A stretch of 64,000 nucleotides of DNA from a virus (taxonomy: Duplodnaviria; Caudoviricetes): the IMG/VR virus record IMGVR_UViG_3300028805_000046, positions 32,001-96,000 of that record; one strand, 5' to 3'. Below are positions 1 through 64,000 of the stretch, in pieces. Below the pieces are notes generated by a model, which was not told where the DNA came from, did not search any database, and saw only the letters and a program-made list of their open reading frames with translations. A program made the position numbers and the translations under genes. The stretch's first letter is position 1, and the number at the start of each line of letters is the position of its first letter.

Positions 1-285
1 AAGTATAGAGATTATTCTGGTGAATATGTCTTTGAACTTGAAAAGAAATATCCAGAATTTCTTCAGAACGCCTATGAATTTGTTTTCATCGATGACGCAG
101 AAAATCTTTTAGCACGTGAAGATGGACTGAGCCCGACACAAGGTCTTGAACAGAAGAAGTATGAATTGAGTTCATTCATTGATGCTTTTGTGAGAAGCAA
201 TGTTCATCATAAAGCACTTATTAGATTGTCTGCAATCGGCGATGCAGATGCAGTATGGAAACACATTAAGGAGATGATAGTATGA
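1..285 (+). CDS. 5'-truncated dNMP/thymidylate kinase-like protein (C-terminal part)
   Basis: Frame 1 is open from the window edge to TGA at 283-285 (KYRDYSGEYVFELEKKY...FIDDAENLLAREDG). The YRxYxGxYVFxLE segment resembles phage dNMP kinases found beside gp42-like genes. It overlaps the next ATG. Confidence 0.55.
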   Translation, partial: KYRDYSGEYVFELEKKYPEFLQNAYEFVFIDDAENLLAREDGLSPTQGLEQKKYELSSFIDAFVRSNVHHKALIRLSAIGDADAVWKHIKEMIV

Positions 286-1034
286 TTAAAGACTTTGAAA
301 TGAAAGAAGATTTGACAGTGCAGTCAAGAACAGGTCGTGGAAATAACACAACTATTAAAGATGATGCACTTATGCCGCTTGCATACAAGTATATGAATGG
401 CGAGAAAGTAGGTAATACTTGGGAGATCATTGATGCACATTTGACTCTCAATCCGTATCAGCCTTACTTGTCAATCTTTGGCCGACCGTTTAAAAAGGAC
501 TATCTTGAAAAGGAACACAAGTGGTACATGTCTCAAGATCTTTCTATCAAAGGATGGATGGACGACATCAAGATCTGGAACTGGTGTGCATCAAAAGATG
601 ACAAGCAGCTCATCAACTCAAATTATGGTTGGTGCGTCTTCAGTGCAGAAAATGGCAATCAGTATGAAAATTGCCTGAAGAAACTTACAGAAGATGTCAA
701 CACAAGAGAAGCGTTGATGATCTATACTCGTCCTTCAATGCATCACGATGCGATTGAAAATGGCAAGCATGATTTCATGTGTACTGTTTCCGCACAGTTG
801 ATGATTAGAGACAATACACTTCAGTACATTGTAACCCAAAGATCTTGCGACATCGTAACAGGTTTGTCATTTGACTTCCCTTGGCACTGTTTTGTCTATC
901 AGATGATGTATGAAGAACTTAAGAAGAAGTATCCGAACTTGGCAAAAGGCAGCATCTTCTATAATGTCGGTTCGCTTCACATTTATGAAAGACATGAAAA
1001 CCTTTTGAAATCATTCGTTGCTTACGAGATGTAA
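282..1034 (+). CDS. gp42: dCMP hydroxymethylase-like thymidylate-synthase-fold enzyme (T4 gp42 family)
   Basis: INSNYGW, MIYTRPSM, DFMCT (catalytic Cys), QRSCD, GLSFDFPW (Asp at the dCMP-specificity position) and GSLHIYERH closely follow T4 gp42 motifs. Confidence 0.9.
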   Translation: MIKDFEMKEDLTVQSRTGRGNNTTIKDDALMPLAYKYMNGEKVGNTWEIIDAHLTLNPYQPYLSIFGRPFKKDYLEKEHKWYMSQDLSIKGWMDDIKIWNWCASKDDKQLINSNYGWCVFSAENGNQYENCLKKLTEDVNTREALMIYTRPSMHHDAIENGKHDFMCTVSAQLMIRDNTLQYIVTQRSCDIVTGLSFDFPWHCFVYQMMYEELKKKYPNLAKGSIFYNVGSLHIYERHENLLKSFVAYEM

Positions 1035-1037
1035 TAA

Positions 1038-2399
1038 ATGAAATCAGCTGAATTTGAAAGAATTATCATCAAAGCACTTTATGTGAACGATAATGCTCGT
1101 TCAAAGATTCTTCCGTATCTCGACTTAAAGTGGTTCTTTGATGTTGATAACAAGATTATCATTAAAAGTATTCTTGACTTTACAGCTTCATTCAACACTA
1201 TGCCGTCTGTCATTGAGACAAAGAGAATGATCAAAGATGACCAGACGGAAGGTGTCTTTGATCTTATCATGGCTATCAAAGATGAAGAAGTACAGACCGA
1301 ATACATTCTAGACGAGATTGAAGAATTTGTCCGTCGTAAATTGATTTACCGTGCTTGTGAAAATGGCATGAAATATGTGACGACGGGTGAAAAGACTGCT
1401 GAGGCTATTTCAGACGAGATGGCAGAAGCAGAAGCGTTTTCTTTCAACGCAAATGTTGGATTTGATTTCTTTGCAGATCCTGACCGTTTGTATGAAGACG
1501 CTAACACGAAAGAAAAGCTCTGGAACACAGGAATTAAAGCAATTAACGATATTCTTGTTGGTGGACTTCATGAAAAGTCATTGAACTTGTTTATGGCGCC
1601 GACGAACATTGGTAAGACTTTGATTATGTGCTCGCTTGCGACTAACTTGATTTTGAATGGACACAATGTTCTTTACATAACATTTGAAGATCCTGAAAAC
1701 AAGATTGCTGCTCGTGTTGCTCAGAATATGTTCAACGTGACCCAGCAAGAATTTAAGTTGATGTCTCGTGATAACTTCAATAAGGCATTTGCCAATATCA
1801 TGAGCAAGACTTCTGGAAGATTCCTCATCAAGGAAATGCCAGAATATACAGTCAACGCACTTCAACTTAACGCATTCTTGAAAGAGCTTAAAGAAAAGAA
1901 GGGCTTCATTCCTGATGTAGTTTTCATTGACTATATTGGGTGTATGATTCCGAACGGCCGTCCGAACGCAAACTTGAACACTAACACTACTTTGCAGCTC
2001 ATCGCTGCTCAGACTCGTGCTCTTGCTCAGGTTCATGGCTTCCCGATTGTCAGCGGTTTGCAGACTAACCGTGGAGGTAACGGAATTGCAGAACTTTCAT
2101 TGTCTGATGTATCTGACTCTTATTCATCAACTATGAAGGCAGACTCGATTTTCGGTGTTACTCAGCCTGATGATATGCAGCAACAGAACTGCTATTGCAT
2201 GAAGTTGTTGAAGACTCGTTATGGCGGTAAGAACCGTGGCGCTACATTCCTTGTCGGCGTGGACACTGAAAGACAGAGAATTTACGATGTCTCTCAGGAT
2301 AAAGTAAAGAATGATACTGTAAGCCTCTTTGACACTGAAAAGATTTCGCACAGCGATGGTCATGTTGACCTAGAGGCGCAAGATATTGATTATCTTTAA
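1038..2399 (+). CDS. gp41: Replicative DnaB-like helicase (T4 gp41 family)
   Basis: Walker A APTNIGKT, VLYITFE, FIDYIG, QTNRGG, LKTRYG. Confidence 0.92.
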   Translation: MKSAEFERIIIKALYVNDNARSKILPYLDLKWFFDVDNKIIIKSILDFTASFNTMPSVIETKRMIKDDQTEGVFDLIMAIKDEEVQTEYILDEIEEFVRRKLIYRACENGMKYVTTGEKTAEAISDEMAEAEAFSFNANVGFDFFADPDRLYEDANTKEKLWNTGIKAINDILVGGLHEKSLNLFMAPTNIGKTLIMCSLATNLILNGHNVLYITFEDPENKIAARVAQNMFNVTQQEFKLMSRDNFNKAFANIMSKTSGRFLIKEMPEYTVNALQLNAFLKELKEKKGFIPDVVFIDYIGCMIPNGRPNANLNTNTTLQLIAAQTRALAQVHGFPIVSGLQTNRGGNGIAELSLSDVSDSYSSTMKADSIFGVTQPDDMQQQNCYCMKLLKTRYGGKNRGATFLVGVDTERQRIYDVSQDKVKNDTVSLFDTEKISHSDGHVDLEAQDIDYL

Positions 2400-2411
2400 G
2401 GAGAACTAAAA

Positions 2412-2825
2412 ATGGACTATTTCAATTCTTTGCTGTCTGACTGGGAAGACGGTCAGGCGCTTGAAAGAAAACAGAATCGTGCTACATTCTACAAGTTCAT
2501 GAAAGAACGTGGCTTTGATTTTGAAGACATCGATGAATACACAAGATTGCCCAAGTCAATCGTTCCAGTAACGGAAGGCGATGCGGACGATCTTCATAAA
2601 TTCAATGCAGCGATTGCAGACTTACATAAAAAGAAGCTCGTCAACATCGCTGACTCATTGACTTATCTTACAGGAGATTATTTTGATGAAAAGTCAATGT
2701 TGAAGTATCTCGATGAACTTAACTTTTACTCTCTTAAACAGGAATTGCTTAAACGCCATCACCTGAAGAAAGAGGAAAATGAATCTACTTTGATGGACTT
2801 TTTTGAAAATGCTGACGACGAGTAA
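2412..2825 (+). CDS. Putative late-transcription coactivator (gp33-like)
   Basis: Occupies the gene 33 position of the T4 33-59-32 order; small acidic helical protein with a clamp-binding-like C-terminal TLMDFF. Positional inference. Confidence 0.45.
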   Translation: MDYFNSLLSDWEDGQALERKQNRATFYKFMKERGFDFEDIDEYTRLPKSIVPVTEGDADDLHKFNAAIADLHKKKLVNIADSLTYLTGDYFDEKSMLKYLDELNFYSLKQELLKRHHLKKEENESTLMDFFENADDE

Positions 2826-3450
2826 AGAACTTTATCATTTCTGGACCCTCTTTTCTAAGCTTCTTAGCAAGAAGGAGGACCCAGAGCCCATCGTTAGAAA
2901 ATTCATGAAGAAATCTTTTGAGGAAATCTTGAAAGAAGATTTTTATGAAACACCTAACATGGCTAAAGGTTACATCGCTTTTGTGGATCTTGCAAATGCG
3001 ATAAGTATGAAACAGTTTGACTTTACAGATTGGATTTACATCTGTGTGGGTGATTTTTTGAGAGATGGAAGCGTTAAGAAAAAAAACATAACTAATCCCT
3101 CTTATGTCAAAAAATTTATTAAATTTTACTCTGTAAACGGAAAAACTGAACAACTTGAAGTAATAAATAAATTGCGAATGGAATCGGAAAAACAGATTGA
3201 AGACAATCCGTTTGCCGCTTTCACTGGCAACCAATTTGACCTATATAAAGTCAATGAAAAGCAAAAGAACAAGCTTTATGAATTGATTAGAAATGGGACT
3301 TTAAGTTTTTGGTTTTGGTTTGATGGAATAGACAATCACAAGTTTGACATCGACGAAACCAAAATTGATGATCCAGATTATTTTCGTTTCTTAAGGCTTA
3401 TGCGAATAATAAGACAAGTCAATAAAAAGGCGAACATTAAGGAGAAATAA
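2809..3450 (+). CDS. Putative helicase loader (gp59-like)
   Basis: About 213 aa, Lys/aromatic-rich, directly upstream of gp32 as in T4. Based on position and size only. Confidence 0.45.
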   Translation: MLTTSKELYHFWTLFSKLLSKKEDPEPIVRKFMKKSFEEILKEDFYETPNMAKGYIAFVDLANAISMKQFDFTDWIYICVGDFLRDGSVKKKNITNPSYVKKFIKFYSVNGKTEQLEVINKLRMESEKQIEDNPFAAFTGNQFDLYKVNEKQKNKLYELIRNGTLSFWFWFDGIDNHKFDIDETKIDDPDYFRFLRLMRIIRQVNKKANIKEK

Positions 3451-3452
3451 TT

Positions 3453-4466
3453 ATGCCACAGAAAAGAGACCTAAATTCCTACTTTGCAGACATCAACGCA
3501 GCAGTCGCAGATCAAGAAAAGAAGCCACAGAAGAAGCTTAAATCTTGGAAGATTGAAAACGTCTTCACTCCGACTTATAAGGACAACAAGTTCAGCGTTG
3601 TTATCAGATTCCTTCCTTCACATCCTGACGAAGTAAAACCATTCGTTGAAAACCGCAAGCACTCTATCAAGTTGCCAAATGATAAGTGGTTCATTACTGA
3701 ATGCTTGACCAAGTTTGGCAAGCCTTGCCCAATCTGCCAACATAACCGTGAACTCTACAAGAAGCTCCCTAAGGAAGAAGCATCTAAGCTTTCTTTGGGT
3801 AAGGGTAAGAGCCGTTACATCTGTAACATTCTTGTTGTTCGTAACGCAAACAATGCCGATACAGAAGGTAAGGTATTCCGCTTCGAGTTCGGTCCGCAGA
3901 TCATGAAGATGATCTCGTTGGCAACCAAGAGCCGTGAAGATGAACTTCAGGGAAAGATTGATGGATTCAACCCATTTGACTGGTATGAAGGTGCAGACTT
4001 TGTTTACACCGGCGTCATGGGATCCAATGGTCCTAAGCTTGATGATTCCCACTTCGGTCAGCCAGGTCCGATTGACCGTTATGATCCGAAGACCAAGAAG
4101 TTCGTTCCACTTACTCCGGCTGAAGTAGACGCTATTGAAGCACAGCTTTATCGCCTTGATGAATGCTACAACAAGGAAGATGAAGTCATGGACTTCAACA
4201 AGATCTGCGAAAAGTGGAAGGAAAAGACCGGCGAAGATCTTCTTTCTGGAGAAGCAACCGCCGCAGGTACCGCAGGCGTTTCGCTTGCATCAACAAATCC
4301 GTTCTCTGAGAGCGCAAAACCGGCAGCTCCGGCACCAGCATCAAATGATGACTTCAACTTTGATGAACCTGCGCCTACTACCAAGAAGAACATCAATGTA
4401 AATTCAGTTCCAGAAATTTCTGACGATGCTTTCTTTGCAGAAGCAGATGAAGCCTTCAAGGACTAA
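3453..4466 (+). CDS. gp32: Single-stranded DNA-binding protein (T4 gp32 family)
   Basis: VIRFLP, zinc ligands H..ECL..CPIC, YICNILVV, GKVFRFEFG, NPFD..EGADF and an acidic C-terminal tail. Confidence 0.93.
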   Translation: MPQKRDLNSYFADINAAVADQEKKPQKKLKSWKIENVFTPTYKDNKFSVVIRFLPSHPDEVKPFVENRKHSIKLPNDKWFITECLTKFGKPCPICQHNRELYKKLPKEEASKLSLGKGKSRYICNILVVRNANNADTEGKVFRFEFGPQIMKMISLATKSREDELQGKIDGFNPFDWYEGADFVYTGVMGSNGPKLDDSHFGQPGPIDRYDPKTKKFVPLTPAEVDAIEAQLYRLDECYNKEDEVMDFNKICEKWKEKTGEDLLSGEATAAGTAGVSLASTNPFSESAKPAAPAPASNDDFNFDEPAPTTKKNINVNSVPEISDDAFFAEADEAFKD

Positions 4467-4487
4467 TCAACGTTAGAAAGATTTTTC

Positions 4488-4517
4488 ATGGGAGCCTTCA
4501 TCGGGCTCCCATTTTTT
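4488..4517 (+). terminator. Intrinsic terminator after gp32
   Basis: ATGGGAGCC-loop-GGCTCCCAT followed by a T run. Confidence 0.8.
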
Positions 4518-4544
4518 ATTATTTTTTGTCTAAAGGAGTAAATC

Positions 4545-5471
4545 ATGGCAGACTTTTATGACGAGAATTTAAGAGTGTTGAATTTCACTCACATTGACTT
4601 TGATGGCGTCGTTTCTGGCATCGTTATTAAGAATTATTTTAAAAATGTAATTACTGAACAAGTCAATTACGGAAATGAACAGCAAATCATCGCAAAGGTG
4701 AATAAGTACAAAGGCAAATTTGATGCAATTATCTTCACTGACTTCTGTCCAACTGAAGGAGGTCCGGGAATATTGAAGAATGCGATTGAAGAAATCAAAG
4801 TAGTTGCTGAAGTACCTATTCTGGTTCTTGACCATCACGAATCCGCTTTAAAGTATAATGACCCGCCTAATAACATCTACATCAACTTGAAGTATTCAGG
4901 CTGTATGCTTGCTTACAAGTACTTCTCTGTGAAGAAAGATCTTTCACATTTGCAGGAACTTGTAAGTATCGCTAATGATTATGACCTCTTCACTTTGCAG
5001 GACAAGCGCTCAATGCTCTTCAATGCTTTGATGTGGCAGATGGGTTTCAACTGGTTCTTCGCAAGATTCAAGCATGGAAAGATTGCTTTGTATGATGAAG
5101 AGAAAGAGTGGCTTAAGGAATACATTCAGGAAGTAAAGAAGCAGTACGATGAACTTCCAATTAGCGACCTTGCTCATAATGGTTGCTTCTATGAATGTGA
5201 GAAATACTTGGCAGAAATGTCAGTCAGACTTTCAAAAGAAGGCTATAAGTATCAGGTCATTAAGCACGGAAATTCATTGTCTATCCGTTCAAATACAGAT
5301 GACATCAACCTCGTTGAAGTCTGCAAGTTCATTGGACGTGGTGGCGGACATCGTAGAGCTGCAGGTATTCCGATCTTCTATGGTGAAGACATTAAGCAAC
5401 TTGTTGAAAAGGTGACATTTGCTGTTGAGCATGTGCTCAACTATGGTGGCAATAAAGAACTTCCATTCTAA
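4545..5471 (+). CDS. DHH/DHHA1 phosphoesterase
   Basis: THIDFDG, FTDF, LDHH and GGGHRRAAG motifs. Confidence 0.9.
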   Translation: MADFYDENLRVLNFTHIDFDGVVSGIVIKNYFKNVITEQVNYGNEQQIIAKVNKYKGKFDAIIFTDFCPTEGGPGILKNAIEEIKVVAEVPILVLDHHESALKYNDPPNNIYINLKYSGCMLAYKYFSVKKDLSHLQELVSIANDYDLFTLQDKRSMLFNALMWQMGFNWFFARFKHGKIALYDEEKEWLKEYIQEVKKQYDELPISDLAHNGCFYECEKYLAEMSVRLSKEGYKYQVIKHGNSLSIRSNTDDINLVEVCKFIGRGGGHRRAAGIPIFYGEDIKQLVEKVTFAVEHVLNYGGNKELPF

Positions 5472-5484
5472 CTAAGGAGAAACT

Positions 5485-6045
5485 ATGTTTTCAGAAAAAT
5501 CACTAACTAAAGAAAATCTTATCGCTTTCTTGAAAGAGAAAGGACTCTATGAAGAGTGCGGCGAATGGTGCCAGCCAAGATTTGTCCAGCAGGAAAAAGA
5601 CAAGGCTGCTAAGAAGGCCGCTGAACCTGTCTGGAAAAGAAACTTCCGTTGGGAAGGACATCACACCCGCTGCTGTTATGAATGCAGTGGCGAACGTTTT
5701 GATGACTCTGACTATTGGGGACATTTCGTCACTAACATGGAACTTCTTCCGTTTGACTTCTATGACCCAAGCGAAGATGGACCTGCTGATAATGATGAAA
5801 ATTTTGTTCTTTTGAAGGAATGTCCGACCTTTAACAAACTTTGTGAAAAGATGCTGAAGTTCGTTGATGGCGAACTTGATGAAGACGTAGATCGTTGCTA
5901 TGACTTTGACAAGTTTGGATTTGACAATCCGCCTTCAAATGACCAGCTTATTGAATGGCTCGGCAATCTTGTAATCAGCAAGAAGGACGCTGAAGATCCT
6001 GCAAGCGAAACTTGGGAAGACTGCTTCGTTGGACCTTCTTTCTAA
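5485..6045 (+). CDS. Hypothetical acidic protein
   Basis: ORF with AAGGAG RBS. Confidence 0.7.
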   Translation: MFSEKSLTKENLIAFLKEKGLYEECGEWCQPRFVQQEKDKAAKKAAEPVWKRNFRWEGHHTRCCYECSGERFDDSDYWGHFVTNMELLPFDFYDPSEDGPADNDENFVLLKECPTFNKLCEKMLKFVDGELDEDVDRCYDFDKFGFDNPPSNDQLIEWLGNLVISKKDAEDPASETWEDCFVGPSF

Positions 6046-6068
6046 CATAAATCGTTTAGAAAAAATTT

Positions 6069-6110
6069 GTTGACTGACCAATTTACAAAGTCAGTCAACT
6101 TTTTTATATT
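6069..6110 (+). promoter_or_regulatory. Terminator hairpin overlapping a sigma70-type promoter
   Basis: GTTGACTGAC/GTCAGTCAAC stem; TTTACA (6082-6087) in the loop, 17-bp spacer, TATATT (6105-6110). Confidence 0.75.
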
Positions 6111-6148
6111 TTGACTATAATCGTTTTAACTTTAACAAAGGAATCCAA

Positions 6149-7414
6149 ATGGCACAAGATCAATGCCTTTACACTTTTGATGGAAGCAAGCTCGGTATCG
6201 TTCCTAGCTCAACTACAATTTCTAAAGAAGTTCCGCCGGGAACTTATACTTTCTGCTATGACCAGCGAATTGGTCTTTGGGTAGAAAAGTGCTCCGATGT
6301 ACCTGATGTTCCTGTCCGCGTCTACGGCAGCGCATCTAGCAGACTTGCAAAGGTCTATCGTGCTTTTGACAGACGTCCTCGTAACACAGGCGTTCTTCTT
6401 TCTGGTGAAGCAGGTATGGGTAAGTCTTTGTTTATCCGTATGATGGCAGCGGAAGCAAAGCGCCGTAACATGCCAATCTTTATCATCAACGCTGACCTTC
6501 CGGGCATCGTTCAGTGGTTGAAGAAATGCTCTTCGCATGCGCTTGTCATTCTTGACGAATTTGAAAAGGTCTTCCGTAAGGATGTTCCGGGTCAAGATGA
6601 AGTTCCTAACCAAGACAAGTTCCTTTCATTGCTTGACGGTATGGACGATGGCAAGAAACTTTATGTCGCTGCCATCAATGAAACTTACAATCTTAACAAG
6701 TACATGATTAACCGTCCTGGCCGTTTCTTGTATCACTTCACATTCGGATTCCTTTCTCAGCGTGAAATCGTCGAGTACATGGAAGACAAGCTCGTTGATA
6801 AGTCTCAGCTCGGATTCTTGTCTACTGCTCTTCTTGGACATCGCATCAACTATGACGCATTGTCTTGCATCATTGATGAAGTGAATGCTGGCGAAGATCC
6901 AAAGGAAACTTTGCAGGATGTCAACCTTGACCGTGAAGACGCTGCTAAGCAAGATGTCACCATTGAACTTAACGGCATTAAGTTCGTCTGGAAGAACTGG
7001 AAACCGCACTTCGGTCAGCTCACTCAGGCAGCAACTCTTGATGCACATGACTTTACTGGCAACACTATTGCCCGTGTCTGTGCTACTTGGGACATTCGTG
7101 ATATGATTGCTACTGGTTCTTCCAAGTACACAACCAAGCTCACTGTTCCGGGAGACAAGTTGTCGTTCTCGACTGACGGACATGCTAACTGCTTCCGTGA
7201 CTGGACTGCAGAAAGCGTCAAGACTGCATTTAAGGAAATCACTGACAGATCTGATCTTGTCATTGAGCCTCACTACGAGTACTCTGGATACGGATACGTC
7301 GGCATGGACGGCGATGCAAGAATGAAGCCAGCGGCTGCATACCGCAATGAACGCGTGCAGCGAGAAGCTCGTCCGCTTCCTGGCTTCACATTAGCGGAAG
7401 GCAGTAACGCCTAA
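6149..7414 (+). CDS. AAA+ ATPase
   Basis: GEAGMGKS Walker A, ILDEFEK Walker B, NRPGRF arginine finger. Confidence 0.9.
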   Translation: MAQDQCLYTFDGSKLGIVPSSTTISKEVPPGTYTFCYDQRIGLWVEKCSDVPDVPVRVYGSASSRLAKVYRAFDRRPRNTGVLLSGEAGMGKSLFIRMMAAEAKRRNMPIFIINADLPGIVQWLKKCSSHALVILDEFEKVFRKDVPGQDEVPNQDKFLSLLDGMDDGKKLYVAAINETYNLNKYMINRPGRFLYHFTFGFLSQREIVEYMEDKLVDKSQLGFLSTALLGHRINYDALSCIIDEVNAGEDPKETLQDVNLDREDAAKQDVTIELNGIKFVWKNWKPHFGQLTQAATLDAHDFTGNTIARVCATWDIRDMIATGSSKYTTKLTVPGDKLSFSTDGHANCFRDWTAESVKTAFKEITDRSDLVIEPHYEYSGYGYVGMDGDARMKPAAAYRNERVQREARPLPGFTLAEGSNA

Positions 7415-7434
7415 CTAAAAGAAAATATTTTCTG

Positions 7435-7470
7435 CCTGCACCTTCAAAAGTGCAGGTTTTTTGTTATTTT
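7435..7470 (+). terminator. Terminator plus extended -10 promoter (leaderless start at 7477)
   Basis: CCTGCAC/GTGCAGG stem, T run, TGTTATTTT, then 6 nt to ATG. Confidence 0.7.
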
Positions 7471-7476
7471 TGAACT

Positions 7477-8334
7477 ATGTATTTAGCGACTATCAATAAC
7501 CAATTTGACAATAAGATAAGAGGTCTTACTGTAGATAAGAATGTCTGGGGAAAAGTTCTTCAGATAGTGCGAGAGCCTCTTATTGTGCCGGATAAAGCCA
7601 AGATTCCTCAGTGGAAATTTTGTACCATCAAAGGAGAACAAAGATGCACTGAGAACATTGGAAGCACTAATCTGCTTATTCTTGATTTTGACGATTGTTC
7701 ATATTCGTTTAAAGAATTTGAAAGTCAGTTCAGAGAGTACAAGTACATTCTTCACACATCTTGGTCTTATGATGGCAAAAACAGTAAGTTTCGTGTTCTT
7801 CTGTTCTTAGACAAAGAATATGAAATCTCGCGCTTATTCTTCAAATGTCACGATAAGTCTTTCAGTCCATATCATTACATGCTTAACGCATTTCCACATA
7901 TTGACCCGGCTTCTTTTGTTAAAGCTCAGTTCTTTAAGATGCCGGCAATAAAAGCGCCTGGAGTTCCTTATTACTTCTCTATTCACAATGGCAGACCTTG
8001 GTCGCCGATGGAGATTGAAGGATTCAGTTTCGCTTATGCAATGTGTGAAATGAAGCAAGAAGAGTACATTAAGAAACTTGAACAGGAAAACGCAAAGAGA
8101 AGACAGCGTCAACCTAATCAAGACATGACTAAGGCGATTGAATTTGCGACAAGAAAGATGAATGAAACTCCAGCGGGTCTTAGACATAACGCTGTCTTTG
8201 GACTTGCAAGCTGGTTCGCTGGCATTGGAGGAACTTATTCGGAATTTGCTCAGATTAGACCTAACTGGGCTGATAAGCAATATGACAAACAGATTAAAAG
8301 GCTTGCTACCGAATGGTGCAAGATAGGTAAGTAA
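7477..8334 (+). CDS. Primase-polymerase (AEP)-like protein with PriCT-like C-terminus
   Basis: LILDFDD, LHTSWS, KFRVLL; C-terminal GLRHNAVFGLASWF. Confidence 0.65.
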   Translation: MYLATINNQFDNKIRGLTVDKNVWGKVLQIVREPLIVPDKAKIPQWKFCTIKGEQRCTENIGSTNLLILDFDDCSYSFKEFESQFREYKYILHTSWSYDGKNSKFRVLLFLDKEYEISRLFFKCHDKSFSPYHYMLNAFPHIDPASFVKAQFFKMPAIKAPGVPYYFSIHNGRPWSPMEIEGFSFAYAMCEMKQEEYIKKLEQENAKRRQRQPNQDMTKAIEFATRKMNETPAGLRHNAVFGLASWFAGIGGTYSEFAQIRPNWADKQYDKQIKRLATEWCKIGK

Positions 8335-8335
8335 A

Positions 8336-8539
8336 ATGCACGATTTCGTATTGAAAGCATGTAATGTATTTGAGAAGATACTTTATGGGTGTGCGGCTGC
8401 AACTGTCCTTCTTTGGGCACTTGGAGCACTGACGCCTTTCATGATTGCGTTCAATGTATGTTTCATAGCTATAGATGTCATTGGCATTTGGGTTATCAGA
8501 AAACTGGTAAAGGTCTGTAAGGAGAACGGAATTGAGTGA
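8336..8539 (+). CDS. Small membrane protein
   Basis: Two hydrophobic segments. Confidence 0.6.
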   Translation: MHDFVLKACNVFEKILYGCAAATVLLWALGALTPFMIAFNVCFIAIDVIGIWVIRKLVKVCKENGIE

Positions 8540-8726
8540 ACTGATAATTTGTTTGCTAATCATTTGTGGAACCATCATCGCAGTCACCCGCTTCAATCAT
8601 AGCTGTAAGCATGAATGGGAAGTAGTTGAATCTGGCAATCTGCTTAATGACGATAATGAAAAGATTGGTCGTGTCGTTTTTCTTCGCTGTAAGCATTGCG
8701 GCGAATACAAGAGGAAGGATCTGTAA
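8532..8726 (+). CDS. Small protein with an N-terminal TM segment and CxH..CxxC zinc ribbon
   Basis: CKHEW...CKHCG. Confidence 0.6.
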   Translation: MSELIICLLIICGTIIAVTRFNHSCKHEWEVVESGNLLNDDNEKIGRVVFLRCKHCGEYKRKDL

Positions 8727-9328
8727 TGGACATTAAGTACGTTTCACTTATTACTACGCCAAAGAACATACTTGAAATTAAAGTCTTTGACGATTATAAA
8801 GAATCAGATAAGAACATCGCCAACTTCGCGTCTAAACAGCTTGGAAAGAAGTTGAACGCCCTGCTTCCAGTTATGGACAAGTACACAGGTTCTTTCTTTG
8901 ACAGCTATGAATGGGACAATCCTAATCCAGACATTGAAGATCCGATGACTGATGGCATTGACATCTGTAACAGAGTTCACGGTGAAACATTGCTGACTAC
9001 TGACAGATACATTATCTTCAGAGTTGGTCAAGCAAATGCTGGTGAAGTGATGGTTGTGCCTGAAGGCGTTGCTGGAGATCTTGAACATGCTAAACGTATC
9101 TTGACAGCAAAGTACATCCAGCTTGTCGTTGACTTTAAGATAATGGCTGAAAAGTTCCCTAAGATTGGTTGGAACTCAGAAGTCCGTTCTAAAGATGATA
9201 CTTTCCAGCTTGCTATGATGAACACCGCTGACAAGTATGATGGGTATTATGCCAGAATCTTATGTTATGATACAGTTAAAGAACAATTCGTAAATTTTAA
9301 GGAGAAAATCAAATGGGAGACAATTTAG
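8726..9328 (+). CDS. Hypothetical protein
   Basis: Translationally coupled ORF (TAATG). Confidence 0.65.
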   Translation: MDIKYVSLITTPKNILEIKVFDDYKESDKNIANFASKQLGKKLNALLPVMDKYTGSFFDSYEWDNPNPDIEDPMTDGIDICNRVHGETLLTTDRYIIFRVGQANAGEVMVVPEGVAGDLEHAKRILTAKYIQLVVDFKIMAEKFPKIGWNSEVRSKDDTFQLAMMNTADKYDGYYARILCYDTVKEQFVNFKEKIKWETI

Positions 9329-9840
9329 CACTCGCAAAAGCGATTGACAGATACTTTAAGAAGAATAGTCAACGAGACATTCTTAAGCATCTTTATGATG
9401 ACGACATCAATGTCTATAAGTCTTTTGACCCGACTATCTGGGAAGAAGTCATTGACAAACAGATTGAGCTTGACAGCGAAAATCTTGCATACTGTGGTGA
9501 TGACACGCCACAGGCAAGATTCAAGAATATCTTTGATGTCTTCCGTGGTTCGCTTGAAGAAGAATTTCCGTTGACTCCAGTCGAGAACACTATGTTCCCA
9601 ACACTTTTCAGAGTTCTTGAACATAATGGCAAACGAATCATCATCACCATGATGATTGGGCAAGGCTGTGTGATGGACACTTGCACTGAAGAAGGCTTTG
9701 CTGGATGGATGTCAAGAAATGGCGGAACGTACAAGATTGACAAGGTCTTTACTATTGAAGACTTCAAAAAAGCAGTTGACAATACTCGCACAAAACTTGA
9801 AGAAATGATTGAAAACGCAGACACTAAAAAGGAGGCTTAA
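9313..9840 (+). CDS. Hypothetical protein
   Basis: ORF with AAGGAG RBS. Confidence 0.7.
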   Translation: MGDNLALAKAIDRYFKKNSQRDILKHLYDDDINVYKSFDPTIWEEVIDKQIELDSENLAYCGDDTPQARFKNIFDVFRGSLEEEFPLTPVENTMFPTLFRVLEHNGKRIIITMMIGQGCVMDTCTEEGFAGWMSRNGGTYKIDKVFTIEDFKKAVDNTRTKLEEMIENADTKKEA

Positions 9841-9841
9841 G

Positions 9842-10165
9842 ATGGGTGACGAAACAAAGTTCTTTCTTGTTGACACAACAGTCAACTGGGCAGATGAAAT
9901 GGATGTATGTGGTTACGCAATTTACAACGGCGCTGAACTCAAGAAAATGATAGATTATGTTTCTGAGCAAGATGATGACTGGACATACTCTGTATGTCTT
10001 GGCACCAATGAAGACACAGAACTTTCTAAGGAAGATGTTCTTGAAATGCTTAACAGCGCAGATGAAATCACTGCTGAACAAGTTATGTTCCTTAAAGACA
10101 AGCTTTGGCAATGCGAAGAAGACATCTTTGAATATCTTTATGATAATGAGGAAAACGAAGAATGA
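9842..10165 (+). CDS. Hypothetical acidic protein (NWADEMD family, paralog of 51244)
   Basis: VDTTVNWADEMDV..LGTNEDTEL shared with the 51244 ORF. Confidence 0.7.
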   Translation: MGDETKFFLVDTTVNWADEMDVCGYAIYNGAELKKMIDYVSEQDDDWTYSVCLGTNEDTELSKEDVLEMLNSADEITAEQVMFLKDKLWQCEEDIFEYLYDNEENEE

Positions 10166-10629
10166 GTATAAAGCTTGCAGATTTTGGACAGACAGTAAGT
10201 CTACTTTATGACAACTGCGAAGTTATCAACATTGACTATTGGGCGATAGTCAGTCTTTTCTTTTCACATGCAAGAAACGATTATGTTTGGGATCCTCATC
10301 ATAAAGTGATGGACATTTTCCAGCGTGTTAATGACTTCACTCTAACGATTGACATTTCCAATGTTAAGCATTTTTCCACGACTAGACGAAATAGCGAAAC
10401 TGACTCGATGAGCGCTGATGGAAACTACGCTATTGAACGAATTAGAAATGGAAAAGATCTTTGCGCTATCTGTTTCGGTCCAAATCGTTATGACTTAAAC
10501 TGGAAAGATGACACTTATGACGCGTCTTTGTGCGGAACTCCGATTAAGGAGCATTTCAACGCCAATGTAAAAGTTACAGAAAGTGTCGGAAAAGACAATC
10601 ATAAACATTTAATCATCAGAGTCCCGTAA
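10162..10629 (+). CDS. Hypothetical protein
   Basis: Overlapping ATGA start/stop. Confidence 0.65.
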   Translation: MSIKLADFGQTVSLLYDNCEVINIDYWAIVSLFFSHARNDYVWDPHHKVMDIFQRVNDFTLTIDISNVKHFSTTRRNSETDSMSADGNYAIERIRNGKDLCAICFGPNRYDLNWKDDTYDASLCGTPIKEHFNANVKVTESVGKDNHKHLIIRVP

Positions 10630-10672
10630 TGACCAGATAAATACACCAAACAGAATTTTGTGAGGTGTGTTT

Positions 10673-11416
10673 ATGAAAATTGCGGGCTTAGATCTCTCGT
10701 ATACTTCACCTGCGGTAGTTATAGAAGAACTCGATGATGATCTAAATGTTATTTCTTGTACGGGCTACGGATTCGCAATTCCAAAATGGGTTCAACCTAA
10801 CATTGTTGAATACCGTGGCCCTAAAGATTATCCTGATGACTATGCAAGATACAAGTTCTTACAGGATAACATCCTTAAATGGTGTGAAGGCTGCGACTAT
10901 GCCTTCGTTGAAGACTACGCTCTTCAAGCAAATGGCCGAGTATTCAATCTAGCCGAATTTGAAGGCTACATAAAGCAAGAGCTTTATCGTCGTGGCACGA
11001 TTTTAAGATTCTATGTGCCATCTACTAACAAAAAATTCTATTCAGGTTACGGTGGAGCCGATAAGATCTCCATGTATCAGGCTTGGCAGAAATGGCCGGG
11101 CAAGAAACCTTATCTTGACGATCTTCCAATAGTTGACAAGGGAGATGGAGTCAAGCCTACATCTGACATTATTGACGCACATGCGCTTTGCGAGTTTGGA
11201 AGACAAGAACTTCGTCTTCGCAGAGGATTAGATGATCCTGACAAGCTTCCGCAGAACGTGCGTGAGGTTTTCGCATTAAAGAAGGCCAAATCCCTTGAGA
11301 AAATTGCGAAAAAGAAGGAAAAAGGAACCGCTAAGAAGCGAGAAAAGGTCGCTTTAGGCATTCTTGAAACTTCTATGATGGGTCAAAACCTAAAAGACAT
11401 TGATAAAGGGCAATAA
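10673..11416 (+). CDS. RuvC-like (RNase H fold) resolvase/nuclease
   Basis: IAGLDLSYTSPAV, FVEDYA, LAEFEG, KISM, SDIIDA; late-type GATAAATA at 10636-10643. Confidence 0.75.
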   Translation: MKIAGLDLSYTSPAVVIEELDDDLNVISCTGYGFAIPKWVQPNIVEYRGPKDYPDDYARYKFLQDNILKWCEGCDYAFVEDYALQANGRVFNLAEFEGYIKQELYRRGTILRFYVPSTNKKFYSGYGGADKISMYQAWQKWPGKKPYLDDLPIVDKGDGVKPTSDIIDAHALCEFGRQELRLRRGLDDPDKLPQNVREVFALKKAKSLEKIAKKKEKGTAKKREKVALGILETSMMGQNLKDIDKGQ

Positions 11417-11418
11417 TC

Positions 11419-11943
11419 ATGGGAATGTTCAACGCTGCATACGCAAAAGCGATATTTACTCCTAAACATCCAGAGAAATGTCTTAACACAAACGGCAAAT
11501 GCGAGAAACCGCTGCCTCAGATGCGTTCTTCTTGGGAAATGAAGTTCGCTAACTTTTGCGATATAGAAGAAAACGTCCTGGGTTGGGGTTCTGAGGTAGT
11601 TGAAATTCCGTATATTTCGTCATTAGATGGCAAAACGCATCGCTACATAACTGACTTTGTGCTAGTCACTAAAAACAGAGACACAGATCAGATAGAAAAG
11701 TGGTTGATTGAAGTAAAGCCTGCCTCTCAAGTTCCTAAACTTGATGAATTTGGCAAGATCATCTTCCCAGAACTGAATAAGAAGAAGCGTCTTACTGAAC
11801 AGCGCATTGAACGATGGCGAGAGTGCTGCAATGTGCTTAAAAAGAACCATGAGAAATGGACTGCTGCAAGAAAATGGGCAAAAGATCATGGTTATTTCTT
11901 TAAAGTCATAACTGAAGTAGAACTTGACCTGATGAATAAATAA
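11419..11943 (+). CDS. gp4: Head completion nuclease (T4 gp4 family)
   Basis: RSSWEMKF, WGSE..IPY, HRYITDF, LIEVKP, KWTAARKW. Confidence 0.85.
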   Translation: MGMFNAAYAKAIFTPKHPEKCLNTNGKCEKPLPQMRSSWEMKFANFCDIEENVLGWGSEVVEIPYISSLDGKTHRYITDFVLVTKNRDTDQIEKWLIEVKPASQVPKLDEFGKIIFPELNKKKRLTEQRIERWRECCNVLKKNHEKWTAARKWAKDHGYFFKVITEVELDLMNK

Positions 11944-11966
11944 AATAAAGAAATTTAGGAGACGCA

Positions 11967-13070
11967 ATGAGCGAAAATATGATTTTAGAAGGCGGAAACG
12001 CCAAAGCAAAGAATGGTGCTGAAGCTGGAAAGATCAGTCTTGCTGATTTTACACCAGAACAGTACGATGATTTTAAGGAAAGCGTGATTAGACTTGTTGA
12101 AGCAATCGGCTTTGCATTTCTTGACTACGCTGGTGAACCACTTTTCGTTGACAAGGCAGCAGTTCGTTCCTTGAAGATCTTCTCAGGATCTGGTCATGAA
12201 TTTTTCAAGCGTTCTAGAGAAGAATACGTCAAGGTTAAGCCGAAGATGGGCGACATTGACGTTCAGATTGACGAAAAGAAGAAAGAAACAGTAAGAAAAT
12301 TCCTTCAGGAAAGCGAAGGAAAAGAATTTGCTGGATTTACTTACCTTGGTTCTCAATTTGGCGGTGACTTCTATAACATTTTCGCTGCACCTAAGAAATT
12401 CCAGCCTGCTGCAAAGAACATTCAGATTGACTTCGAGTTTATCGAGTTTGACGAAGAAGGAAATCCTAATGAATTTGAGATGTTCACTAAGAACTCTGAC
12501 TGGGCAGACCTTTCACAGGGCATTAAGGGACTTGCAAAGCAGTGCTTGATTCCTGCAATCTATAAGGTCATCTACGCAACCCCGGGTATCGTTCTTCAGA
12601 ATAAGAAGGACCTTCCTTCAAAGGCATACAAAGACGAAACTGTGCCTACTAGAACATACGGACCTAAGGGATCTCGTGCTAAGTTCCAGCCTGTAATGAA
12701 CGCCGACGGATCACAGATGATGTATGATGGCAAGCCTGCCTTCCGTGAGTTCCCAGCAAAAGACACTCCGCTCAATCGTGACCTTAACTCGATCTTTACT
12801 GAAATGTTTGGCATTAAGCCTACGCCTAAGACTCGTCAAATGATGAACTCTTACGTTGGAATGCTTCAGTTGATTAAGAAGTACTTGCCAAAGCCAGTAG
12901 TTCAGAAGGTTTACTTGAACTACAAGGACAACATCTATACTCAAGTTGATGATCCTGCTGTTGGTGATGCAATCATTCAGAAGTTCAAGGAGATCTGCCC
13001 GTTCGTTCATGACCTTGACGAAAAGATGTCACTTGAGCTTTACTTCAAACAGACAATTCTAGGAGAATAA
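11967..13070 (+). CDS. Pol-beta-superfamily nucleotidyltransferase, putative head-packaged
   Basis: FSGSG...GDIDVQ...IQIDF catalytic pattern; N-terminal MILE/GGN; AATAAATA late box at 11935-11942. Confidence 0.7.
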   Translation: MSENMILEGGNAKAKNGAEAGKISLADFTPEQYDDFKESVIRLVEAIGFAFLDYAGEPLFVDKAAVRSLKIFSGSGHEFFKRSREEYVKVKPKMGDIDVQIDEKKKETVRKFLQESEGKEFAGFTYLGSQFGGDFYNIFAAPKKFQPAAKNIQIDFEFIEFDEEGNPNEFEMFTKNSDWADLSQGIKGLAKQCLIPAIYKVIYATPGIVLQNKKDLPSKAYKDETVPTRTYGPKGSRAKFQPVMNADGSQMMYDGKPAFREFPAKDTPLNRDLNSIFTEMFGIKPTPKTRQMMNSYVGMLQLIKKYLPKPVVQKVYLNYKDNIYTQVDDPAVGDAIIQKFKEICPFVHDLDEKMSLELYFKQTILGE

Positions 13071-13071
13071 C

Positions 13072-14796
13072 ATGCCAGTAGCAATGAAGACAATCACTTC
13101 TACCAAGAAAGGTTCAGAAGGTGAAAAGGTCGAGATTAGAGATTATTGGTTTAAGTCAAGTATGGAACCTATTGCAGTCGCTTACGGCTGCTTTAGCCCA
13201 TTTACAGGAAAGTATGGACATGCTCGCCTTCTCGAAAATGCAAAGGAACATGGCATTAACAAGTTTATCATCTGTTCTCCGAACAAGAAGCAAGTAGTTG
13301 ACAATGACAGAAACATGTTCACGCTTGAACAGAAAGTAGAAATTGCTGACAAAGGCGCAAAGTCACTTGGCTATAACGTCATTGACGCTTTCATTGCTTC
13401 AAGCAATTTTGTCGTTTCTAACCTTTTAGAGATTGCTGAGAAATACCCAGAAAATCGTATCGTGCTTTGTTGCGGTCCTGACCGTATTGCTGAATATGGA
13501 CGATACATGAACAAGTTTGAAGCAGGTAGAAACCAGCTGCCAGACGATTCTGACCCTAAGCCGGGTAAGTTTGAATTTCTTACTCTTGAAGACCGCGGCG
13601 AAAAGAATGTTTCTGGTACTGCTATTCGTGCTATGATTCGTAACGGCGACCGTGAAGGATTCCTTGAGATGACAGGATATTCTCCAAAGATGTGGGATCT
13701 TGTTTACGGAATGGCAAAGAAGAACGGTGTACTTGAAGAACGCTTCTCTGACTTCTTCGCTGATACTCAGCTTGATGAAGCTCTTGCTGCAACGAACCGT
13801 GTTGGCATTAAGCACTTGTACAACCCGGGCAACGCACAGGAACTTGGTGCATTAGAATTCTTTGACCTTCTTGACCTTCTTGAAGAAGATGGCGGTAAGC
13901 TCGTCAATGGTAAGAATTTCTCGATGACAGAAAAGTCTGATGGAGCTGCATTCCGTATGGGCGTTGATGATGAAGGCAAGTTCTTCGTAGAACAGTCTTA
14001 CTCTGGCCCAATCTACGACTCTGATTTTATCCGTGATAAGTACAGCAAGAAATTTGGTCGTGTAAACCGTCTTGCTAGAGGCTGGGCAAATATCATTGAC
14101 ATTCTTCAGGCAGATGAAAAGACTCAGACTTGTATGTCTAAGATCTTTGACGACATTGGACCGTTCAAGATTTCTGGTGAAATCTTCATTTCAGAACTTG
14201 GTATGAAGGACGAAAATGGATACGTCACTTTCGTCGGTTCTCGTTATGATCCTAAGCGCCTTGGCGAAGATGCGACAATCGTTATGTTCGCTGTCAATGA
14301 CGCCGATGGAGAATCTGTTCCTGATACTCAGAAGATTATTAAGTACTTGATAAAGAATGGCTCTTCAAAGTCAATCAAGTATGATGACGCCGAATTGAAT
14401 GTCAAGCAGAACATCGCGATTGACGTTGGAACAGAAATCAAGAAGATTCGTGCTAACGTTGACCGTTTTGAAAAAGAAAACGAACTCTCTATTACTGATG
14501 TACTTAACAATCCTTCAAGAAAGAAATCTGACATCCAGTTGAAGAAATTCGTTCGTACTTTCGTTGAAGAACAGCAAGGCGTTCTCAATGCCAAGTTTGA
14601 AACTCAGCTTGAGCATTACGAAGGTAAGTGGGGTCCGGATTATGAAGGCGTCGTTATCAAGTTGAAAGATGGAACGATGATTAAGATTACTTCTAAGGGC
14701 TTTAAGGAATTTAAGGCAAAACATGATGACAGTCTTCAGAAGTGGATCATGGAGAACAAGTCGTTCGTTAGTGAATTTGAAAGATATATACGCTAA
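13072..14796 (+). CDS. Fusion of a HIGH-type (cytidylyltransferase-like) NTase and an ATP-dependent ligase-type adenylation domain
   Basis: N-terminal: GCFSPFTGKYGH, CGPDR, VSGTAIR. C-terminal: TEKSDG (motif I), SGEIF, EGVVIK, MIKI. Confidence 0.7.
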   Translation: MPVAMKTITSTKKGSEGEKVEIRDYWFKSSMEPIAVAYGCFSPFTGKYGHARLLENAKEHGINKFIICSPNKKQVVDNDRNMFTLEQKVEIADKGAKSLGYNVIDAFIASSNFVVSNLLEIAEKYPENRIVLCCGPDRIAEYGRYMNKFEAGRNQLPDDSDPKPGKFEFLTLEDRGEKNVSGTAIRAMIRNGDREGFLEMTGYSPKMWDLVYGMAKKNGVLEERFSDFFADTQLDEALAATNRVGIKHLYNPGNAQELGALEFFDLLDLLEEDGGKLVNGKNFSMTEKSDGAAFRMGVDDEGKFFVEQSYSGPIYDSDFIRDKYSKKFGRVNRLARGWANIIDILQADEKTQTCMSKIFDDIGPFKISGEIFISELGMKDENGYVTFVGSRYDPKRLGEDATIVMFAVNDADGESVPDTQKIIKYLIKNGSSKSIKYDDAELNVKQNIAIDVGTEIKKIRANVDRFEKENELSITDVLNNPSRKKSDIQLKKFVRTFVEEQQGVLNAKFETQLEHYEGKWGPDYEGVVIKLKDGTMIKITSKGFKEFKAKHDDSLQKWIMENKSFVSEFERYIR

Positions 14797-14808
14797 AGGA
14801 GATTTTAG

Positions 14809-16533
14809 ATGTCCATAGAATTAAAAGAATCATTCGGTGAATGGCTCAATGCAAAGGGCATTTCCACCGAATTTGCCTTAGATGAAGCCGCAAGCAAGAA
14901 GCCTGCTAAGAAAGCAGCTCCTGCTGCAGCTAGTAAGAAATTGTCATCTACTGAAAAGAGCGTTGCGAAAAACTCTGACTTCTTTGGAGAACTCGCAAAG
15001 GTAATTGGTACTGAAGGTCAGTTTTTGACTTCAGGAGCAGCTCGTCAAAAATTGAAAGATGGATATGATGGAATCATTCCTGTATTCATCAACGGCGAAG
15101 GCGGTCCTCAAGCTAAACTTTACATCTCAAAGGCTTATGCAAATGATGTAAAGGCAAAACTTGATGCTGCTGGATATGAAACAGAAATTGTCGGTTCATC
15201 TCTTGCTGTAAAGAGTGCAGATGGAACTGAAACTGAAATTCATATTGGCGGAAATGAAATTAAGCTAGAAGTTGGTAAAGGCTCTGGCGCTGGAAGCGCT
15301 ATTGAAAAGTATCTTGTGCCGGCAACTCCTACTCAGGAATCTATCATTGCTTCAATCCTTCAAGCAAAGGCAGAAAATGCAGTCAAGGATCCGGGCGATG
15401 TTCCAGAATGTGTAAAGAACTTCCTTGGTGAAAAGGTCATTAAGAAACTCTCTGCATTTGGACGCTGGCTTCTTTCATCAAATCCAGTTACCCATACAGG
15501 CGTCTGCTATTACGATTCATTCAGAGTTCCTGATGATGACGTAGAAGGTTTTCAGGTTGAACTTGCACACTTCCTTTTCAACGGAACAGAAACATGGTAC
15601 AAGTCATTTGAAAAACTTTATAACAGCAACATCCTTCAGGAAATTTCGTCTGTCTTTAAGAACGGCGTAAGCAACTGGAAGCAAGCTTTGTTCTTGCACT
15701 TCTGGCGTTACTTCCACGGTCAAGATCTTCGTGATACTTGGGTAGATCATTATCTTAATGATGGCCGCTGTGGCGCAGTAAAGGACAATGTTGATAAGGC
15801 GGATATCTTCCTTTGCTTCAACCCAAGAATGGCACAGAAGATCGTTCAGGACTTGCTTACTACGAAGACACGTCAAGAATACTTTGATAAGATGACTCGA
15901 TACATCAATGACAAGTCATTCATCGGTATTTCTTTGAAGAAGATTGGAAGCAGCGTTACTTTGTCTGCTGTCAACTTCAAGACATACACCAACGCAACTG
16001 GTGATAACATCAACCCAGAAAAGAAGGTGCTTTTGAAGTTCGTCAAGCCAGGTGACAAGAACAACACTTTGAACATTGCAGCCGCAAAGATCATGCCATC
16101 TACTTCTGATGCAAATGTTACTTACACGATTGAAGTTCCGTTCAACCCAAATCATGCTCATGATCTTCACATGCCTGACAATTCATGCATGCTTATTACA
16201 GTTCGTTCTAATGGTTCTAGCTTTGGTAAGATAACCGTTGAAGCTAAGTTCAAGAACGCTGCTGCACAGCTCGGTAAACTTGTTGAACCTTTGAAGACAT
16301 TCTTTGGTTATTCTCCGACTGACGCATTGAAGAACCGTGCTAAGCCTCGCATGACGCCTCAGGAAGTATCTGCTGCATATCGTTCTATCGCTGAGGACAT
16401 TATTGGAATGTTCCAGCAAAAGGAAGAAGCAGTCTATCAGATGCTTGCACAAGGCATTGGATATCCAATTCAAGTTGGTAAAGATCCTTCTAATGTAAAG
16501 ATTGACTCTGCACCTTACATTAAGATCTACTAA
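14809..16533 (+). CDS. Putative head-packaged protein with a PD-(D/E)xK-like segment
   Basis: N-terminal LKE/LDE sites and Ala/Lys linker; KADIFL...IGISLKK resembles a restriction-endonuclease-like core. Confidence 0.5.
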   Translation: MSIELKESFGEWLNAKGISTEFALDEAASKKPAKKAAPAAASKKLSSTEKSVAKNSDFFGELAKVIGTEGQFLTSGAARQKLKDGYDGIIPVFINGEGGPQAKLYISKAYANDVKAKLDAAGYETEIVGSSLAVKSADGTETEIHIGGNEIKLEVGKGSGAGSAIEKYLVPATPTQESIIASILQAKAENAVKDPGDVPECVKNFLGEKVIKKLSAFGRWLLSSNPVTHTGVCYYDSFRVPDDDVEGFQVELAHFLFNGTETWYKSFEKLYNSNILQEISSVFKNGVSNWKQALFLHFWRYFHGQDLRDTWVDHYLNDGRCGAVKDNVDKADIFLCFNPRMAQKIVQDLLTTKTRQEYFDKMTRYINDKSFIGISLKKIGSSVTLSAVNFKTYTNATGDNINPEKKVLLKFVKPGDKNNTLNIAAAKIMPSTSDANVTYTIEVPFNPNHAHDLHMPDNSCMLITVRSNGSSFGKITVEAKFKNAAAQLGKLVEPLKTFFGYSPTDALKNRAKPRMTPQEVSAAYRSIAEDIIGMFQQKEEAVYQMLAQGIGYPIQVGKDPSNVKIDSAPYIKIY

Positions 16534-16551
16534 CGAGAAAATATTTCTTTC

Positions 16552-16586
16552 ATGGGGCGCTTCGGCGCCCCATTTTTTGTTATATT
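16552..16586 (+). terminator. Terminator (TTCG loop) plus extended -10 promoter
   Basis: ATGGGGCGC-TTCG-GCGCCCCAT, T run, TGTTATATT, then 6 nt to ATG 16593. Confidence 0.85.
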
Positions 16587-16592
16587 TGAATT

Positions 16593-17405
16593 ATGAATAT
16601 ACACGAAGATCTTTGGAAAGCATTTAACGACATTCATTTTGATGATGAAGAAGGTAAGCATCTTTATACAGATTCTTACGGGACAATTTATAAGTCAGCG
16701 ACAGGCTGGGCAGGCTCTTTTTCTGAACCGTTTGATAATGAACGAGTTCTTGACGAAATGTCAGCAAGACGAGTTGAAAAAGGTGGAGAACCAATCTCAC
16801 CTGAAGAAAGAGAAGAGCTTAAAGCAAAGTGGTCTTATGCTGGCGACTATGCCCGTAAGCTAGGCACTGAAATTCATTCTGTTCTTGAAAATCTTTGGTA
16901 CAAGAAAGATTATTTCATGGACAAGCGTCTTCTTGTCAATTTTCCAGAAATGAAGGAAGACTTTGATGAACGTAAGAAGAAATGCAAAGTTCTTTTCAAC
17001 AAGATGAAACGAATTTACGCTCCCGTGGAAAATGAATTCATCGTTTATGACAGAGACTTGGCTCTTTGCGGCACGATTGACTTTCTTGCTTACAATATGA
17101 AGACAGGAAAATACGAAATCATTGACTGGAAGACATCAAAGTCACTTGATACGCAGAATTTTTATGGAAAGACTTTGAAGGCGCCGTTTGACGATTTGCC
17201 AGAAACGAATGTATCTGAATATTCACTGCAGCTTTCTTTGTATAAGTACTTGCTTGAGAAACATACTGACATAAAGATTGACAGAATGCTCTTATTCCAG
17301 ATTCCAAATAAAGATCAGGCAGTTGGGCAAATTGTGCAATGTTATGACTTGTCTGGCCGAATAGGCGAATACTTAGAGAAAGAAAAAGACAAAAATCTGA
17401 AGTGA
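16593..17405 (+). CDS. PD-(D/E)xK exonuclease (Cas4/RecB-like)
   Basis: GTEIH, CGTIDF, IIDWKT, YSLQLSLY. Confidence 0.85.
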   Translation: MNIHEDLWKAFNDIHFDDEEGKHLYTDSYGTIYKSATGWAGSFSEPFDNERVLDEMSARRVEKGGEPISPEEREELKAKWSYAGDYARKLGTEIHSVLENLWYKKDYFMDKRLLVNFPEMKEDFDERKKKCKVLFNKMKRIYAPVENEFIVYDRDLALCGTIDFLAYNMKTGKYEIIDWKTSKSLDTQNFYGKTLKAPFDDLPETNVSEYSLQLSLYKYLLEKHTDIKIDRMLLFQIPNKDQAVGQIVQCYDLSGRIGEYLEKEKDKNLK

Positions 17406-17409
17406 CCAA

Positions 17410-17438
17410 TTTACAAGTTTCATAAAAGTTGTTATTTT
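17410..17438 (+). promoter_or_regulatory. Sigma70-type promoter
   Basis: TTTACA-17-TATTTT with a TG extension. Confidence 0.65.
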
Positions 17439-17520
17439 TGAAAAAAAAGGAACCGATATGAAACTTGAAGAATTTTTTGACATTTTACATTGGAAACCTA
17501 CACTATAAGGAAATGAAATT

Positions 17521-18459
17521 ATGAGCTTAGAAGATTTTATCGGTTACACAGAAGAGACGCCGCCGCAGCGTGAAAAGGTGCTTCTCGTTGACACAAACAA
17601 TATGTCAATGCGCTGTCTTTACGCCACGCCGTATGATCCTACGGATACCGACTTTACTTCTTACAAGACTGCGTTCATGATGTCTTTAAAGAAAGCAATT
17701 AAGCAGTTCCATCCGACAAAGATTATCTTTTGTCAGGAAGGCGGCAATAATTGGCGCAAGCAAGAATATGATGGTTACAAAGCAAGTAGAGCGGAAGGTT
17801 ATTCAGCCTCTCTCGTTGATTTTGACGCCTTTTTCAAGATGAATAATGAGTTTATTGCTGGACTTCAAAAAACACTTCAGAATGCATTATTCCTGCGCAT
17901 TCCAAGACTTGAAGCAGACGATCTTATCGCCCTCATTACAAAGTATAAGCAAGATTGGGATATTTTGCTTATCTCGACTGACCACGACTTTTACCAGCTT
18001 CATAAGTTTGAAAACTTTGAGCAGTATGATCCTGTGAAACATAAGTTCATTGAAGTTCTTAATCCTGAACTTGCTTTGATGCAAAAGATCATCACAGGCG
18101 ATGCGTCTGACGACATTCCAAAGCTTAAGGACCGTGTAGGTCCAAAGACTGTTGAAAAGATCTTACTTGAAGGTCTTGATGAATGGTTAGATGAAAATGA
18201 CTTGCATGCTGCATTTGACAGAAACAGAAAGATCATTGACTTCGAGTACATTCCAAAGGAATTTCACCAGCCTGTCATTGATGCAGTTGATTCTTGGAAG
18301 CAAGGCAAATTCAATGGCAATGAATACTACACTTTCGTCATCAAGCAACAGATTCCTCGTGAACTTGAAAAACTTGATGAATCTCTTGAAATCTTCTCAA
18401 GAGTAAAATCTGCTGAAAAGGAAAAAGATGGAAGCGAAACACAGAAGAATTTATCGTAA
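17521..18459 (+). CDS. rnh: T4-type RNase H / 5'-3' flap exonuclease
   Basis: LLVDTNN, NWRK..Y..YKASR, LEADDLIA, STDHDFYQL, GDASDDIP..VGPKT. Confidence 0.92.
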   Translation: MSLEDFIGYTEETPPQREKVLLVDTNNMSMRCLYATPYDPTDTDFTSYKTAFMMSLKKAIKQFHPTKIIFCQEGGNNWRKQEYDGYKASRAEGYSASLVDFDAFFKMNNEFIAGLQKTLQNALFLRIPRLEADDLIALITKYKQDWDILLISTDHDFYQLHKFENFEQYDPVKHKFIEVLNPELALMQKIITGDASDDIPKLKDRVGPKTVEKILLEGLDEWLDENDLHAAFDRNRKIIDFEYIPKEFHQPVIDAVDSWKQGKFNGNEYYTFVIKQQIPRELEKLDESLEIFSRVKSAEKEKDGSETQKNLS

Positions 18460-18934
18460 GAGCTTAAAGCTCTACGAAGATCTTTCTACTTGTGCAAGAC
18501 TTCATGTTGCAGCTCTTCTTGTAAAAGATGGCCGCATTCTTTCTGTCGGTTATAACGGTGTTCCTTCTGGTGATAGTCACTGCAAGGACACCTTTATTCA
18601 GATGGACGGAAAGTTTTACATTGGGCCTTTTGGACCTCCTGATGAATTTGAAAGGTCAAGAGTCTCCGAACAAGAATGGAAAGAAAAACATCACGAATTT
18701 TCTGAAAAGCATGAAATACATGCTGAAATGAACTGCATTGCTTATGCGACAAAGAATCACGTTGACATCACTGGCTGCGCCTTGATTGTATCAATCTCGC
18801 CGTGCATTCACTGTGCCAAATTGATTTTGTCAGTCGGCATTAAGCAAGTCTATTATGAAAATGAATATGACCGCGCCGCTTCTGAAGGAATAAATTTCCT
18901 AAGGGAACATGGCGTATCTTGTGAGAAATTATGA
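18428..18934 (+). CDS. cd: dCMP deaminase
   Basis: GYNG, HAEMN and SPCIHC zinc motifs. Confidence 0.92.
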   Translation: MEAKHRRIYRKSLKLYEDLSTCARLHVAALLVKDGRILSVGYNGVPSGDSHCKDTFIQMDGKFYIGPFGPPDEFERSRVSEQEWKEKHHEFSEKHEIHAEMNCIAYATKNHVDITGCALIVSISPCIHCAKLILSVGIKQVYYENEYDRAASEGINFLREHGVSCEKL

Positions 18935-19848
18935 AAGCACTTGTAATATCTGACATACATTCTGACTTCTGGACTCCTTATAGCAGGGAGCCGTTAGTTG
19001 GTTCTGATCCAACAGACACAGCAGTCTATAAAGGTCTTGACTTTGTTTGGGACACATTTAGCAATCGTTTCCCTAAGACAGACGCTATCATCATTCCTGG
19101 CGACATTAGCAACGACTTCTTAACCTTTGTCCGTGTTACAAAGTGGCTGTCAAAGAAGTATAAGAAAGTCTACATTGTCCCTGGCAATCACGATGCGACT
19201 GTCCGTGGAGGAACTTCTTCAGAGTCAAATCTTATGTTCAAGACTACTGAAGAAAAGTTTAAAGCAATGGAAAACGCCTGCAAGCAGCTTGGAAATGTCT
19301 TCTTCCTTGAAGGAAAAATCATTGATGAAATTGCTGGCTGTATGGGCGTGAATGACTTTAAATGCGATACATATCAGTTTGGACCGCCACAGTACATTCG
19401 TTGGAAGAAATGGTATGACGGCAAGTATTGGCGTTATTTCGGCCAGCACCATGACGAGATCTTAAAGTACTATGATGAGACGCTTACTAACCTTTGCAGT
19501 AAGCAGCCTAAGATCATAGCTACGCATTTCGTTCCGTATGAGGCCGGCGTCAACTTCAACTACCGCAACAGTCAGTACAATGAAATGTTCTTCTTCCAAG
19601 GCGAAAAGTACTTGAACATGCTTCCTGACGGTGCTTTATGGCTTTGTGGTCATGTACACGATAGAAAGTATGTCGAGTACTACACAAAGGACGGAAAGAA
19701 GATTACGATTCTTTGTAACCCGCTTGGCTATCCGGGCGAACAGACTTCAAAAGGCGACGTCTGGATTTATCCAAAAGGCGAAGGAACGCTTCAGCGCAAG
19801 TATGAAAATATCGCTGAAGATAAGTACATTATAGATATTCCAGATTAG
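18931..19848 (+). CDS. Calcineurin-like metallophosphoesterase
   Basis: SDIH, PGDI, GNHD, THF, GHVH, NPLGYP. Confidence 0.88.
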   Translation: MKALVISDIHSDFWTPYSREPLVGSDPTDTAVYKGLDFVWDTFSNRFPKTDAIIIPGDISNDFLTFVRVTKWLSKKYKKVYIVPGNHDATVRGGTSSESNLMFKTTEEKFKAMENACKQLGNVFFLEGKIIDEIAGCMGVNDFKCDTYQFGPPQYIRWKKWYDGKYWRYFGQHHDEILKYYDETLTNLCSKQPKIIATHFVPYEAGVNFNYRNSQYNEMFFFQGEKYLNMLPDGALWLCGHVHDRKYVEYYTKDGKKITILCNPLGYPGEQTSKGDVWIYPKGEGTLQRKYENIAEDKYIIDIPD

Positions 19849-19856
19849 GAGTAAAC

Positions 19857-20342
19857 ATGACCGAAGAAGAACAGTTAAAGAAGAACATCAGAATTGCTGA
19901 ATTGAATTTGGCAGCTGCTGAAAAGAAACTTGATGACTATCGTCAGAAAAATAAAGACAGTGTCTGCAAGAAGCTAGATGAGCAGTATGCTGGAAAGTAC
20001 TTTCTAATGCACGGAAAAGACCGTTTTCGCTTATCGGCAATTAAAAATCCTATGCACCAGATTTTCGTTCATATCATAAAAATCAACTTTCAAGGCAATG
20101 GATTTATCCGTGCTAACGCAAAGGTGATTGAAATGAAAACCTTCCCAGAGGATTTTGCTGCGTCTTTAGGCAAGACCTCTGAAGACGTTCTTAATCTTTC
20201 GTATTATGAAACATCAAACTTTGACTTCAAGCCAGAAGACCTTGAAAAAGAAATGACGATTGATGAAATCGGCACAATCGTCGGCGAAGCAAAGTCGGCC
20301 TTCAATACAGTCCAGCAAGAGTTCTATACAGATAAGTGGTAA
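19857..20342 (+). CDS. Hypothetical protein
   Basis: ORF with AGGAG RBS. Confidence 0.7.
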   Translation: MTEEEQLKKNIRIAELNLAAAEKKLDDYRQKNKDSVCKKLDEQYAGKYFLMHGKDRFRLSAIKNPMHQIFVHIIKINFQGNGFIRANAKVIEMKTFPEDFAASLGKTSEDVLNLSYYETSNFDFKPEDLEKEMTIDEIGTIVGEAKSAFNTVQQEFYTDKW

Positions 20343-20343
20343 T

Positions 20344-20742
20344 ATGCGTACTAACAAGTATGACAGAAAAGAGAAGAAACTGCGTCATTGGAATAGACTT
20401 TATAACAAGATGTTGAAGTCTATTCCTACTTTTCAGGAAGCAGATAGTGCTGATGAACGCTTTAAGAAAGAGCTAGGAATTAAAACTGTTGACATTTACA
20501 CGCTTGACAGAATTCTTGGCATTTCAAAATGTGGGCGTCATAAGCACGGTAAGAACCGATGCATCGGGCAAAGAAAGGAGACTTTGCTTGCACGTGAAAA
20601 ATCGGAAAGAAGAGCCGAACGAAATGGCATTAGAGCGCAGTACACAGATGAGCAGTTAGAGCAAGATTATGCTGAAGACCAGCGCATAATCATGGACATT
20701 TATGATTCTTGTTACGATCCTCTAGAGGACACATTCAGATAA
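20344..20742 (+). CDS. Hypothetical basic protein
   Basis: ORF follows directly after the previous stop. Confidence 0.6.
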   Translation: MRTNKYDRKEKKLRHWNRLYNKMLKSIPTFQEADSADERFKKELGIKTVDIYTLDRILGISKCGRHKHGKNRCIGQRKETLLAREKSERRAERNGIRAQYTDEQLEQDYAEDQRIIMDIYDSCYDPLEDTFR

Positions 20743-20764
20743 ATTTCAACAAAAGGAAACTCAC

Positions 20765-21211
20765 ATGAATAAACTTATTGAAAAAATCTTTAACTTTGAA
20801 AAGAGCGATGAACAGTATGACTACGAGAATGCAGTCTATAACATTCAGCTTTCTTTCCTTCAGGAAGACAACAAGATCAATCCTGAAGACATCAAGACTG
20901 TAACCGAGTACGAAGCAAAGTACCGTGAACAGTTTAGGGAAAAGGTTCTTCCAAGCAAGGTTCTTGCAGAAGGTCTTGCCAAGGAAGGCAATCTTATCAA
21001 GGCTACTAAGATCGTCAAGCCAAACAGACATATCTGGAACGATATTTTTGGTTCCCTCTTCGGCGCTTACGAGCATAAAGACGAGAATGGAAATTGGGTT
21101 CCCGGTCCTGCTTTGGGTCATGGATATGAAGGCGGCTATGATTGCAGCTGGAATGCCGACGAAGAATTTAGAAAATTGAAAGATGCAGTTAAGGGTGCAT
21201 TTAAGGACTAA
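20765..21211 (+). CDS. Hypothetical protein
   Basis: ORF with AAGGA RBS and phage-like codon usage. Confidence 0.7.
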   Translation: MNKLIEKIFNFEKSDEQYDYENAVYNIQLSFLQEDNKINPEDIKTVTEYEAKYREQFREKVLPSKVLAEGLAKEGNLIKATKIVKPNRHIWNDIFGSLFGAYEHKDENGNWVPGPALGHGYEGGYDCSWNADEEFRKLKDAVKGAFKD

Positions 21212-21213
21212 AT

Positions 21214-21378
21214 ATGAAATGTTTCACCTGTAACACTGAAATTGAAGACATGAAGAACTGTGTGACTTTGGAGTTGAAATCTCCTTCTGACCCAGTTCTT
21301 AATCGTTCTGAGCAGATCTGCAGCAAATGTGCTTACGGCATTGTAGGTCGTGCTCTTTTATGCAGACACTATCAATAA
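21214..21378 (+). CDS. 54-aa zinc-finger-like protein (not in the ORF track)
   Basis: MKCFTC...ICSKC; AAGGA RBS; fills the gap between neighbours. Confidence 0.6.
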   Translation: MKCFTCNTEIEDMKNCVTLELKSPSDPVLNRSEQICSKCAYGIVGRALLCRHYQ

Positions 21379-21398
21379 GAAATGCAATGAGGGGTAAA

Positions 21399-21656
21399 AT
21401 GGAACGTAAATTGACTGAATACTCAGAGCCGTTTGACTTCTGGGTTCTTGCTTTCGTTGATAAGAAAACTGGCAAGACAATAAGTTACTACAAGAATACT
21501 TGGAAGCGCGTAAACACGCCTATTGAGGCTACGCACTTTCATACAACAACTTGGGCTAAGAAGCGTGCTGACGAAAATCGTCAAGATCCGAATGTTCTGC
21601 CGAAGATCATTCGTTATCATGCAGACTTCAAGGCAATTCTAGCAGAACATGGGTAG
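21399..21656 (+). CDS. Hypothetical protein
   Basis: GAGGGG RBS before MERKL. Confidence 0.6.
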   Translation: MERKLTEYSEPFDFWVLAFVDKKTGKTISYYKNTWKRVNTPIEATHFHTTTWAKKRADENRQDPNVLPKIIRYHADFKAILAEHG

Positions 21657-21662
21657 GATAAG

Positions 21663-21932
21663 ATGAATAAGTTGAAAAAGTTAGCAAAAGTCATTTTCAT
21701 TGGCGAAACTGCTTTTACTGGTGGCGTCTGTCTTCTTGCTTCTCTGGGTTCGAAGACTGTAACGCTTTATCAGATTCTTACTACTTGGCTTGCGCTTGAC
21801 ATAGGATTCCTTTTCCTTACAGTCAGCGTGCTAATGTTCATCGTTGCGTTGTTCTGGGTAAGTGACGGCGAAGAAGGCGAGTCTTATCTTGACTTTGTCA
21901 GCAGAAAAATTAAGGAAGAACTAGATGATTAA
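21663..21932 (+). CDS. Two-TM membrane protein
   Basis: Hydrophobic helices, FW motif, acidic tail. Confidence 0.65.
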   Translation: MNKLKKLAKVIFIGETAFTGGVCLLASLGSKTVTLYQILTTWLALDIGFLFLTVSVLMFIVALFWVSDGEEGESYLDFVSRKIKEELDD

Positions 21933-22191
21933 GAAGCCTCGTGACAGAAAGATCATATTCTTCGCAGTAATAGCAGCAATCATTGCTGCTTTAATTATTG
22001 CCACCAGTTCGTCATTTCTTGCTGCCTTTACATACGCACTTGTAACGTTTCTCATCTTTGGCGGGGCACTCGCTGTCGCATTGCTTGGAACTGCATTCAT
22101 TTTCTGGGCATTTGACAGCGGATGTCAAGAGAATACTTACAGTGAAGTATGGGACAAAATGATAGCTGAAATCAAGAATGGGCTTGAGTAA
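21925..22191 (+). CDS. Two-TM membrane protein (similar layout to the upstream gene)
   Basis: Hydrophobic helices, FW motif, amphipathic tail. Confidence 0.65.
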   Translation: MIKKPRDRKIIFFAVIAAIIAALIIATSSSFLAAFTYALVTFLIFGGALAVALLGTAFIFWAFDSGCQENTYSEVWDKMIAEIKNGLE

Positions 22192-22275
22192 AGTCTTCGG
22201 AAAATTTTTTGCCCATTAAGTTTTTTGGCAGAAACTTTATTATATTTTTGTCGTTAATTTTTCAAGGAGTAAATA

Positions 22276-22914
22276 ATGAAAGAATATGATAAGGCGAATG
22301 CCATGAACATTATGTTTGACATGCAGGAATCTTTGCAGAACGCTATCGGCGCAAAGCGAGGAACCCTCTGTCCAAATACCTGGAAGAAGGATATTCCTGA
22401 CAAGTATAGAACTATGGCTAAGGAGTCAGGGTACTACATGATGTCAACTATTACCGAACTTTTTGAGTTCTTTGAGCAGTGGAAGAAAGACAACTATCAG
22501 TTCACCGACCTTGTCAAGTTTGAACTTATTGATGCTTGGCACTTCGTTATGAACCAACTTCTTTACTTGAACATCAAGCCAACTCAGACTGTTGAATGGT
22601 TCTATGAAAAGGCAAAGGAAAATCTTGAACAGGTCACTTTCGTCAATCATGACCTTTATTACATTGTAGGTGGCGTCGTTGAAACGATGGGTGAAATTTA
22701 TCAGAACTCTAGCTACAAGTCCTGGAAAACGTACGAAACCCCGAAAGAAGATCCTTTGAAGTTGCAGGTCCTCGCTGAAAACTTCTTGTTGAAGTTCTTT
22801 GAACTATTCGTCGTTACTGGAATGAAGCCAGAAGACATCTGGAAGTTCTATTACGAAAAGAACGCAGAAAATTTCCATAGACAGCAAGATCCTAACGGCC
22901 GTTATTACAAATAG
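22276..22914 (+). CDS. gp56: dCTPase/dUTPase, all-alpha NTP pyrophosphatase (T4 gp56-like)
   Basis: ELFE, FELIDAWHF, YKSWK and C-terminal YYEKNAENFHRQ. Confidence 0.78.
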   Translation: MKEYDKANAMNIMFDMQESLQNAIGAKRGTLCPNTWKKDIPDKYRTMAKESGYYMMSTITELFEFFEQWKKDNYQFTDLVKFELIDAWHFVMNQLLYLNIKPTQTVEWFYEKAKENLEQVTFVNHDLYYIVGGVVETMGEIYQNSSYKSWKTYETPKEDPLKLQVLAENFLLKFFELFVVTGMKPEDIWKFYYEKNAENFHRQQDPNGRYYK

Positions 22915-22922
22915 AGGAAAAA

Positions 22923-23072
22923 ATGAAAAGTAACTTTACAGAATGGTTTGGGTACCTCATTGGTATCTTTCTGTTCTTATTGATGCTAGCAGGCATCGCA
23001 AAATCAGAATATCTTAACCTTCACATCGATGATCCTATTTCATCATCGGCAACAGAAATTCACAATAAGTAA
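22923..23072 (+). CDS. 49-aa single-TM protein (not in the ORF track)
   Basis: GAGG RBS; hydrophobic stretch WFGYLIGIFLFLLMLAGIA. Confidence 0.5.
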   Translation: MKSNFTEWFGYLIGIFLFLLMLAGIAKSEYLNLHIDDPISSSATEIHNK

Positions 23073-23157
23073 ACATTGAGAAAGTTTTCGTTGAGTTCAA
23101 AATTTGACGAAAACTTTTTTATATTTGCTACGTTAATTCAAACAGGAGTAAACAAAA

Positions 23158-23916
23158 ATGATTAAACAAATGAACTATGATAGCAAGTTTATTGACCTTA
23201 TGACTGAACTTGCAGCCATCAATCCTCAGTTGATTTTCAAGCAGGCAGACGGAAAGATTTCTGTTAAGGCTATTGAAAAGACTGAAAAGTCAATCTGCTA
23301 CTTGCTCGATGCACCGAAGGACGCATTCAGCTTTGAAAGCGAATCTTTGGCAATGATTGACTTCACTCGCTTCATTTCGTACTTCAACACCTTCAACAAG
23401 GTCAACAAGGACGAAAAGCTCTGCGATACTCCAATCCTTTCTGTTGAGTACAGCGATGATGGTGAAGAAGCACGCATCATGCATATCAACTCCACAAAGC
23501 AGAAGTGCTCATTCAAGCACCGCCTTGCAGACGAAGATGCAATCGTCAAGCCGAACTTCAACCGTATCAAGTTCGCATCTGTTGATGCAAGCTTGAAGAT
23601 TTCCGATGAACAGTTGGCAAATCTTGTGGCTATGAAGAAGCTTACCGATGCAGACCGTATCAAGTGGTCATTCCACGACTCTGTATGTACATTGACTTTG
23701 TACAACACCAGAACTACCGACACCTATGAAACCGATATTGACCTTACTCAGGCAGTGGAAACTCCGTTTGAGTACTCTACTCTTGCTAAGGGTCTTCCGA
23801 TGATCCCAACTGGCTCTTACGCCGTTGAAGTTTCAAAGACCGGTATCATGTCCTTCAAGCAGGAAAGAGCCGACGGAATTGATTTGATCTTGTATCTTGC
23901 CAAGACTGGCAAGTAA
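23158..23916 (+). CDS. gp45: Sliding clamp (T4 gp45 family)
   Basis: LAAINPQLIFK, IDFTRFIS, RLADEDAIVKP, MIPTGSYAVEVS..GIMSF; size fits. Confidence 0.75.
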   Translation: MIKQMNYDSKFIDLMTELAAINPQLIFKQADGKISVKAIEKTEKSICYLLDAPKDAFSFESESLAMIDFTRFISYFNTFNKVNKDEKLCDTPILSVEYSDDGEEARIMHINSTKQKCSFKHRLADEDAIVKPNFNRIKFASVDASLKISDEQLANLVAMKKLTDADRIKWSFHDSVCTLTLYNTRTTDTYETDIDLTQAVETPFEYSTLAKGLPMIPTGSYAVEVSKTGIMSFKQERADGIDLILYLAKTGK

Positions 23917-23947
23917 TACTTGAGAAAAAATTTCAAGTTTTCGCTTA

Positions 23948-23984
23948 ACGCGGGGTTTACAGCCCCGCGTTTTTTTGTTATTTT
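23948..23984 (+). terminator. Terminator with a -35 box in its loop
   Basis: ACGCGGGG/CCCCGCGT stem; TTTACA 23956-23961, 17 bp, TATTTT 23979-23984. Confidence 0.8.
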
Positions 23985-24016
23985 TATTTCAGTAAATAAC
24001 TAAAAGGAAAAAACAA

Positions 24017-24433
24017 ATGGTAAAAGTAATCTATACAAGAGCCGTCAATGAAAGAGGACGCGATGCGTCCATCGGATTTGATGAAACGTCTTATGAATAC
24101 AAAGACGGAATCAATTCAGAAGAAGAATTTCAGAAAGTCAAGAAAGAAGTCATTGAAGAACTGAAAAATCCTGAAACTTCGCTAATCAAGGCGTCTTTCT
24201 ATACGGAAACACATGTTCCGTTTGAAATCAGCTATGATGACATCAATCCTGATGATGAATACAACAACATCGATGATGTCAATGAAATGACTCTTGAAAA
24301 GATTCTGAATGACACAGAATCTATGCCTCGCTGGATGTGGGAAATGTTGAACTGCAAGGAGAATGGAGATGGTCTTCCAGATGATGAAAACGCCTTGAAT
24401 GAATACTTTAAGACTCACGGTATCCTCAGATAA
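24017..24433 (+). CDS. Hypothetical acidic protein
   Basis: ORF with RBS. Confidence 0.7.
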   Translation: MVKVIYTRAVNERGRDASIGFDETSYEYKDGINSEEEFQKVKKEVIEELKNPETSLIKASFYTETHVPFEISYDDINPDDEYNNIDDVNEMTLEKILNDTESMPRWMWEMLNCKENGDGLPDDENALNEYFKTHGILR

Positions 24434-24444
24434 GGAGAACTAAA

Positions 24445-25047
24445 ATGCCAAGATTCGCAAAGAAAGGTTCAACTCGCATTGATATTTTGAAAAAGATGTT
24501 TGATGAGATGAAGAAAGACGAAAACGGTCGCTTATATGAAATCGGCGACGATGAGATAGCAAATATTACAGAATTTGAAGCAATTCCTGAAAGTCGTCAC
24601 AATGAACTTATTGAGGCATACATTGAAGAAAAGCTTGCTTATCGTGAAGATTCTAAGGCATGTAAAGATCTACAAAAGATTAACTTTGACTTTGAGAACT
24701 GTGGTTATACAGATGACAAGGATAATTATCCTAATCATAACCCTAAAGTCCATGATAATGGAAAAGACGCTGCTTTCAATCAACTACCAGACGGAACCGC
24801 AATCATTTGGGGTTGGGCAGGCGGTGACTGGGAGATGGATGTAAATTTCATTCTTTATCTTGACCCATCAAACACAATCAGAGCTTACATTCCTTCTGAA
24901 GGAAATGTTTATTGCCATAAATGCAAAGCTGCTTATGGATCATGCGACTGCGATGAAGATGAACTTCCGAACCTTGAGGAAGAAGGTATCATCCACGAAT
25001 TTGACAAAATGTACGCAGATGTCTGCAACAGAATCCAAACCAAGTAA
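24445..25047 (+). CDS. Hypothetical protein (AGGDWE motif, C-terminal Cys cluster)
   Basis: INFDFEN..AGGDWE..RAYIP..GN; CHKC..CDC. Confidence 0.7.
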   Translation: MPRFAKKGSTRIDILKKMFDEMKKDENGRLYEIGDDEIANITEFEAIPESRHNELIEAYIEEKLAYREDSKACKDLQKINFDFENCGYTDDKDNYPNHNPKVHDNGKDAAFNQLPDGTAIIWGWAGGDWEMDVNFILYLDPSNTIRAYIPSEGNVYCHKCKAAYGSCDCDEDELPNLEEEGIIHEFDKMYADVCNRIQTK

Positions 25048-25058
25048 GGAGAACTAAA

Positions 25059-25508
25059 ATGGGAAAATATGTTTCTTCTCGTTCTGCAGATAAATTGCAG
25101 TTTGATGTCAATACTGTAAAGCTTGGACAACTTCCAGGCATCTTTGACACGATTACACAGCAAGGCGGTTTCTTCAAGAAATTTGCTGATATGTGGAAGG
25201 AAGGCGAAAATTATATTGGCGATGAAGACGAAGGCCTGATGGAATATGATACCGACGAGACTTTGGAAGTTCTTCATATTGATGATGAAGATATGAAGAC
25301 TTTCAAGCTCGCAGATGCTTTTTCGCATACTGACTTCTGGATAAATCCGGCTTTTGAAAATACAGTTCTTGCAGACATTAAAGGCGGCGTTGCTTCTAAG
25401 TCTCTTTATGGTGTCCTTTCTAAAGGACATTCTGATGAAGCAAGCATTTTGGTTTTTTATGAAAAAGACACTGGGACTGTGATAGGATATGAAGTAGATG
25501 TTGACTAA
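25059..25508 (+). CDS. Hypothetical acidic protein
   Basis: AAGGAG RBS. Confidence 0.7.
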   Translation: MGKYVSSRSADKLQFDVNTVKLGQLPGIFDTITQQGGFFKKFADMWKEGENYIGDEDEGLMEYDTDETLEVLHIDDEDMKTFKLADAFSHTDFWINPAFENTVLADIKGGVASKSLYGVLSKGHSDEASILVFYEKDTGTVIGYEVDVD

Positions 25509-25770
25509 AACAGTTCTGCCAACTCTTTACATTCAAGATGAAGAATCTTTTAAGAATGCTCTCATCAGACTTCACTTCATAAAAGCAAGCACAGAAACTG
25601 GTCTTGACTGCAGGTACGGCGACTATTCTTTTTCTTGTAGACTTATTAAGGCTTTAGGCTGTAAATGCTTTGAAGACCTTAAAAGTCATTTCAATCGTAT
25701 TGAACTGAATAAGCAGAAACAAGACAAGATTAATGAAATGAGAGCAGAAAGAAACAAGTGGGAGGTGTAA
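25498..25770 (+). CDS. Hypothetical protein
   Basis: Overlapping ORF. Confidence 0.55.
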   Translation: MLTKTVLPTLYIQDEESFKNALIRLHFIKASTETGLDCRYGDYSFSCRLIKALGCKCFEDLKSHFNRIELNKQKQDKINEMRAERNKWEV

Positions 25771-25771
25771 A

Positions 25772-26038
25772 ATGTGTCTTTGCTGTGACTTGGTAGGAAA
25801 AAGAATTCCTAAGCATCTTGCACAAAAGATTGAAAAGAATCCTGCCACAAGACGCCTTTATGATGAATTCCGAGAATATGACGTTGACATTCAGGAAATT
25901 CTTGCTGTCTTTGATAAGTATAACTGGGATCCGATAAGAGCTAGGAAAGAAAATGAAGGAAAACTTATGGCTTTGAAGAAAAACAAGGAAAAGAAAATCA
26001 AAATCCGCGAAGCCGGCGACGAATTTGTAGTTGATTAA
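25772..26038 (+). CDS. Hypothetical basic protein
   Basis: GGAGGT RBS. Confidence 0.65.
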   Translation: MCLCCDLVGKRIPKHLAQKIEKNPATRRLYDEFREYDVDIQEILAVFDKYNWDPIRARKENEGKLMALKKNKEKKIKIREAGDEFVVD

Positions 26039-26066
26039 ATGCAAATTTAAGCAGTTTTTTCGTCAA

Positions 26067-26143
26067 AAATGACTTTAGAGCCTGTTTTTCGTCCGCAGCG
26101 ATAATTTATATTGGTTTGGGTAAAAGAGGCTCAAAATTCATTT
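26067..26143. repeat. 22-bp imperfect inverted repeat with an AT-rich core
   Basis: AAATGACTTTAGAGCCTGTTTT (26067-26088) vs AAAAGAGGCTCAAAATTCATTT (26122-26143), 19/22 complementary, 33-bp spacer. Confidence 0.8.
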
Positions 26144-26216
26144 CTGAGATTCTTACTTACCGCGGAAAATTTTCATAATTTTTGAATTTTTCTGAAAACT
26201 TTATTAAATTTGAACT

Positions 26217-26530
26217 CAAATACAGAAAAATCCTATTTCTGTCTCGGAGTTCAACACAATGAATTGTCGGTTAAGATTAGGTTAGACGTAGAAAAGGTGG
26301 TTCTGCAATAAAAGTCTAAACACCAGCGAAGAAAAGAGTAACGATCTTTTCATACAGCCGTCACACGCATTATGGAATGTAGTCGGAGTACAGGGTGACC
26401 GTCCCGTAAGTCCATAAGTAAGCCGTCTTGCAACGTCATACGGTTCAACAGTTATAAGAAAAAAAGACTGCTGTTACTGGAGACTGTAAGTTCCCCTCTA
26501 GGGCTTACTGTCTCCGGTTTCCAGTTACAG
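26217..26530 (+). ncRNA. Candidate structured non-coding RNA (or structured origin/leader)
   Basis: Promoter-like TAAATT at 26205-26210, no ORF in the track, and at least six consecutive hairpins. Confidence 0.5.
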
Positions 26531-26553
26531 AAAAAAAGAATTTGATTTTGAAT

Positions 26554-27015
26554 ATGAAACTTTTACCAATGAAAAACAGAGTTTATCGTCTAGATACTGA
26601 CTTAATTCATAGCGCTATTCGTGATGCGATGGCGCATGAAAAATTTGTCGGTAAGAAGTTACGAACTGCACTTGTGTTAAAAGGAAATCCGTTCAGTCTT
26701 TGTTTCTGGAAATTTGCTGTAAGATTTGCAGAAGAATACCGTAGATTCTTTCCTGAAAAGATGGTTGATGAATTTCTCGATGCAGAAGTTGACTATCGTA
26801 CAAATGAAGCCATCGTCTATCAAGTAAAGAAACATGCAGTAAAACATCTTGGAAAGTTTTTCCGTGAAAATCTCGCTGAATATGTTCTTGATTTCGTTAC
26901 GAAGCATGAACAGGAATTTGATAAGACTCCGGAAATGTACAAAGAGTTTATAAATAACTTGAAGAAATTTGCAGAAATAAAAATTGCAGCAGTAGAATAT
27001 TCAGAGGAAACATGA
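26554..27015 (+). CDS. Hypothetical protein
   Basis: Long ORF; start uncertain. Confidence 0.6.
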   Translation: MKLLPMKNRVYRLDTDLIHSAIRDAMAHEKFVGKKLRTALVLKGNPFSLCFWKFAVRFAEEYRRFFPEKMVDEFLDAEVDYRTNEAIVYQVKKHAVKHLGKFFRENLAEYVLDFVTKHEQEFDKTPEMYKEFINNLKKFAEIKIAAVEYSEET

Positions 27016-27269
27016 CATTTAAAGAATTAAGTTCTAGAGTCCAAGACACTTATAGCGACTCTGAAGAAATCAAAAGCATTACTGGTGATGACAAGCATTT
27101 TATCATTAAGTTCATTGATGACAAGACACAGTTTCTTGTAGCGACAGATCCTTCTGTTGAAGGTAAGTTTTTCTTGGCGATTTTTGAAGGAAAGAAAAAG
27201 GTAGACGCTGACTGGGTTGAGGATAAAGAAGTTCTGCTTAACATTGAAAAGCAGATTGAGGTTTTGTAA
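27012..27269 (+). CDS. Hypothetical protein
   Basis: GAGG RBS, coupled ORF. Confidence 0.65.
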   Translation: MTFKELSSRVQDTYSDSEEIKSITGDDKHFIIKFIDDKTQFLVATDPSVEGKFFLAIFEGKKKVDADWVEDKEVLLNIEKQIEVL

Positions 27270-28087
27270 TGGCTCTTGTTGAGGATATAAAGAAAAGAAA
27301 CATTCAGATTTTTGAAAGCAATCAGGAAATGCTCGCAAATGATGAACGAGCACAAAAATGCATCGCCGCTTCTATCAAGCGTCAAGAATTCATTAGTAAA
27401 GACACTTTGATTCCTTGGAAAGAAAGATTTGCTGAACCTGCAAAAGTTATCATTTCGCATCGTTCAACTCTTGACGCCGCAAGACGCTATCATGAAGGAA
27501 AGACAGCAGTCTTGAATTTTGCATCAGCGACGAACCCTGGAGGCGGAGTTCTTAAAGGTTCTAACGCACAGGAAGAATGCATCTGCCGTTGCTCTACGCT
27601 TTACAACTGCCTGAATACTGCAGAAATGTTGAAGCAGTTTTATCAGCCGCATCGTAATGCTCATAACCAGCTTAACAATGATGACATTATCTATACGCCT
27701 TATGTCGTAGTTACTTTAGACGATTACTACAAGCTTCTTGAGTCTTCTTACATGGTCGACGTCATTACTTGTGCAGCTCCGAATCTTCGTCCTGATAAAG
27801 ATGGAAAGGAAATAAAGATTAGCAATGAAGATCTTTATGAACTTCATCAGAAGCGTGTGACTCGCATTCTTGCTGCGGCTGCTGCGCATAACGTAGACAA
27901 CATCATTCTTGGAGCATTTGGTTGCGGCGCGTTCAGAAATGATCCTGAAATAGTCGCTAAGGCTTATAAGACTGTTCTTCCGAGATTCGCAAAATGCTTT
28001 AAGAACATTGAGTTTGCGATTTACTGTAGTAAAGACAGTGATAGAAACAACTTCTATGCTTTTCATAAAGTACTTGGAGGAAAATGA
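27269..28087 (+). CDS. Bacterial PARG-type macrodomain (TIGR02452/DUF2263)
   Basis: VLNFASATNPGGG..G..AQEE..CR.STLY, DVITCAAP, ILGAFGCGAFRNDP. Confidence 0.92.
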   Translation: MALVEDIKKRNIQIFESNQEMLANDERAQKCIAASIKRQEFISKDTLIPWKERFAEPAKVIISHRSTLDAARRYHEGKTAVLNFASATNPGGGVLKGSNAQEECICRCSTLYNCLNTAEMLKQFYQPHRNAHNQLNNDDIIYTPYVVVTLDDYYKLLESSYMVDVITCAAPNLRPDKDGKEIKISNEDLYELHQKRVTRILAAAAAHNVDNIILGAFGCGAFRNDPEIVAKAYKTVLPRFAKCFKNIEFAIYCSKDSDRNNFYAFHKVLGGK

Positions 28088-28455
28088 TGGAAACTATATT
28101 CACAATTTGCTGCGGATTCATGTTTTTTATAGTGGGTCTTGTGGCTGCAATTCTTTTAACTATCTTCATTGACATAATCTTTGATCTTGACTTGAATGTT
28201 TTCTGGGTATTAGACGCAGTTCATTTCATTATTGTTTTTCCAATAATGCTTGCATTCTTGACACTTCGCTTCAAATTGCAGAAACGAAAGGAATGTATCT
28301 TCTATTTCTTCGTGTTTAGCAACATTGAAGCAAGCATTGTCAGAAAGATGGGATACGACTTTGAATGCGACGATGAGGAATACACCGTCCAGAACATATT
28401 CGGCGCAAAGTGGGAACGAATAGACACAACTACTACCGTCTTTAGGAGAAAGTAA
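28084..28455 (+). CDS. Membrane protein
   Basis: Two N-terminal TM segments. Confidence 0.6.
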   Translation: MMETIFTICCGFMFFIVGLVAAILLTIFIDIIFDLDLNVFWVLDAVHFIIVFPIMLAFLTLRFKLQKRKECIFYFFVFSNIEASIVRKMGYDFECDDEEYTVQNIFGAKWERIDTTTTVFRRK

Positions 28456-28456
28456 G

Positions 28457-28636
28457 ATGGATCATCAAACACAAGTACAACTTTATCTTGCTTCACATAC
28501 TAATGATCTTGACTATGCTGTAGCACAGACCGCTGCGCCGGCTTTGTATGGAGGCATGATTATCATTGCCTTATATGTACTTATCAGGATACTTGTAGGC
28601 ATCTTTAAACACTTCTTCGTGGAGGAAGATAAATGA
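28457..28636 (+). CDS. 59-aa membrane protein (not in the ORF track)
   Basis: AGGAG RBS; hydrophobic C-terminal half. Confidence 0.5.
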   Translation: MDHQTQVQLYLASHTNDLDYAVAQTAAPALYGGMIIIALYVLIRILVGIFKHFFVEEDK

Positions 28637-28890
28637 AAATAAAATCACTTAAACAAGATTTACCGCCACTACTTATGATAGTGGCTTTTGTTTTCTTGCT
28701 TGTCGCTGCGCTTACTGGCAAGATTGACAAGATAGACGCAGCATTAGAGCCTTTCTGTACGAAGACTTTACCAGCGGCAGTTTCTGTCGTTGTGCCTGAA
28801 AGCGTTCAGAAAAGCAACTTTAACCCAAGAAAATGGGTTATACATTATAACTGGAAAGAAATTCAAAAGGGCGAGTTCCCAAGGAGATAA
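28633..28890 (+). CDS. Small protein with an N-terminal TM segment
   Basis: GGAGG RBS. Confidence 0.6.
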   Translation: MKIKSLKQDLPPLLMIVAFVFLLVAALTGKIDKIDAALEPFCTKTLPAAVSVVVPESVQKSNFNPRKWVIHYNWKEIQKGEFPRR

Positions 28891-28892
28891 AG

Positions 28893-29477
28893 ATGGCAAA
28901 TAAATTTACCACAAAGATTGATGAGATGTTCGTGAAGTACGGACGTCCAGACGGAAATGATAAATACATCATCTTAGGCTACTGTCATTCAGGCGATGAA
29001 GATGGTGGAACAGATGATTATGAATATTTTGACTGTGTTTATGAAAGCGATGTTGCAGGCCATCGTGCTGGTAAAGAACGCCGTCCTCACTGTCTTTTTT
29101 CACAGACAGAAGATCTTGATGAAGACTTTGAAAAAGATTGGGACAACTTGACAAATCAGATCTGGGACGCATTCCGTTCAAAGATGCGAGAAGGCATGTT
29201 TGAAAGCACGAACTGCTACTGGTCTCGCTATTTCGCAGTTACAAAGGATCATAAACTCGTGTCATTCGTTTCTCGTGGCGACATGAGCGATGGCGATGAA
29301 GACATCGTAGATCTTGACACTTATAGTAAGGAACAAGCAGATACTGCTGCTGACTATGAACTTCTTGGCTACATTCAAGAAAAATGCGAAGGCATTAAGT
29401 CAAATTTGAGCGACATGACGCATGACGAAATTCGTCAAAAGGCAATCGCTGCAATTAAGGAACTCATAAAGGAGTAA
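28893..29477 (+). CDS. Hypothetical acidic protein
   Basis: AAGGAG RBS. Confidence 0.7.
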   Translation: MANKFTTKIDEMFVKYGRPDGNDKYIILGYCHSGDEDGGTDDYEYFDCVYESDVAGHRAGKERRPHCLFSQTEDLDEDFEKDWDNLTNQIWDAFRSKMREGMFESTNCYWSRYFAVTKDHKLVSFVSRGDMSDGDEDIVDLDTYSKEQADTAADYELLGYIQEKCEGIKSNLSDMTHDEIRQKAIAAIKELIKE

Positions 29478-29529
29478 AAATGGAATTTCTTTTGGGAATT
29501 TTCGTTGGATGGTTAATCTGGGGGAGACA

Positions 29530-29829
29530 ATGACAAAATTACTTACTTACGCAAACATTCTTGGTTTTAAGGCATTCATAATAATGTACAGCGCTGCTGT
29601 CATGATTGGGATGGTTCTTTACAATATCATTTTAAAACAAGTTCTAGCAGTTCTTTGGGTTGCTGCAGAACACATGCCTGATGATTTTGGCTCAGAAAAA
29701 GTTGATGATGCAGTTGGTTCTGCTGCAAAGTCCTTCGCTGGCTTCGTAGACAATCACGTCTTCAAGCAGCCAGAGCCAAACTACGAAATTGTGCCTGACG
29801 AAGAGTATAAAGCAAATTTTAAGTTCTAG
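29530..29829 (+). CDS. Membrane protein
   Basis: GGGGAG RBS; hydrophobic segment. Confidence 0.6.
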   Translation: MTKLLTYANILGFKAFIIMYSAAVMIGMVLYNIILKQVLAVLWVAAEHMPDDFGSEKVDDAVGSAAKSFAGFVDNHVFKQPEPNYEIVPDEEYKANFKF

Positions 29830-29899
29830 CTTCTTTATGTAAAATCTTTTATAAATATTTTGTTTAGTTCTTCGTGAACTTTTAGATTTTGGAGGCAGT

Positions 29900-30085
29900 A
29901 TGACTGACGAACAGATGAAGAAATTCATGGAAGACCAGATAGAAGAGATTCAGATACATAAGTGGATTGAATCTGAAAAAGCAGGTCATGATCTTGGTTC
30001 TGAAGCAATAAAAGATTTTATCAAGAACCACGCAGCAAAATTTAGAGAGGATTGGCTTAAGAACCATCCTGACTGCGATAAATAA
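29900..30085 (+). CDS. DUF4032-like small protein
   Basis: EEIQIHKWIESEKAGHDLG..AIKDF...HAAKFR; TATAAATA at 29850-29857. Confidence 0.65.
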   Translation: MTDEQMKKFMEDQIEEIQIHKWIESEKAGHDLGSEAIKDFIKNHAAKFREDWLKNHPDCDK

Positions 30086-30103
30086 ACAAAAAGGAGTTTT
30101 AAG

Positions 30104-30577
30104 ATGGAAAAATTAGACGAAGCACTTCGCATTGACGGATTTGACGCAGAAACTCAAAAAGAATTTGACAAGCTCTGCGCATATCTTTCTGTTTTCAAGC
30201 ACAGAGCAAAGCCTTCTAGCCCACGCTATGTGACTAAGCTTAATGAATTTCAGTTGAAGTTCATGGCATTCATTGACAAGGCGACTACTAATCGTGCTAA
30301 GCTGCAGATTAAGTCATACATTTCTGAAATTCAGAACTTGCTTCAGAAAGCAGAAGTTGCTCCGCCAAAGGAAAAGCCAGTAAATCTTGGCGGTGGAAAG
30401 GTTCGTCAGGTTAGAACCGCGGCCAAGCCAGCTCCTTCTTATGCAAGCGAAACTGGTGGAGAGTATTACGACAACGGAGTTCATGTTTACGAAGCACCTG
30501 CTGACGAAGATGAACCCGAAGAAGTTCAGACTGCTCTCCGCACATTGCGCCGTAACGGAGCAAGAGTTTCACGATAA
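30104..30577 (+). CDS. Putative internal head protein
   Basis: Late box GATAAATA 30077-30084; N-terminal KLDEA; C-terminal ALRTLRRNGARV motif. Confidence 0.55.
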   Translation: MEKLDEALRIDGFDAETQKEFDKLCAYLSVFKHRAKPSSPRYVTKLNEFQLKFMAFIDKATTNRAKLQIKSYISEIQNLLQKAEVAPPKEKPVNLGGGKVRQVRTAAKPAPSYASETGGEYYDNGVHVYEAPADEDEPEEVQTALRTLRRNGARVSR

Positions 30578-30598
30578 AGAACCTAGAGAAAATTTTTG

Positions 30599-30632
30599 AG
30601 GCGCATGAAAATGCGCCTTTTTTTGTTATATT
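30599..30632 (+). terminator. Terminator plus extended -10 promoter
   Basis: AGGCGCAT-GAAA-ATGCGCCT, T run, TGTTATATT. Confidence 0.8.
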
Positions 30633-30658
30633 TTGACTACCAAATAGGAGTAATTTTT

Positions 30659-31066
30659 ATGTTACAAGCAAAAACACTTGAAAAGATGGTTGGGAATAAG
30701 CAAGAGCCCGAAGTTCACGATGAAGCATGGCTTCACAATCCAATTCGTTTGAAGCAAATCATCAAAGCGTCTGCTGACGCCTGCGGCATCGTTCTCAAAA
30801 ATCCAAAACAGAACTGTCCGAAATGTCACGGCCGTGGATGGACTGCAGTTGATGTAAAGACTGGTCTTCCAGTTGTCTGCCGCTGTATCTTCCATTCTGA
30901 AGACAAGCACAATCCGAATGAAGTATCTCCGTACTATCTTCGCCCGCACAACCGTGCTGAACGCCGCGCTCAACAAAAGTGGCTTCTCAAACATCCACAG
31001 GAAGTGAATAAAGAAAAGAACAAAGTTGATTTCAGCGACATGGCTATTGAGGAGGATAGAGACTAA
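30659..31066 (+). CDS. Zinc-ribbon protein
   Basis: CPKCHGRG...VCRC. Confidence 0.65.
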   Translation: MLQAKTLEKMVGNKQEPEVHDEAWLHNPIRLKQIIKASADACGIVLKNPKQNCPKCHGRGWTAVDVKTGLPVVCRCIFHSEDKHNPNEVSPYYLRPHNRAERRAQQKWLLKHPQEVNKEKNKVDFSDMAIEEDRD

Positions 31067-32013
31067 TGGCGAAGATTATCAGTAATGTGTGGGTTGAGAA
31101 ATATCGTCCAAAGCATGTGAAGGACATCGTTCTTCCAGAATCTTTTAAGAAATTTTTCAACGACTTGATTAAGGAAGGCAATGAAGTAGGCATTCCGAAT
31201 ATTCTTTTGTCTTCGCCAACTCCAGGTACTGGTAAGACTACTATCGCTAAGGCAATCGTTGCTGACTTGAACGCTGATGCGATGTACATCAACGCTTCTT
31301 CTGAAAACTCGATTGATGTTTTGCGTAGCCAAATTGCTGGCTTTGCCAGCACAATGTCCTTCAATGGCGGTCGTAAGATCGTTATCTTGGACGAAGCGGA
31401 TGGTTTGACGCCTCAGTTCCAGAAGGCATTACGTGCATTTATTGAAGAATTTTCAAGTTCATGCCGTTTCATTTTGACTTGCAATAACATCGGCAAGATC
31501 ATTGATCCGTTGAAGCAAGGCCGTACGATGGTGTTTGACTTTGACATGGGCAAACAGAAAGATGAACTTATTCCAAAAATCACTGCACGTCTTGAAGGCA
31601 TTCTTAAACATGAAGAAGTGCCGTTTGAACATGAAGCAGTTCAGCGAATTGCAGAAAGGACATTCCCGTCTATTCGTAAAGCAATTTCGTTCTGTCAGCA
31701 GTATGCGAAGATTCATGGCAAGATTGATGAAGAAGCAGTGCCGAAGAACACTGACATTGACCTTGTAACGACATTCATCGGTGGCGAAAAGCCAAATGTG
31801 ACTGCGACAAGAGCATTCATTGAAAATGAAGGTCTTTCTGCAACTGAAGTATTCCATGCATTGTTTACGCATTTTGTGCCGCATGAAAAGTGCGTCAAGA
31901 AAGCACAGGCGACGATTCTTCTTGCCGATTATGAATACCGTTCAATGATTTCAGCAGATCCATCATTGCAGATCGCTGCTTGTCTTATTGAACTTGCGGG
32001 GTGCATGAAGTAA
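31066..32013 (+). CDS. gp44: Clamp loader ATPase subunit (T4 gp44 / RFC-like)
   Basis: WVEKYRP, PGTGKTT, INAS, ILDEAD, QKALRAFIEEFS..CRFILTCN. Confidence 0.95.
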   Translation: MAKIISNVWVEKYRPKHVKDIVLPESFKKFFNDLIKEGNEVGIPNILLSSPTPGTGKTTIAKAIVADLNADAMYINASSENSIDVLRSQIAGFASTMSFNGGRKIVILDEADGLTPQFQKALRAFIEEFSSSCRFILTCNNIGKIIDPLKQGRTMVFDFDMGKQKDELIPKITARLEGILKHEEVPFEHEAVQRIAERTFPSIRKAISFCQQYAKIHGKIDEEAVPKNTDIDLVTTFIGGEKPNVTATRAFIENEGLSATEVFHALFTHFVPHEKCVKKAQATILLADYEYRSMISADPSLQIAACLIELAGCMK

Positions 32014-32678
32014 TGATTACCCAGCTTGCATTTGAAACATTCTTGCTCGGGTATAAGCACGGCGTCTACATTTTCGTTTCAGATGCTTGCGAAGCATGTG
32101 CAAGATATCAGCAAGAAATATCTTATATTGACAGTCCGTTCTTGTTTGTTGTGGAAACCCCTATGGTTAAGCAACAAGCAATTCTTGAAAAACTTACTGG
32201 TCGTTCTGTATTTCCACAGACAGTTGGATATGTAGACAATCAGATTAAGTTTGCTCGGACTGGCATTGAGTTTGAAAAGCAACAGACAGAGATTCTGTTG
32301 CCTTTTTTGGCTACATTTCCAAAAGAGCCATTGACCGAAGCAGAAATTGAAGAACGCATAAAGAAGCAGCGAAATCGTTGTCTTCTTACTCTTTATGCTT
32401 TCAGCAAGGATATTCCCGAAGACAAACGAAAAGAGCTTGTTCTTCACGGTGCTTCTTTAAATGAATTTGCGATTGACATTTCTCATGTTGGCGAAGGATT
32501 GCCTGACAGTGAAAGAGAACGCCTTCTTGAAGGCCAGTATCATACATGCCGCTTGGTCGTGTATAAATTGAAGGACAAGCCTTCTACATTGAACGATTTT
32601 GAACAGAGAATCGTTATGGGCTATGCCGCTGTAAACCGTGAAATAACATTTACAGTCAGAGACATTGAGGATTTATGA
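32013..32678 (+). CDS. Thioredoxin-fold protein (CxxC) with a C-terminal extension
   Basis: CEAC and FPQT cis-Pro loop. Confidence 0.55.
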   Translation: MITQLAFETFLLGYKHGVYIFVSDACEACARYQQEISYIDSPFLFVVETPMVKQQAILEKLTGRSVFPQTVGYVDNQIKFARTGIEFEKQQTEILLPFLATFPKEPLTEAEIEERIKKQRNRCLLTLYAFSKDIPEDKRKELVLHGASLNEFAIDISHVGEGLPDSERERLLEGQYHTCRLVVYKLKDKPSTLNDFEQRIVMGYAAVNREITFTVRDIEDL

Positions 32679-33436
32679 TTGAAATTGTACCTATTCAGAA
32701 AAGAGCTCCTGGACAGAATGACACTGACAATATCTTCTACATTGAAGACCGTCCAGGCCTTGATGGAATCGCAAAGAAATACAACTGGGCTATCGAGAAC
32801 ATCGCTTTGAAGTCAGATGACGAAATCATCTGTTTCAGACACGATGACTTGTACTTTAGAACTCCAAGAGACGCTGCAGAAGGAATCGTCGCTAAGGCGT
32901 GGATGAACGGCTGCGGAGTCGCAGGAGTAATTGGAACTATCGCTCTTGAAAAGTCTTGTACTTGGTGGGAGCCAAACCGTTTTCTTAACGGCTCTGGCTA
33001 TATCATTCAAGGCGGAAAGAAGCCTTTGCAAGATAAGGATGGCAAGCCAGTGCTGAAAGATGGCAAGCCTGTGTTCCAGAAGATTGAATTTCCGATGGAA
33101 GAACATCGCGGAACGCATGACTATCTTGCAACAGTTGACGGCTGCATAATGTGGATAAACAAGAAGCTCTTGCAAGAAGGCTTAAGATTTGACGAAAATC
33201 TTAAAGGCTATCATTTCTATGATGTTGACATTTGCCTTCAGGCGTTGCAGCGCGGTTATAAAGTAACTACCGTGCCTGTCGTCGTAAAGCATGATTCTGA
33301 AGGCATTCCGCCTAAGAACTTTAACGATTACAGAAAAGTCTGCTTCGAGAAATGGAATGCACGAATAGACGCTTGGCCTATCTCGCGCCTGACTAAATTC
33401 CATGAACCGGAGGCCAAGGATGTGTCTAGAAAATGA
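32675..33436 (+). CDS. GT-A/GT2-like glycosyltransferase
   Basis: IAKKYN, CFRHDD, GVAGVIG, VDGCIM, FDENLKGYHFYDVDICLQA, H.S.G. Confidence 0.82.
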   Translation: MIEIVPIQKRAPGQNDTDNIFYIEDRPGLDGIAKKYNWAIENIALKSDDEIICFRHDDLYFRTPRDAAEGIVAKAWMNGCGVAGVIGTIALEKSCTWWEPNRFLNGSGYIIQGGKKPLQDKDGKPVLKDGKPVFQKIEFPMEEHRGTHDYLATVDGCIMWINKKLLQEGLRFDENLKGYHFYDVDICLQALQRGYKVTTVPVVVKHDSEGIPPKNFNDYRKVCFEKWNARIDAWPISRLTKFHEPEAKDVSRK

Positions 33437-33818
33437 ATATGAATTTTTGACGAACAGATTTCCGGAAGTTGAGTGGTCAATGATGGGCGACGAACAGAAC
33501 GGAATCTGTATCGCAAAAGTACAGAATCGGCCTGTGGTTAGCATTCTTTATCCGTCAAGGCAGTTTATCATTAATACAGAGATTGGTCACATTTACTGCT
33601 GCCGTCATTCATTTACTGGAAAGACGAAATGGATTTTGGACAACGCAAATGTCTTAATGAGCCTTGATGACAACCTAGAGTCATTGGGAAATATTTTGAC
33701 GTATATTGCCAGTGACCTCAGAAATTATTATTTTGAACTAAAAAAGGAAGAAATTTATGCCGCGAAAAACATCTACAAAGAAAAGTACATCAGCTTCTGT
33801 AACTGCGCCCGCAACTGA
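33420..33818 (+). CDS. Hypothetical protein
   Basis: GGAGG RBS, overlapping ORF. Confidence 0.55.
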   Translation: MCLENEYEFLTNRFPEVEWSMMGDEQNGICIAKVQNRPVVSILYPSRQFIINTEIGHIYCCRHSFTGKTKWILDNANVLMSLDDNLESLGNILTYIASDLRNYYFELKKEEIYAAKNIYKEKYISFCNCARN

Positions 33819-34242
33819 AGAAGTTGAAAAGAAGATTGGACTGTTTGATGTTCTTGATATGATTCAGATAAAAAGAACACCGTGGGCAGAACTTGATGAC
33901 GGGTATAAAGACGCTTACAGTCAGTTTATGATAAATCGTTTCGTTTCATCAGTTGATTTTCTTGTGCCAATCGTTGAAAAGATGTCAACTATGAAGGCAT
34001 TGACTAACGAACAGCATTATTTCATTCTGACAAATTCAATTCCAACTGGTCGTAAATTCTGGTTCAACTATAAGGCGTATAAGAAAGAAAAGGCAGAAAA
34101 GGACGAAGAGTTCTTAATCTGGGCTGTTTCAAAAGAATACGAGATCGGAAAGCGTGAAGCCAAGACTTATATAAATAATTTAAGTGGGACTGAAATAGAC
34201 CAGTTGAAAGACAAGTGGGAAGAGTTCTACAAAAATAAGTAA
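33757..34242 (+). CDS. gp62: Clamp loader small subunit (T4 gp62 family)
   Basis: LFDVL..I, YSQFMINRFVS, QHYFIL, Y.IGKREAKTY. Confidence 0.8.
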   Translation: MPRKTSTKKSTSASVTAPATEEVEKKIGLFDVLDMIQIKRTPWAELDDGYKDAYSQFMINRFVSSVDFLVPIVEKMSTMKALTNEQHYFILTNSIPTGRKFWFNYKAYKKEKAEKDEEFLIWAVSKEYEIGKREAKTYINNLSGTEIDQLKDKWEEFYKNK

Positions 34243-34253
34243 GAGGATTTACG

Positions 34254-35786
34254 ATGGCGCATAAAACATTTAAGGAATTGAAGGAGTTGATGACTGAAGC
34301 TTCTGTTGGAAGCCAGGACATTTTCCGCGCTACTGAAAGCATCGTCAAGTATCTTTCTCGCACATTGGGTGCGACTTTTAAGGAAATTGACGGTCAGGAA
34401 TACGCAAACAGTAGCGGATCATACTTTGGATTTTTGTACATTTCCACCACCAATCATGCTGCTTTGCGTGTAAACTGGGAAGGAAATGTATTCCATTCAA
34501 TCAACTACTGGAATGACTACGCAACTGAAATGGCTCCGACTATGGAAATCTTCACTGGTAAGATTGCTCCGGGTCAGTCTTCATTTGCTCGTCTTCTTCC
34601 AGAAATTGCTGAAATCATTAAGAACGGCGGAGTAACTCCTGCTTCTGATGAAGGCGATGACTTTGAAGAACCAGTATCAGAATCTATGAATGAAGCAGTC
34701 GAGTATAATGGACAAGTCTATAACACTCGTGTTGACCTCGTAAAGGCAATGTACGATGCTGGTAAGTCTATTGATGAAATCAAGACTGTAGTAGGATATC
34801 CTCCTGGACATATTCGTAAGCTTATCGCAAAGTACACAGGCGAATCTGAACCACAGACTTCTGCTTCTGGAAAGGTCAAGGTCGTCAAGGGACAGGCTGA
34901 AACCGTTACTCCGTCAAAGGCAGTAAAGAAGGCTCAAGCAATTCTCGATGATACTGAATATGCTGACCCAGCGATTGTCTTCCATGAACTTGAACAGTAC
35001 TGTACATTGATTGGTAAGGGCCTCCTTACCGCATTGATGATTACTGGACAAGGCGGTGTTGGTAAGTCATTCACTGTTGGTGATGTTCTTAGACAGTATG
35101 GTAAGAAAGGCGAAGACTACGTGATTATGAAAGGTCACTGTACTCCTTCTGCGATGTACCGCTTCCTTTATAACCATTACGACAAGATCTGCGTATTTGA
35201 CGACTGCGACTCGATCTTTGACTCTGCCGATGGTATGAACATCTTGAAAGGCGCCCTTGACTCCGGTGACCCACGAGAAATTTCATGGATGACGAAAGGC
35301 TCTGACGTCGTTGATACTTTCGGCGTTGAAGACCATGCAGAAATTGAATCACGCCTCGCAGAATATTCTAGCTCACATGGTGGTAAAGAAGGTACTCCTT
35401 CATACTTCATTTTTGAAGGCGCGGTGATTTTCATCTCTAACCTTTCAAAGCAGGCAATCTACAAGAAAGACCGTGCTATCCTTTCTCGATGCACTACCAT
35501 TGATGTGACTTTGAGCGCTCAGGGAGTTATTTCTCGTATTAAGACTGTGCTTCCTCACATCAAGATCTATGCTGCATTGAAGGGCCGTGGCAAGAATGGC
35601 TCTCGTGACATTACTGATGAAGCAATCAAGCAAGAAGTATTTGAGTGGATTTCATCAGAAGAGTTCTTGAACCACCCAAGAGTCCGTGGACGTGAACTTA
35701 ACTTCCGTCTCTTTGACCAGGTATATAAGTACCGTTATGGTGGATTGGAAGATTGGAAGGAACTAAGCTATCGAGCGGGCGGCTGA
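34254..35786 (+). CDS. AAA-type P-loop ATPase with a long N-terminal extension, late-expressed
   Basis: GQGGVGKS, VFDDCD, LKGALDS, VIFISN, AILSR; TATAAATA 34170-34177; N-terminal TFKE..LMTE. Confidence 0.8.
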   Translation: MAHKTFKELKELMTEASVGSQDIFRATESIVKYLSRTLGATFKEIDGQEYANSSGSYFGFLYISTTNHAALRVNWEGNVFHSINYWNDYATEMAPTMEIFTGKIAPGQSSFARLLPEIAEIIKNGGVTPASDEGDDFEEPVSESMNEAVEYNGQVYNTRVDLVKAMYDAGKSIDEIKTVVGYPPGHIRKLIAKYTGESEPQTSASGKVKVVKGQAETVTPSKAVKKAQAILDDTEYADPAIVFHELEQYCTLIGKGLLTALMITGQGGVGKSFTVGDVLRQYGKKGEDYVIMKGHCTPSAMYRFLYNHYDKICVFDDCDSIFDSADGMNILKGALDSGDPREISWMTKGSDVVDTFGVEDHAEIESRLAEYSSSHGGKEGTPSYFIFEGAVIFISNLSKQAIYKKDRAILSRCTTIDVTLSAQGVISRIKTVLPHIKIYAALKGRGKNGSRDITDEAIKQEVFEWISSEEFLNHPRVRGRELNFRLFDQVYKYRYGGLEDWKELSYRAGG

Positions 35787-35826
35787 TCCTTTCCCCAATT
35801 TTTTCTGGCTTACTCCCAGAATTACC

Positions 35827-35885
35827 GAGCTGCTGGTTGCCGCCAGCAGCTCATTTTGTAAATACATTAAAGGGCGGCAACCCTT
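35827..35885 (+). promoter_or_regulatory. Paired hairpins flanking a late promoter box upstream of the endonuclease
   Basis: GAGCTGCTGG-TTGCCG-CCAGCAGCTC; GTAAATA 35858-35864; AAGGG-CGGCAA-CCCTT. Confidence 0.65.
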
Positions 35886-35904
35886 ATAAAGAGGAGTAAG
35901 TCAA

Positions 35905-36897
35905 ATGTATTGTGAAATATGTAAAAAAGATTACCATAATTTAAGTAATCATCTAATTCTTAAACATAAAATTTCCCCAAAAGATTATTTTGATGAATAT
36001 CTGAAGACAGAAGAAAATTCTCATTGCAGACTCTGTCATGCGGAATTGAAAGATTTTATCAAATTGAGCTGGGGATATGGAACTTACTGTAAAGAATGCA
36101 GTAATAAAGACAAGTTGAAACATACTTGGAAATTAAAGACAAAAGATGAACTTAATTCTATAAATGAAAAACGAAAAGAAACGTTGAAAGACATTTATGG
36201 CGAAGACTGGAAAGAACAGTTTATACAAAAACAGATAGAAAGCTGCAGAAATAGAACACCTGAACAGCAGGCACTTGTTTCAAAGCACCATCACGATGAA
36301 CGAATGTCACGTGATAATGCGAAAATGGCAGCTGCATGTAGAGCTACCAAATTGAAAAATCATGGTGATGCAACGTACAATAACATAGAAAAAGCAAAAG
36401 AAACGTGTTTATCTAAATATGGCGCTACTAATGTAAGTTTAGTTCCTGAAATTGTTGAACATATGTTTGATGATTATGAAAAACGTACAGGCTTTAAGAA
36501 TCCATCACATAATCCAGCAGTAATAGCTAAAATGCATGCAAGGTATTATTATGATGGACAACGATTTGATAGTTCTTGGGAACTTGCATATTACATTTGG
36601 CTAAAGGATCATAACATTCCGTTTGAATTTCATATAGACCCAATTGATTATTCATATAAAGGCAGGAGACATCGTTATTTTCCAGACTTTAAAGTAAATA
36701 ATGAACTTGTTGAAATAAAAGGACCTCAGCTGCTGCAATTGATGCAGGAGTCAAATTCATTGGATAATGCTAAGTATCGTTGTATGATAGATCATGATGT
36801 AAAGATCATATCAGATTGTTCTGAGTATCTTAATTACATTGATGAGAAGTATGGAAAAGAATATTTGCAGCAGTTTAGACGAAGAAAATTTTTGTGA
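35905..36897 (+). mobile_element. Free-standing homing-endonuclease-like gene (zinc finger + KETxxxxYG repeats + PD-(D/E)xK domain)
   Basis: CEIC..H...H, CRLC..CKEC, KETLKDIYG/KETCLSKYG, FDSSWE..RYFPDF..VEIKG; more AT-rich than its neighbours. Confidence 0.75.
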
Positions 36898-36946
36898 TGT
36901 TTCAAAAATCGTAAAAAGTTGTTAAATTTAATTAGAGGTAAATAAT

Positions 36947-37156
36947 ATGAGTGTAAAGATCACAATCAAGAATAAGAGCTCACGAGACATTCCTCAAGAA
37001 CTTGTTGAGGAGATTCAGTTTAAGACTCTTGACGAAATAAATTCTATTGCAGAGCAGTATAATCTTAAGGTCACTGAAATGACAAATGAATATAAGAATG
37101 CTAAGCTCGTAGAACAAGAATTGACATTTGGAGACAGATATGCAAAAGAAAATTAA
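36947..37156 (+). CDS. Hypothetical protein
   Basis: GAGGT RBS; promoter TGTTAAATT upstream. Confidence 0.65.
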   Translation: MSVKITIKNKSSRDIPQELVEEIQFKTLDEINSIAEQYNLKVTEMTNEYKNAKLVEQELTFGDRYAKEN

Positions 37157-38507
37157 GTGGGGATTTATTCAGCCGCTAACGGGGGGCTTTGCGTGCGGTG
37201 CGGAGCGAGCAATTGGCGCCCCTCCTGATTGGGTACTTTCATTCCCAGGTTTCTGCGGTCACACTGAAAACCCAGACGGAACTGTTAAGAGTGCTATGAA
37301 CGAGTATCATTATCTCATGTATATGAAGAAGCACAACAAGTTGCCGCCTTATCTTACTATCAACCGTCACCCGTTTGCTGACTTCACTAAGGAAGAAGAT
37401 CCTTGGCACCCAGAACTAATCAAGAATGATTTCAGCACTACCGACACCATTGATTTAAGCAATACAGACCTTGTATGCGCATTGCCAGTCTGTTCTGGAT
37501 TGTCCAATGCCACAACGACAAAGAACGATGAGACGCGTGAACTAAGAAACTGCAACATGCAGTGGATCACAAAGTTTGTTCTTGAACACATCAAGCCAAA
37601 AGCTTACATCTTTGAAAATGCTCCTGCTTTGTTCGCAGGCGCTAAGGGCGCTCCAATCCGTGAGTTCATTGACAAGACTGCCGAAGCAGCAGGCTATTCA
37701 GTCACTTACTTCAAGACCGACACATGCTTGCATCACAATGCTCAGCGTCGTCCAAGAACATTCGTAATTTGCTGGAAGTGGGAAGGCGAACATAAGCAGA
37801 TGCCGCCTATCATCAATTTCGTTCGTGATGAAATTTCCGTTAAGGACTTCTTCAATGAAATGCCTAATTACGAACAGAATGAAGAAATGCCTCTGTCTTG
37901 GTGCAATCAGAATATCTTGGACTACTTCAAGCAGGCTCACCCAAATGATTACCGTGAGCTCTTGAAGGAAAGAACAGGATTTGCTCATATCATTGAATGT
38001 GGCGAAAAGGAACAGTACATCAAGTTCTGTGAAACCTATCAGTGGAAAGGCGAAAATTATGAAACACAGGAAAAGCACCGTGCATCAATGATTCGTTCAA
38101 TCAATCATGCAGATGACAAGCATAAGGTTGGTTCATGGATCTTTGACACGACTACTGCAGTAATTGATGACAAGAAGAACATTCCGTCAATCATGCATAA
38201 GGTCACTACTTCCAAGTTGCATCCTTACAAAGATCGTCTTTTGACAGTCGGCGAAATTCTTTACTGTATGGGTATGCCGACCGACTATCACATTTATGGC
38301 GAGACCTGTGAAAAGTCGCATCAGACAGGTCAGAATGTTCCAGTAAAGACTGCGGAGTACATCGTTTCTGAAATCGTCCGTGTCTTGAACAACTGGGAAA
38401 CTGACAGACTTAACACTAACGGCAATCCGTTCTTCGGTGATGACGACAATGTAGAATTTGTGGACAACACCAAGAGGACATACTCAACTAAGCCGACGGA
38501 GAAATAA
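37140..38507 (+). CDS. Divergent C5-cytosine DNA methyltransferase-fold enzyme (paralog A)
   Basis: Motif IV LPVCSGLS, VI FENAP, VIII QRRPRTF, IX RLLTVGE..MGMP, X GQNVPV; motif I atypical (QPLTGG). Confidence 0.82.
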   Translation: MQKKIKWGFIQPLTGGFACGAERAIGAPPDWVLSFPGFCGHTENPDGTVKSAMNEYHYLMYMKKHNKLPPYLTINRHPFADFTKEEDPWHPELIKNDFSTTDTIDLSNTDLVCALPVCSGLSNATTTKNDETRELRNCNMQWITKFVLEHIKPKAYIFENAPALFAGAKGAPIREFIDKTAEAAGYSVTYFKTDTCLHHNAQRRPRTFVICWKWEGEHKQMPPIINFVRDEISVKDFFNEMPNYEQNEEMPLSWCNQNILDYFKQAHPNDYRELLKERTGFAHIIECGEKEQYIKFCETYQWKGENYETQEKHRASMIRSINHADDKHKVGSWIFDTTTAVIDDKKNIPSIMHKVTTSKLHPYKDRLLTVGEILYCMGMPTDYHIYGETCEKSHQTGQNVPVKTAEYIVSEIVRVLNNWETDRLNTNGNPFFGDDDNVEFVDNTKRTYSTKPTEK

Positions 38508-38576
38508 AAACCGCCGGTTTGCATTTTGTTAAAAATTTTTTATATTGATACTGTAAAACCCTCAACAAAGGAGTAA

Positions 38577-38945
38577 ATGATGGGTACACTTACTAAAGGT
38601 TCATACGCACTTGACAAGAAAACAGGCAGATGCTATCTTATGCTTACTGATTCTGCCATTGACAGCGGCAACAGACGTTGGGTTGAAACCTCTCGTCTCA
38701 ACCGTAAGAATGGTCAGGTTACTGGAAGCAAGAATGCAATTCGTTGCCAAGTTTCTGAAAATCAGCTTATTCCGATTTCTTACGCTGAAGGACGCCTCGC
38801 AATGTCTGTTGAACAGTTCTTCAGAAACCATCTCGTAAAGGACGCAGTTTGGGAAACCGCACTTACTGTTTACGATGATATTCTTAAGCCTCGTGGACTT
38901 GATCCGAAGGCTGTCCAGCGTTCATTCTACAAAGGAGCTTGCTAA
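38577..38945 (+). CDS. Hypothetical protein
   Basis: Promoter TTTGCA-17-TATATT (38518-38546) and AAGGAG RBS. Confidence 0.7.
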   Translation: MMGTLTKGSYALDKKTGRCYLMLTDSAIDSGNRRWVETSRLNRKNGQVTGSKNAIRCQVSENQLIPISYAEGRLAMSVEQFFRNHLVKDAVWETALTVYDDILKPRGLDPKAVQRSFYKGAC

Positions 38946-39118
38946 TGTGGAAGATCACTAAGTATCACTGTGATGAAAACGGATCTCCGTACGGCGAACC
39001 GTTCACTACTGTCTGCTACACTCAAGAACTTATGGAGTCTTACCGTAAGGCTCACTTCGTTCAGAAGATTGTAGAAGTTCTCGGCAAAGGCCAAGAAAAG
39101 GTAGTTTGGGAAAGATAA
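38945..39118 (+). CDS. 57-aa hypothetical protein (not in the ORF track)
   Basis: AAGGAG RBS, TAATG coupling, MWKITKYH... Confidence 0.55.
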   Translation: MWKITKYHCDENGSPYGEPFTTVCYTQELMESYRKAHFVQKIVEVLGKGQEKVVWER

Positions 39119-39121
39119 TTT

Positions 39122-39982
39122 ATGTTCGTCTATTTCATCAATGACTTGCACATAGATAAGCACCTTCCTCAATTAAAGGCTGGTGCTAAATCTTCTGCTG
39201 CAATTCACAGATGGATGGACGAATATTTTCTTCCGGCAGACGTACTCTGTATTGCAGGCGACATCGCTGATAGCAGTTTATTTTTCATTGATTTTCTAGC
39301 AGCCTGCCGCGGAAGATACAAGTACGTCTTTTACGTTTATGGTAATCACGACATCGGAGTCTATAAGTCCGAACACAAGTCAGTGAGCGATAAGTTAGAC
39401 GCTATTGAACATTGGCTTGGGAATTTCAAAAGACTCACTACATCAACTCACGAATGTAAGACAAAATTCTTTAAGTTAGACGGAAACGAAATAGTTGGTG
39501 TCAATGGACTTAAATTCGTTGGAGCTATGGGATCATCCGACTGGTCATACGGCCGCCTCCTTGGCTCAACCAACGATTACTTCATTGAAAGTTGGAGAAA
39601 AGGTCCCGATGGTAAAGCTTGGAAAAATTGGTGGTCAGATAATCCGCTCGAGATCGTTGAAGATGAGAAAAAGAGATTGATTAAGCCACTTGATAATGAA
39701 GCATGCGACCCACGAGTCGTGGTTACTCATTTTGCTCCGCTTGGAGTTCCAGTTCCTGAAAAATTCAAGAATAACTTGAAGACTGGATATTTTTATTGGG
39801 ACTGTTCTGAAATAATAAATAAGTTGCCGAAAGGTACAATCTGGCACTTCGGACATACACATGCCAAACTTCGTTTTGAGAAGGATGGGATTCTTTATCT
39901 GAATAACCCAGTTGGTTATCCCGGCGAAAATGTCAATCTGCTTGGTGCATTTAAGAAAGAAGATTTTTTAATTAAGTTGTGA
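39122..39982 (+). CDS. Calcineurin-like metallophosphoesterase (paralog of 18931)
   Basis: NDLH, AGDI, GNHD, THF, GHTH, NPVGYP. Confidence 0.88.
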   Translation: MFVYFINDLHIDKHLPQLKAGAKSSAAIHRWMDEYFLPADVLCIAGDIADSSLFFIDFLAACRGRYKYVFYVYGNHDIGVYKSEHKSVSDKLDAIEHWLGNFKRLTTSTHECKTKFFKLDGNEIVGVNGLKFVGAMGSSDWSYGRLLGSTNDYFIESWRKGPDGKAWKNWWSDNPLEIVEDEKKRLIKPLDNEACDPRVVVTHFAPLGVPVPEKFKNNLKTGYFYWDCSEIINKLPKGTIWHFGHTHAKLRFEKDGILYLNNPVGYPGENVNLLGAFKKEDFLIKL

Positions 39983-39988
39983 GGAAAA

Positions 39989-40333
39989 ATGAAACTTACT
40001 CAAAATAAAGTCCTGTTGGAAAATAACGAACCTGAGAAAACCTCAGGCGGTATTTTCATTCCGGAAAAGAAAGAAGGAACTGTCTGCTTTAAGGTAGTTG
40101 CGGTTGGACCTGGCCGTTTCTGCCCAGCTACTGGCGAACGCTGTCCTATGAGCGTTAAGCCAGGCGACCGTGTGATGGTGAATACTCAGATAGCGCCTGA
40201 AGTCATTATCACTAAGGGTGGCAAGAAGATGAAGTACTTCATCGTTCCTGAGGAAGAAATTCAGTACATCTTGGAAGATGGCGAAGAAACAAAGTTTATC
40301 TCAGCACAGGAGAAAGCAAACGATGGCTACTAA
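39989..40333 (+). CDS. groES: Co-chaperonin GroES-like 1
   Basis: KTSGGIFIP, VVAVGPG, PMSVKPGDRV. Confidence 0.88.
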   Translation: MKLTQNKVLLENNEPEKTSGGIFIPEKKEGTVCFKVVAVGPGRFCPATGERCPMSVKPGDRVMVNTQIAPEVIITKGGKKMKYFIVPEEEIQYILEDGEETKFISAQEKANDGY

Positions 40334-40652
40334 TCTAAGAGTACTTGATGACAAGATGATTGTCAAGAACCTTACCACGAAGACCGCAGGCGGACTCATT
40401 CTTCCTGGAATGGTCGTTGCATACACAATGTATGAAATTGTCGCAATTGGTCCTGGACATTACCTTCGTTCATACAACCTTACTGTTCCAAATGAAGTAA
40501 AGGTTGGCGACAGAGTTCTTATCAACTACGGTTCATGCAAGTCAATCGGAAACCACAAGAATCCGAAGACTGGCGAAATGGAAGAACTTTTCTTGGTAGA
40601 CAACTCTGAAGAAGCAATCATGGTTTTGGACGAGGATGAAACGGTAGTTTAA
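40323..40652 (+). CDS. groES: Co-chaperonin GroES-like 2
   Basis: LRVLDDKMIV, KTAGGLILP, IVAIGPG, VKVGDRVL. Confidence 0.85.
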   Translation: MATNLRVLDDKMIVKNLTTKTAGGLILPGMVVAYTMYEIVAIGPGHYLRSYNLTVPNEVKVGDRVLINYGSCKSIGNHKNPKTGEMEELFLVDNSEEAIMVLDEDETVV

Positions 40653-40990
40653 TGAAAAAGCCAATTCTCATATCGGTTGGACTTGTCATTCTATACACGC
40701 TAATCATTATGGCTGGCGGCTGCTTTGGTGCGGCCGTCGCTCCTGTTGCTAAGGCCGTTCTTCTGTTCATTCTTAAGTGGGCAGCAATTCTTTTCGGTTA
40801 TGCAACACTTTGCTATCTCCCGTACCGAGTTGTTCAAGCGTTGAAACTTCGAGACGAAACAACAAAGAAAATCTTGGAAGAAAATAAACGAATCGTTCGT
40901 CATAACAAAGAGATGGAACAAAAAGAAAAACAGAAAAATTTGGAAGAAAAAATCATTGACGCTTACTTTAAGCAAGAGGATGAATTATAA
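40652..40990 (+). CDS. Membrane protein with a coiled-coil tail
   Basis: Two TM segments, then a charged helix. Confidence 0.65.
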   Translation: MKKPILISVGLVILYTLIIMAGGCFGAAVAPVAKAVLLFILKWAAILFGYATLCYLPYRVVQALKLRDETTKKILEENKRIVRHNKEMEQKEKQKNLEEKIIDAYFKQEDEL

Positions 40991-41442
40991 TGGAAAAGCA
41001 AACAGAAACTGAAACACAGAAACAAACTTTAACTGACAGAGTCAATCACCCTGCTCATTATAACAAGCACCCGAGCGGAATTGAAGCAATCACTATCACT
41101 CGTTACTTGATGTGTGATCTTGCTAACGCCTGGAAGTACGCAATGCGTTATAAGGACAAGGGTACGCCTAAGGAAGATTTGCTCAAGCTTTGCTTCTATC
41201 TTGAAGACTGGGCTCGCAACTTCGTTGACGAAAATAATGTTGATACTTGCCAGACGACTGTTGACCCGATGCTAGTTATCGGCAAAATGCGTGAGGTTAT
41301 GGAAGCAGAGAAGCAGCCAGAAATCAAGGAAATCTTCAGACAGATTTTGCGTATTTCATTGGACGGCGGGCTCGTTAATCCTGTAAGTTTCAAGCAAGCA
41401 ATCGCAGCAGTCAAAACATACGCAGAAAGTTTTTCTAAATAA
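40990..41442 (+). CDS. DUF3310-family protein
   Basis: DRVNHPAHY..GIEAI..NAWKY..R...KG...EDL.K..FYL. Confidence 0.8.
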   Translation: MEKQTETETQKQTLTDRVNHPAHYNKHPSGIEAITITRYLMCDLANAWKYAMRYKDKGTPKEDLLKLCFYLEDWARNFVDENNVDTCQTTVDPMLVIGKMREVMEAEKQPEIKEIFRQILRISLDGGLVNPVSFKQAIAAVKTYAESFSK

Positions 41443-41447
41443 ACCAA

Positions 41448-41476
41448 TTGCCAAAACTGAAAAACTTTATTAAATT
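41448..41476 (+). promoter_or_regulatory. Sigma70-type promoter
   Basis: TTGCCA-17-TAAATT. Confidence 0.7.
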
Positions 41477-41509
41477 GAAATTGAAAATTTTTTATCTAAA
41501 AGGTGACTT

Positions 41510-41785
41510 ATGAAAAACTTAGAGATTACTTCCTGTAATATTTTGCCCATCGAGAACGGTAAGGGTGGCTGCGTTGCAGTTGCTTCTGTCATTCTCAACA
41601 ATGCAATCAAACTTACGGGATTGAAACTTATAGCGGCGAATGGCGAAAAATACATTTCTTACCCACGCAATTTCAGCAACAAGCACAAGAAATCTTTCTG
41701 CTATCCGATTACTGTTGAAGCAACAAATTATGTTCGAGATACTTTGTGGGAAAAGTATAACGAAGTAACCGCAGCGAATGACTAA
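41510..41785 (+). CDS. spoVG: SpoVG-like nucleic-acid-binding protein
   Basis: EIT..I, AVASVILN, L.GLKLI...G..ISYP, CYPIT, ..L.EKY pattern of SpoVG. Confidence 0.75.
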   Translation: MKNLEITSCNILPIENGKGGCVAVASVILNNAIKLTGLKLIAANGEKYISYPRNFSNKHKKSFCYPITVEATNYVRDTLWEKYNEVTAAND

Positions 41786-42089
41786 GAAAAGAAACATTCC
41801 ACATAACATACCACAGCTCCTTCCAAACAAAAAGAAGGAGCTGTTAAAGTTATGTAATAATCCTCAGGCAATTCAGCGCATTATTCAGATGAATAAGACA
41901 GCGCTCCAAGTCTTGGAAAAGAAAGAAACTGTTCGTTCGCTTACTGTTGCTGACTGGGCTGAACGTGCATTTCAGATTTTACCAATTGACTTGAACAAGC
42001 CAGAAAATCTTGAGAAACTAAAAAACTTATTTAATATGGAGTATACTGATGACGCACGTGATGAACGGAAAGACTGTAACAACGAATGA
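41778..42089 (+). CDS. Hypothetical protein
   Basis: Overlapping ORF. Confidence 0.6.
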   Translation: MTKKRNIPHNIPQLLPNKKKELLKLCNNPQAIQRIIQMNKTALQVLEKKETVRSLTVADWAERAFQILPIDLNKPENLEKLKNLFNMEYTDDARDERKDCNNE

Positions 42090-42279
42090 ACTGATTAGTG
42101 AAGTTTTTGCATCTGTCATTGAAGATGTAGACAAGAACTTTGAAGATTATGCAAAGATTTACATCAAAGACTATGCCGATTTGAATGAAAGCGATTTTGA
42201 AGCGATTGGAAAGTGGAAACCGAAAATCGTTAGCAAACTGAATACAAGACTTAACAAGCGTGGTATGGCTAATGGTTGA
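42049..42279 (+). CDS. Hypothetical protein
   Basis: GGAG RBS. Confidence 0.55.
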   Translation: MTHVMNGKTVTTNELISEVFASVIEDVDKNFEDYAKIYIKDYADLNESDFEAIGKWKPKIVSKLNTRLNKRGMANG

Positions 42280-42580
42280 TTTCACGGTCGGAGCAGTATA
42301 TAAATCTAAAAAGGGTGTTGATTTTAAGATTACTGAAATTAAGAATGGACTTGCAACAATTCAGCACCTGAATTACAGAAGAAAAGCTAGAATTATAACT
42401 TGGTGTGGCGTTAAAGCGTTGACGTTTGACTTTGGTAGTGACATGATTTTAGCTGAACCGATTAAACCGTTTGATGATCTTAATGATGATCTTATGGTCC
42501 AAAGGCCAAGTATAAACATTAATAAGAGTGGAGAATCGTATGTCAGTTTGTACAAAAGACACTACAAAGAAAACACGTAA
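42272..42580 (+). CDS. Hypothetical protein
   Basis: Overlapping ORF. Confidence 0.55.
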   Translation: MVDFTVGAVYKSKKGVDFKITEIKNGLATIQHLNYRRKARIITWCGVKALTFDFGSDMILAEPIKPFDDLNDDLMVQRPSININKSGESYVSLYKRHYKENT

Positions 42581-43250
42581 AAAGAAAGTTGAAAAAGAAC
42601 AGCCGAAGCAGATTTCTGCAGATGGCGTTGAAGCACTTGTGAATGAAGACACTGAACAGGCAGTTGTTGCGGGCGTAGATCCGATGGCAATCCCTGACTA
42701 CTTTAATAACATTCGTAACAACTATTTCGTCGCTAACCGCATCATTTGGTTGACTACTGATATTGACTGGGAAAATGTAACGGGAGTGCTTCAGAAACTT
42801 GCATTTGCTGATGACAAGACAAAAGATCCTATCTGGTTGATTATTGGCTCTTGTGGCGGTTTGTGCGATGCTGGTATGGCGCTTGTAGATATGATTGAGA
42901 GCCTTAAACGCAAAGGAGTAATAGTCAATACCGTCTGTGCAGGTTCAGCCTCTTCTATGGCGGCCGTTATCCTTTCTTCAGGATCGCAAGGCCATCGCTA
43001 TGCTTACCCGTCTGCTCGTATTATGATTCATCAGGCACGTGTTCTTATGGCTGGTGGTTCATACGATGAAATGCAGAACGAAGCAAATGAACTTAAGTAC
43101 TGGACTGATGTTATCGCCAAGATGCTCGCAAAGAACTCTGGACAGAAGATCTCAGAAATTGCGAAGGCTATGGCTTATGATAACTATATGTCTGCAACCG
43201 AGGCTAAGAAATTTGGTCTCATTGACAAAGTAGAAGCAATTATTCCATAA
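42540..43250 (+). CDS. clpP: ClpP-like protease subunit
   Basis: NRIIWL, IGSCGG, SASSMAAVILSSG (Ser), RIMIHQ (His), YDNYMSA (Asp), AKKFGLID. Confidence 0.9.
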   Translation: MSVCTKDTTKKTRKKKVEKEQPKQISADGVEALVNEDTEQAVVAGVDPMAIPDYFNNIRNNYFVANRIIWLTTDIDWENVTGVLQKLAFADDKTKDPIWLIIGSCGGLCDAGMALVDMIESLKRKGVIVNTVCAGSASSMAAVILSSGSQGHRYAYPSARIMIHQARVLMAGGSYDEMQNEANELKYWTDVIAKMLAKNSGQKISEIAKAMAYDNYMSATEAKKFGLIDKVEAIIP

Positions 43251-43251
43251 T

Positions 43252-43866
43252 ATGAAGAAAAACTTTGATACATTAAAGAATTCATTGTTTGGAAAAAATG
43301 ACCAGCCGAGTGAAGAACCGGCTGGTTCTTTTGACGAACAAGAAGAGAAACCCGTTAACATTTTGTGCAAAATGATTATGGATCTCTATAAAGAAGATCC
43401 TAAGAAGTATGCACAGATTGTTAATGAAGCAAATCAGTACACTGACTATCATGATGACTACCGTGTGTACTTTGACACTGACGAAAAGTTCCGTGAGTTG
43501 GTCAACATGAAGTACACTGACACACATCATTATTATTCTATCATCAGACGATACGAAAACATGATGAATAGATTTCTTGTGCTGTTTGACTTGGGCTGGG
43601 TGTTCCATGTTAACATGCCCGAACCAAAGGAAAGCGATCTTCCGTCGCCGATGTCTATTGATGATTGCATCAAGAAGTTGGACCAACAGAAGAACAATCC
43701 TTATTGCAGACAGTTCAGCAACTGGCTTATTGAACTCAAGACGTACCGTGAAATCATGCCGATTGCGTTGAAGCAAGCAAAGAAAAAGAAAAAGAAGAAA
43801 ACAAGCAATAAGAAAGAAATACTCGGTCCACCTCCTCCACCACCACTTGGAGACGCTGACATTTAG
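43252..43866 (+). CDS. Hypothetical protein with a poly-Lys and poly-Pro tail
   Basis: KKKKKKK and PPPPPP near the C-terminus. Confidence 0.65.
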   Translation: MKKNFDTLKNSLFGKNDQPSEEPAGSFDEQEEKPVNILCKMIMDLYKEDPKKYAQIVNEANQYTDYHDDYRVYFDTDEKFRELVNMKYTDTHHYYSIIRRYENMMNRFLVLFDLGWVFHVNMPEPKESDLPSPMSIDDCIKKLDQQKNNPYCRQFSNWLIELKTYREIMPIALKQAKKKKKKKTSNKKEILGPPPPPPLGDADI

Positions 43867-43893
43867 CCGGTATAAATAACTTAGAGGAAAAAC

Positions 43894-44640
43894 ATGGGAA
43901 GCTTTAGAGATTTCGCTAACGAAAATGAAAGATTAAGTAAACTTGTGCGTCATGCTCCACCAGCACCACGCATTGAACAGGAAAAACCACAAATGATTCA
44001 AAAACCACAGATAACTAGACGAGTTTCTGTTCCTAGACGCCAGCCGCCTAGAGAACGCAATGTTCTTGCAGAATCTGAAAATATGATTTCTGTTCTGCAG
44101 GAAAAGATCGAGCAGGTATTCTATCAGTTCGGTCTTGCTGGACTTCAAAGAATTGATGGAGCAATCATTGACTGCGTTAATGAAATGCTTGACCCAGAAA
44201 CTGCTCCGGTAAGAGGACCGAGCCGCGCTGCTGTCAATCAGACAGTTCGTCAAGCTGGTGGTCGTCCGCAGCCTGCTGCTCCTGCACGTAAGAAGCCGAT
44301 GACTGCGATTGAAATTGCAGCAGCTGCTCTTCGTGATTTGCCGCCAATGCATGAAATAGATTCAGCGCCTGCTAAGCCAGCAGAACAAGCACCTGCAGCT
44401 CCAGCTGCTCCTACTTCTCCTCCTCGCCCAGCTGCACACGTTCCGCCTCCACCTCCTCCACCAGAGCCGGCAGAATACGATCCGATGGCAGCTTTGGCTA
44501 ATGAAAAGCTAAGTCCAGAAGAAATGGCACTTTTACAGAAGGAACTTGCAGCAGCTGGCGAAGACGCTAACGCCGGATTCGTTCCAGCACAGCGAAACAC
44601 GGACGCAATGGCTCTTGCCGCGGCAGCACTTCAAAGATAA
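43894..44640 (+). CDS. Late Pro/Ala-rich low-complexity protein
   Basis: TATAAATA 43871-43878; N-terminal SFRDF. Confidence 0.65.
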   Translation: MGSFRDFANENERLSKLVRHAPPAPRIEQEKPQMIQKPQITRRVSVPRRQPPRERNVLAESENMISVLQEKIEQVFYQFGLAGLQRIDGAIIDCVNEMLDPETAPVRGPSRAAVNQTVRQAGGRPQPAAPARKKPMTAIEIAAAALRDLPPMHEIDSAPAKPAEQAPAAPAAPTSPPRPAAHVPPPPPPPEPAEYDPMAALANEKLSPEEMALLQKELAAAGEDANAGFVPAQRNTDAMALAAAALQR

Positions 44641-44643
44641 TCT

Positions 44644-44925
44644 ATGAAGAAAAATAATACCCCGAAGAAAACTGCTGCCTTCAACCCGAAAGAGTTGAAG
44701 GACATGGTTCCGGTGAATGGAAAAGTTCTTGAGGCTTTTCCAAATGCCATGTTTGACGTAGAACTTGAAAACGGTGTTGTTCTCAAACGCTGCCAAGTAT
44801 GTGGCAAGATGAGATTGAAAAACATTAGAGTTCTTCCTGACGATAAAGTAATCGTTGGAGTCAACATTTACGATAATACGAAAGGAAGAATCGTTTACAG
44901 ATTCAAAAAGGAAGATGGGAAATGA
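44644..44925 (+). CDS. infA: Translation initiation factor IF-1
   Basis: GKVLEAFPNAMFDVELENG..GKMR...IRVLPDDKV.V....YD..KGRIVYRFK. Confidence 0.93.
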   Translation: MKKNNTPKKTAAFNPKELKDMVPVNGKVLEAFPNAMFDVELENGVVLKRCQVCGKMRLKNIRVLPDDKVIVGVNIYDNTKGRIVYRFKKEDGK

Positions 44926-45143
44926 ATATCATTCCGGATTATACACCAGATCATAAGTACGGTTACTGGGAGATAAAGAACAAGCACCCAGAATGGGCAG
45001 AACTACTTGACCAGCAGAATGCCTGGGCTGAGTATGAAGCAAAACCAAACTTTGCTGGCAATCCGAATGAAGTCACTAAACTTATTCCTCAGTCAGTTAG
45101 AAACGGTCAAGAAGACGACCGTATAGACGCTTGGATTCTCTAG
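44922..45143 (+). CDS. Hypothetical protein
   Basis: ATGA overlap; followed by a hairpin at 45125-45149 and a T run. Confidence 0.6.
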   Translation: MNIIPDYTPDHKYGYWEIKNKHPEWAELLDQQNAWAEYEAKPNFAGNPNEVTKLIPQSVRNGQEDDRIDAWIL

Positions 45144-45174
45144 GCGTCTTTTCTTCCCTCCGAATAAATACAAT

Positions 45175-45732
45175 ATGGAAGCAGAAGAAGTAGTACAGAC
45201 TTTGTGGCAGCGCATGGAAGAATGCCTTGATGACGAGAATAGCATTAGCTGTTGTCGTCGTCTTTCACGTAATGCACAGATGCTTTCTGCTTATATGGAA
45301 TCGTTTGGCATTATAAGTGAGGCAAACGCTGCTCTTTATTCATTACAGACAGCAAACAAGAAACTTGGCCTTGAAACTCACGATAGACGAATTGATAATG
45401 CACTTGTATTCGTATTCTTAAAAATGCTTTCAACATTGCCGACAAGAACGAAAGCATATCGTCTCGGAATCATTGATAAAGATGGACGATTGATTAGACA
45501 GCCAAAGACAGCCGAGGAACATGACTCGATTTCTAACCTTGACTTGCTGATGTTCAAGATTAGAAAATGGCTTGCTTCAAGAATACAGTACTTGTCGTCT
45601 ATTTCATGGCTTAGAGGCACAAGCAATTCAGTAAGATTGCAGAATTACCTTTCTAACGCTGAAACACTGTCAAGACAGTATCAAGTTCAGCGACTTAATG
45701 CAGATTTAGAACGACTTTTACAGCAAGGATAG
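45175..45732 (+). CDS. Conserved T4-like late hypothetical protein
   Basis: FLKML..TKAYRLGIIDKDG motif; AATAAATA 4 nt before ATG. Confidence 0.6.
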   Translation: MEAEEVVQTLWQRMEECLDDENSISCCRRLSRNAQMLSAYMESFGIISEANAALYSLQTANKKLGLETHDRRIDNALVFVFLKMLSTLPTRTKAYRLGIIDKDGRLIRQPKTAEEHDSISNLDLLMFKIRKWLASRIQYLSSISWLRGTSNSVRLQNYLSNAETLSRQYQVQRLNADLERLLQQG

Positions 45733-45735
45733 CTT

Positions 45736-45969
45736 ATGTCCGAATATTGTCCAGAATGCGAAGCACAGCGACTAGCCTATGGATTTTCATTGAAGATTGG
45801 TGGAAAGTACATGACGAAAGTACCAGAAGTAAAACAGTGCTGTGCTGTTGAAGTTGAGGTCACCGCTATTGATTCTTTGAAAGTGACATTTAAGTACAAA
45901 GACAAAACATTCTCAAAACCAAAGAATGAGTTTTTGAGAACATCGTGGAGAAAATATGATTCCTTCTAA
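45736..45969 (+). CDS. Hypothetical protein
   Basis: AAGGA RBS; CPEC. Confidence 0.55.
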   Translation: MSEYCPECEAQRLAYGFSLKIGGKYMTKVPEVKQCCAVEVEVTAIDSLKVTFKYKDKTFSKPKNEFLRTSWRKYDSF

Positions 45970-46159
45970 TGAAATTTTGACAGCAGATGATCTTAACCTT
46001 GTTGAAGATTTCGGAATTGGAGTCGGCGGATTGACTGGCGCTGACCAAGGCATTCCGCACGGTGGCGACTGTAAAGCTGTAGTCGCATTTAGAATGGACG
46101 GCGGAAGACCAAAACGCAGATTTTTCATTCGTAAAAAGAAACGTAAAAAGGCTAACTAA
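45956..46159 (+). CDS. Small protein with a basic tail
   Basis: GGAG RBS; LVE/DFG; Lys/Arg-rich end. Confidence 0.55.
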   Translation: MIPSNEILTADDLNLVEDFGIGVGGLTGADQGIPHGGDCKAVVAFRMDGGRPKRRFFIRKKKRKKAN

Positions 46160-46638
46160 TGAAAGACTTTGAGAAAGTAGAGCTTGTACAAGATGGGTAT
46201 TTCTATACATTCGGATATACTGCGTTAAGAGACGACCCAATGTATGACAAGACTCCTTTCATTCTTTGTCTTGGACCAGCCAAACACCCAAATTGCTTTG
46301 TGGGTATCAATTTCCATAGAGTGCCTTTAGCAGAACGAATTAAGTTTCTGCTTTTCCTTGACCAGCATTTCAATATGAAAACTGGTGATGATAGAATAGT
46401 AGATTTTATCACGATGGACGGTTTGAAGTATTCATTCCCCGAGATAAGATCGGCAATACGAGTTTATAATAGAAAACAAGTTCAACAGATTTACCGCGTT
46501 CCTGGACGTGATGTAGGTAAATACATAGAATATAATGGCGATTTCATGATGAAGGAACCTTCCGACATTATGAACCAGTATTGGCGAGATTATGCAGGCA
46601 ATGTAAATTCTAACCGTGAGGAAGTTCGTGAATTATAA
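46159..46638 (+). CDS. gp2: DNA end protector (T4 gp2 family)
   Basis: G.FYTFGY, YDKTPFI, FVGINFHRVP..ER, AIRVY. Confidence 0.72.
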   Translation: MKDFEKVELVQDGYFYTFGYTALRDDPMYDKTPFILCLGPAKHPNCFVGINFHRVPLAERIKFLLFLDQHFNMKTGDDRIVDFITMDGLKYSFPEIRSAIRVYNRKQVQQIYRVPGRDVGKYIEYNGDFMMKEPSDIMNQYWRDYAGNVNSNREEVREL

Positions 46639-46903
46639 TCTTATCTATCATAAAATAATGACAAGAGGGAAAACTAGAGACATTTACATTAACTTCACAG
46701 AAAATCATCATATCATTCCAAGATCTGAAGGCGGAACTAACAAGAAAGACAATAAAGTTGACCTGACGATGAAGGAACATCACCTATCGCATTTATGCCT
46801 TATTAAGATGGGACTTTGCTTACGGTACTGTTTTAGACACTTGACTTGCCGAGAATACATCCGAATGAAGATGGCCGAGAAGGAAAAGAAACATCTGTTA
46901 TAA
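46616..46903 (+). CDS. Minimal HNH endonuclease (possibly truncated)
   Basis: ENHHIIPRSEGG.N..DN.V.LT.KEH...H. Confidence 0.75.
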   Translation: MRKFVNYNLIYHKIMTRGKTRDIYINFTENHHIIPRSEGGTNKKDNKVDLTMKEHHLSHLCLIKMGLCLRYCFRHLTCREYIRMKMAEKEKKHLL

Positions 46904-46924
46904 ATACTGAAAGGAGAATTTACC

Positions 46925-47251
46925 ATGAAGAAGAATTTGAACGAAGCACTTGACTTCCTTAAAGAAAACGGTTGCCAGGTAATGTTGAACGAAACCACTG
47001 CAATGACTGCACCAGAATATGTTCTTGGCCGTAGCATGGTTGATGCACTTGAAGAGTACATTGAAGATGTTAAGTCCGAAGCAGAACCTGATGATGAATT
47101 TGTTGCCGATGAAATCATTAAAGCCGCAGAAGAAATTCTTGATAATGAAGATCTTATGAGCAAAGGAATGAATGCATTCTTGGACGCTACAGGATTCTGG
47201 GAAAAATATAATAAGGCTTGGGACGACTATCACAGCAGACAGCATGAATAA
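46925..47251 (+). CDS. Putative internal head protein
   Basis: TATAAATA 46899-46906; NLNEALDFLKENGCQVMLNE leader. Confidence 0.6.
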   Translation: MKKNLNEALDFLKENGCQVMLNETTAMTAPEYVLGRSMVDALEEYIEDVKSEAEPDDEFVADEIIKAAEEILDNEDLMSKGMNAFLDATGFWEKYNKAWDDYHSRQHE

Positions 47252-47280
47252 TAAATTTTAACTTACAGAAAGAATTATTG

Positions 47281-47318
47281 AGTTGGGGGTTGCCAAAGCC
47301 TCCAACTTTTATTATTTT
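47281..47318 (+). promoter_or_regulatory. Hairpin-embedded sigma70-type promoter
   Basis: TTGCCA 47290-47295, 17 bp, TATTTT 47313-47318, inside the AGTTGG..CCAACT stem. Confidence 0.65.
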
Positions 47319-47339
47319 TACAAAAACTGGAAAAAACTT

Positions 47340-48185
47340 ATGGAAATCACACTTGCTAAAATCAAAAAATTCCTTGCTAATGAAGATCTTCCAGATCCAC
47401 TTGTTGTAAAGTGGAAGTCAGTGACGGATAAAAATTCCGATCCATTCAACAATAGGATAGTCGTTCCGCTTATAAGATTTAAAGATGACTTCATCGCTGC
47501 TGAATTTACAAGTCGTTCACTTGATTTTGATGTGCAGAACTTTAAAATCTCTTGCTTCAAAAAGCACAATGATTTGCATTTCAATGATGAATGGGTTGTG
47601 AGGATCTACATCTGCAATGAGCATTATGACTGGATTGGAAATCCAAACATTCAGAGAGCATATAACATTGCTACTAATTGGGATGGGACTCTTGAGGCGC
47701 TTAAGGATGTAGCACTTGACTATCTGAAGCACTGTGCACAACAAGATAATGCAAAACACATTTATGAAATAAGAGCTGCTGCTGTTCAGTCTAGAGATGA
47801 AGAAATTGAAGAAATGTTCAAGAAGCATTATCTCAAGCCTGAAATTCATTTTAAGAAAGGCAACTTTTCTGAAAAATATCCGTTTAAGCACAGAATCTTT
47901 TTGAAGAATTACAAGACGCATCAATTTCTTGTTGAACAGAAACAAGACTTAACGAGCTTTAAGCTTTATTTCTTTGACGATACTCTTCCAGTTTCAAAGA
48001 CAGTTTCGTTGAATAAATATTATGTTCCATCTGGTCTGATTGGCGAATATTCAACCTTTGAGAAAGTTCTTGAGGTGATTGACGTTTATCTGACTTACAT
48101 AGAACAAAGAATAAAGTCTACCAATGATTTGCAAGTGTGGGTTAGGTCCCACGAAGACAAAGCAGTTAAAAAGGAAAGTAAATGA
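47340..48185 (+). CDS. Hypothetical protein
   Basis: Long ORF after the promoter. Confidence 0.65.
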   Translation: MEITLAKIKKFLANEDLPDPLVVKWKSVTDKNSDPFNNRIVVPLIRFKDDFIAAEFTSRSLDFDVQNFKISCFKKHNDLHFNDEWVVRIYICNEHYDWIGNPNIQRAYNIATNWDGTLEALKDVALDYLKHCAQQDNAKHIYEIRAAAVQSRDEEIEEMFKKHYLKPEIHFKKGNFSEKYPFKHRIFLKNYKTHQFLVEQKQDLTSFKLYFFDDTLPVSKTVSLNKYYVPSGLIGEYSTFEKVLEVIDVYLTYIEQRIKSTNDLQVWVRSHEDKAVKKESK

Positions 48186-50107
48186 TTAAGAATTATGACG
48201 CAAATTCAATTAATGTCTTAAGCGGATTAAGCGCTATAAGAAAAAGACCGGATATGTACATTGGCCCGACCTCAGGCAAACTGCCTGACGGCCTTTATCG
48301 TCTTTGTAGAGAAGCAATGGACAACTCAATGGACGAATGGCTTGGCGGGTTTAATAAGCAGCTTTATGTCTTCTATAACACAAAGACATCTGAAACAACA
48401 GTTCTTGATAACGGCCGAGGCATTCCAGTAGGTTGGAATGAAAAGCTTGGTGCTGACGCATTGACTACTTGCGTGACTAAAATTCATGCTGGTGGTAAGT
48501 TTAATCATGATGTCTATAAGACTAGCTCTGGTAAGAATGGCGTTGGTATAACCGCTCTTAATGCATTGTCAAAGAGACTTCAGGTCTGGTCTAACAATGC
48601 GTCTAACAAGAAATGGCACACACAGATTTTTGAAAAGGGTGAAGTAAAGTCCGAAGTTCTTCAACAAGATCCGCCTGTTGAATATAAGAAGCTCATTCCA
48701 GCTACTGGAACTATCGTTACTTGGACTCCTGACCCGACTATCTTTAAGGATTCGACTGAATTGAACGTCGCTCGCTTGAAGCATGAAATTCACGATGCTC
48801 AGTACTTGTGCCCGGGTCTTCATTTTCACATTGTCATTGACGGCGAAGAAACAGAGTACTTCTCTGAAGATGGTCTTGCTGAACTTGTCGCAAAGGATCC
48901 TTGCACTGACCAGATCTTTACATTCTCCGATGACACAACTGATGTCGCTTTGAATTTCACAAAGGGCGATACATCTAGCTTCCGTTCATACGTCAACATC
49001 GTCTATACCAATCTTGGCGGTACTCACCTTGATGGCTTGAAGAAAGCAGTATGCGACGTCATTAAGGAAAATTCAAAACAGAAGATCTTGAATGAAGATA
49101 TTCTTGAAGGCGTTATCGGAGCAATTCATCATAGAATGGCAGAACCTGAATACCAAGGACAGACCAAGAATGAATTGACGAATAAGGAAGTGACTGGCAT
49201 TGTAGTCAATAAGTTAACTCCGAAACTCGAAGAATTCTTTAAGAAGAATAAGGTTCTTTTGAGACGCATCGTTGAGTTCGCTGAAAAGATGCTTGAACAG
49301 CGAAACAAGATGAAGAATGAAAAGGACATGCTTAAGGGATTGAAGGAACTCAATTCTTCTAGCCGTTTCATTTCAGATAAGTTCTTGGACGCTGACCGAA
49401 GAAAATGGAAGAACCCGAAGGATCTTGAATTGTTTATCGTTGAAGGTGATTCCGCAGGTGGTCACTTTAAGCAAGCACGAGAATCTTTCCAGGGCGAGTT
49501 GAAATTGAGAGGTAAGCCAATCAATGCGACTACGAAGAAACCTGAAGACTTGTTTGGCAAGACAGGCAAGGTAACGAAGATCGTTGATAAGAAAGGCAAG
49601 AAGGTTGGCGAAAAGAAGGAAAAGGAAGGCAACAGAGAAATTAAGGATCTTGTTGCTGCACTTGGTTGCGGATTGAATAGCGACTATAATGAAGACAAGC
49701 TTCGTTTTGGAAAGGTCATTATTCTTGCTGACTCCGACGTTGACGGACAGCACATTCAATGCCTTGTCTTGGCATTCTTTGTCAAGTACATGCCTGAACT
49801 TATTAAGAACGGACACGTCTATATCATTGATGCACCGTTGTTTGTCGCAACTGGCGCTAAACAGAAAGTATACGGAATGACCCGTGCAGAAGTGGACAAC
49901 AAGATGAAGAAGCTGAAGTGCAGTGACTACATTGTCTCTAGACTTAAGGGTTGGGGTGAATGTAACGCTAACTTGCTTTCTGAACTTTGTCTTGACCCGA
50001 AATCAAGAAAACTTATTCAAATCAAATGGACATCAGATCTTCCTGACCGTTGTGAACAGTTGATGGGATCTGATTCTGGACCACGTAAAGAACTATTAGG
50101 AGTATAA
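48182..50107 (+). CDS. gyrB: Type IIA topoisomerase B subunit (GyrB/ParE-like)
   Basis: RKRPDMYIG, EAMDNSMDE, DNGRGIP, HAGGKF, EGDSA, LRGK, DSDVDG.HI, RLKGWGE. Confidence 0.95.
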   Translation: MIKNYDANSINVLSGLSAIRKRPDMYIGPTSGKLPDGLYRLCREAMDNSMDEWLGGFNKQLYVFYNTKTSETTVLDNGRGIPVGWNEKLGADALTTCVTKIHAGGKFNHDVYKTSSGKNGVGITALNALSKRLQVWSNNASNKKWHTQIFEKGEVKSEVLQQDPPVEYKKLIPATGTIVTWTPDPTIFKDSTELNVARLKHEIHDAQYLCPGLHFHIVIDGEETEYFSEDGLAELVAKDPCTDQIFTFSDDTTDVALNFTKGDTSSFRSYVNIVYTNLGGTHLDGLKKAVCDVIKENSKQKILNEDILEGVIGAIHHRMAEPEYQGQTKNELTNKEVTGIVVNKLTPKLEEFFKKNKVLLRRIVEFAEKMLEQRNKMKNEKDMLKGLKELNSSSRFISDKFLDADRRKWKNPKDLELFIVEGDSAGGHFKQARESFQGELKLRGKPINATTKKPEDLFGKTGKVTKIVDKKGKKVGEKKEKEGNREIKDLVAALGCGLNSDYNEDKLRFGKVIILADSDVDGQHIQCLVLAFFVKYMPELIKNGHVYIIDAPLFVATGAKQKVYGMTRAEVDNKMKKLKCSDYIVSRLKGWGECNANLLSELCLDPKSRKLIQIKWTSDLPDRCEQLMGSDSGPRKELLGV

Positions 50108-50109
50108 AA

Positions 50110-50319
50110 ATGGGATTCTTTAGAAACTTATACAATGAACTTAAAGACAACTGTGATGATTGTCTTGATACATTGAAAGATAGCTTTGATGACCTCAAAG
50201 ACCTTTGTGAGGATGTAAAAGAGGACATCAAAGATATGAAAGATGATCTCAAAGAATTTTGCGAAGACGCAAAAGAGGACATCGTTTACATCATTAAAGA
50301 TTTTAAGGATGGTTTGTGA
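50110..50319 (+). CDS. Small acidic repeat (amphipathic helix) protein
   Basis: AGGAG RBS; repeated DDLKD/EDLK, CEDxKEDI. Confidence 0.6.
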   Translation: MGFFRNLYNELKDNCDDCLDTLKDSFDDLKDLCEDVKEDIKDMKDDLKEFCEDAKEDIVYIIKDFKDGL

Positions 50320-50771
50320 TGGACATCAGTAGCCAAAATGGCTGGCCTTCTTGTGCTCTCAGCAATTTTGCTGCACATGAGTTCGTCATTGACGGAGTTC
50401 AGTGCGCATCAATGGAAGGATTTCTTCAAAGTCTGAAATTTTCAAATCCAGACATGCAGAAGGAAGTCTGTAAGTTGATTGGCATTAAAGCTAAGAGAGC
50501 AGGCAAAGGCAAAAACTGGCAAAGACGCCAACTGCTTTACTGGCAGGGCGAAGCGATGGAAAGGCGCAGCGTCAAGTATCAGAAACTACTTGACCGTGCT
50601 TATGACGCATTGTACGAAAACCAGAAATTTAAGGCAGCTCTTGCAGCCGCCGGAGACGCAACATTTACACATAGTGTCGGTAAGAGAAAAGAAGGCGAGA
50701 CAGTCTTGACAATTCAAGAATTCTGTTCCCGTCTCAACCGACTTCGTGAAAGATTGAAAAACGAGGCATAA
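50319..50771 (+). CDS. NADAR-family protein (T4 gp30.3-like)
   Basis: ALSNFA.H.F.IDGV.C.SMEGFLQSLKF, LYWQG, HSVGK, TVLT.QEF. Confidence 0.88.
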   Translation: MDISSQNGWPSCALSNFAAHEFVIDGVQCASMEGFLQSLKFSNPDMQKEVCKLIGIKAKRAGKGKNWQRRQLLYWQGEAMERRSVKYQKLLDRAYDALYENQKFKAALAAAGDATFTHSVGKRKEGETVLTIQEFCSRLNRLRERLKNEA

Positions 50772-51242
50772 ATGACACCTGATGAATTTAGGACAGAACT
50801 TCGTAAGCAGAATGTGACACTACCGAAGTTCGTTGAAGATTACATTGACGGACTTGAAAAGAAATCAAACAAGAAAAAGACAGTCTATACTGTTCGTCAC
50901 ATCTATCAGCATGATATGGATGTAGAACATCGCAAGGTCTATTCTGGAACCGATCCAAAGAAGGCTCTTGAAAAATGTTATGAAACACTTCAGTGGGTTC
51001 AGGACACTTGTGAAGGTTATCTTTATCCATTTGAGCATGACTTTGAACAGAAGTTTCCAGGTAAGGAATATGGTGATTTGCATTTCAGCGGTCTTCAGAT
51101 TAAGCAGTTCTTCATTGATTACATCAAGGAGTGCATCAAGAACAAGCAAAGCATAAACTACGACTTGATGTACAACGGCGATTGGGATCCTGAAAGTGAC
51201 GGCGAAGCCGGCGGTTTTGAACTTGACATTACAGAGGTTTAA
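50772..51242 (+). CDS. Hypothetical protein
   Basis: GAGG RBS. Confidence 0.7.
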   Translation: MTPDEFRTELRKQNVTLPKFVEDYIDGLEKKSNKKKTVYTVRHIYQHDMDVEHRKVYSGTDPKKALEKCYETLQWVQDTCEGYLYPFEHDFEQKFPGKEYGDLHFSGLQIKQFFIDYIKECIKNKQSINYDLMYNGDWDPESDGEAGGFELDITEV

Positions 51243-51243
51243 T

Positions 51244-51924
51244 ATGTCACAGAAATACATTATTGATACATCTTTTAACTGGGCTGATGAAATGGACATC
51301 AATCAGTTCACCATTCTTGACGAAGAAGAAAGGCAAGCGCTCATCAAGCTCACTGACGATATGGACGATGATTATGTTTACACCGCTTACGTCGGTTCAA
51401 ATGAAGAAGAGGAATTGACGAAGCGTGATTTTGAAAGCATGCTAAGAACTGCTCGTCCGATTTCTGACCAAGAAGCAGAAACTATCTTACGTTACGCTTC
51501 TCAATGTCAAAGCGAACTCTTTGCGGAAGTCGCTGAATCATTCTATGAATCTCATCCTGAAAAGTCGCCTTACAAGCGTGAAGAAAAGATCATGGCTGTT
51601 CCTGCCTCAAACAACACTAATGAGGAATCACAGTGGGTAGAATTTAATCGGACGCCTTGCATCAAGAACATTGTATGGAAGGAAGGCATGCGCATCAAGC
51701 ACTGCTGGGTCCACGCAGTTCCTTACTTTGACATTGAGAACTCGCTTGCTCTTAGCGATGTATCTAACTATAAGCCGGGTCCACATTGGTACGAATCTTT
51801 CATCTCGACTGTTCACAAAGACAGTGAAGGATTCTACGTCTACCCGAACGATGACGCTACTAGAGAAAAGATTCGTGAGTTTGGAGTTGATGAAACATCA
51901 ATCATTGAGGAGCCTAAGAAATGA
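51244..51924 (+). CDS. Hypothetical protein with an N-terminal NWADEMD domain
   Basis: IDTSFNWADEMDI..VGSNEEEEL. Confidence 0.7.
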   Translation: MSQKYIIDTSFNWADEMDINQFTILDEEERQALIKLTDDMDDDYVYTAYVGSNEEEELTKRDFESMLRTARPISDQEAETILRYASQCQSELFAEVAESFYESHPEKSPYKREEKIMAVPASNNTNEESQWVEFNRTPCIKNIVWKEGMRIKHCWVHAVPYFDIENSLALSDVSNYKPGPHWYESFISTVHKDSEGFYVYPNDDATREKIREFGVDETSIIEEPKK

Positions 51925-52109
51925 AAGTCTCAATAGAATACATACCGCGTGATTGCCTGTCTACACAAAAATATCCCGACGTATCAAAGGAAGTATATGT
52001 TCCTGATGGTATGCGAGATGAGGAAATTGCGGCATTTTATGAAAGCAGACACAAGAACATACATCACGTTGGAATAAATGTTGTAAAAATTGTGCGGCTA
52101 GAGGGTTGA
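51921..52109 (+). CDS. Hypothetical protein
   Basis: GAGGAG RBS, ATGA overlap. Confidence 0.55.
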   Translation: MKVSIEYIPRDCLSTQKYPDVSKEVYVPDGMRDEEIAAFYESRHKNIHHVGINVVKIVRLEG

Positions 52110-52134
52110 CATCAAATGCGCTTTTTGTTATTTT
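52106..52134 (+). promoter_or_regulatory. Sigma70-type promoter giving a leaderless transcript
   Basis: TTGACA-17-TATTTT with a TG extension; ATG 6 nt downstream. Confidence 0.75.
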
Positions 52135-52140
52135 TGTACT

Positions 52141-52539
52141 ATGGATACTGCAAACTTTCTCAAAAATATCATGAAGCGTTATACCGCTTTCATCAAAGAT
52201 GACGTTGAATTTGAAACCGGAGATTTCTGGAGGAAAAGACCTCATCGTGTCTTTATCTTCAAAGCAAAGACTGGATTCCCGGTCCGAGTCTATGAAGCAA
52301 GAACAAAGTTGCTTTTTGACTATTCTGAAATTCTTCAGCAGGAAGTAACTATTGATAACTGCTTTTCTTTTCTTAGCTCAATTCCGCAAAAAGTGCATCA
52401 TGTAGAATTTATCTCAGAAGAAGAAGCAGAAAAGATCATGGAAGGAAACATCAAAGTCATTCTTAAACTGCCATCAATGTTTAGCCGCGTTGCTAGGTTA
52501 AAAGAAATGAAAAAGCAACAAATGAAGTGGAGTATCTAA
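52141..52539 (+). CDS. Hypothetical protein
   Basis: ORF begins at the predicted +1. Confidence 0.65.
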   Translation: MDTANFLKNIMKRYTAFIKDDVEFETGDFWRKRPHRVFIFKAKTGFPVRVYEARTKLLFDYSEILQQEVTIDNCFSFLSSIPQKVHHVEFISEEEAEKIMEGNIKVILKLPSMFSRVARLKEMKKQQMKWSI

Positions 52540-54035
52540 TGGGTATTACAGATTTTTTCGAGTATGATGAAAATGACAAGTCAGGAAACGGAACCAAAGC
52601 GACTGACTTGCTTGCAAAGAATATGTGTGATTATGGTACGGAAGTAATTTCAGACCGTGCTATCGCTGACTTCCGAGACGGATTTAAGCCATCACAAAGA
52701 CGCATTATGAAAGCCGCTGCAGACTTGCATGCTTACTGGAATAACAGAACAGTAAAGTCTGCAAGAATTGTCGGCGACACAATGGGACGCTATCACCCGC
52801 ATGGTGATGTATCTATCTATTCGTCAATGGTGACGATGGCAAATGCAGAATATCCTGCAATTCATGGCGAAGGAAACTTCGGATCTTTGACTGATGGCGC
52901 CGCTGCACCAAGATATACGGAAGCCAAGATTTCTCAGCTTGGCATGAAGATGCTTGAATGCGATGATGTCACAGAAGAGGTTCCGAACTATACAGGTGAA
53001 TTTAAGGAGCCTGTTGTTATCTCGACTCGTTTCCCGTACTTCTTTGTGAATGCATGTGACGGTATTGCGGTAGGCTTGTCTTGCGCTATTCCTGCGCATA
53101 ACTTGAAAGAAGTCGTTGACGCAATGAAAGTTATTGTAAAGAAAGGCGAAAAGGCGACTGTCAAGGACATTATGAAATCAATCAAAGGTCCTGACTATAA
53201 GTACGGTGGAAAGATCTTGTCTGCGCCTGAAGAACTTGTCCCTCTTTACAAGACAGGCATTGGAAAGGTCAAGTATGAATGCGAGTACACAATTAAGCCG
53301 GAAAAGAAGGCGTTTCTTGTGACTATCACAGGATACTGTCCTGGCTTCCAGCCGTCTACTTTCATTGACGATATGATTCAGTTGATGAAGGAAAAGAAAG
53401 ACACTATCTTGTATGTCAATGACTCTTCAACAAAGTCAGAGCCTTGCAAGTTGGAAGTGATGGTCAAGTCAAAGGAAGTCTTTGAAGAATATGTACACAA
53501 GAAGCTCATTTGCAGTGTTGCATATCGTTACTACACAATCAAGAGAACTAAATCAGACGATCCTGAGAAGGACATTGATACAGAAGTCATTTCAGACTCT
53601 CCGTTCAACTTGATGAAGCAATGGATTGAGTGGCGAAAGGGCGAAGAAACGAAAATGTGTACTGTTGAGAAAAATTTGGTCGCTGATAAGAAGCAAAAGG
53701 CTGAATGGCGCTTATTGGCCTCTAAAAACCTCAAAACCATCGTTATAGCCCTTGAAACCGAAGAGCCAGTAAAATATCTGGCTGAAAATTTAGCAGGCTT
53801 AAAAGGCTCTCCACGGGCGTTAGAGGCCGCAGAGTATATCTGTTCAATGAAGGTCATATCTTTGAAGAAAGTTGACCAAGGCGAGACAAAGAAAGTCATA
53901 GTTGACCTTCAGAAACGTCTTGAAGAACTTGAGTATGACATTGCTCATATTGACCTTGTCGTTGTAAGAGAACTTGATAAGTTAAAGCCTTACTTCAGGG
54001 ACAGAAAGTTGAAGATTCAAGAGGACGCTGCATAA
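52539..54035 (+). CDS. gyrA: Type IIA topoisomerase A subunit (GyrA/ParC-like, no C-terminal pinwheel)
   Basis: RDGFKPSQRRI, KSARIVG, YHPHGD, AAAPRYTE (catalytic Tyr), GIAVG..IPAHNL, GPDY. Confidence 0.95.
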   Translation: MGITDFFEYDENDKSGNGTKATDLLAKNMCDYGTEVISDRAIADFRDGFKPSQRRIMKAAADLHAYWNNRTVKSARIVGDTMGRYHPHGDVSIYSSMVTMANAEYPAIHGEGNFGSLTDGAAAPRYTEAKISQLGMKMLECDDVTEEVPNYTGEFKEPVVISTRFPYFFVNACDGIAVGLSCAIPAHNLKEVVDAMKVIVKKGEKATVKDIMKSIKGPDYKYGGKILSAPEELVPLYKTGIGKVKYECEYTIKPEKKAFLVTITGYCPGFQPSTFIDDMIQLMKEKKDTILYVNDSSTKSEPCKLEVMVKSKEVFEEYVHKKLICSVAYRYYTIKRTKSDDPEKDIDTEVISDSPFNLMKQWIEWRKGEETKMCTVEKNLVADKKQKAEWRLLASKNLKTIVIALETEEPVKYLAENLAGLKGSPRALEAAEYICSMKVISLKKVDQGETKKVIVDLQKRLEELEYDIAHIDLVVVRELDKLKPYFRDRKLKIQEDAA

Positions 54036-54048
54036 AAGCGTCCTTTTT
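54022..54048 (+). terminator. Intrinsic terminator
   Basis: AGGACGCT/AGCGTCCT stem plus T run. Confidence 0.75.
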
Positions 54049-54066
54049 CTCGTGTATAAATACTAC

Positions 54067-55380
54067 ATGAGTAATTGGACCCAAAATGGATATGATCCTA
54101 GCGTACATGGCTGGAAGAAAGGCGTAGTAGACGGCGCTCCTTACGGAGGCTGGTCTGCTAACTACTTCTTTGCCGATACGCTTCGTTCTGTTGACATTGC
54201 TTTTGGACTTATGCTTCATGGCATAAGCGTATTTCATACTTCGTCTGAAGGAGAACCAGTCAAGCAGATAGAAGTTCCTATTAAGATTGGTCCTCGAGCA
54301 AAGGCGTTTGATTTTAGAATTGAGAAAGAGACTGGCAAGAAGTACTACATCCCTCTCCCAAACATCACTTACCGCAGAACGGGTATGTCTTGGGACTCTT
54401 CTCGTTCAGTCGGCCGTTATGAACGAAGAACCTTTTACAGTGAGTTCTTTGAACAGCACGGAATTGACTATGTAATGCAAAATAAGTTCTGGTCAGACAT
54501 TCAGCCAATTCCTTACAAGTTGAATTATGAAGTCAACATTAAGGCTGAATACCAAGACGATCTTGACCAGCTTAATGAACAGTTGACAAGACTCTTCGAG
54601 CCAGACTATCATTTGGTAGTTAAAGAATTCTGGTTCGCACCTATTCGTCGTACTTTAAAAGTCACTCTTGACAGTATCTCGTACGACTATCCCGTAGATT
54701 TTGACGAATCCAATAAGCGTGAATTTCATTGTAACATGACTTTCACCGTTGATGCTTGGCTCTATAAGCCGATTAAGCATGGCGCCATCATTGACCAAAT
54801 CATCACTAAGCTTTCAGCTGATGTTGGCGATAAGAAAGAATGCTGGCAGCATGATCTTCGTGGCAACTTCAATGGCTCATTGACTGACCGACATAACTTC
54901 TCTGAAGTATTCGGAACGAAGATTGACTATGCTTACAAGGTAAGACCGGAAAGCACTGTGCCTGTGTTCGTGCCTTCTGCTAATGCTTATGTCGCTAACT
55001 ATCAGTATGATAGACAAGACTACATTACTAACTATCCTCGTGGTTCTAAGCTGCTTGTTGTAACAAGCGCTGTCTATAACGATCCTAATGACACTTATGG
55101 GCAGTTGCAGGATAGAAATGTTAGAAGGAAAGTCGTAAACGACTTGATGAAGAACCATCCGTGGTATTCTGGCTGTAAGTTTGATAGCGAGATTTGCCCG
55201 CTTGCTAAGGGCGAAGAAGGCACTAGCGGATTCAACTTGATGATCTATAAAGACATGGAAGGATTCGGCGAAGCAGGCGGTGATTACGAATTTGGACATA
55301 AAGACGTTGACCTTGGTACAGAAATTGTGAAGGACGCTCCTTTTGCAAGTAAAACTAGCATTGTGGAAGTCAGCAAATAA
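54067..55380 (+). CDS. gp15: Tail terminator / sheath stabilizer (T4 gp15 family)
   Basis: VPIKIGPR.K, LPNI...WDSSR, PIPYKLNYEV, QLNEQL...F.P, FTVDAWLYKP; TATAAATA 54055-54062. Confidence 0.82.
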   Translation: MSNWTQNGYDPSVHGWKKGVVDGAPYGGWSANYFFADTLRSVDIAFGLMLHGISVFHTSSEGEPVKQIEVPIKIGPRAKAFDFRIEKETGKKYYIPLPNITYRRTGMSWDSSRSVGRYERRTFYSEFFEQHGIDYVMQNKFWSDIQPIPYKLNYEVNIKAEYQDDLDQLNEQLTRLFEPDYHLVVKEFWFAPIRRTLKVTLDSISYDYPVDFDESNKREFHCNMTFTVDAWLYKPIKHGAIIDQIITKLSADVGDKKECWQHDLRGNFNGSLTDRHNFSEVFGTKIDYAYKVRPESTVPVFVPSANAYVANYQYDRQDYITNYPRGSKLLVVTSAVYNDPNDTYGQLQDRNVRRKVVNDLMKNHPWYSGCKFDSEICPLAKGEEGTSGFNLMIYKDMEGFGEAGGDYEFGHKDVDLGTEIVKDAPFASKTSIVEVSK

Positions 55381-55405
55381 ATAAAACAAATTCTAGGAGA
55401 TAACA

Positions 55406-55906
55406 ATGAAGAAAAGTGTCAATATTTCTAGAGATAAGCTTGAGAATTTGATAGAAAGTTTTTTCGGTCTTACTGACAAGTACGACATTGATGTCACTTG
55501 TGAGTCACTAACCGAATACATAGCATGTAAGCTTAGAATAGATGAAGAGACCGTAACTAAAGCATTTGGAAAAATACTTGCAGCTGCCGCTTCATTCAAT
55601 GAAAGCGCATACAATAATGCTATTGTAGAAAAGTTTAGTGCTTCTGAAATCCAGCAAGACTTTATGAACTTCTTCCATAAAAAGGAACTTAATGAAGCTA
55701 AGAAGCTTTGTAAAGATGAACTCATGAAAGATGAAGGACTCAAGACTTATCGTCGTACCAATGAATATCGTTCTGCTGACCAAGAAGGCAAATATCGCAT
55801 GATTTGGAAGTACGTCGTTAGCCAGTTCAATAACTGCATTGGCAGTGAAGAAGATCTTGCTGATGTCTGCATGGAAATCGCAATGTACGATGAGAGCCAA
55901 TTTTAA
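55406..55906 (+). CDS. Hypothetical late protein
   Basis: AGGAG RBS; AATAAATA upstream; several LxE sites. Confidence 0.65.
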   Translation: MKKSVNISRDKLENLIESFFGLTDKYDIDVTCESLTEYIACKLRIDEETVTKAFGKILAAAASFNESAYNNAIVEKFSASEIQQDFMNFFHKKELNEAKKLCKDELMKDEGLKTYRRTNEYRSADQEGKYRMIWKYVVSQFNNCIGSEEDLADVCMEIAMYDESQF

Positions 55907-55933
55907 GTATAAATAGAAAAAGGAGATTTTGAA

Positions 55934-56374
55934 ATGGACGTAAAAAATATGATAGCTGGATTCAGTAACTGGTACCATAATCAGTACCTTAAGGAAGACG
56001 GATATGTAGATGAACCGCTTGACCCAGAGGGAGTTGCAGTGCAGCAAGCAAACGCACAGCAACAGGCTGCTCAGGCAAACACACAGTCTGCTGCGCCTCA
56101 GCAAGCTGGTTCATGTTTCAAGAAGTACTTCTCAGGAAATGGTACTATGAAGGCTAACCTTGCTTCTCTTGGCAAGGAACTCGGCGATGCTCTTGTTGCT
56201 TTTGCCCTTAAGGAATATGTTTCGCCTGATATGTTTGATGGCGATGACAACCGTATCAACTATGAAACAGCTATTCGTGATACGATTGCAGAAAATTACA
56301 ACTTGAAGATCATCGAAATTCTTCGCAATGCCGGTATCTTCATTTCAAACACTAAGGAAAAGTACACAAAGTAA
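55934..56374 (+). CDS. Hypothetical late protein (Gln/Ala linker)
   Basis: TATAAATA 55908-55915; AAGGAG RBS. Confidence 0.7.
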   Translation: MDVKNMIAGFSNWYHNQYLKEDGYVDEPLDPEGVAVQQANAQQQAAQANTQSAAPQQAGSCFKKYFSGNGTMKANLASLGKELGDALVAFALKEYVSPDMFDGDDNRINYETAIRDTIAENYNLKIIEILRNAGIFISNTKEKYTK

Positions 56375-56386
56375 TAGGTAGTCAAG

Positions 56387-56797
56387 ATGAAAGAATTGAA
56401 TGAAGCAATAGAAAGATTAAACAAAGCCGGATTCATTGTTGAAGGTTACGGACGCAACGAGTTTAACACTGATGGTACCCGCAAGCAAACCCGCTATGGC
56501 AATGGCGCTGGCGCTGCAGGATATACTTACAAGTCACCTACTAAAGACCGCATGTATATCAAGATCTTGCAGTGCCTTCTTGATGGCGAGAAGACAAAGG
56601 CTCAAGTTCATGTCGAAGTTGGTCTGCCTGACCCAACTGCTAAGGATGAACGCGGACATGTAAGTAACTACTATACATCAGTATGGCAGGAACTACGCCG
56701 TGCTGGACTTGTAGATTTTGAACGTAGAGATGGAAAGACTCTCTGGTTCATCACTGAACGCGGCATGGAACTTGTTGATGAGGCAAACGGAGTGTAA
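56387..56797 (+). CDS. Winged-helix DNA-binding protein with a head-protein-like leader
   Basis: ELNEAIERLNKAGFIVE leader; ILQCLLDGEKT...QELRRAGLV...WFITERG. Confidence 0.6.
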   Translation: MKELNEAIERLNKAGFIVEGYGRNEFNTDGTRKQTRYGNGAGAAGYTYKSPTKDRMYIKILQCLLDGEKTKAQVHVEVGLPDPTAKDERGHVSNYYTSVWQELRRAGLVDFERRDGKTLWFITERGMELVDEANGV

Positions 56798-56824
56798 AGG
56801 CTCCACCTAATCATCTTTTTGATG

Positions 56825-56850
56825 ATGCGGGCAAACTGCCCGCATTTTTT
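56825..56850 (+). terminator. Intrinsic terminator
   Basis: ATGCGGGCA/TGCCCGCAT stem plus T run. Confidence 0.8.
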
Positions 56851-56881
56851 GTCTTGAATAAATAAACTAGAGGAGATTTAC

Positions 56882-57355
56882 ATGGATATTAAGACTATCT
56901 ACTGCGACATGGACGGCGTTCTTACTGATTTCATTAAAGGCGCTCAGAAAGCAGACGCCATTGATGGAAAGGTGGTAGACTGGAAGAAAATCAATAAGCT
57001 TGGATCCGCATTCTGGGCTGAACTTGAATGGACAAAAGATGGACAGCAGTTTATCAACTGGCTAAGAAAGCTCTGTACTGAGAGTAAGATTGATCTTTGC
57101 ATCCTTTCATCTGTTGGTAGAGAAGAAGGCGTCAAAGGCAAGCAGATGTGGCTTGACGAAAAGACTCCATTCATTTCAAAGCAGAATCGTTACTTCGTAA
57201 AGAGGGGATCTGATAAAGGTAAGTACGCTTCTAGGTCTTCAATTCTTATTGATGACTTTGGTAAGAACATTGAGGCGTTTATCATGGCTGGCGGACAGGC
57301 CGTTAAGTATGAAAACTTTAATCAAGCAAGAGACGAGATTACAGGTTTGCTATAA
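56882..57355 (+). CDS. HAD-family 5'(3')-deoxyribonucleotidase
   Basis: IYCDMDGVLTDF, ILSS, GK..WL, LIDD. Confidence 0.85.
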   Translation: MDIKTIYCDMDGVLTDFIKGAQKADAIDGKVVDWKKINKLGSAFWAELEWTKDGQQFINWLRKLCTESKIDLCILSSVGREEGVKGKQMWLDEKTPFISKQNRYFVKRGSDKGKYASRSSILIDDFGKNIEAFIMAGGQAVKYENFNQARDEITGLL

Positions 57356-58197
57356 TGACAAATTTTGCTGAAGAGTTCGCAAAGACATTCGGAAACAGCT
57401 GTCCGCCAACAACTGACTGGAATGCGCCGCGCCCATTTGATGCTTTGAATAATGACTGTTATAAAGCAGAGGCAGCGTTGATTAGCGAACTTACTTCAGA
57501 AGCGTACAATCAGTTCGGCTTTGAGGTGCAGTACTTTATCAAGAAGATAAGTACCAAGAAAGACAAGCTCTATGGCGAAGACGCTCTTGAGAACTTCGAG
57601 AGACGCTTTAGATTGAAAGTCTATGCCGAAAACGTTCCGCAGCTGCAGAGACAGTACCAGCTGCAAGGCATGCTTTATACCGAAATCGTTACCTTGCAGG
57701 CTACGATAGAACATTTTAGAGAAGCATCTACCTACGACTACGTCACTCATGAACAGGCATGGCCGGAGTACTATCCGAAGATAGGTGATGTGATGTACTT
57801 TCCTTGGTGCGACTTATACTATGAGATCTTGAACGTAAAGGAATTTGCTGAAGGTACTTCGTTCTTATCGGCTCCTATTACGTTTACATTCCAGCTGAGA
57901 GTATGGAGAAACGCTCATGAAAGCGTAGACCATACAGAAGTCAATGACGATAAGATGGAGCATTTGAACAGCTACGTCAGCCTTGCCGAAACGTTCCACA
58001 TTGACCACAAGACAGATGATGGCAAGTATGAGCACATGGGACCGCCAAAATCGGATCATGCTGAGCTCAAGACCAGTAAGGTTGAAGCGAAAGGCGATGT
58101 GCTTGCAGTCAATGACTATCTTAAGACGCAGGAACACGTTTTGTTTAAGAAGAAAGGTAAAGATAAGTCACTCGATCCATTTGATGGGTGGAGATAA
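57355..58197 (+). CDS. gp14: Neck protein (T4 gp14 family)
   Basis: L.SEAYNQFG.EV.Y, LYGED, PKIGDVMYFPW..YEI..V. Confidence 0.8.
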   Translation: MTNFAEEFAKTFGNSCPPTTDWNAPRPFDALNNDCYKAEAALISELTSEAYNQFGFEVQYFIKKISTKKDKLYGEDALENFERRFRLKVYAENVPQLQRQYQLQGMLYTEIVTLQATIEHFREASTYDYVTHEQAWPEYYPKIGDVMYFPWCDLYYEILNVKEFAEGTSFLSAPITFTFQLRVWRNAHESVDHTEVNDDKMEHLNSYVSLAETFHIDHKTDDGKYEHMGPPKSDHAELKTSKVEAKGDVLAVNDYLKTQEHVLFKKKGKDKSLDPFDGWR

Positions 58198-58206
58198 GGA
58201 GAAAAT

Positions 58207-59280
58207 ATGGGAGCGGTAACAGACGCTATTTCAGCAATGAAAGTGCAGCAGTGGGGCAGAACCACTATGGCTGATGGTCAGTGGCTGCAAGAAAAGACTT
58301 TTAAGCAGTTAGACAATAGAGACATTAGATTAGCAAATGAAATTGACTCAATCAATGAACGTATTCCGACTAGCGGTAGTAGCTATGATGGATTGATTCC
58401 TTGGATTACAGATGGTAACCTTGAAAGAAATCCGCTTTTTGTCATTACTGATGGTACTGGAACTAGCCTTCAGAACGCCGCTAGCGGCGATAAGCAGTTC
58501 TACGTCGCACCTAGATTCTTCAACAATGACGACGGCAAGGTATTTGGTATAAAAGAAGGCAAAGCAAAATGGATTGACCCTATTGAGGTAAGTTACATTA
58601 AAGATTCTGAAACTACTAAAGTTGATTCTTTGAAACTGTATTGGAAAGGCTCAGATCAAGCACAGTTTAAAGCAGATGCTAACTGGTTAGGAAGCACTGT
58701 TCCAACTCCTATTTCTACTGATGAAGGAAAAGGCAAAGTTCCTGTTGCATACTACAGAGATGGACGCGGATATTTTAATCTTGAAAGACCTAAAGATTAT
58801 AGATTCGGCGATACAATACAGGATGGACCACTTCCTCAGAACGACGGCAAGGTATTGACTGTTACTTCAGGTGAAGGCGGCACTGCTTATGTAGATTGGA
58901 AGACAGCTCCTGGTACAGTTGAATTTCGTACTCTGCAGTCATATAGCAGTGACCAAAATAAAAAGTTAGTAAAAACGTCAACATTCGCAATGCCAAAAAT
59001 TAATGCTAAGTATTATGGAACTATTGGCTTTAGTGCTAGTATTCCAGGATCATACAGTATCGTGCCTTTAAGCGGTGACACTTTACTAAATGGCATAGTT
59101 TATGAATCACAATGCATAAACTTGCGAAATGTTCCTTCTGGACAGATATGTCATTATAATTTCTATTTTAATGCAGATGATCCTAATAAGCCATTTACTC
59201 ATATTGGAATAAAAGGCGATGCAGTGACTTCTGGTGCTAGTGTAGATATAGATTACTGTTCAGTCTTCTATCAGGAATAG
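58207..59280 (+). CDS. Putative virion fibre/decoration protein
   Basis: Lies between neck and sheath genes; DGKV repeats; beta-rich C-terminus. Confidence 0.45.
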   Translation: MGAVTDAISAMKVQQWGRTTMADGQWLQEKTFKQLDNRDIRLANEIDSINERIPTSGSSYDGLIPWITDGNLERNPLFVITDGTGTSLQNAASGDKQFYVAPRFFNNDDGKVFGIKEGKAKWIDPIEVSYIKDSETTKVDSLKLYWKGSDQAQFKADANWLGSTVPTPISTDEGKGKVPVAYYRDGRGYFNLERPKDYRFGDTIQDGPLPQNDGKVLTVTSGEGGTAYVDWKTAPGTVEFRTLQSYSSDQNKKLVKTSTFAMPKINAKYYGTIGFSASIPGSYSIVPLSGDTLLNGIVYESQCINLRNVPSGQICHYNFYFNADDPNKPFTHIGIKGDAVTSGASVDIDYCSVFYQE

Positions 59281-59300
59281 AAAACATATCTTTTAACCTT

Positions 59301-59326
59301 GACCCTGCGGAAGCAGGGTCTTTTTT
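59301..59326 (+). terminator. Intrinsic terminator
   Basis: GACCCTGC-GGAA-GCAGGGTC plus T6. Confidence 0.85.
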
Positions 59327-59349
59327 CATCTTTTGACCTCGGTCTCCTA

Positions 59350-59357
59350 TATAAATA
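59350..59357 (+). promoter_or_regulatory. T4-type late promoter
   Basis: TATAAATA upstream of the sheath gene. Confidence 0.8.
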
Positions 59358-59422
59358 CCATAGTAAAGTTCATATTTTGTGACGTGAGTGAAATTATTAG
59401 AAGTTTAATATAGAGGAAAAAT

Positions 59423-62400
59423 ATGGCAAGATATTCATATCCGTCTATCCGAATGACTGAGATTGACAATTCAGTAAGAAATGTCTCTACTCCTACAGTC
59501 GGTGTTGGCGCTATCGTTATGAAGGCCAACCGTGGTCCTGTTAACGAACGCATTACTACTCATAACTATTCAGAATTTAAGGAATATTTCGGTGCACCAG
59601 AAACCGATAGCGATTATGGTCACTTTGCAGCAGAGAACTTCTTTGCTAACTCTCGTAACCTTGTAGCAGTCCGTGCTACTATGGGTGACGAATCCTATGC
59701 ACAGATTCAGTTCCCTTACCAAGATGCAACTGCTGAAGACACTAACCGTTCTAAGGACACTGCATCATTCCAGTTCATCAATAACGAAGACACTAACAAG
59801 CTAGAATTGCTTGAAGATCTTAACCCGGTTGTTCAACTTGACCAGCTTAATGACTGGCAGCAACTCGATGCTCAGGATGGCAAGGTTTACGCTGCTTTTG
59901 CATCTGCTGGTTTGGTAACTGTCAAGGATCTTATTAGCGATACTGCTCCTGGTGTGCTTGTTTATAAGAAAGACCAGACAATCGTTGATGATGAAGGCGA
60001 GTACGTCGAGTTCGTAAAGAACGTTGGCAAGGATGGATCAGTTGTTTCTAAGGAAGACGATCTTATCTTTACTTACAATGCTTGGTATAATGGCGGCGGC
60101 GTTTCATCTGGTGATTTCTCTAAGGGGCAGACAATTTCCTATTACGCTACAAGCGGTGAAGAAACAATACAGGTAAACGGTATTCAAACTAAGTTCGTTG
60201 TTCCGGCTGCTGATACTTTGAACAAGAAGAATCTTGCAGTTTCAATGTACTTGACTGAATCTGCATACAACAGATTGACATCTGCTGCATCTGCTTCCTA
60301 TCAGGACATCTTTGATAAGGATAACTTCTTCAAGAAGGAAGATGCTGATGCTGCTGATTACATGACCCACTTCCCAGCAACAAAGATCAAGGCTAAGGAT
60401 TGGGACGACTGCGAAACCAAGACTCACTACATCGCTACTTCTGCAATGGAAACCACTTCTGGTGATGCAGTTGGTATCTCATTCCGTGAATACGGATTTG
60501 CAGATAAGACTGAAGCACTTGTTATGGGTGATGAAAAGGCAGAATATGCAGTAGAATACGATGCAGCCGACGATTTCTACAAAGTAGAAAAAAATAAGAC
60601 TCTCGCACAGACTATCGCTGAAAGCTATGGTCTCGAAGTTGATGATCTTCTTGCACATGATGATAACGGCAAGATCAAGTACGGTATTCTTTCATACGTT
60701 GATGTTCGTGAAGGCGTAGATCCGGATGATACTGAAGCATCTATTGACGATTACTATACCGGTAAGAGAACATACAAGATCGTATTTGCAGACTTTGACA
60801 AAAATGATCCTAACTACAAGAATGAAAAGCTCTTCTGGTTGTTCTCAGTAAAGAACAAGCATAAGGCTCAGACTGTATCCGTCTATACCATTGGCGGTAT
60901 CCCGCAACCGGCAGTTCTCCCATGGCAGGAAAGCGACCTTGCTCGTCTCGGCGCCCACGCAACCTCTGAAATCCTTAACGCTGTAAGCGGTAAGTATAAG
61001 GACGGTTACACTCGTGCTATCGAGTCTGACAATGAACCTGGCAACGGAGATATTGAGCAGTATAAGTCAAATCACGAAAACCAGCTTGTTATCGCTGCTA
61101 TCGGTCCTGGTAAGTTCGGTAACGACATTGGTGTTTCTATCATCACTGCTGAAGCAGATAAGATTCCTGCTTTGCACCATCCGAACGCTTTCAACTGGAA
61201 GTACAAGTATGATACAGATGATGCTCTTCTCAACGGTAATGAAGACGATCTTACTTGGAAGAAGGTATATCGTATCAACATTTACACCAAGTTGAAGACA
61301 CAGACTGCACAAGCAGCTTGGGGAACCGGTGTTGATGCACTTCTTAAGGATCCTGATGAATTCTGGTTGGTATCTAACGATCCGACTGCTAAGGACGGCA
61401 ATGGTAAGTCTTTGTACGCACCTAACGTCATCAACGGAAACTCAAAGTACATCTACGTTTCACGTAATTCAGTCAATAGCGCAGTAACTGGTTCTGGCAC
61501 ATTTGCTCAGCCTCAGCAAACCTTCGCTATTTACGGATTGACCGGTGGTGAAAACTCTAAGAAGAACACTGCTGCAGAAAAGACTGCTGCATTGAAGCTC
61601 CTTGAAGACCGTCAGAAGGCACCATATAACATTATCTTCAACGTTGAAGCAATTCCTACTTTCAACGGTAGAGAACGTTATGCCGCAATGCAGCAGAGAA
61701 TTGCTCAAATTGCCGGTAACAGAACTATGGACCTTGGTATCGTTCAGACAACTTCCCTTGAAGCACACGACATCAAGACTATGAAGTCTGAAGGTAAGAA
61801 CTTCGCATTCAACAATGGTTCTTACGTCTGGCCTACTGCTAACTATGATAAGTACTACAACTCTGACCTCGCACAGTACATCTACTTGCCGAAGTCTGTT
61901 GCTTGTGCTTGTGCAGTTGCTCGTAACCAGATTCTTGGAACTCCTTGGAAGGCTCCTGCTGGTACTAAGTACGGCGCTATCGCATACTCTGTCAACCAGC
62001 TTGTTAACCTTTCTGACGATGAAATTGGTCAGTTGCTTGACTACAACATCACCACTTCTCGCCTTTGCGGATTGCATGGTGAATGTATCTGGGGTCACAA
62101 GACTGCACTTCGTCAGGAATCAAAGAGAAACCGCGTCAACGTTCGTGAGTGCTTGAACTTCATTGAACTTGCACTCAAGAATTACCTTGACCCATTCTTG
62201 TTCGAGCAGAACATCCCAACTATCCGTGGCTCTATCAAGAACATCATTGATGCATTCTTGAGCCGAGTTGCAGCTGGTGGTGGTATTGACCCGGACTTCA
62301 TAACAAGCGTAGTGGCCGATCCAAATGACGATCATATCGTACTTGTAAATATCGCACTTATTCCGACTGACGTTATTGAGTTCATTGACGTTCGTATCAC

Positions 62401-62443
62401 AATCAACCGTGGTACGTTCACAATTGAGGATAACTTGGCCTAA
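59423..62443 (+). CDS. gp18: Contractile tail sheath protein (T4 gp18 family) with a large insertion
   Basis: YPSIRMTEIDNS, RGPVNE, FGAP, GPGKFGNDI, PWKAPAG, WGHKT, RVNVR, IEFI. Confidence 0.93.
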   Translation: MARYSYPSIRMTEIDNSVRNVSTPTVGVGAIVMKANRGPVNERITTHNYSEFKEYFGAPETDSDYGHFAAENFFANSRNLVAVRATMGDESYAQIQFPYQDATAEDTNRSKDTASFQFINNEDTNKLELLEDLNPVVQLDQLNDWQQLDAQDGKVYAAFASAGLVTVKDLISDTAPGVLVYKKDQTIVDDEGEYVEFVKNVGKDGSVVSKEDDLIFTYNAWYNGGGVSSGDFSKGQTISYYATSGEETIQVNGIQTKFVVPAADTLNKKNLAVSMYLTESAYNRLTSAASASYQDIFDKDNFFKKEDADAADYMTHFPATKIKAKDWDDCETKTHYIATSAMETTSGDAVGISFREYGFADKTEALVMGDEKAEYAVEYDAADDFYKVEKNKTLAQTIAESYGLEVDDLLAHDDNGKIKYGILSYVDVREGVDPDDTEASIDDYYTGKRTYKIVFADFDKNDPNYKNEKLFWLFSVKNKHKAQTVSVYTIGGIPQPAVLPWQESDLARLGAHATSEILNAVSGKYKDGYTRAIESDNEPGNGDIEQYKSNHENQLVIAAIGPGKFGNDIGVSIITAEADKIPALHHPNAFNWKYKYDTDDALLNGNEDDLTWKKVYRINIYTKLKTQTAQAAWGTGVDALLKDPDEFWLVSNDPTAKDGNGKSLYAPNVINGNSKYIYVSRNSVNSAVTGSGTFAQPQQTFAIYGLTGGENSKKNTAAEKTAALKLLEDRQKAPYNIIFNVEAIPTFNGRERYAAMQQRIAQIAGNRTMDLGIVQTTSLEAHDIKTMKSEGKNFAFNNGSYVWPTANYDKYYNSDLAQYIYLPKSVACACAVARNQILGTPWKAPAGTKYGAIAYSVNQLVNLSDDEIGQLLDYNITTSRLCGLHGECIWGHKTALRQESKRNRVNVRECLNFIELALKNYLDPFLFEQNIPTIRGSIKNIIDAFLSRVAAGGGIDPDFITSVVADPNDDHIVLVNIALIPTDVIEFIDVRITINRGTFTIEDNLA

Positions 62444-62466
62444 TCGGTTAAGAAAATAAAAATAAG

Positions 62467-62501
62467 GCGTGCCTCTCAAGGGCACGCTTTTTTGTTATAT
62501 T
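62467..62501 (+). terminator. Terminator plus extended -10 promoter
   Basis: GCGTGCC/GGCACGC stem, T run, TGTTATATT; AATAAATA also follows. Confidence 0.8.
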
Positions 62502-62550
62502 TTTTCCGAAATAAATAACATATAAGTTATTAAAGTATTGAGGTGATTTA

Positions 62551-63810
62551 ATGAGTGATAAGAAAATCCGTTGGGTATCGTTTCAGTCTTTGATAGGTGG
62601 CTGTCCGTTAGGAGCTGAGAAAGCATTTGGATCTGCGCCGCTATTTACGATTGACTACGAAGGCCCAGATAAAGGAAACTCTTCTGCGTATCTTTACTAT
62701 CAGAATGAAATTAAGCATAAGAACATCAGACAGCTAGTGCTTAATGGCAACCTGCTTTCAATGGCTACTGACTTCAAGTCTGAGGAAGACGAAAAGTTCT
62801 TCCAGGAAAATTGCCACGACATTGACGTAGTATCTGCTGTTCCTATCTGTTCTGGCCTTTCTGCTGCTAATACAGTAAATGACAAGACCAAGGGTACTCA
62901 GCGTGGAGCTGCTGCTCAACAGAACAACAATATGTACGGTGTCGCAAAAATGACCTTTGAACGCATCAAGCCGAAGGTATTCATTTTCGAGAACGCTCCT
63001 GCCCTTTTCACTAACACAGGTAAGGCGGTTCGTGATAAGCTCCGCGACATGGGCAAGGAACATGGCTACGTTGTTACTTGGGTAAAGACAAATACCAATA
63101 AGCATGCAAACGTTCAGTATCGTTCAAGAACCTTTGGTATCTTCTGGCGTGCTGATGTGACTCCGCAGCTTGAGTATGTAGACAAGCCACATGGCTCAAT
63201 TAAAGAGTATCTTGCTGACATCTCTAAGGACGCACCGTACAACACTGATGAATGGATCATCAACCCGAATATCCTGAATAACGGCTGGTACAAGTACCTC
63301 AAGGCCAAGTATCCAAATAACTGGAGGGAATATCTAGCCACAAGCAAAAGAGGATTCTGGGAGAACTTCTGGGATAAACTCGACTTTACTGAAATTAAGC
63401 CGTACTGCAATGAAAAGGAATGGAAGTTCTGCGAACACGTGAAAGACAAGCTCTCCCGCAGAATGGGATTCTATGACAACGTCACTCCGCTTTACATGGG
63501 CGACTATCGTGTCCCAACAATCTTCCACCGCACTCTTGCTCGACTTGTCCACTATGAAAAAGACAGAGGCTACACGCTTCGTGAGTTCATGAAGTTTATG
63601 GGCATGCCTGATGACTTCGAGTGGCCTTCAGCAAAGAAGAATTGGGTATGGATCTCGCAAAACGTACCTGTCATGACTTCTTACGACTGGCATCTTCAAA
63701 TTAAGAAGTACCTTGAAGGTGGTTTGAAGAACACTACTGAAAAGGAAACCTACTTCAACAATGAGAAAGGCCCTGAAGAGAAGTCAATGCTTGAGGAAAT
63801 GCTTTCGTAA
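62551..63810 (+). CDS. Divergent C5-cytosine DNA methyltransferase-fold enzyme (paralog B)
   Basis: Motif IV VPICSGLS, VI FENAP, VIII QYRSRTF, IX RGYTLRE..MGMP, X SQNVPV; motif I atypical (QSLIGG). Confidence 0.82.
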   Translation: MSDKKIRWVSFQSLIGGCPLGAEKAFGSAPLFTIDYEGPDKGNSSAYLYYQNEIKHKNIRQLVLNGNLLSMATDFKSEEDEKFFQENCHDIDVVSAVPICSGLSAANTVNDKTKGTQRGAAAQQNNNMYGVAKMTFERIKPKVFIFENAPALFTNTGKAVRDKLRDMGKEHGYVVTWVKTNTNKHANVQYRSRTFGIFWRADVTPQLEYVDKPHGSIKEYLADISKDAPYNTDEWIINPNILNNGWYKYLKAKYPNNWREYLATSKRGFWENFWDKLDFTEIKPYCNEKEWKFCEHVKDKLSRRMGFYDNVTPLYMGDYRVPTIFHRTLARLVHYEKDRGYTLREFMKFMGMPDDFEWPSAKKNWVWISQNVPVMTSYDWHLQIKKYLEGGLKNTTEKETYFNNEKGPEEKSMLEEMLS

Positions 63811-63831
63811 ACATAATGTACCTATTATAAC

Positions 63832-63859
63832 AAGCGCTCTCAATAGAGGGCGCTTTTTT
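63832..63859 (+). terminator. Intrinsic terminator
   Basis: AAGCGCTCT..AGGGCGCTT stem plus T run. Confidence 0.75.
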
Positions 63860-63881
63860 AGACTTTATTTTTTCAAAACAG

Positions 63882-63910
63882 TTGACGAAAAACGAAAACT
63901 TTGTTATATT
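63882..63910 (+). promoter_or_regulatory. Sigma70-type promoter
   Basis: TTGACG-17-TATATT with a TG extension. Confidence 0.75.
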
Positions 63911-63931
63911 TTATCAAAAAGGAGTAAAATC

Positions 63932-64000
63932 ATGCTTAAAGATGAAATTTTCAAACAGAAACTTGAAGACGCCGGCGATGACAAGGATAAGATCATTGAG
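63932..64000 (+). CDS. 3'-truncated hypothetical protein
   Basis: AAGGAG RBS, then MLKDEIFKQK... running to the window end. Confidence 0.6.
   Translation, partial: MLKDEIFKQKLEDAGDDKDKIIE

Follow-up and report, generated by a model that had tools for sequence, protein, structure and literature searches.

Two predicted enzymes with a C5-cytosine-methyltransferase fold, paralog A and paralog B, are encoded in the stretch of 64,000 nucleotides analysed here (the window). In the best explanation, which taken as a whole has about an even chance of being correct, both open reading frames are functional members of a virus-restricted C5-methyltransferase-fold clade, and this clade is an accessory to the system by which phages make and glycosylate 5-hydroxymethylcytosine (hmC). 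The proposal that the two proteins carry out a non-canonical reaction is just as finely balanced. The clade may perform an undescribed DNA-base reaction. The features of the two genes are as follows.

37140-38507, plus strand: paralog A, C5-cytosine-methyltransferase-fold protein of 455 aa
37170-37187, plus strand: motif I loop of paralog A, QPLTGG in place of FxGxGG (placed by conservation, DSSP and structural alignment)
37485-37505, plus strand: motif IV of paralog A, PVCSGLS (residue alignments to M.HaeIII and M.HhaI)
37614-37625, plus strand: motif VI of paralog A, ENAP (canonical ENV)
38328-38342, plus strand: motif X of paralog A, GQNVP
62551-63810, plus strand: paralog B, C5-cytosine-methyltransferase-fold protein of 419 aa
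62842-62862, plus strand: motif IV of paralog B, PICSGLS, with catalytic Cys100
63655-63669, plus strand: motif X of paralog B, SQNVP

Both ORFs are open and intact where the initial annotation had placed them, and their paralogy is borne out by 31% identity over about 430 residues (BLASTP E 6e-44). Both pass Pfam PF00145 (82.1 bits for A and 58.2 for B, cut-off 22), the match beginning at profile position 43 in A and 24 in B. The AF2 models (pLDDT 93.8 for A and 92.9 for B) each display the two-domain C5-MTase fold in structural comparison. The A model matches 3g7u, M.HaeIII, CmoX and M.HhaI with Z 23-25 and an rmsd of 3.0-3.5 Å over 282-299 aligned residues, and the B model matches 3g7u, M.HaeIII, DNMT1, M.HhaI and CmoX with Z 24-25.6; for both models against 3g7u, 1dct, 8yf3 and M.HhaI the rmsd is 2.8-3.5 Å over 279-299 aligned residues. 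The target-recognition domain is large and nearest in type to those of DNMT1/MET1 and bacterial DNA MTases. It differs between A and B, and the two proteins therefore probably cover different sequence contexts. In paralog A a beta-hairpin is inserted after strand 2, and the protein ends in DNTKRTYSTKPTEK without a clamp-type tail; paralog B lacks the hairpin and carries an acidic-hydrophobic C-terminal tail. The two-paralog layout is also present in a relative at about 70% identity.

Every motif quoted in the initial annotation is found where it was described. In paralog A these are QPLTGG (residues 11-16), PVCSGLS (116-122), ENAP (159-162), QRRPR (202-206), RLLTVGE (366-372) and GQNVP (397-401), and in paralog B QSLIGG (12-17), PICSGLS (98-104), ENAP (147-150), QYRSR (189-193), RGYTLRE (339-345), SQNVP (369-373) and the tail SMLEEMLS (412-419). 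The catalytic set is kept (C118, E159, R204 and R206 in A; C100, E147, R191 and R193 in B), with no variation at the Cys, the Glu or either Arg among 50-51 relatives, and the clade has lost none of the residues required to attack C6 covalently. QPLTGG and QSLIGG stand where FxGxGG would be expected, and V/I-C-S and (G/S)-Q-N take the place of Pro-Cys-Gln in motif IV and Gly-Asn in motif X. Q11, P12 and L13 of paralog A lie at the positions of F18, A19 and G20 of M.HhaI, a match based on secondary structure (a DSSP strand-loop-helix) and on the start of the structural alignment, in which model residue 3 pairs with HhaI residue 10; HMMER and hhalign give no alignment of motifs I-III to canonical enzymes. 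In motif IV of paralog A, catalytic Cys118 is preceded by Val instead of Pro and followed by Ser119 at the position of M.HhaI Q82, and in motif X Gln398 and Asn399 occupy the positions of N304 and S305.

Among the relatives, Gln is found at the Phe position of motif I in 49 of 50 sequences, Leu at the first Gly position in all 50, and the motif X Gln is invariant (50/50 and 51/51 sequences). As L13, G15, C118, G120-S122, E159-P162, Q202, R204, R206, Q398, V400 and P401 are all invariant in 50 diverse relatives, the deviations, judged from these alignments, are not chance decay. Six replacements relative to M.HhaI (F18 to Gln, G20 to Leu, Q82 to Ser, V121 to Ala, N304 to Gln and S305 to Asn) are fixed clade-wide around the transferred group and C5. 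Q82 and N304, which line the transferred methyl in M.HhaI, are both replaced throughout the clade; they are conserved residues beside the transferable group, and with N304A the pocket can accommodate groups of larger size (PMC3526304). The proposed rewiring of the cofactor motifs holds for motifs I and X, which are replaced, but not for motif II, whose Asn-Glu opens helix B, or for a motif III Asp/Asn; both are retained, with an acidic residue covarying by subfamily (S34 with E55 in A-type, D35 with S44 in B-type sequences). The adenosine-binding features are largely retained, and a 'non-SAM' reading is therefore not established. The P-x-C form of motif IV is present as described but is a mild change, since M.HaeIII has P-P-C and some members have PPC or CPC.

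On the sequences collected, the clade is large and virus-restricted. The family comprises 368 clusters at 50% identity, across which the substitutions are fixed, and it comes only from viral or metagenomic DNA, save seven phage-like contigs in MAGs. No paper on this methylase-like family was found.

The source is a large uncultured T4-like phage, whose record of 184 kb is about 54% complete. The following genes in the window relate to cytosine modification.

1-279, plus strand: 3' end of a nucleotide-kinase-like gene of the P-loop type, which spans genome 31722-32279 and immediately precedes the gp42-like gene
282-1034, plus strand: gp42-like dCMP hydroxymethylase of 250 aa, 40% identity to T4 gp42
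18428-18934, plus strand: dCMP deaminase (PF00383, 73.5 bits)
22276-22914, plus strand: gp56-like all-alpha NTP pyrophosphatase, candidate dCTPase (PF08761, 47.5 bits)
32675-33436, plus strand: GT-2-like glycosyltransferase between clamp-loader genes (PF13712, 55.1 bits)

The gp42-like enzyme, correctly recognised at the outset, has as its best PDB match the dCMP hydroxymethylase 1b49 (E 1e-38) and keeps the catalytic Cys of FMCT, the RSCD Asp and the LSFD Asp. Of the diagnostic residues defined for TS homologs (PMC8670742, PMC13326640), it has Asp at T4 D179 / E. coli N177 and Asp, not Asn, at E. coli D169. The predicted gp56-like gene belongs to PF08761, as does T4 gp56, and to phrog_173, and its tblastn match to T4 gp56 is weak. 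A kinase beside the gp42-like gene had also been claimed; the gene just downstream, tried as that kinase, was rejected as a gp41/DnaB-type helicase, but there is a kinase-like gene immediately upstream, of which the window contains just the final 279 bases. This gene has 38% identity to a family conserved upstream of gp42-like genes (13 related loci) and scores 25.8 bits against Thymidylate_kin, under the cut-off of 27. No PF21448/gp1 homolog was found by tblastn. A putative GT-B-like protein is encoded besides the PF13712 glycosyltransferase. The gp42-like enzyme supports a pre-replicative cytosine-C5 pathway in the phage, with presumably complete replacement of C by hmC.

The clade as a whole is strongly linked to dCMP-type TS homologs, as the initial annotation anticipated, and also to glycosyltransferases. 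A dCMP-type TS homolog (Asp at E. coli position 177) is present in 18 of the 23 long IMG/VR records with a family member and in 4/4 long records that are at least 90% complete, counts which include some near-duplicate records. The divergent TS homologs without exception share the Cys context of gp42 and carry Asp at both N177 and D169. The median gap between the TS homolog and the methylase-like gene is 5.9 kb, with 15/22 pairs at 10 kb or less. The same linkage is seen in the cultured phages XG4, S-TIM5 (whose partner TS is a ThyA-like scaffold with Asp177) and Bacillus phage G, and in two control phages, whose C5-MTases are canonical, there is either just a ThyA with Asn177 or no TS. Across very divergent phages the methylase-like genes are found in or near a typical operon of a kinase, a gp42-like enzyme, NDP-sugar synthesis, a glycosyltransferase and the methylase-like gene itself; at one locus (L026) a PF11440 alpha-glucosyltransferase (192 bits) lies directly upstream. 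Common descent and membership of one 'DNA-modification island', instead of a shared pathway, could account for the TS linkage.

Paralog B, which is placed among tail genes, has further features at its ends and a presumed partner elsewhere in the window.

23158-23916, plus strand: gp45-like sliding clamp, presumed partner of the paralog B tail (phrog_223, E 2.4e-13)
62464-62517, plus strand: intrinsic terminator (62464-62490 and T run) after the tail-sheath gene, then the AATAAATA box
63784-63807, plus strand: SMLEEMLS, putative sliding-clamp-binding tail of paralog B (tail-pattern scan)

The tail pattern occurs only in paralog B and the DNA polymerase (…GLESFFG), 2 of the 269 non-overlapping ORFs in the 184-kb record; the C-terminus of T4 gp43 is SLDFLFG and the T4-type peptide (gp43, gp55) is SLDFL[FY]. 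Many family members, paralog B among them, share their short C-terminal peptide with their own phage's DNA polymerase, and in relatives three tail 'dialects' covary by lineage among the methylase-like protein, the glycosyltransferase and the polymerase. The earlier suggestion of a clamp-binding tail has thereby gained comparative support: because the tail resembles that of the phage's own polymerase and tails covary in relatives, the comparison supports paralog B being tethered to the sliding clamp. The AATAAATA box at 62510-62517, about 35 nt before the paralog B start, may provide the gene with its own late promoter; the box is always on the plus strand, and its enrichment is marginal (8 found, 3.4 expected).

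It is proposed that paralog B would ride the sliding clamp and paralog A would act freely, on newly replicated phage DNA. A cytosine-type base would be flipped out and the conserved Cys would attack C6; with an adenosyl-type cofactor still bound, the reaction would be something different from simple methylation of unmodified C. The substrate could be hmC itself, its CH2OH held in a pocket enlarged at Ser/Ala, or a non-methyl group could be placed onto residual unmodified C as a handle for the neighbouring glycosyltransferase. Against a non-canonical reading stand the retained acid of motif II and Asp/Asn of motif III, in keeping with ordinary binding of SAM, and the presence of every residue for ordinary methyl transfer. 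No gene for synthesis of a new cofactor was found conserved beside the methylase-like gene. In this genome the distance to the gp42-like gene is 36 kb for A and 62 kb for B, which counts against a role in the hmC pathway; so does the fact that, to our knowledge, T-even phages run this pathway without a C5-MTase-fold gene.

A realistic possibility, though one well short of even, is that A and B are ordinary SAM-dependent cytosine-5 methyltransferases in which motifs I and X have drifted and which differ in sequence specificity. They would act on C escaping replacement, in a clamp-borne 'mop-up' for which the use of PCNA by DNMT1 is a parallel, or on DNA predating the hmC pool. The PF00145 scores of both proteins, their complete catalytic residues, the Z of 23-25 to active MTases and the retained or compensated motif II Asn-Glu and motif III Asp/Asn all agree with such 5mC writers; activity is possible in phage C5-MTs whose motifs are unusual (PMC8256090), and a 5mC mop-up would be coherent in S-TIM5, where the Asp177 TS would give 5-methyl-dCMP. 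What they explain poorly is that Q82, N304 and the adenine-stacking motif I Phe were replaced and have since stayed fixed in hundreds of lineages, when Q82A alone lowers methylation by M.HhaI about 16-fold (PMC3526304). The dCTPase-like enzyme, dCMP hydroxymethylase and kinase should moreover leave little unmodified C, and sequence-specific enzymes are poor mop-up tools.

The remodelled cofactor pocket would also suit a base-flipping partner or regulator without group transfer, which binds or covalently holds hmC at the fork so as to present it to a glycosyltransferase, to set unglycosylated sites or to shield the DNA against host enzymes recognising hmC or glucosyl-hmC. The methylase-like gene adjoins a glycosyltransferase in 47/82 loci and both proteins have the same clamp-type tail in many lineages, and yet this role is improbable: the invariant Cys, ENx Glu, both Arg and motif X Gln-Asn point to turnover chemistry, T4-type glucosyltransferases flip the base themselves, and in this genome neither paralog adjoins a glycosyltransferase gene, A being about 3.7 kb from the nearest (32675-33436). 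Host DNA or RNA (tRNA, as for DNMT2) as the target, to reprogram or mark the host, an option raised in the initial annotation, is very improbable indeed; DNMT2 does appear as a lower-ranking structural match (Z about 20), but the polymerase-like tail of B suggests action at the replication fork of the phage, deoxycytidine is what all the operon partners work on, and the target-recognition domain is most like those of DNMT1/MET1 and bacterial DNA MTases.

The PF00145 enzymes, including M.HhaI, M.HaeIII and the prophage Cp-933R MTase (3g7u), have in common with A and B the two-domain fold (about 290 residues, rmsd about 3 Å), the motif IV Cys, the motif VI Glu, QxRxR of motif VIII, RxxTxRE of motif IX and, in paralog A, motif II Asn-Glu. 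Unlike these enzymes, the clade has QPLxGG for FxGxGG, Val/Ile-Cys for Pro-Cys, Ser for Q82, ENAP for ENV and (G/S)QNVP for GN(A/S)VP in motif X, and is linked to hmC pathways, which should leave little free C5. CmoX of Synechococcus phage S-B43 (PDB 8yf3) is a DNA cytosine C5-carboxymethyltransferase using carboxy-SAM, and a single N304-to-Arg change, the Arg contacting the carboxy-SAM carboxylate, marks this natural carboxymethyltransferase (PMC12783734). It is likewise a phage C5-MTase homolog (structural match Z 24.1), with its function changed via the N304 position of motif X and a product that is a handle for further hypermodification. CmoX keeps Phe25, Glu47 and Asp69 and has Arg at N304, whereas the clade has Gln there and has lost the motif I Phe; its partner is an amide ligase, whereas here the partners are a dCMP hydroxymethylase and glycosyltransferases. 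Use of carboxy-SAM by A and B was considered and found no support, with Gln instead of Arg at the N304 position and no CmoA (carboxy-SAM synthase) found in 184 kb, where TIGR00740 reaches only 12 bits; this record is about 54% complete, and CmoA might also be supplied by the host.

A phage C5-MT acting with TET/5mYOX constitutes a post-replicative hmC pathway (PMC8256090), in which a phage-specific C5-MT is similarly associated with hmC and glycosyltransferases. The 184-kb record, an incomplete genome, has no PF12851 match to a TET/JBP (5mYOX) domain at E <= 0.1; hmC would here be made before replication by the TS homolog, and a 5mC intermediate is therefore not needed. The T-even glucosyl-hmC system consists of T4 gp56 dCTPase, gp42, gp1 kinase and alpha- and beta-glucosyltransferases. 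It is paralleled here by the gp42-like enzyme (40%, same specificity residues), the gp56-family pyrophosphatase, dCMP deaminase, glycosyltransferases, PF11440 alpha-GT homologs in relatives and a polymerase tail of the SLDFLFG type. In contrast to T-even phages, the kinase-like protein is from a P-loop family other than PF21448, NDP-sugar synthesis is phage-encoded, and clamp-type tails are carried by the glycosyltransferase and the methylase-like protein in relatives. In vitro, according to reports from the Klimasauskas laboratory, C5-MTases can add aldehydes to C, condense thiols or selenols with 5hmC and bring about loss of the hydroxymethyl group. These are laboratory side reactions that proceed without SAM via Cys-C6 covalent activation, and we know of no natural enzyme devoted to them. 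Such SAM-free reactions would give an hmC phage a use for an MTase fold.

Two proteins of the C5-cytosine-methyltransferase fold are encoded by the phage, paralog A (37140-38507, + strand, 455 aa) and paralog B (62551-63810, + strand, 419 aa), both of which are open throughout, exceed the PF00145 cut-off and share 31% identity (E 6e-44). Their AlphaFold models, for which alignments of 50 and 51 sequences served as input, are confident (pLDDT 93.8 for A and 92.9 for B) and superpose on solved C5-methyltransferases with Z scores of 23-25.6 and an rmsd of about 3 Å over approximately 290 aligned residues. The structural matches include 3g7u, M.HaeIII, M.HhaI, DNMT1 and the carboxymethyltransferase CmoX. 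The initial annotation had described a catalytic motif set with shared deviations, and all of the motif strings it quoted are found in A and B. Alignment to M.HhaI by HMMER and hhalign pairs PVCSGLS with GFPCQAFS, the proline before the cysteine being replaced by valine or isoleucine and Q82 by serine, ENAP with the canonical ENV, and (G/S)QNVP with GN(A/S)VP, where N304 becomes glutamine and S305 asparagine. Q82 and N304 of M.HhaI are conserved and adjoin the transferable group; with the Q82A exchange methylation drops roughly 16-fold, and N304A makes space in the pocket for bulkier groups (PMC3526304). In CmoX, a phage homolog of the C5-MTases, a natural change of N304 to arginine has produced a carboxymethyltransferase that depends on carboxy-SAM (PMC12783734). 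An activity of this CmoX type found no support for A and B: the CmoX-type arginine is absent, and CmoA gives only a 12-bit match in the incomplete 184-kb record, although a host CmoA could serve.

For motifs I-III no sequence alignment with canonical enzymes could be obtained, either by HMMER against Pfam and the PDB or by hhalign against a canonical phage methyltransferase, and the Pfam match begins at position 43 of the profile in A and at 24 in B. Motif I is therefore mapped by secondary-structure prediction and by the ranges that the alignments cover: judged from a strand-loop-helix prediction and from the residues at which the structural alignments begin (residue 3 of the A model and residue 4 of the B model, each equivalent to HhaI residue 10), Q-P/S-L-x-G-G would occupy F18-A19-G20-L21-G22-G23 of M.HhaI. 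Among 50-51 diverse relatives there is little or no variation in the leucine equivalent to G20, the GG pair, the cysteine, SGLS, ENAP, QxRxR and QNVP, and on this sequence evidence the motif deviations are not private defects of A and B. The cofactor motifs had been called rewired, and the substitutions are indeed fixed in the clade, but this picture is softened by PPC or CPC at motif IV of some family members and by the retention of motifs II and III. Because the motif II Asn-Glu that opens helix B and the motif III Asp/Asn after strand 3 are kept, and an acidic residue covaries by subfamily (S34 and E55 in A-type, D35 and S44 in B-type proteins), the adenosine-binding half of the pocket looks preserved.

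A DNA-level search of cultured phages with paralog A gave no match. A profile search of 1.84 billion representative proteins recovers 368 clusters at E ≤ 1e-30, and IMG/VR holds at least 569 loci of the family. Only seven loci occur among 185,579 species genomes, all of them on contigs of 31-410 kb from gut, rumen or sediment MAGs. The MAG contig ONIZ01000001.1 (locus L125, 'uncultured Firmicutes bacterium RUG343') is 410,106 bp long; the viral record IMGVR_UViG_2799112330_000002 (locus L016) has the same length and the same gene, and the contig is therefore likely to be a jumbo phage binned as a bacterium. A and B fall into two subfamilies with close relatives in each, and a relative at about 70% identity retains both genes approximately 26 kb apart, as in the present genome. 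Of the longer members checked as possible fusions, P0300, P0305 and P0319, none carries an additional Pfam domain or resembles the glycosyltransferase families encoded nearby. A description of the clade was not found in the literature, the most relevant papers included; one preprint merely names 'methyltransferases' as neighbours of phage glycosyltransferases.

Co-occurrence of the family with genes for gp42-like dCMP hydroxymethylases, raised in the initial annotation, is borne out. A thymidylate synthase (TS) homolog is present in 18 of 23 long viral records with a family member, which represent nearer a dozen independent lineages because some are near-duplicates. The four records with a completeness of 90% or more each have such a homolog; the five that gave no TS match reach 21-38%. 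The divergent TS homologs all have the gp42-type cysteine context DF(M/I/V)CT and aspartate at both the E. coli N177 and the D169 positions. Aspartate at the former confers cytosine specificity (PMC8670742), and at the latter it marks the hydroxymethylase as opposed to the 5-hydroxy-dCMP synthase type (PMC13326640), whereas ordinary ThyA copies in the same viral records have Asn177. TS homolog and methylase-like gene are separated by a median of 5.9 kb, with no more than 10 kb between them in 15 of 22 pairs. Since a search of IMG/VR with a canonical phage C5-MTase yielded just two short loci, the control consists of organism lists and two cultured phages that encode canonical C5-MTases, and is thin: Klebsiella phage PMBT1 has an Asn177 ThyA only, and no TS homolog occurs in Dolichospermum phage Dfl-JY23.

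Clustering every neighbour of 84 loci yields a recurrent operon, which runs from a P-loop kinase-like gene through the gp42-like gene, a HAD phosphatase or ribulose-phosphate epimerase, and an NTP-transferase/kinase fusion to a GT-B-like protein of about 418 aa, whose gene is a direct neighbour of the methylase-like one at 47 of 82 loci. The place of the GT-B-like protein can be taken by a true T4-type alpha-glucosyltransferase (PF11440, 192 bits); the methylase-like gene comes next, followed by exonuclease, clamp and clamp loader. PDB sequence searches with the conserved neighbours c36, the 418-aa GT-B-like family and a 292-aa family returned nothing useful. In several relatives, L035 (4557-5795) among them, the operon for 5-hydroxymethylcytosine (hmC) and its sugar includes a beta-ketoacyl synthase gene (PF00109 and PF02801), placed between the gp42-like gene and the dCMP deaminase. 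Tandem TS-like ORFs, a full gp42-like one and then a shorter one of about 190 aa, are found at L014:6037-7386 and L016:3582-4860.

The linkage extends to cultured phages. A 6.6-kb stretch of Pseudoalteromonas phage XG4 contains the methylase-like gene together with a gp42-like gene, a HAD gene, an NTP-transferase/kinase and two GT-like genes. In cyanophage S-TIM5 the TS homolog F417_gp076 (L007:4748-5584), annotated as thymidylate synthase, lies 2.4 kb from the family member and combines a ThyA-like PPCH core with a VPLD aspartate at the E. coli N177 position; as it is the only TS homolog in a complete genome and has Asp177, it is probably dCMP-directed. A distant member, gp301 of Bacillus phage G (NCPCSGLS, ENAP, AQGVP), belongs to a cluster (L130, record 219303-226458) with the annotated alpha-glucosyltransferase gp306, 2.6 kb away, and the glucose-1-phosphate thymidylyltransferase gp309, about 5 kb away. 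Besides an ordinary ThyA, phage G has a second TS homolog with Asp177 (record 233481-234188), and it offers a cultured system for testing the family.

The 184,671-bp source record, of which the window spans bases 32001-96000, is 54% complete by CheckV and derives from a T4-like myovirus that has nearly all of its genes on the + strand. Among the genes recognised are those for a gp41-type helicase, gp32, the clamp and its loader, topoisomerase II subunits and gp30.3, and also for gp15, a tail sheath of 1006 aa and a neck protein. The hmC/sugar parts of the operon recur in this genome, where they are scattered:

Genome 17806-19014, GT-B-like protein, upstream of the window
Genome 20187-22497, epimerase and NTP-transferase/kinase, just before the polymerase
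Genome 22645-25311, DNA polymerase
Window, ending at base 279, P-loop kinase-like gene, directly 5' of the gp42-like gene
Window 282-1034, gp42-like gene, 40% identical to T4 gp42 (best PDB match 1b49, E 1e-38)
Window 18428-18934, dCMP deaminase
Window 22276-22914, pyrophosphatase of the gp56 family (PF08761)
Window 32675-33436, second glycosyltransferase, GT-2-like (PF13712)

A kinase had been annotated next to the gp42-like gene; the downstream neighbour is the gp41-type helicase, but a kinase-like gene does lie directly upstream. Searches of the 184-kb record by tblastn gave no match to T4 gp1, alpha-gt, beta-gt or dam, and neither a gp1-type kinase nor a TET/JBP partner was found in it. 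The GT-2-like gene sits together with a 225-aa ORF of unknown function (32001-32678) between the clamp-loader genes, gp44-like at 31066-32013 and gp62-like at 33757-34242. A ClpP-family protease (42528-43250, 150 bits) and an NT5C-type 5'(3')-deoxyribonucleotidase (56882-57355, 32.9 bits), which could bear on dNMP pools, are located among the replication and structural genes. Outside the window, similarity to the T4 terminase gp17 is split between two distant places on opposite strands, at record positions 116574-117335 (+) and 164109-164771 (-), corresponding to N-terminal ATPase and C-terminal nuclease parts.

Paralog B ends in SMLEEMLS and the DNA polymerase of the same phage in GLESFFG, and these are the only two of 269 non-overlapping ORFs of the record that fit a permissive tail pattern. 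The clamp-binding peptides of T4 gp43 and gp55 are likewise C-terminal tails, SLDFLFG and SLDFLYEAND. In relatives, the methylase-like protein has a tail that varies in step with those of the polymerase and of the glycosyltransferase encoded nearby:

Set 1, methylase-like TLEEFFA, glycosyltransferase TLEDFFG, polymerase TIEDFFS
Set 2, methylase-like ..QEEW, glycosyltransferase ..LDDW, polymerase ..LDDW
Set 3, methylase-like ..KSLF, glycosyltransferase ..KKLF, polymerase ..TSLF

This covariation is good comparative evidence that the sliding clamp would deliver most family members, B included, to newly made DNA. The tail is missing from paralog A and its subfamily, which end in DNTKQTYS... Upstream of paralog B a terminator (62464-62490) is followed by a AATAAATA box at 62510 which may be its own late promoter, the enrichment of the box being marginal.

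Four features thus coincide: an intact C5-MTase fold with the full covalent-catalysis set, substitutions throughout the clade at positions surrounding the transferred group, close genomic linkage to an hmC-plus-sugar pathway, and polymerase-like tails. It is proposed that A and B would act on freshly replicated phage DNA in a reaction that differs from plain methylation of unmodified cytosine, and the chances of such a non-canonical reaction appear evenly balanced. Tentatively, the substrate could be hmC or a derivative, with serine and alanine leaving room for the CH2OH group; it is unlikely, although conceivable, that a non-methyl donor would be used on residual cytosine to create a handle for the glycosyltransferase. 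Against the non-canonical reading, T-even phages do without a gene of this kind, the adenosine-binding features are retained and a cofactor-synthesis gene does not accompany the family.

Ordinary SAM-dependent 5mC writing, for instance by mopping up residual cytosine from the clamp, would agree with the retained adenosine-binding features; the substitutions around the transferred group argue against it, and it is a serious minority possibility. A role of A and B other than transfer has the complete covalent-catalysis set against it and is quite improbable. That host DNA or RNA is the target seems highly improbable, the tail of B pointing to nascent phage DNA. Returning to the non-canonical reading, its full form is rather doubtful, namely that the clade comprises natural enzymes which would apply C5-methyltransferase covalent catalysis to hmC in nascent DNA, or would take a group other than methyl from an adenosyl cofactor so far unrecognised, to give an undescribed cytosine derivative.

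If true, such a derivative would occur in many gut, rumen and marine jumbo and T4-like phages and in Bacillus phage G, and a paradox would be resolved in hundreds of lineages, that of phages with an occupied C5 retaining a cytosine-C5 enzyme. The DNA-modifying enzymes that ride the replication clamp would also gain further members; should the enzymes be ordinary, a clamp-tethered 'mop-up' methylase class would still be defined. With XG4, S-TIM5 and Bacillus phage G as cultured carriers, the question is directly testable. If A and B are not 5mC writers, a new reaction would join the small set of natural DNA-base chemistries and provide a sequence-specific tool that already takes 5-substituted cytosine or a bulky donor, an acceptance for which M.HhaI and M.SssI had to be engineered for epigenome labelling.
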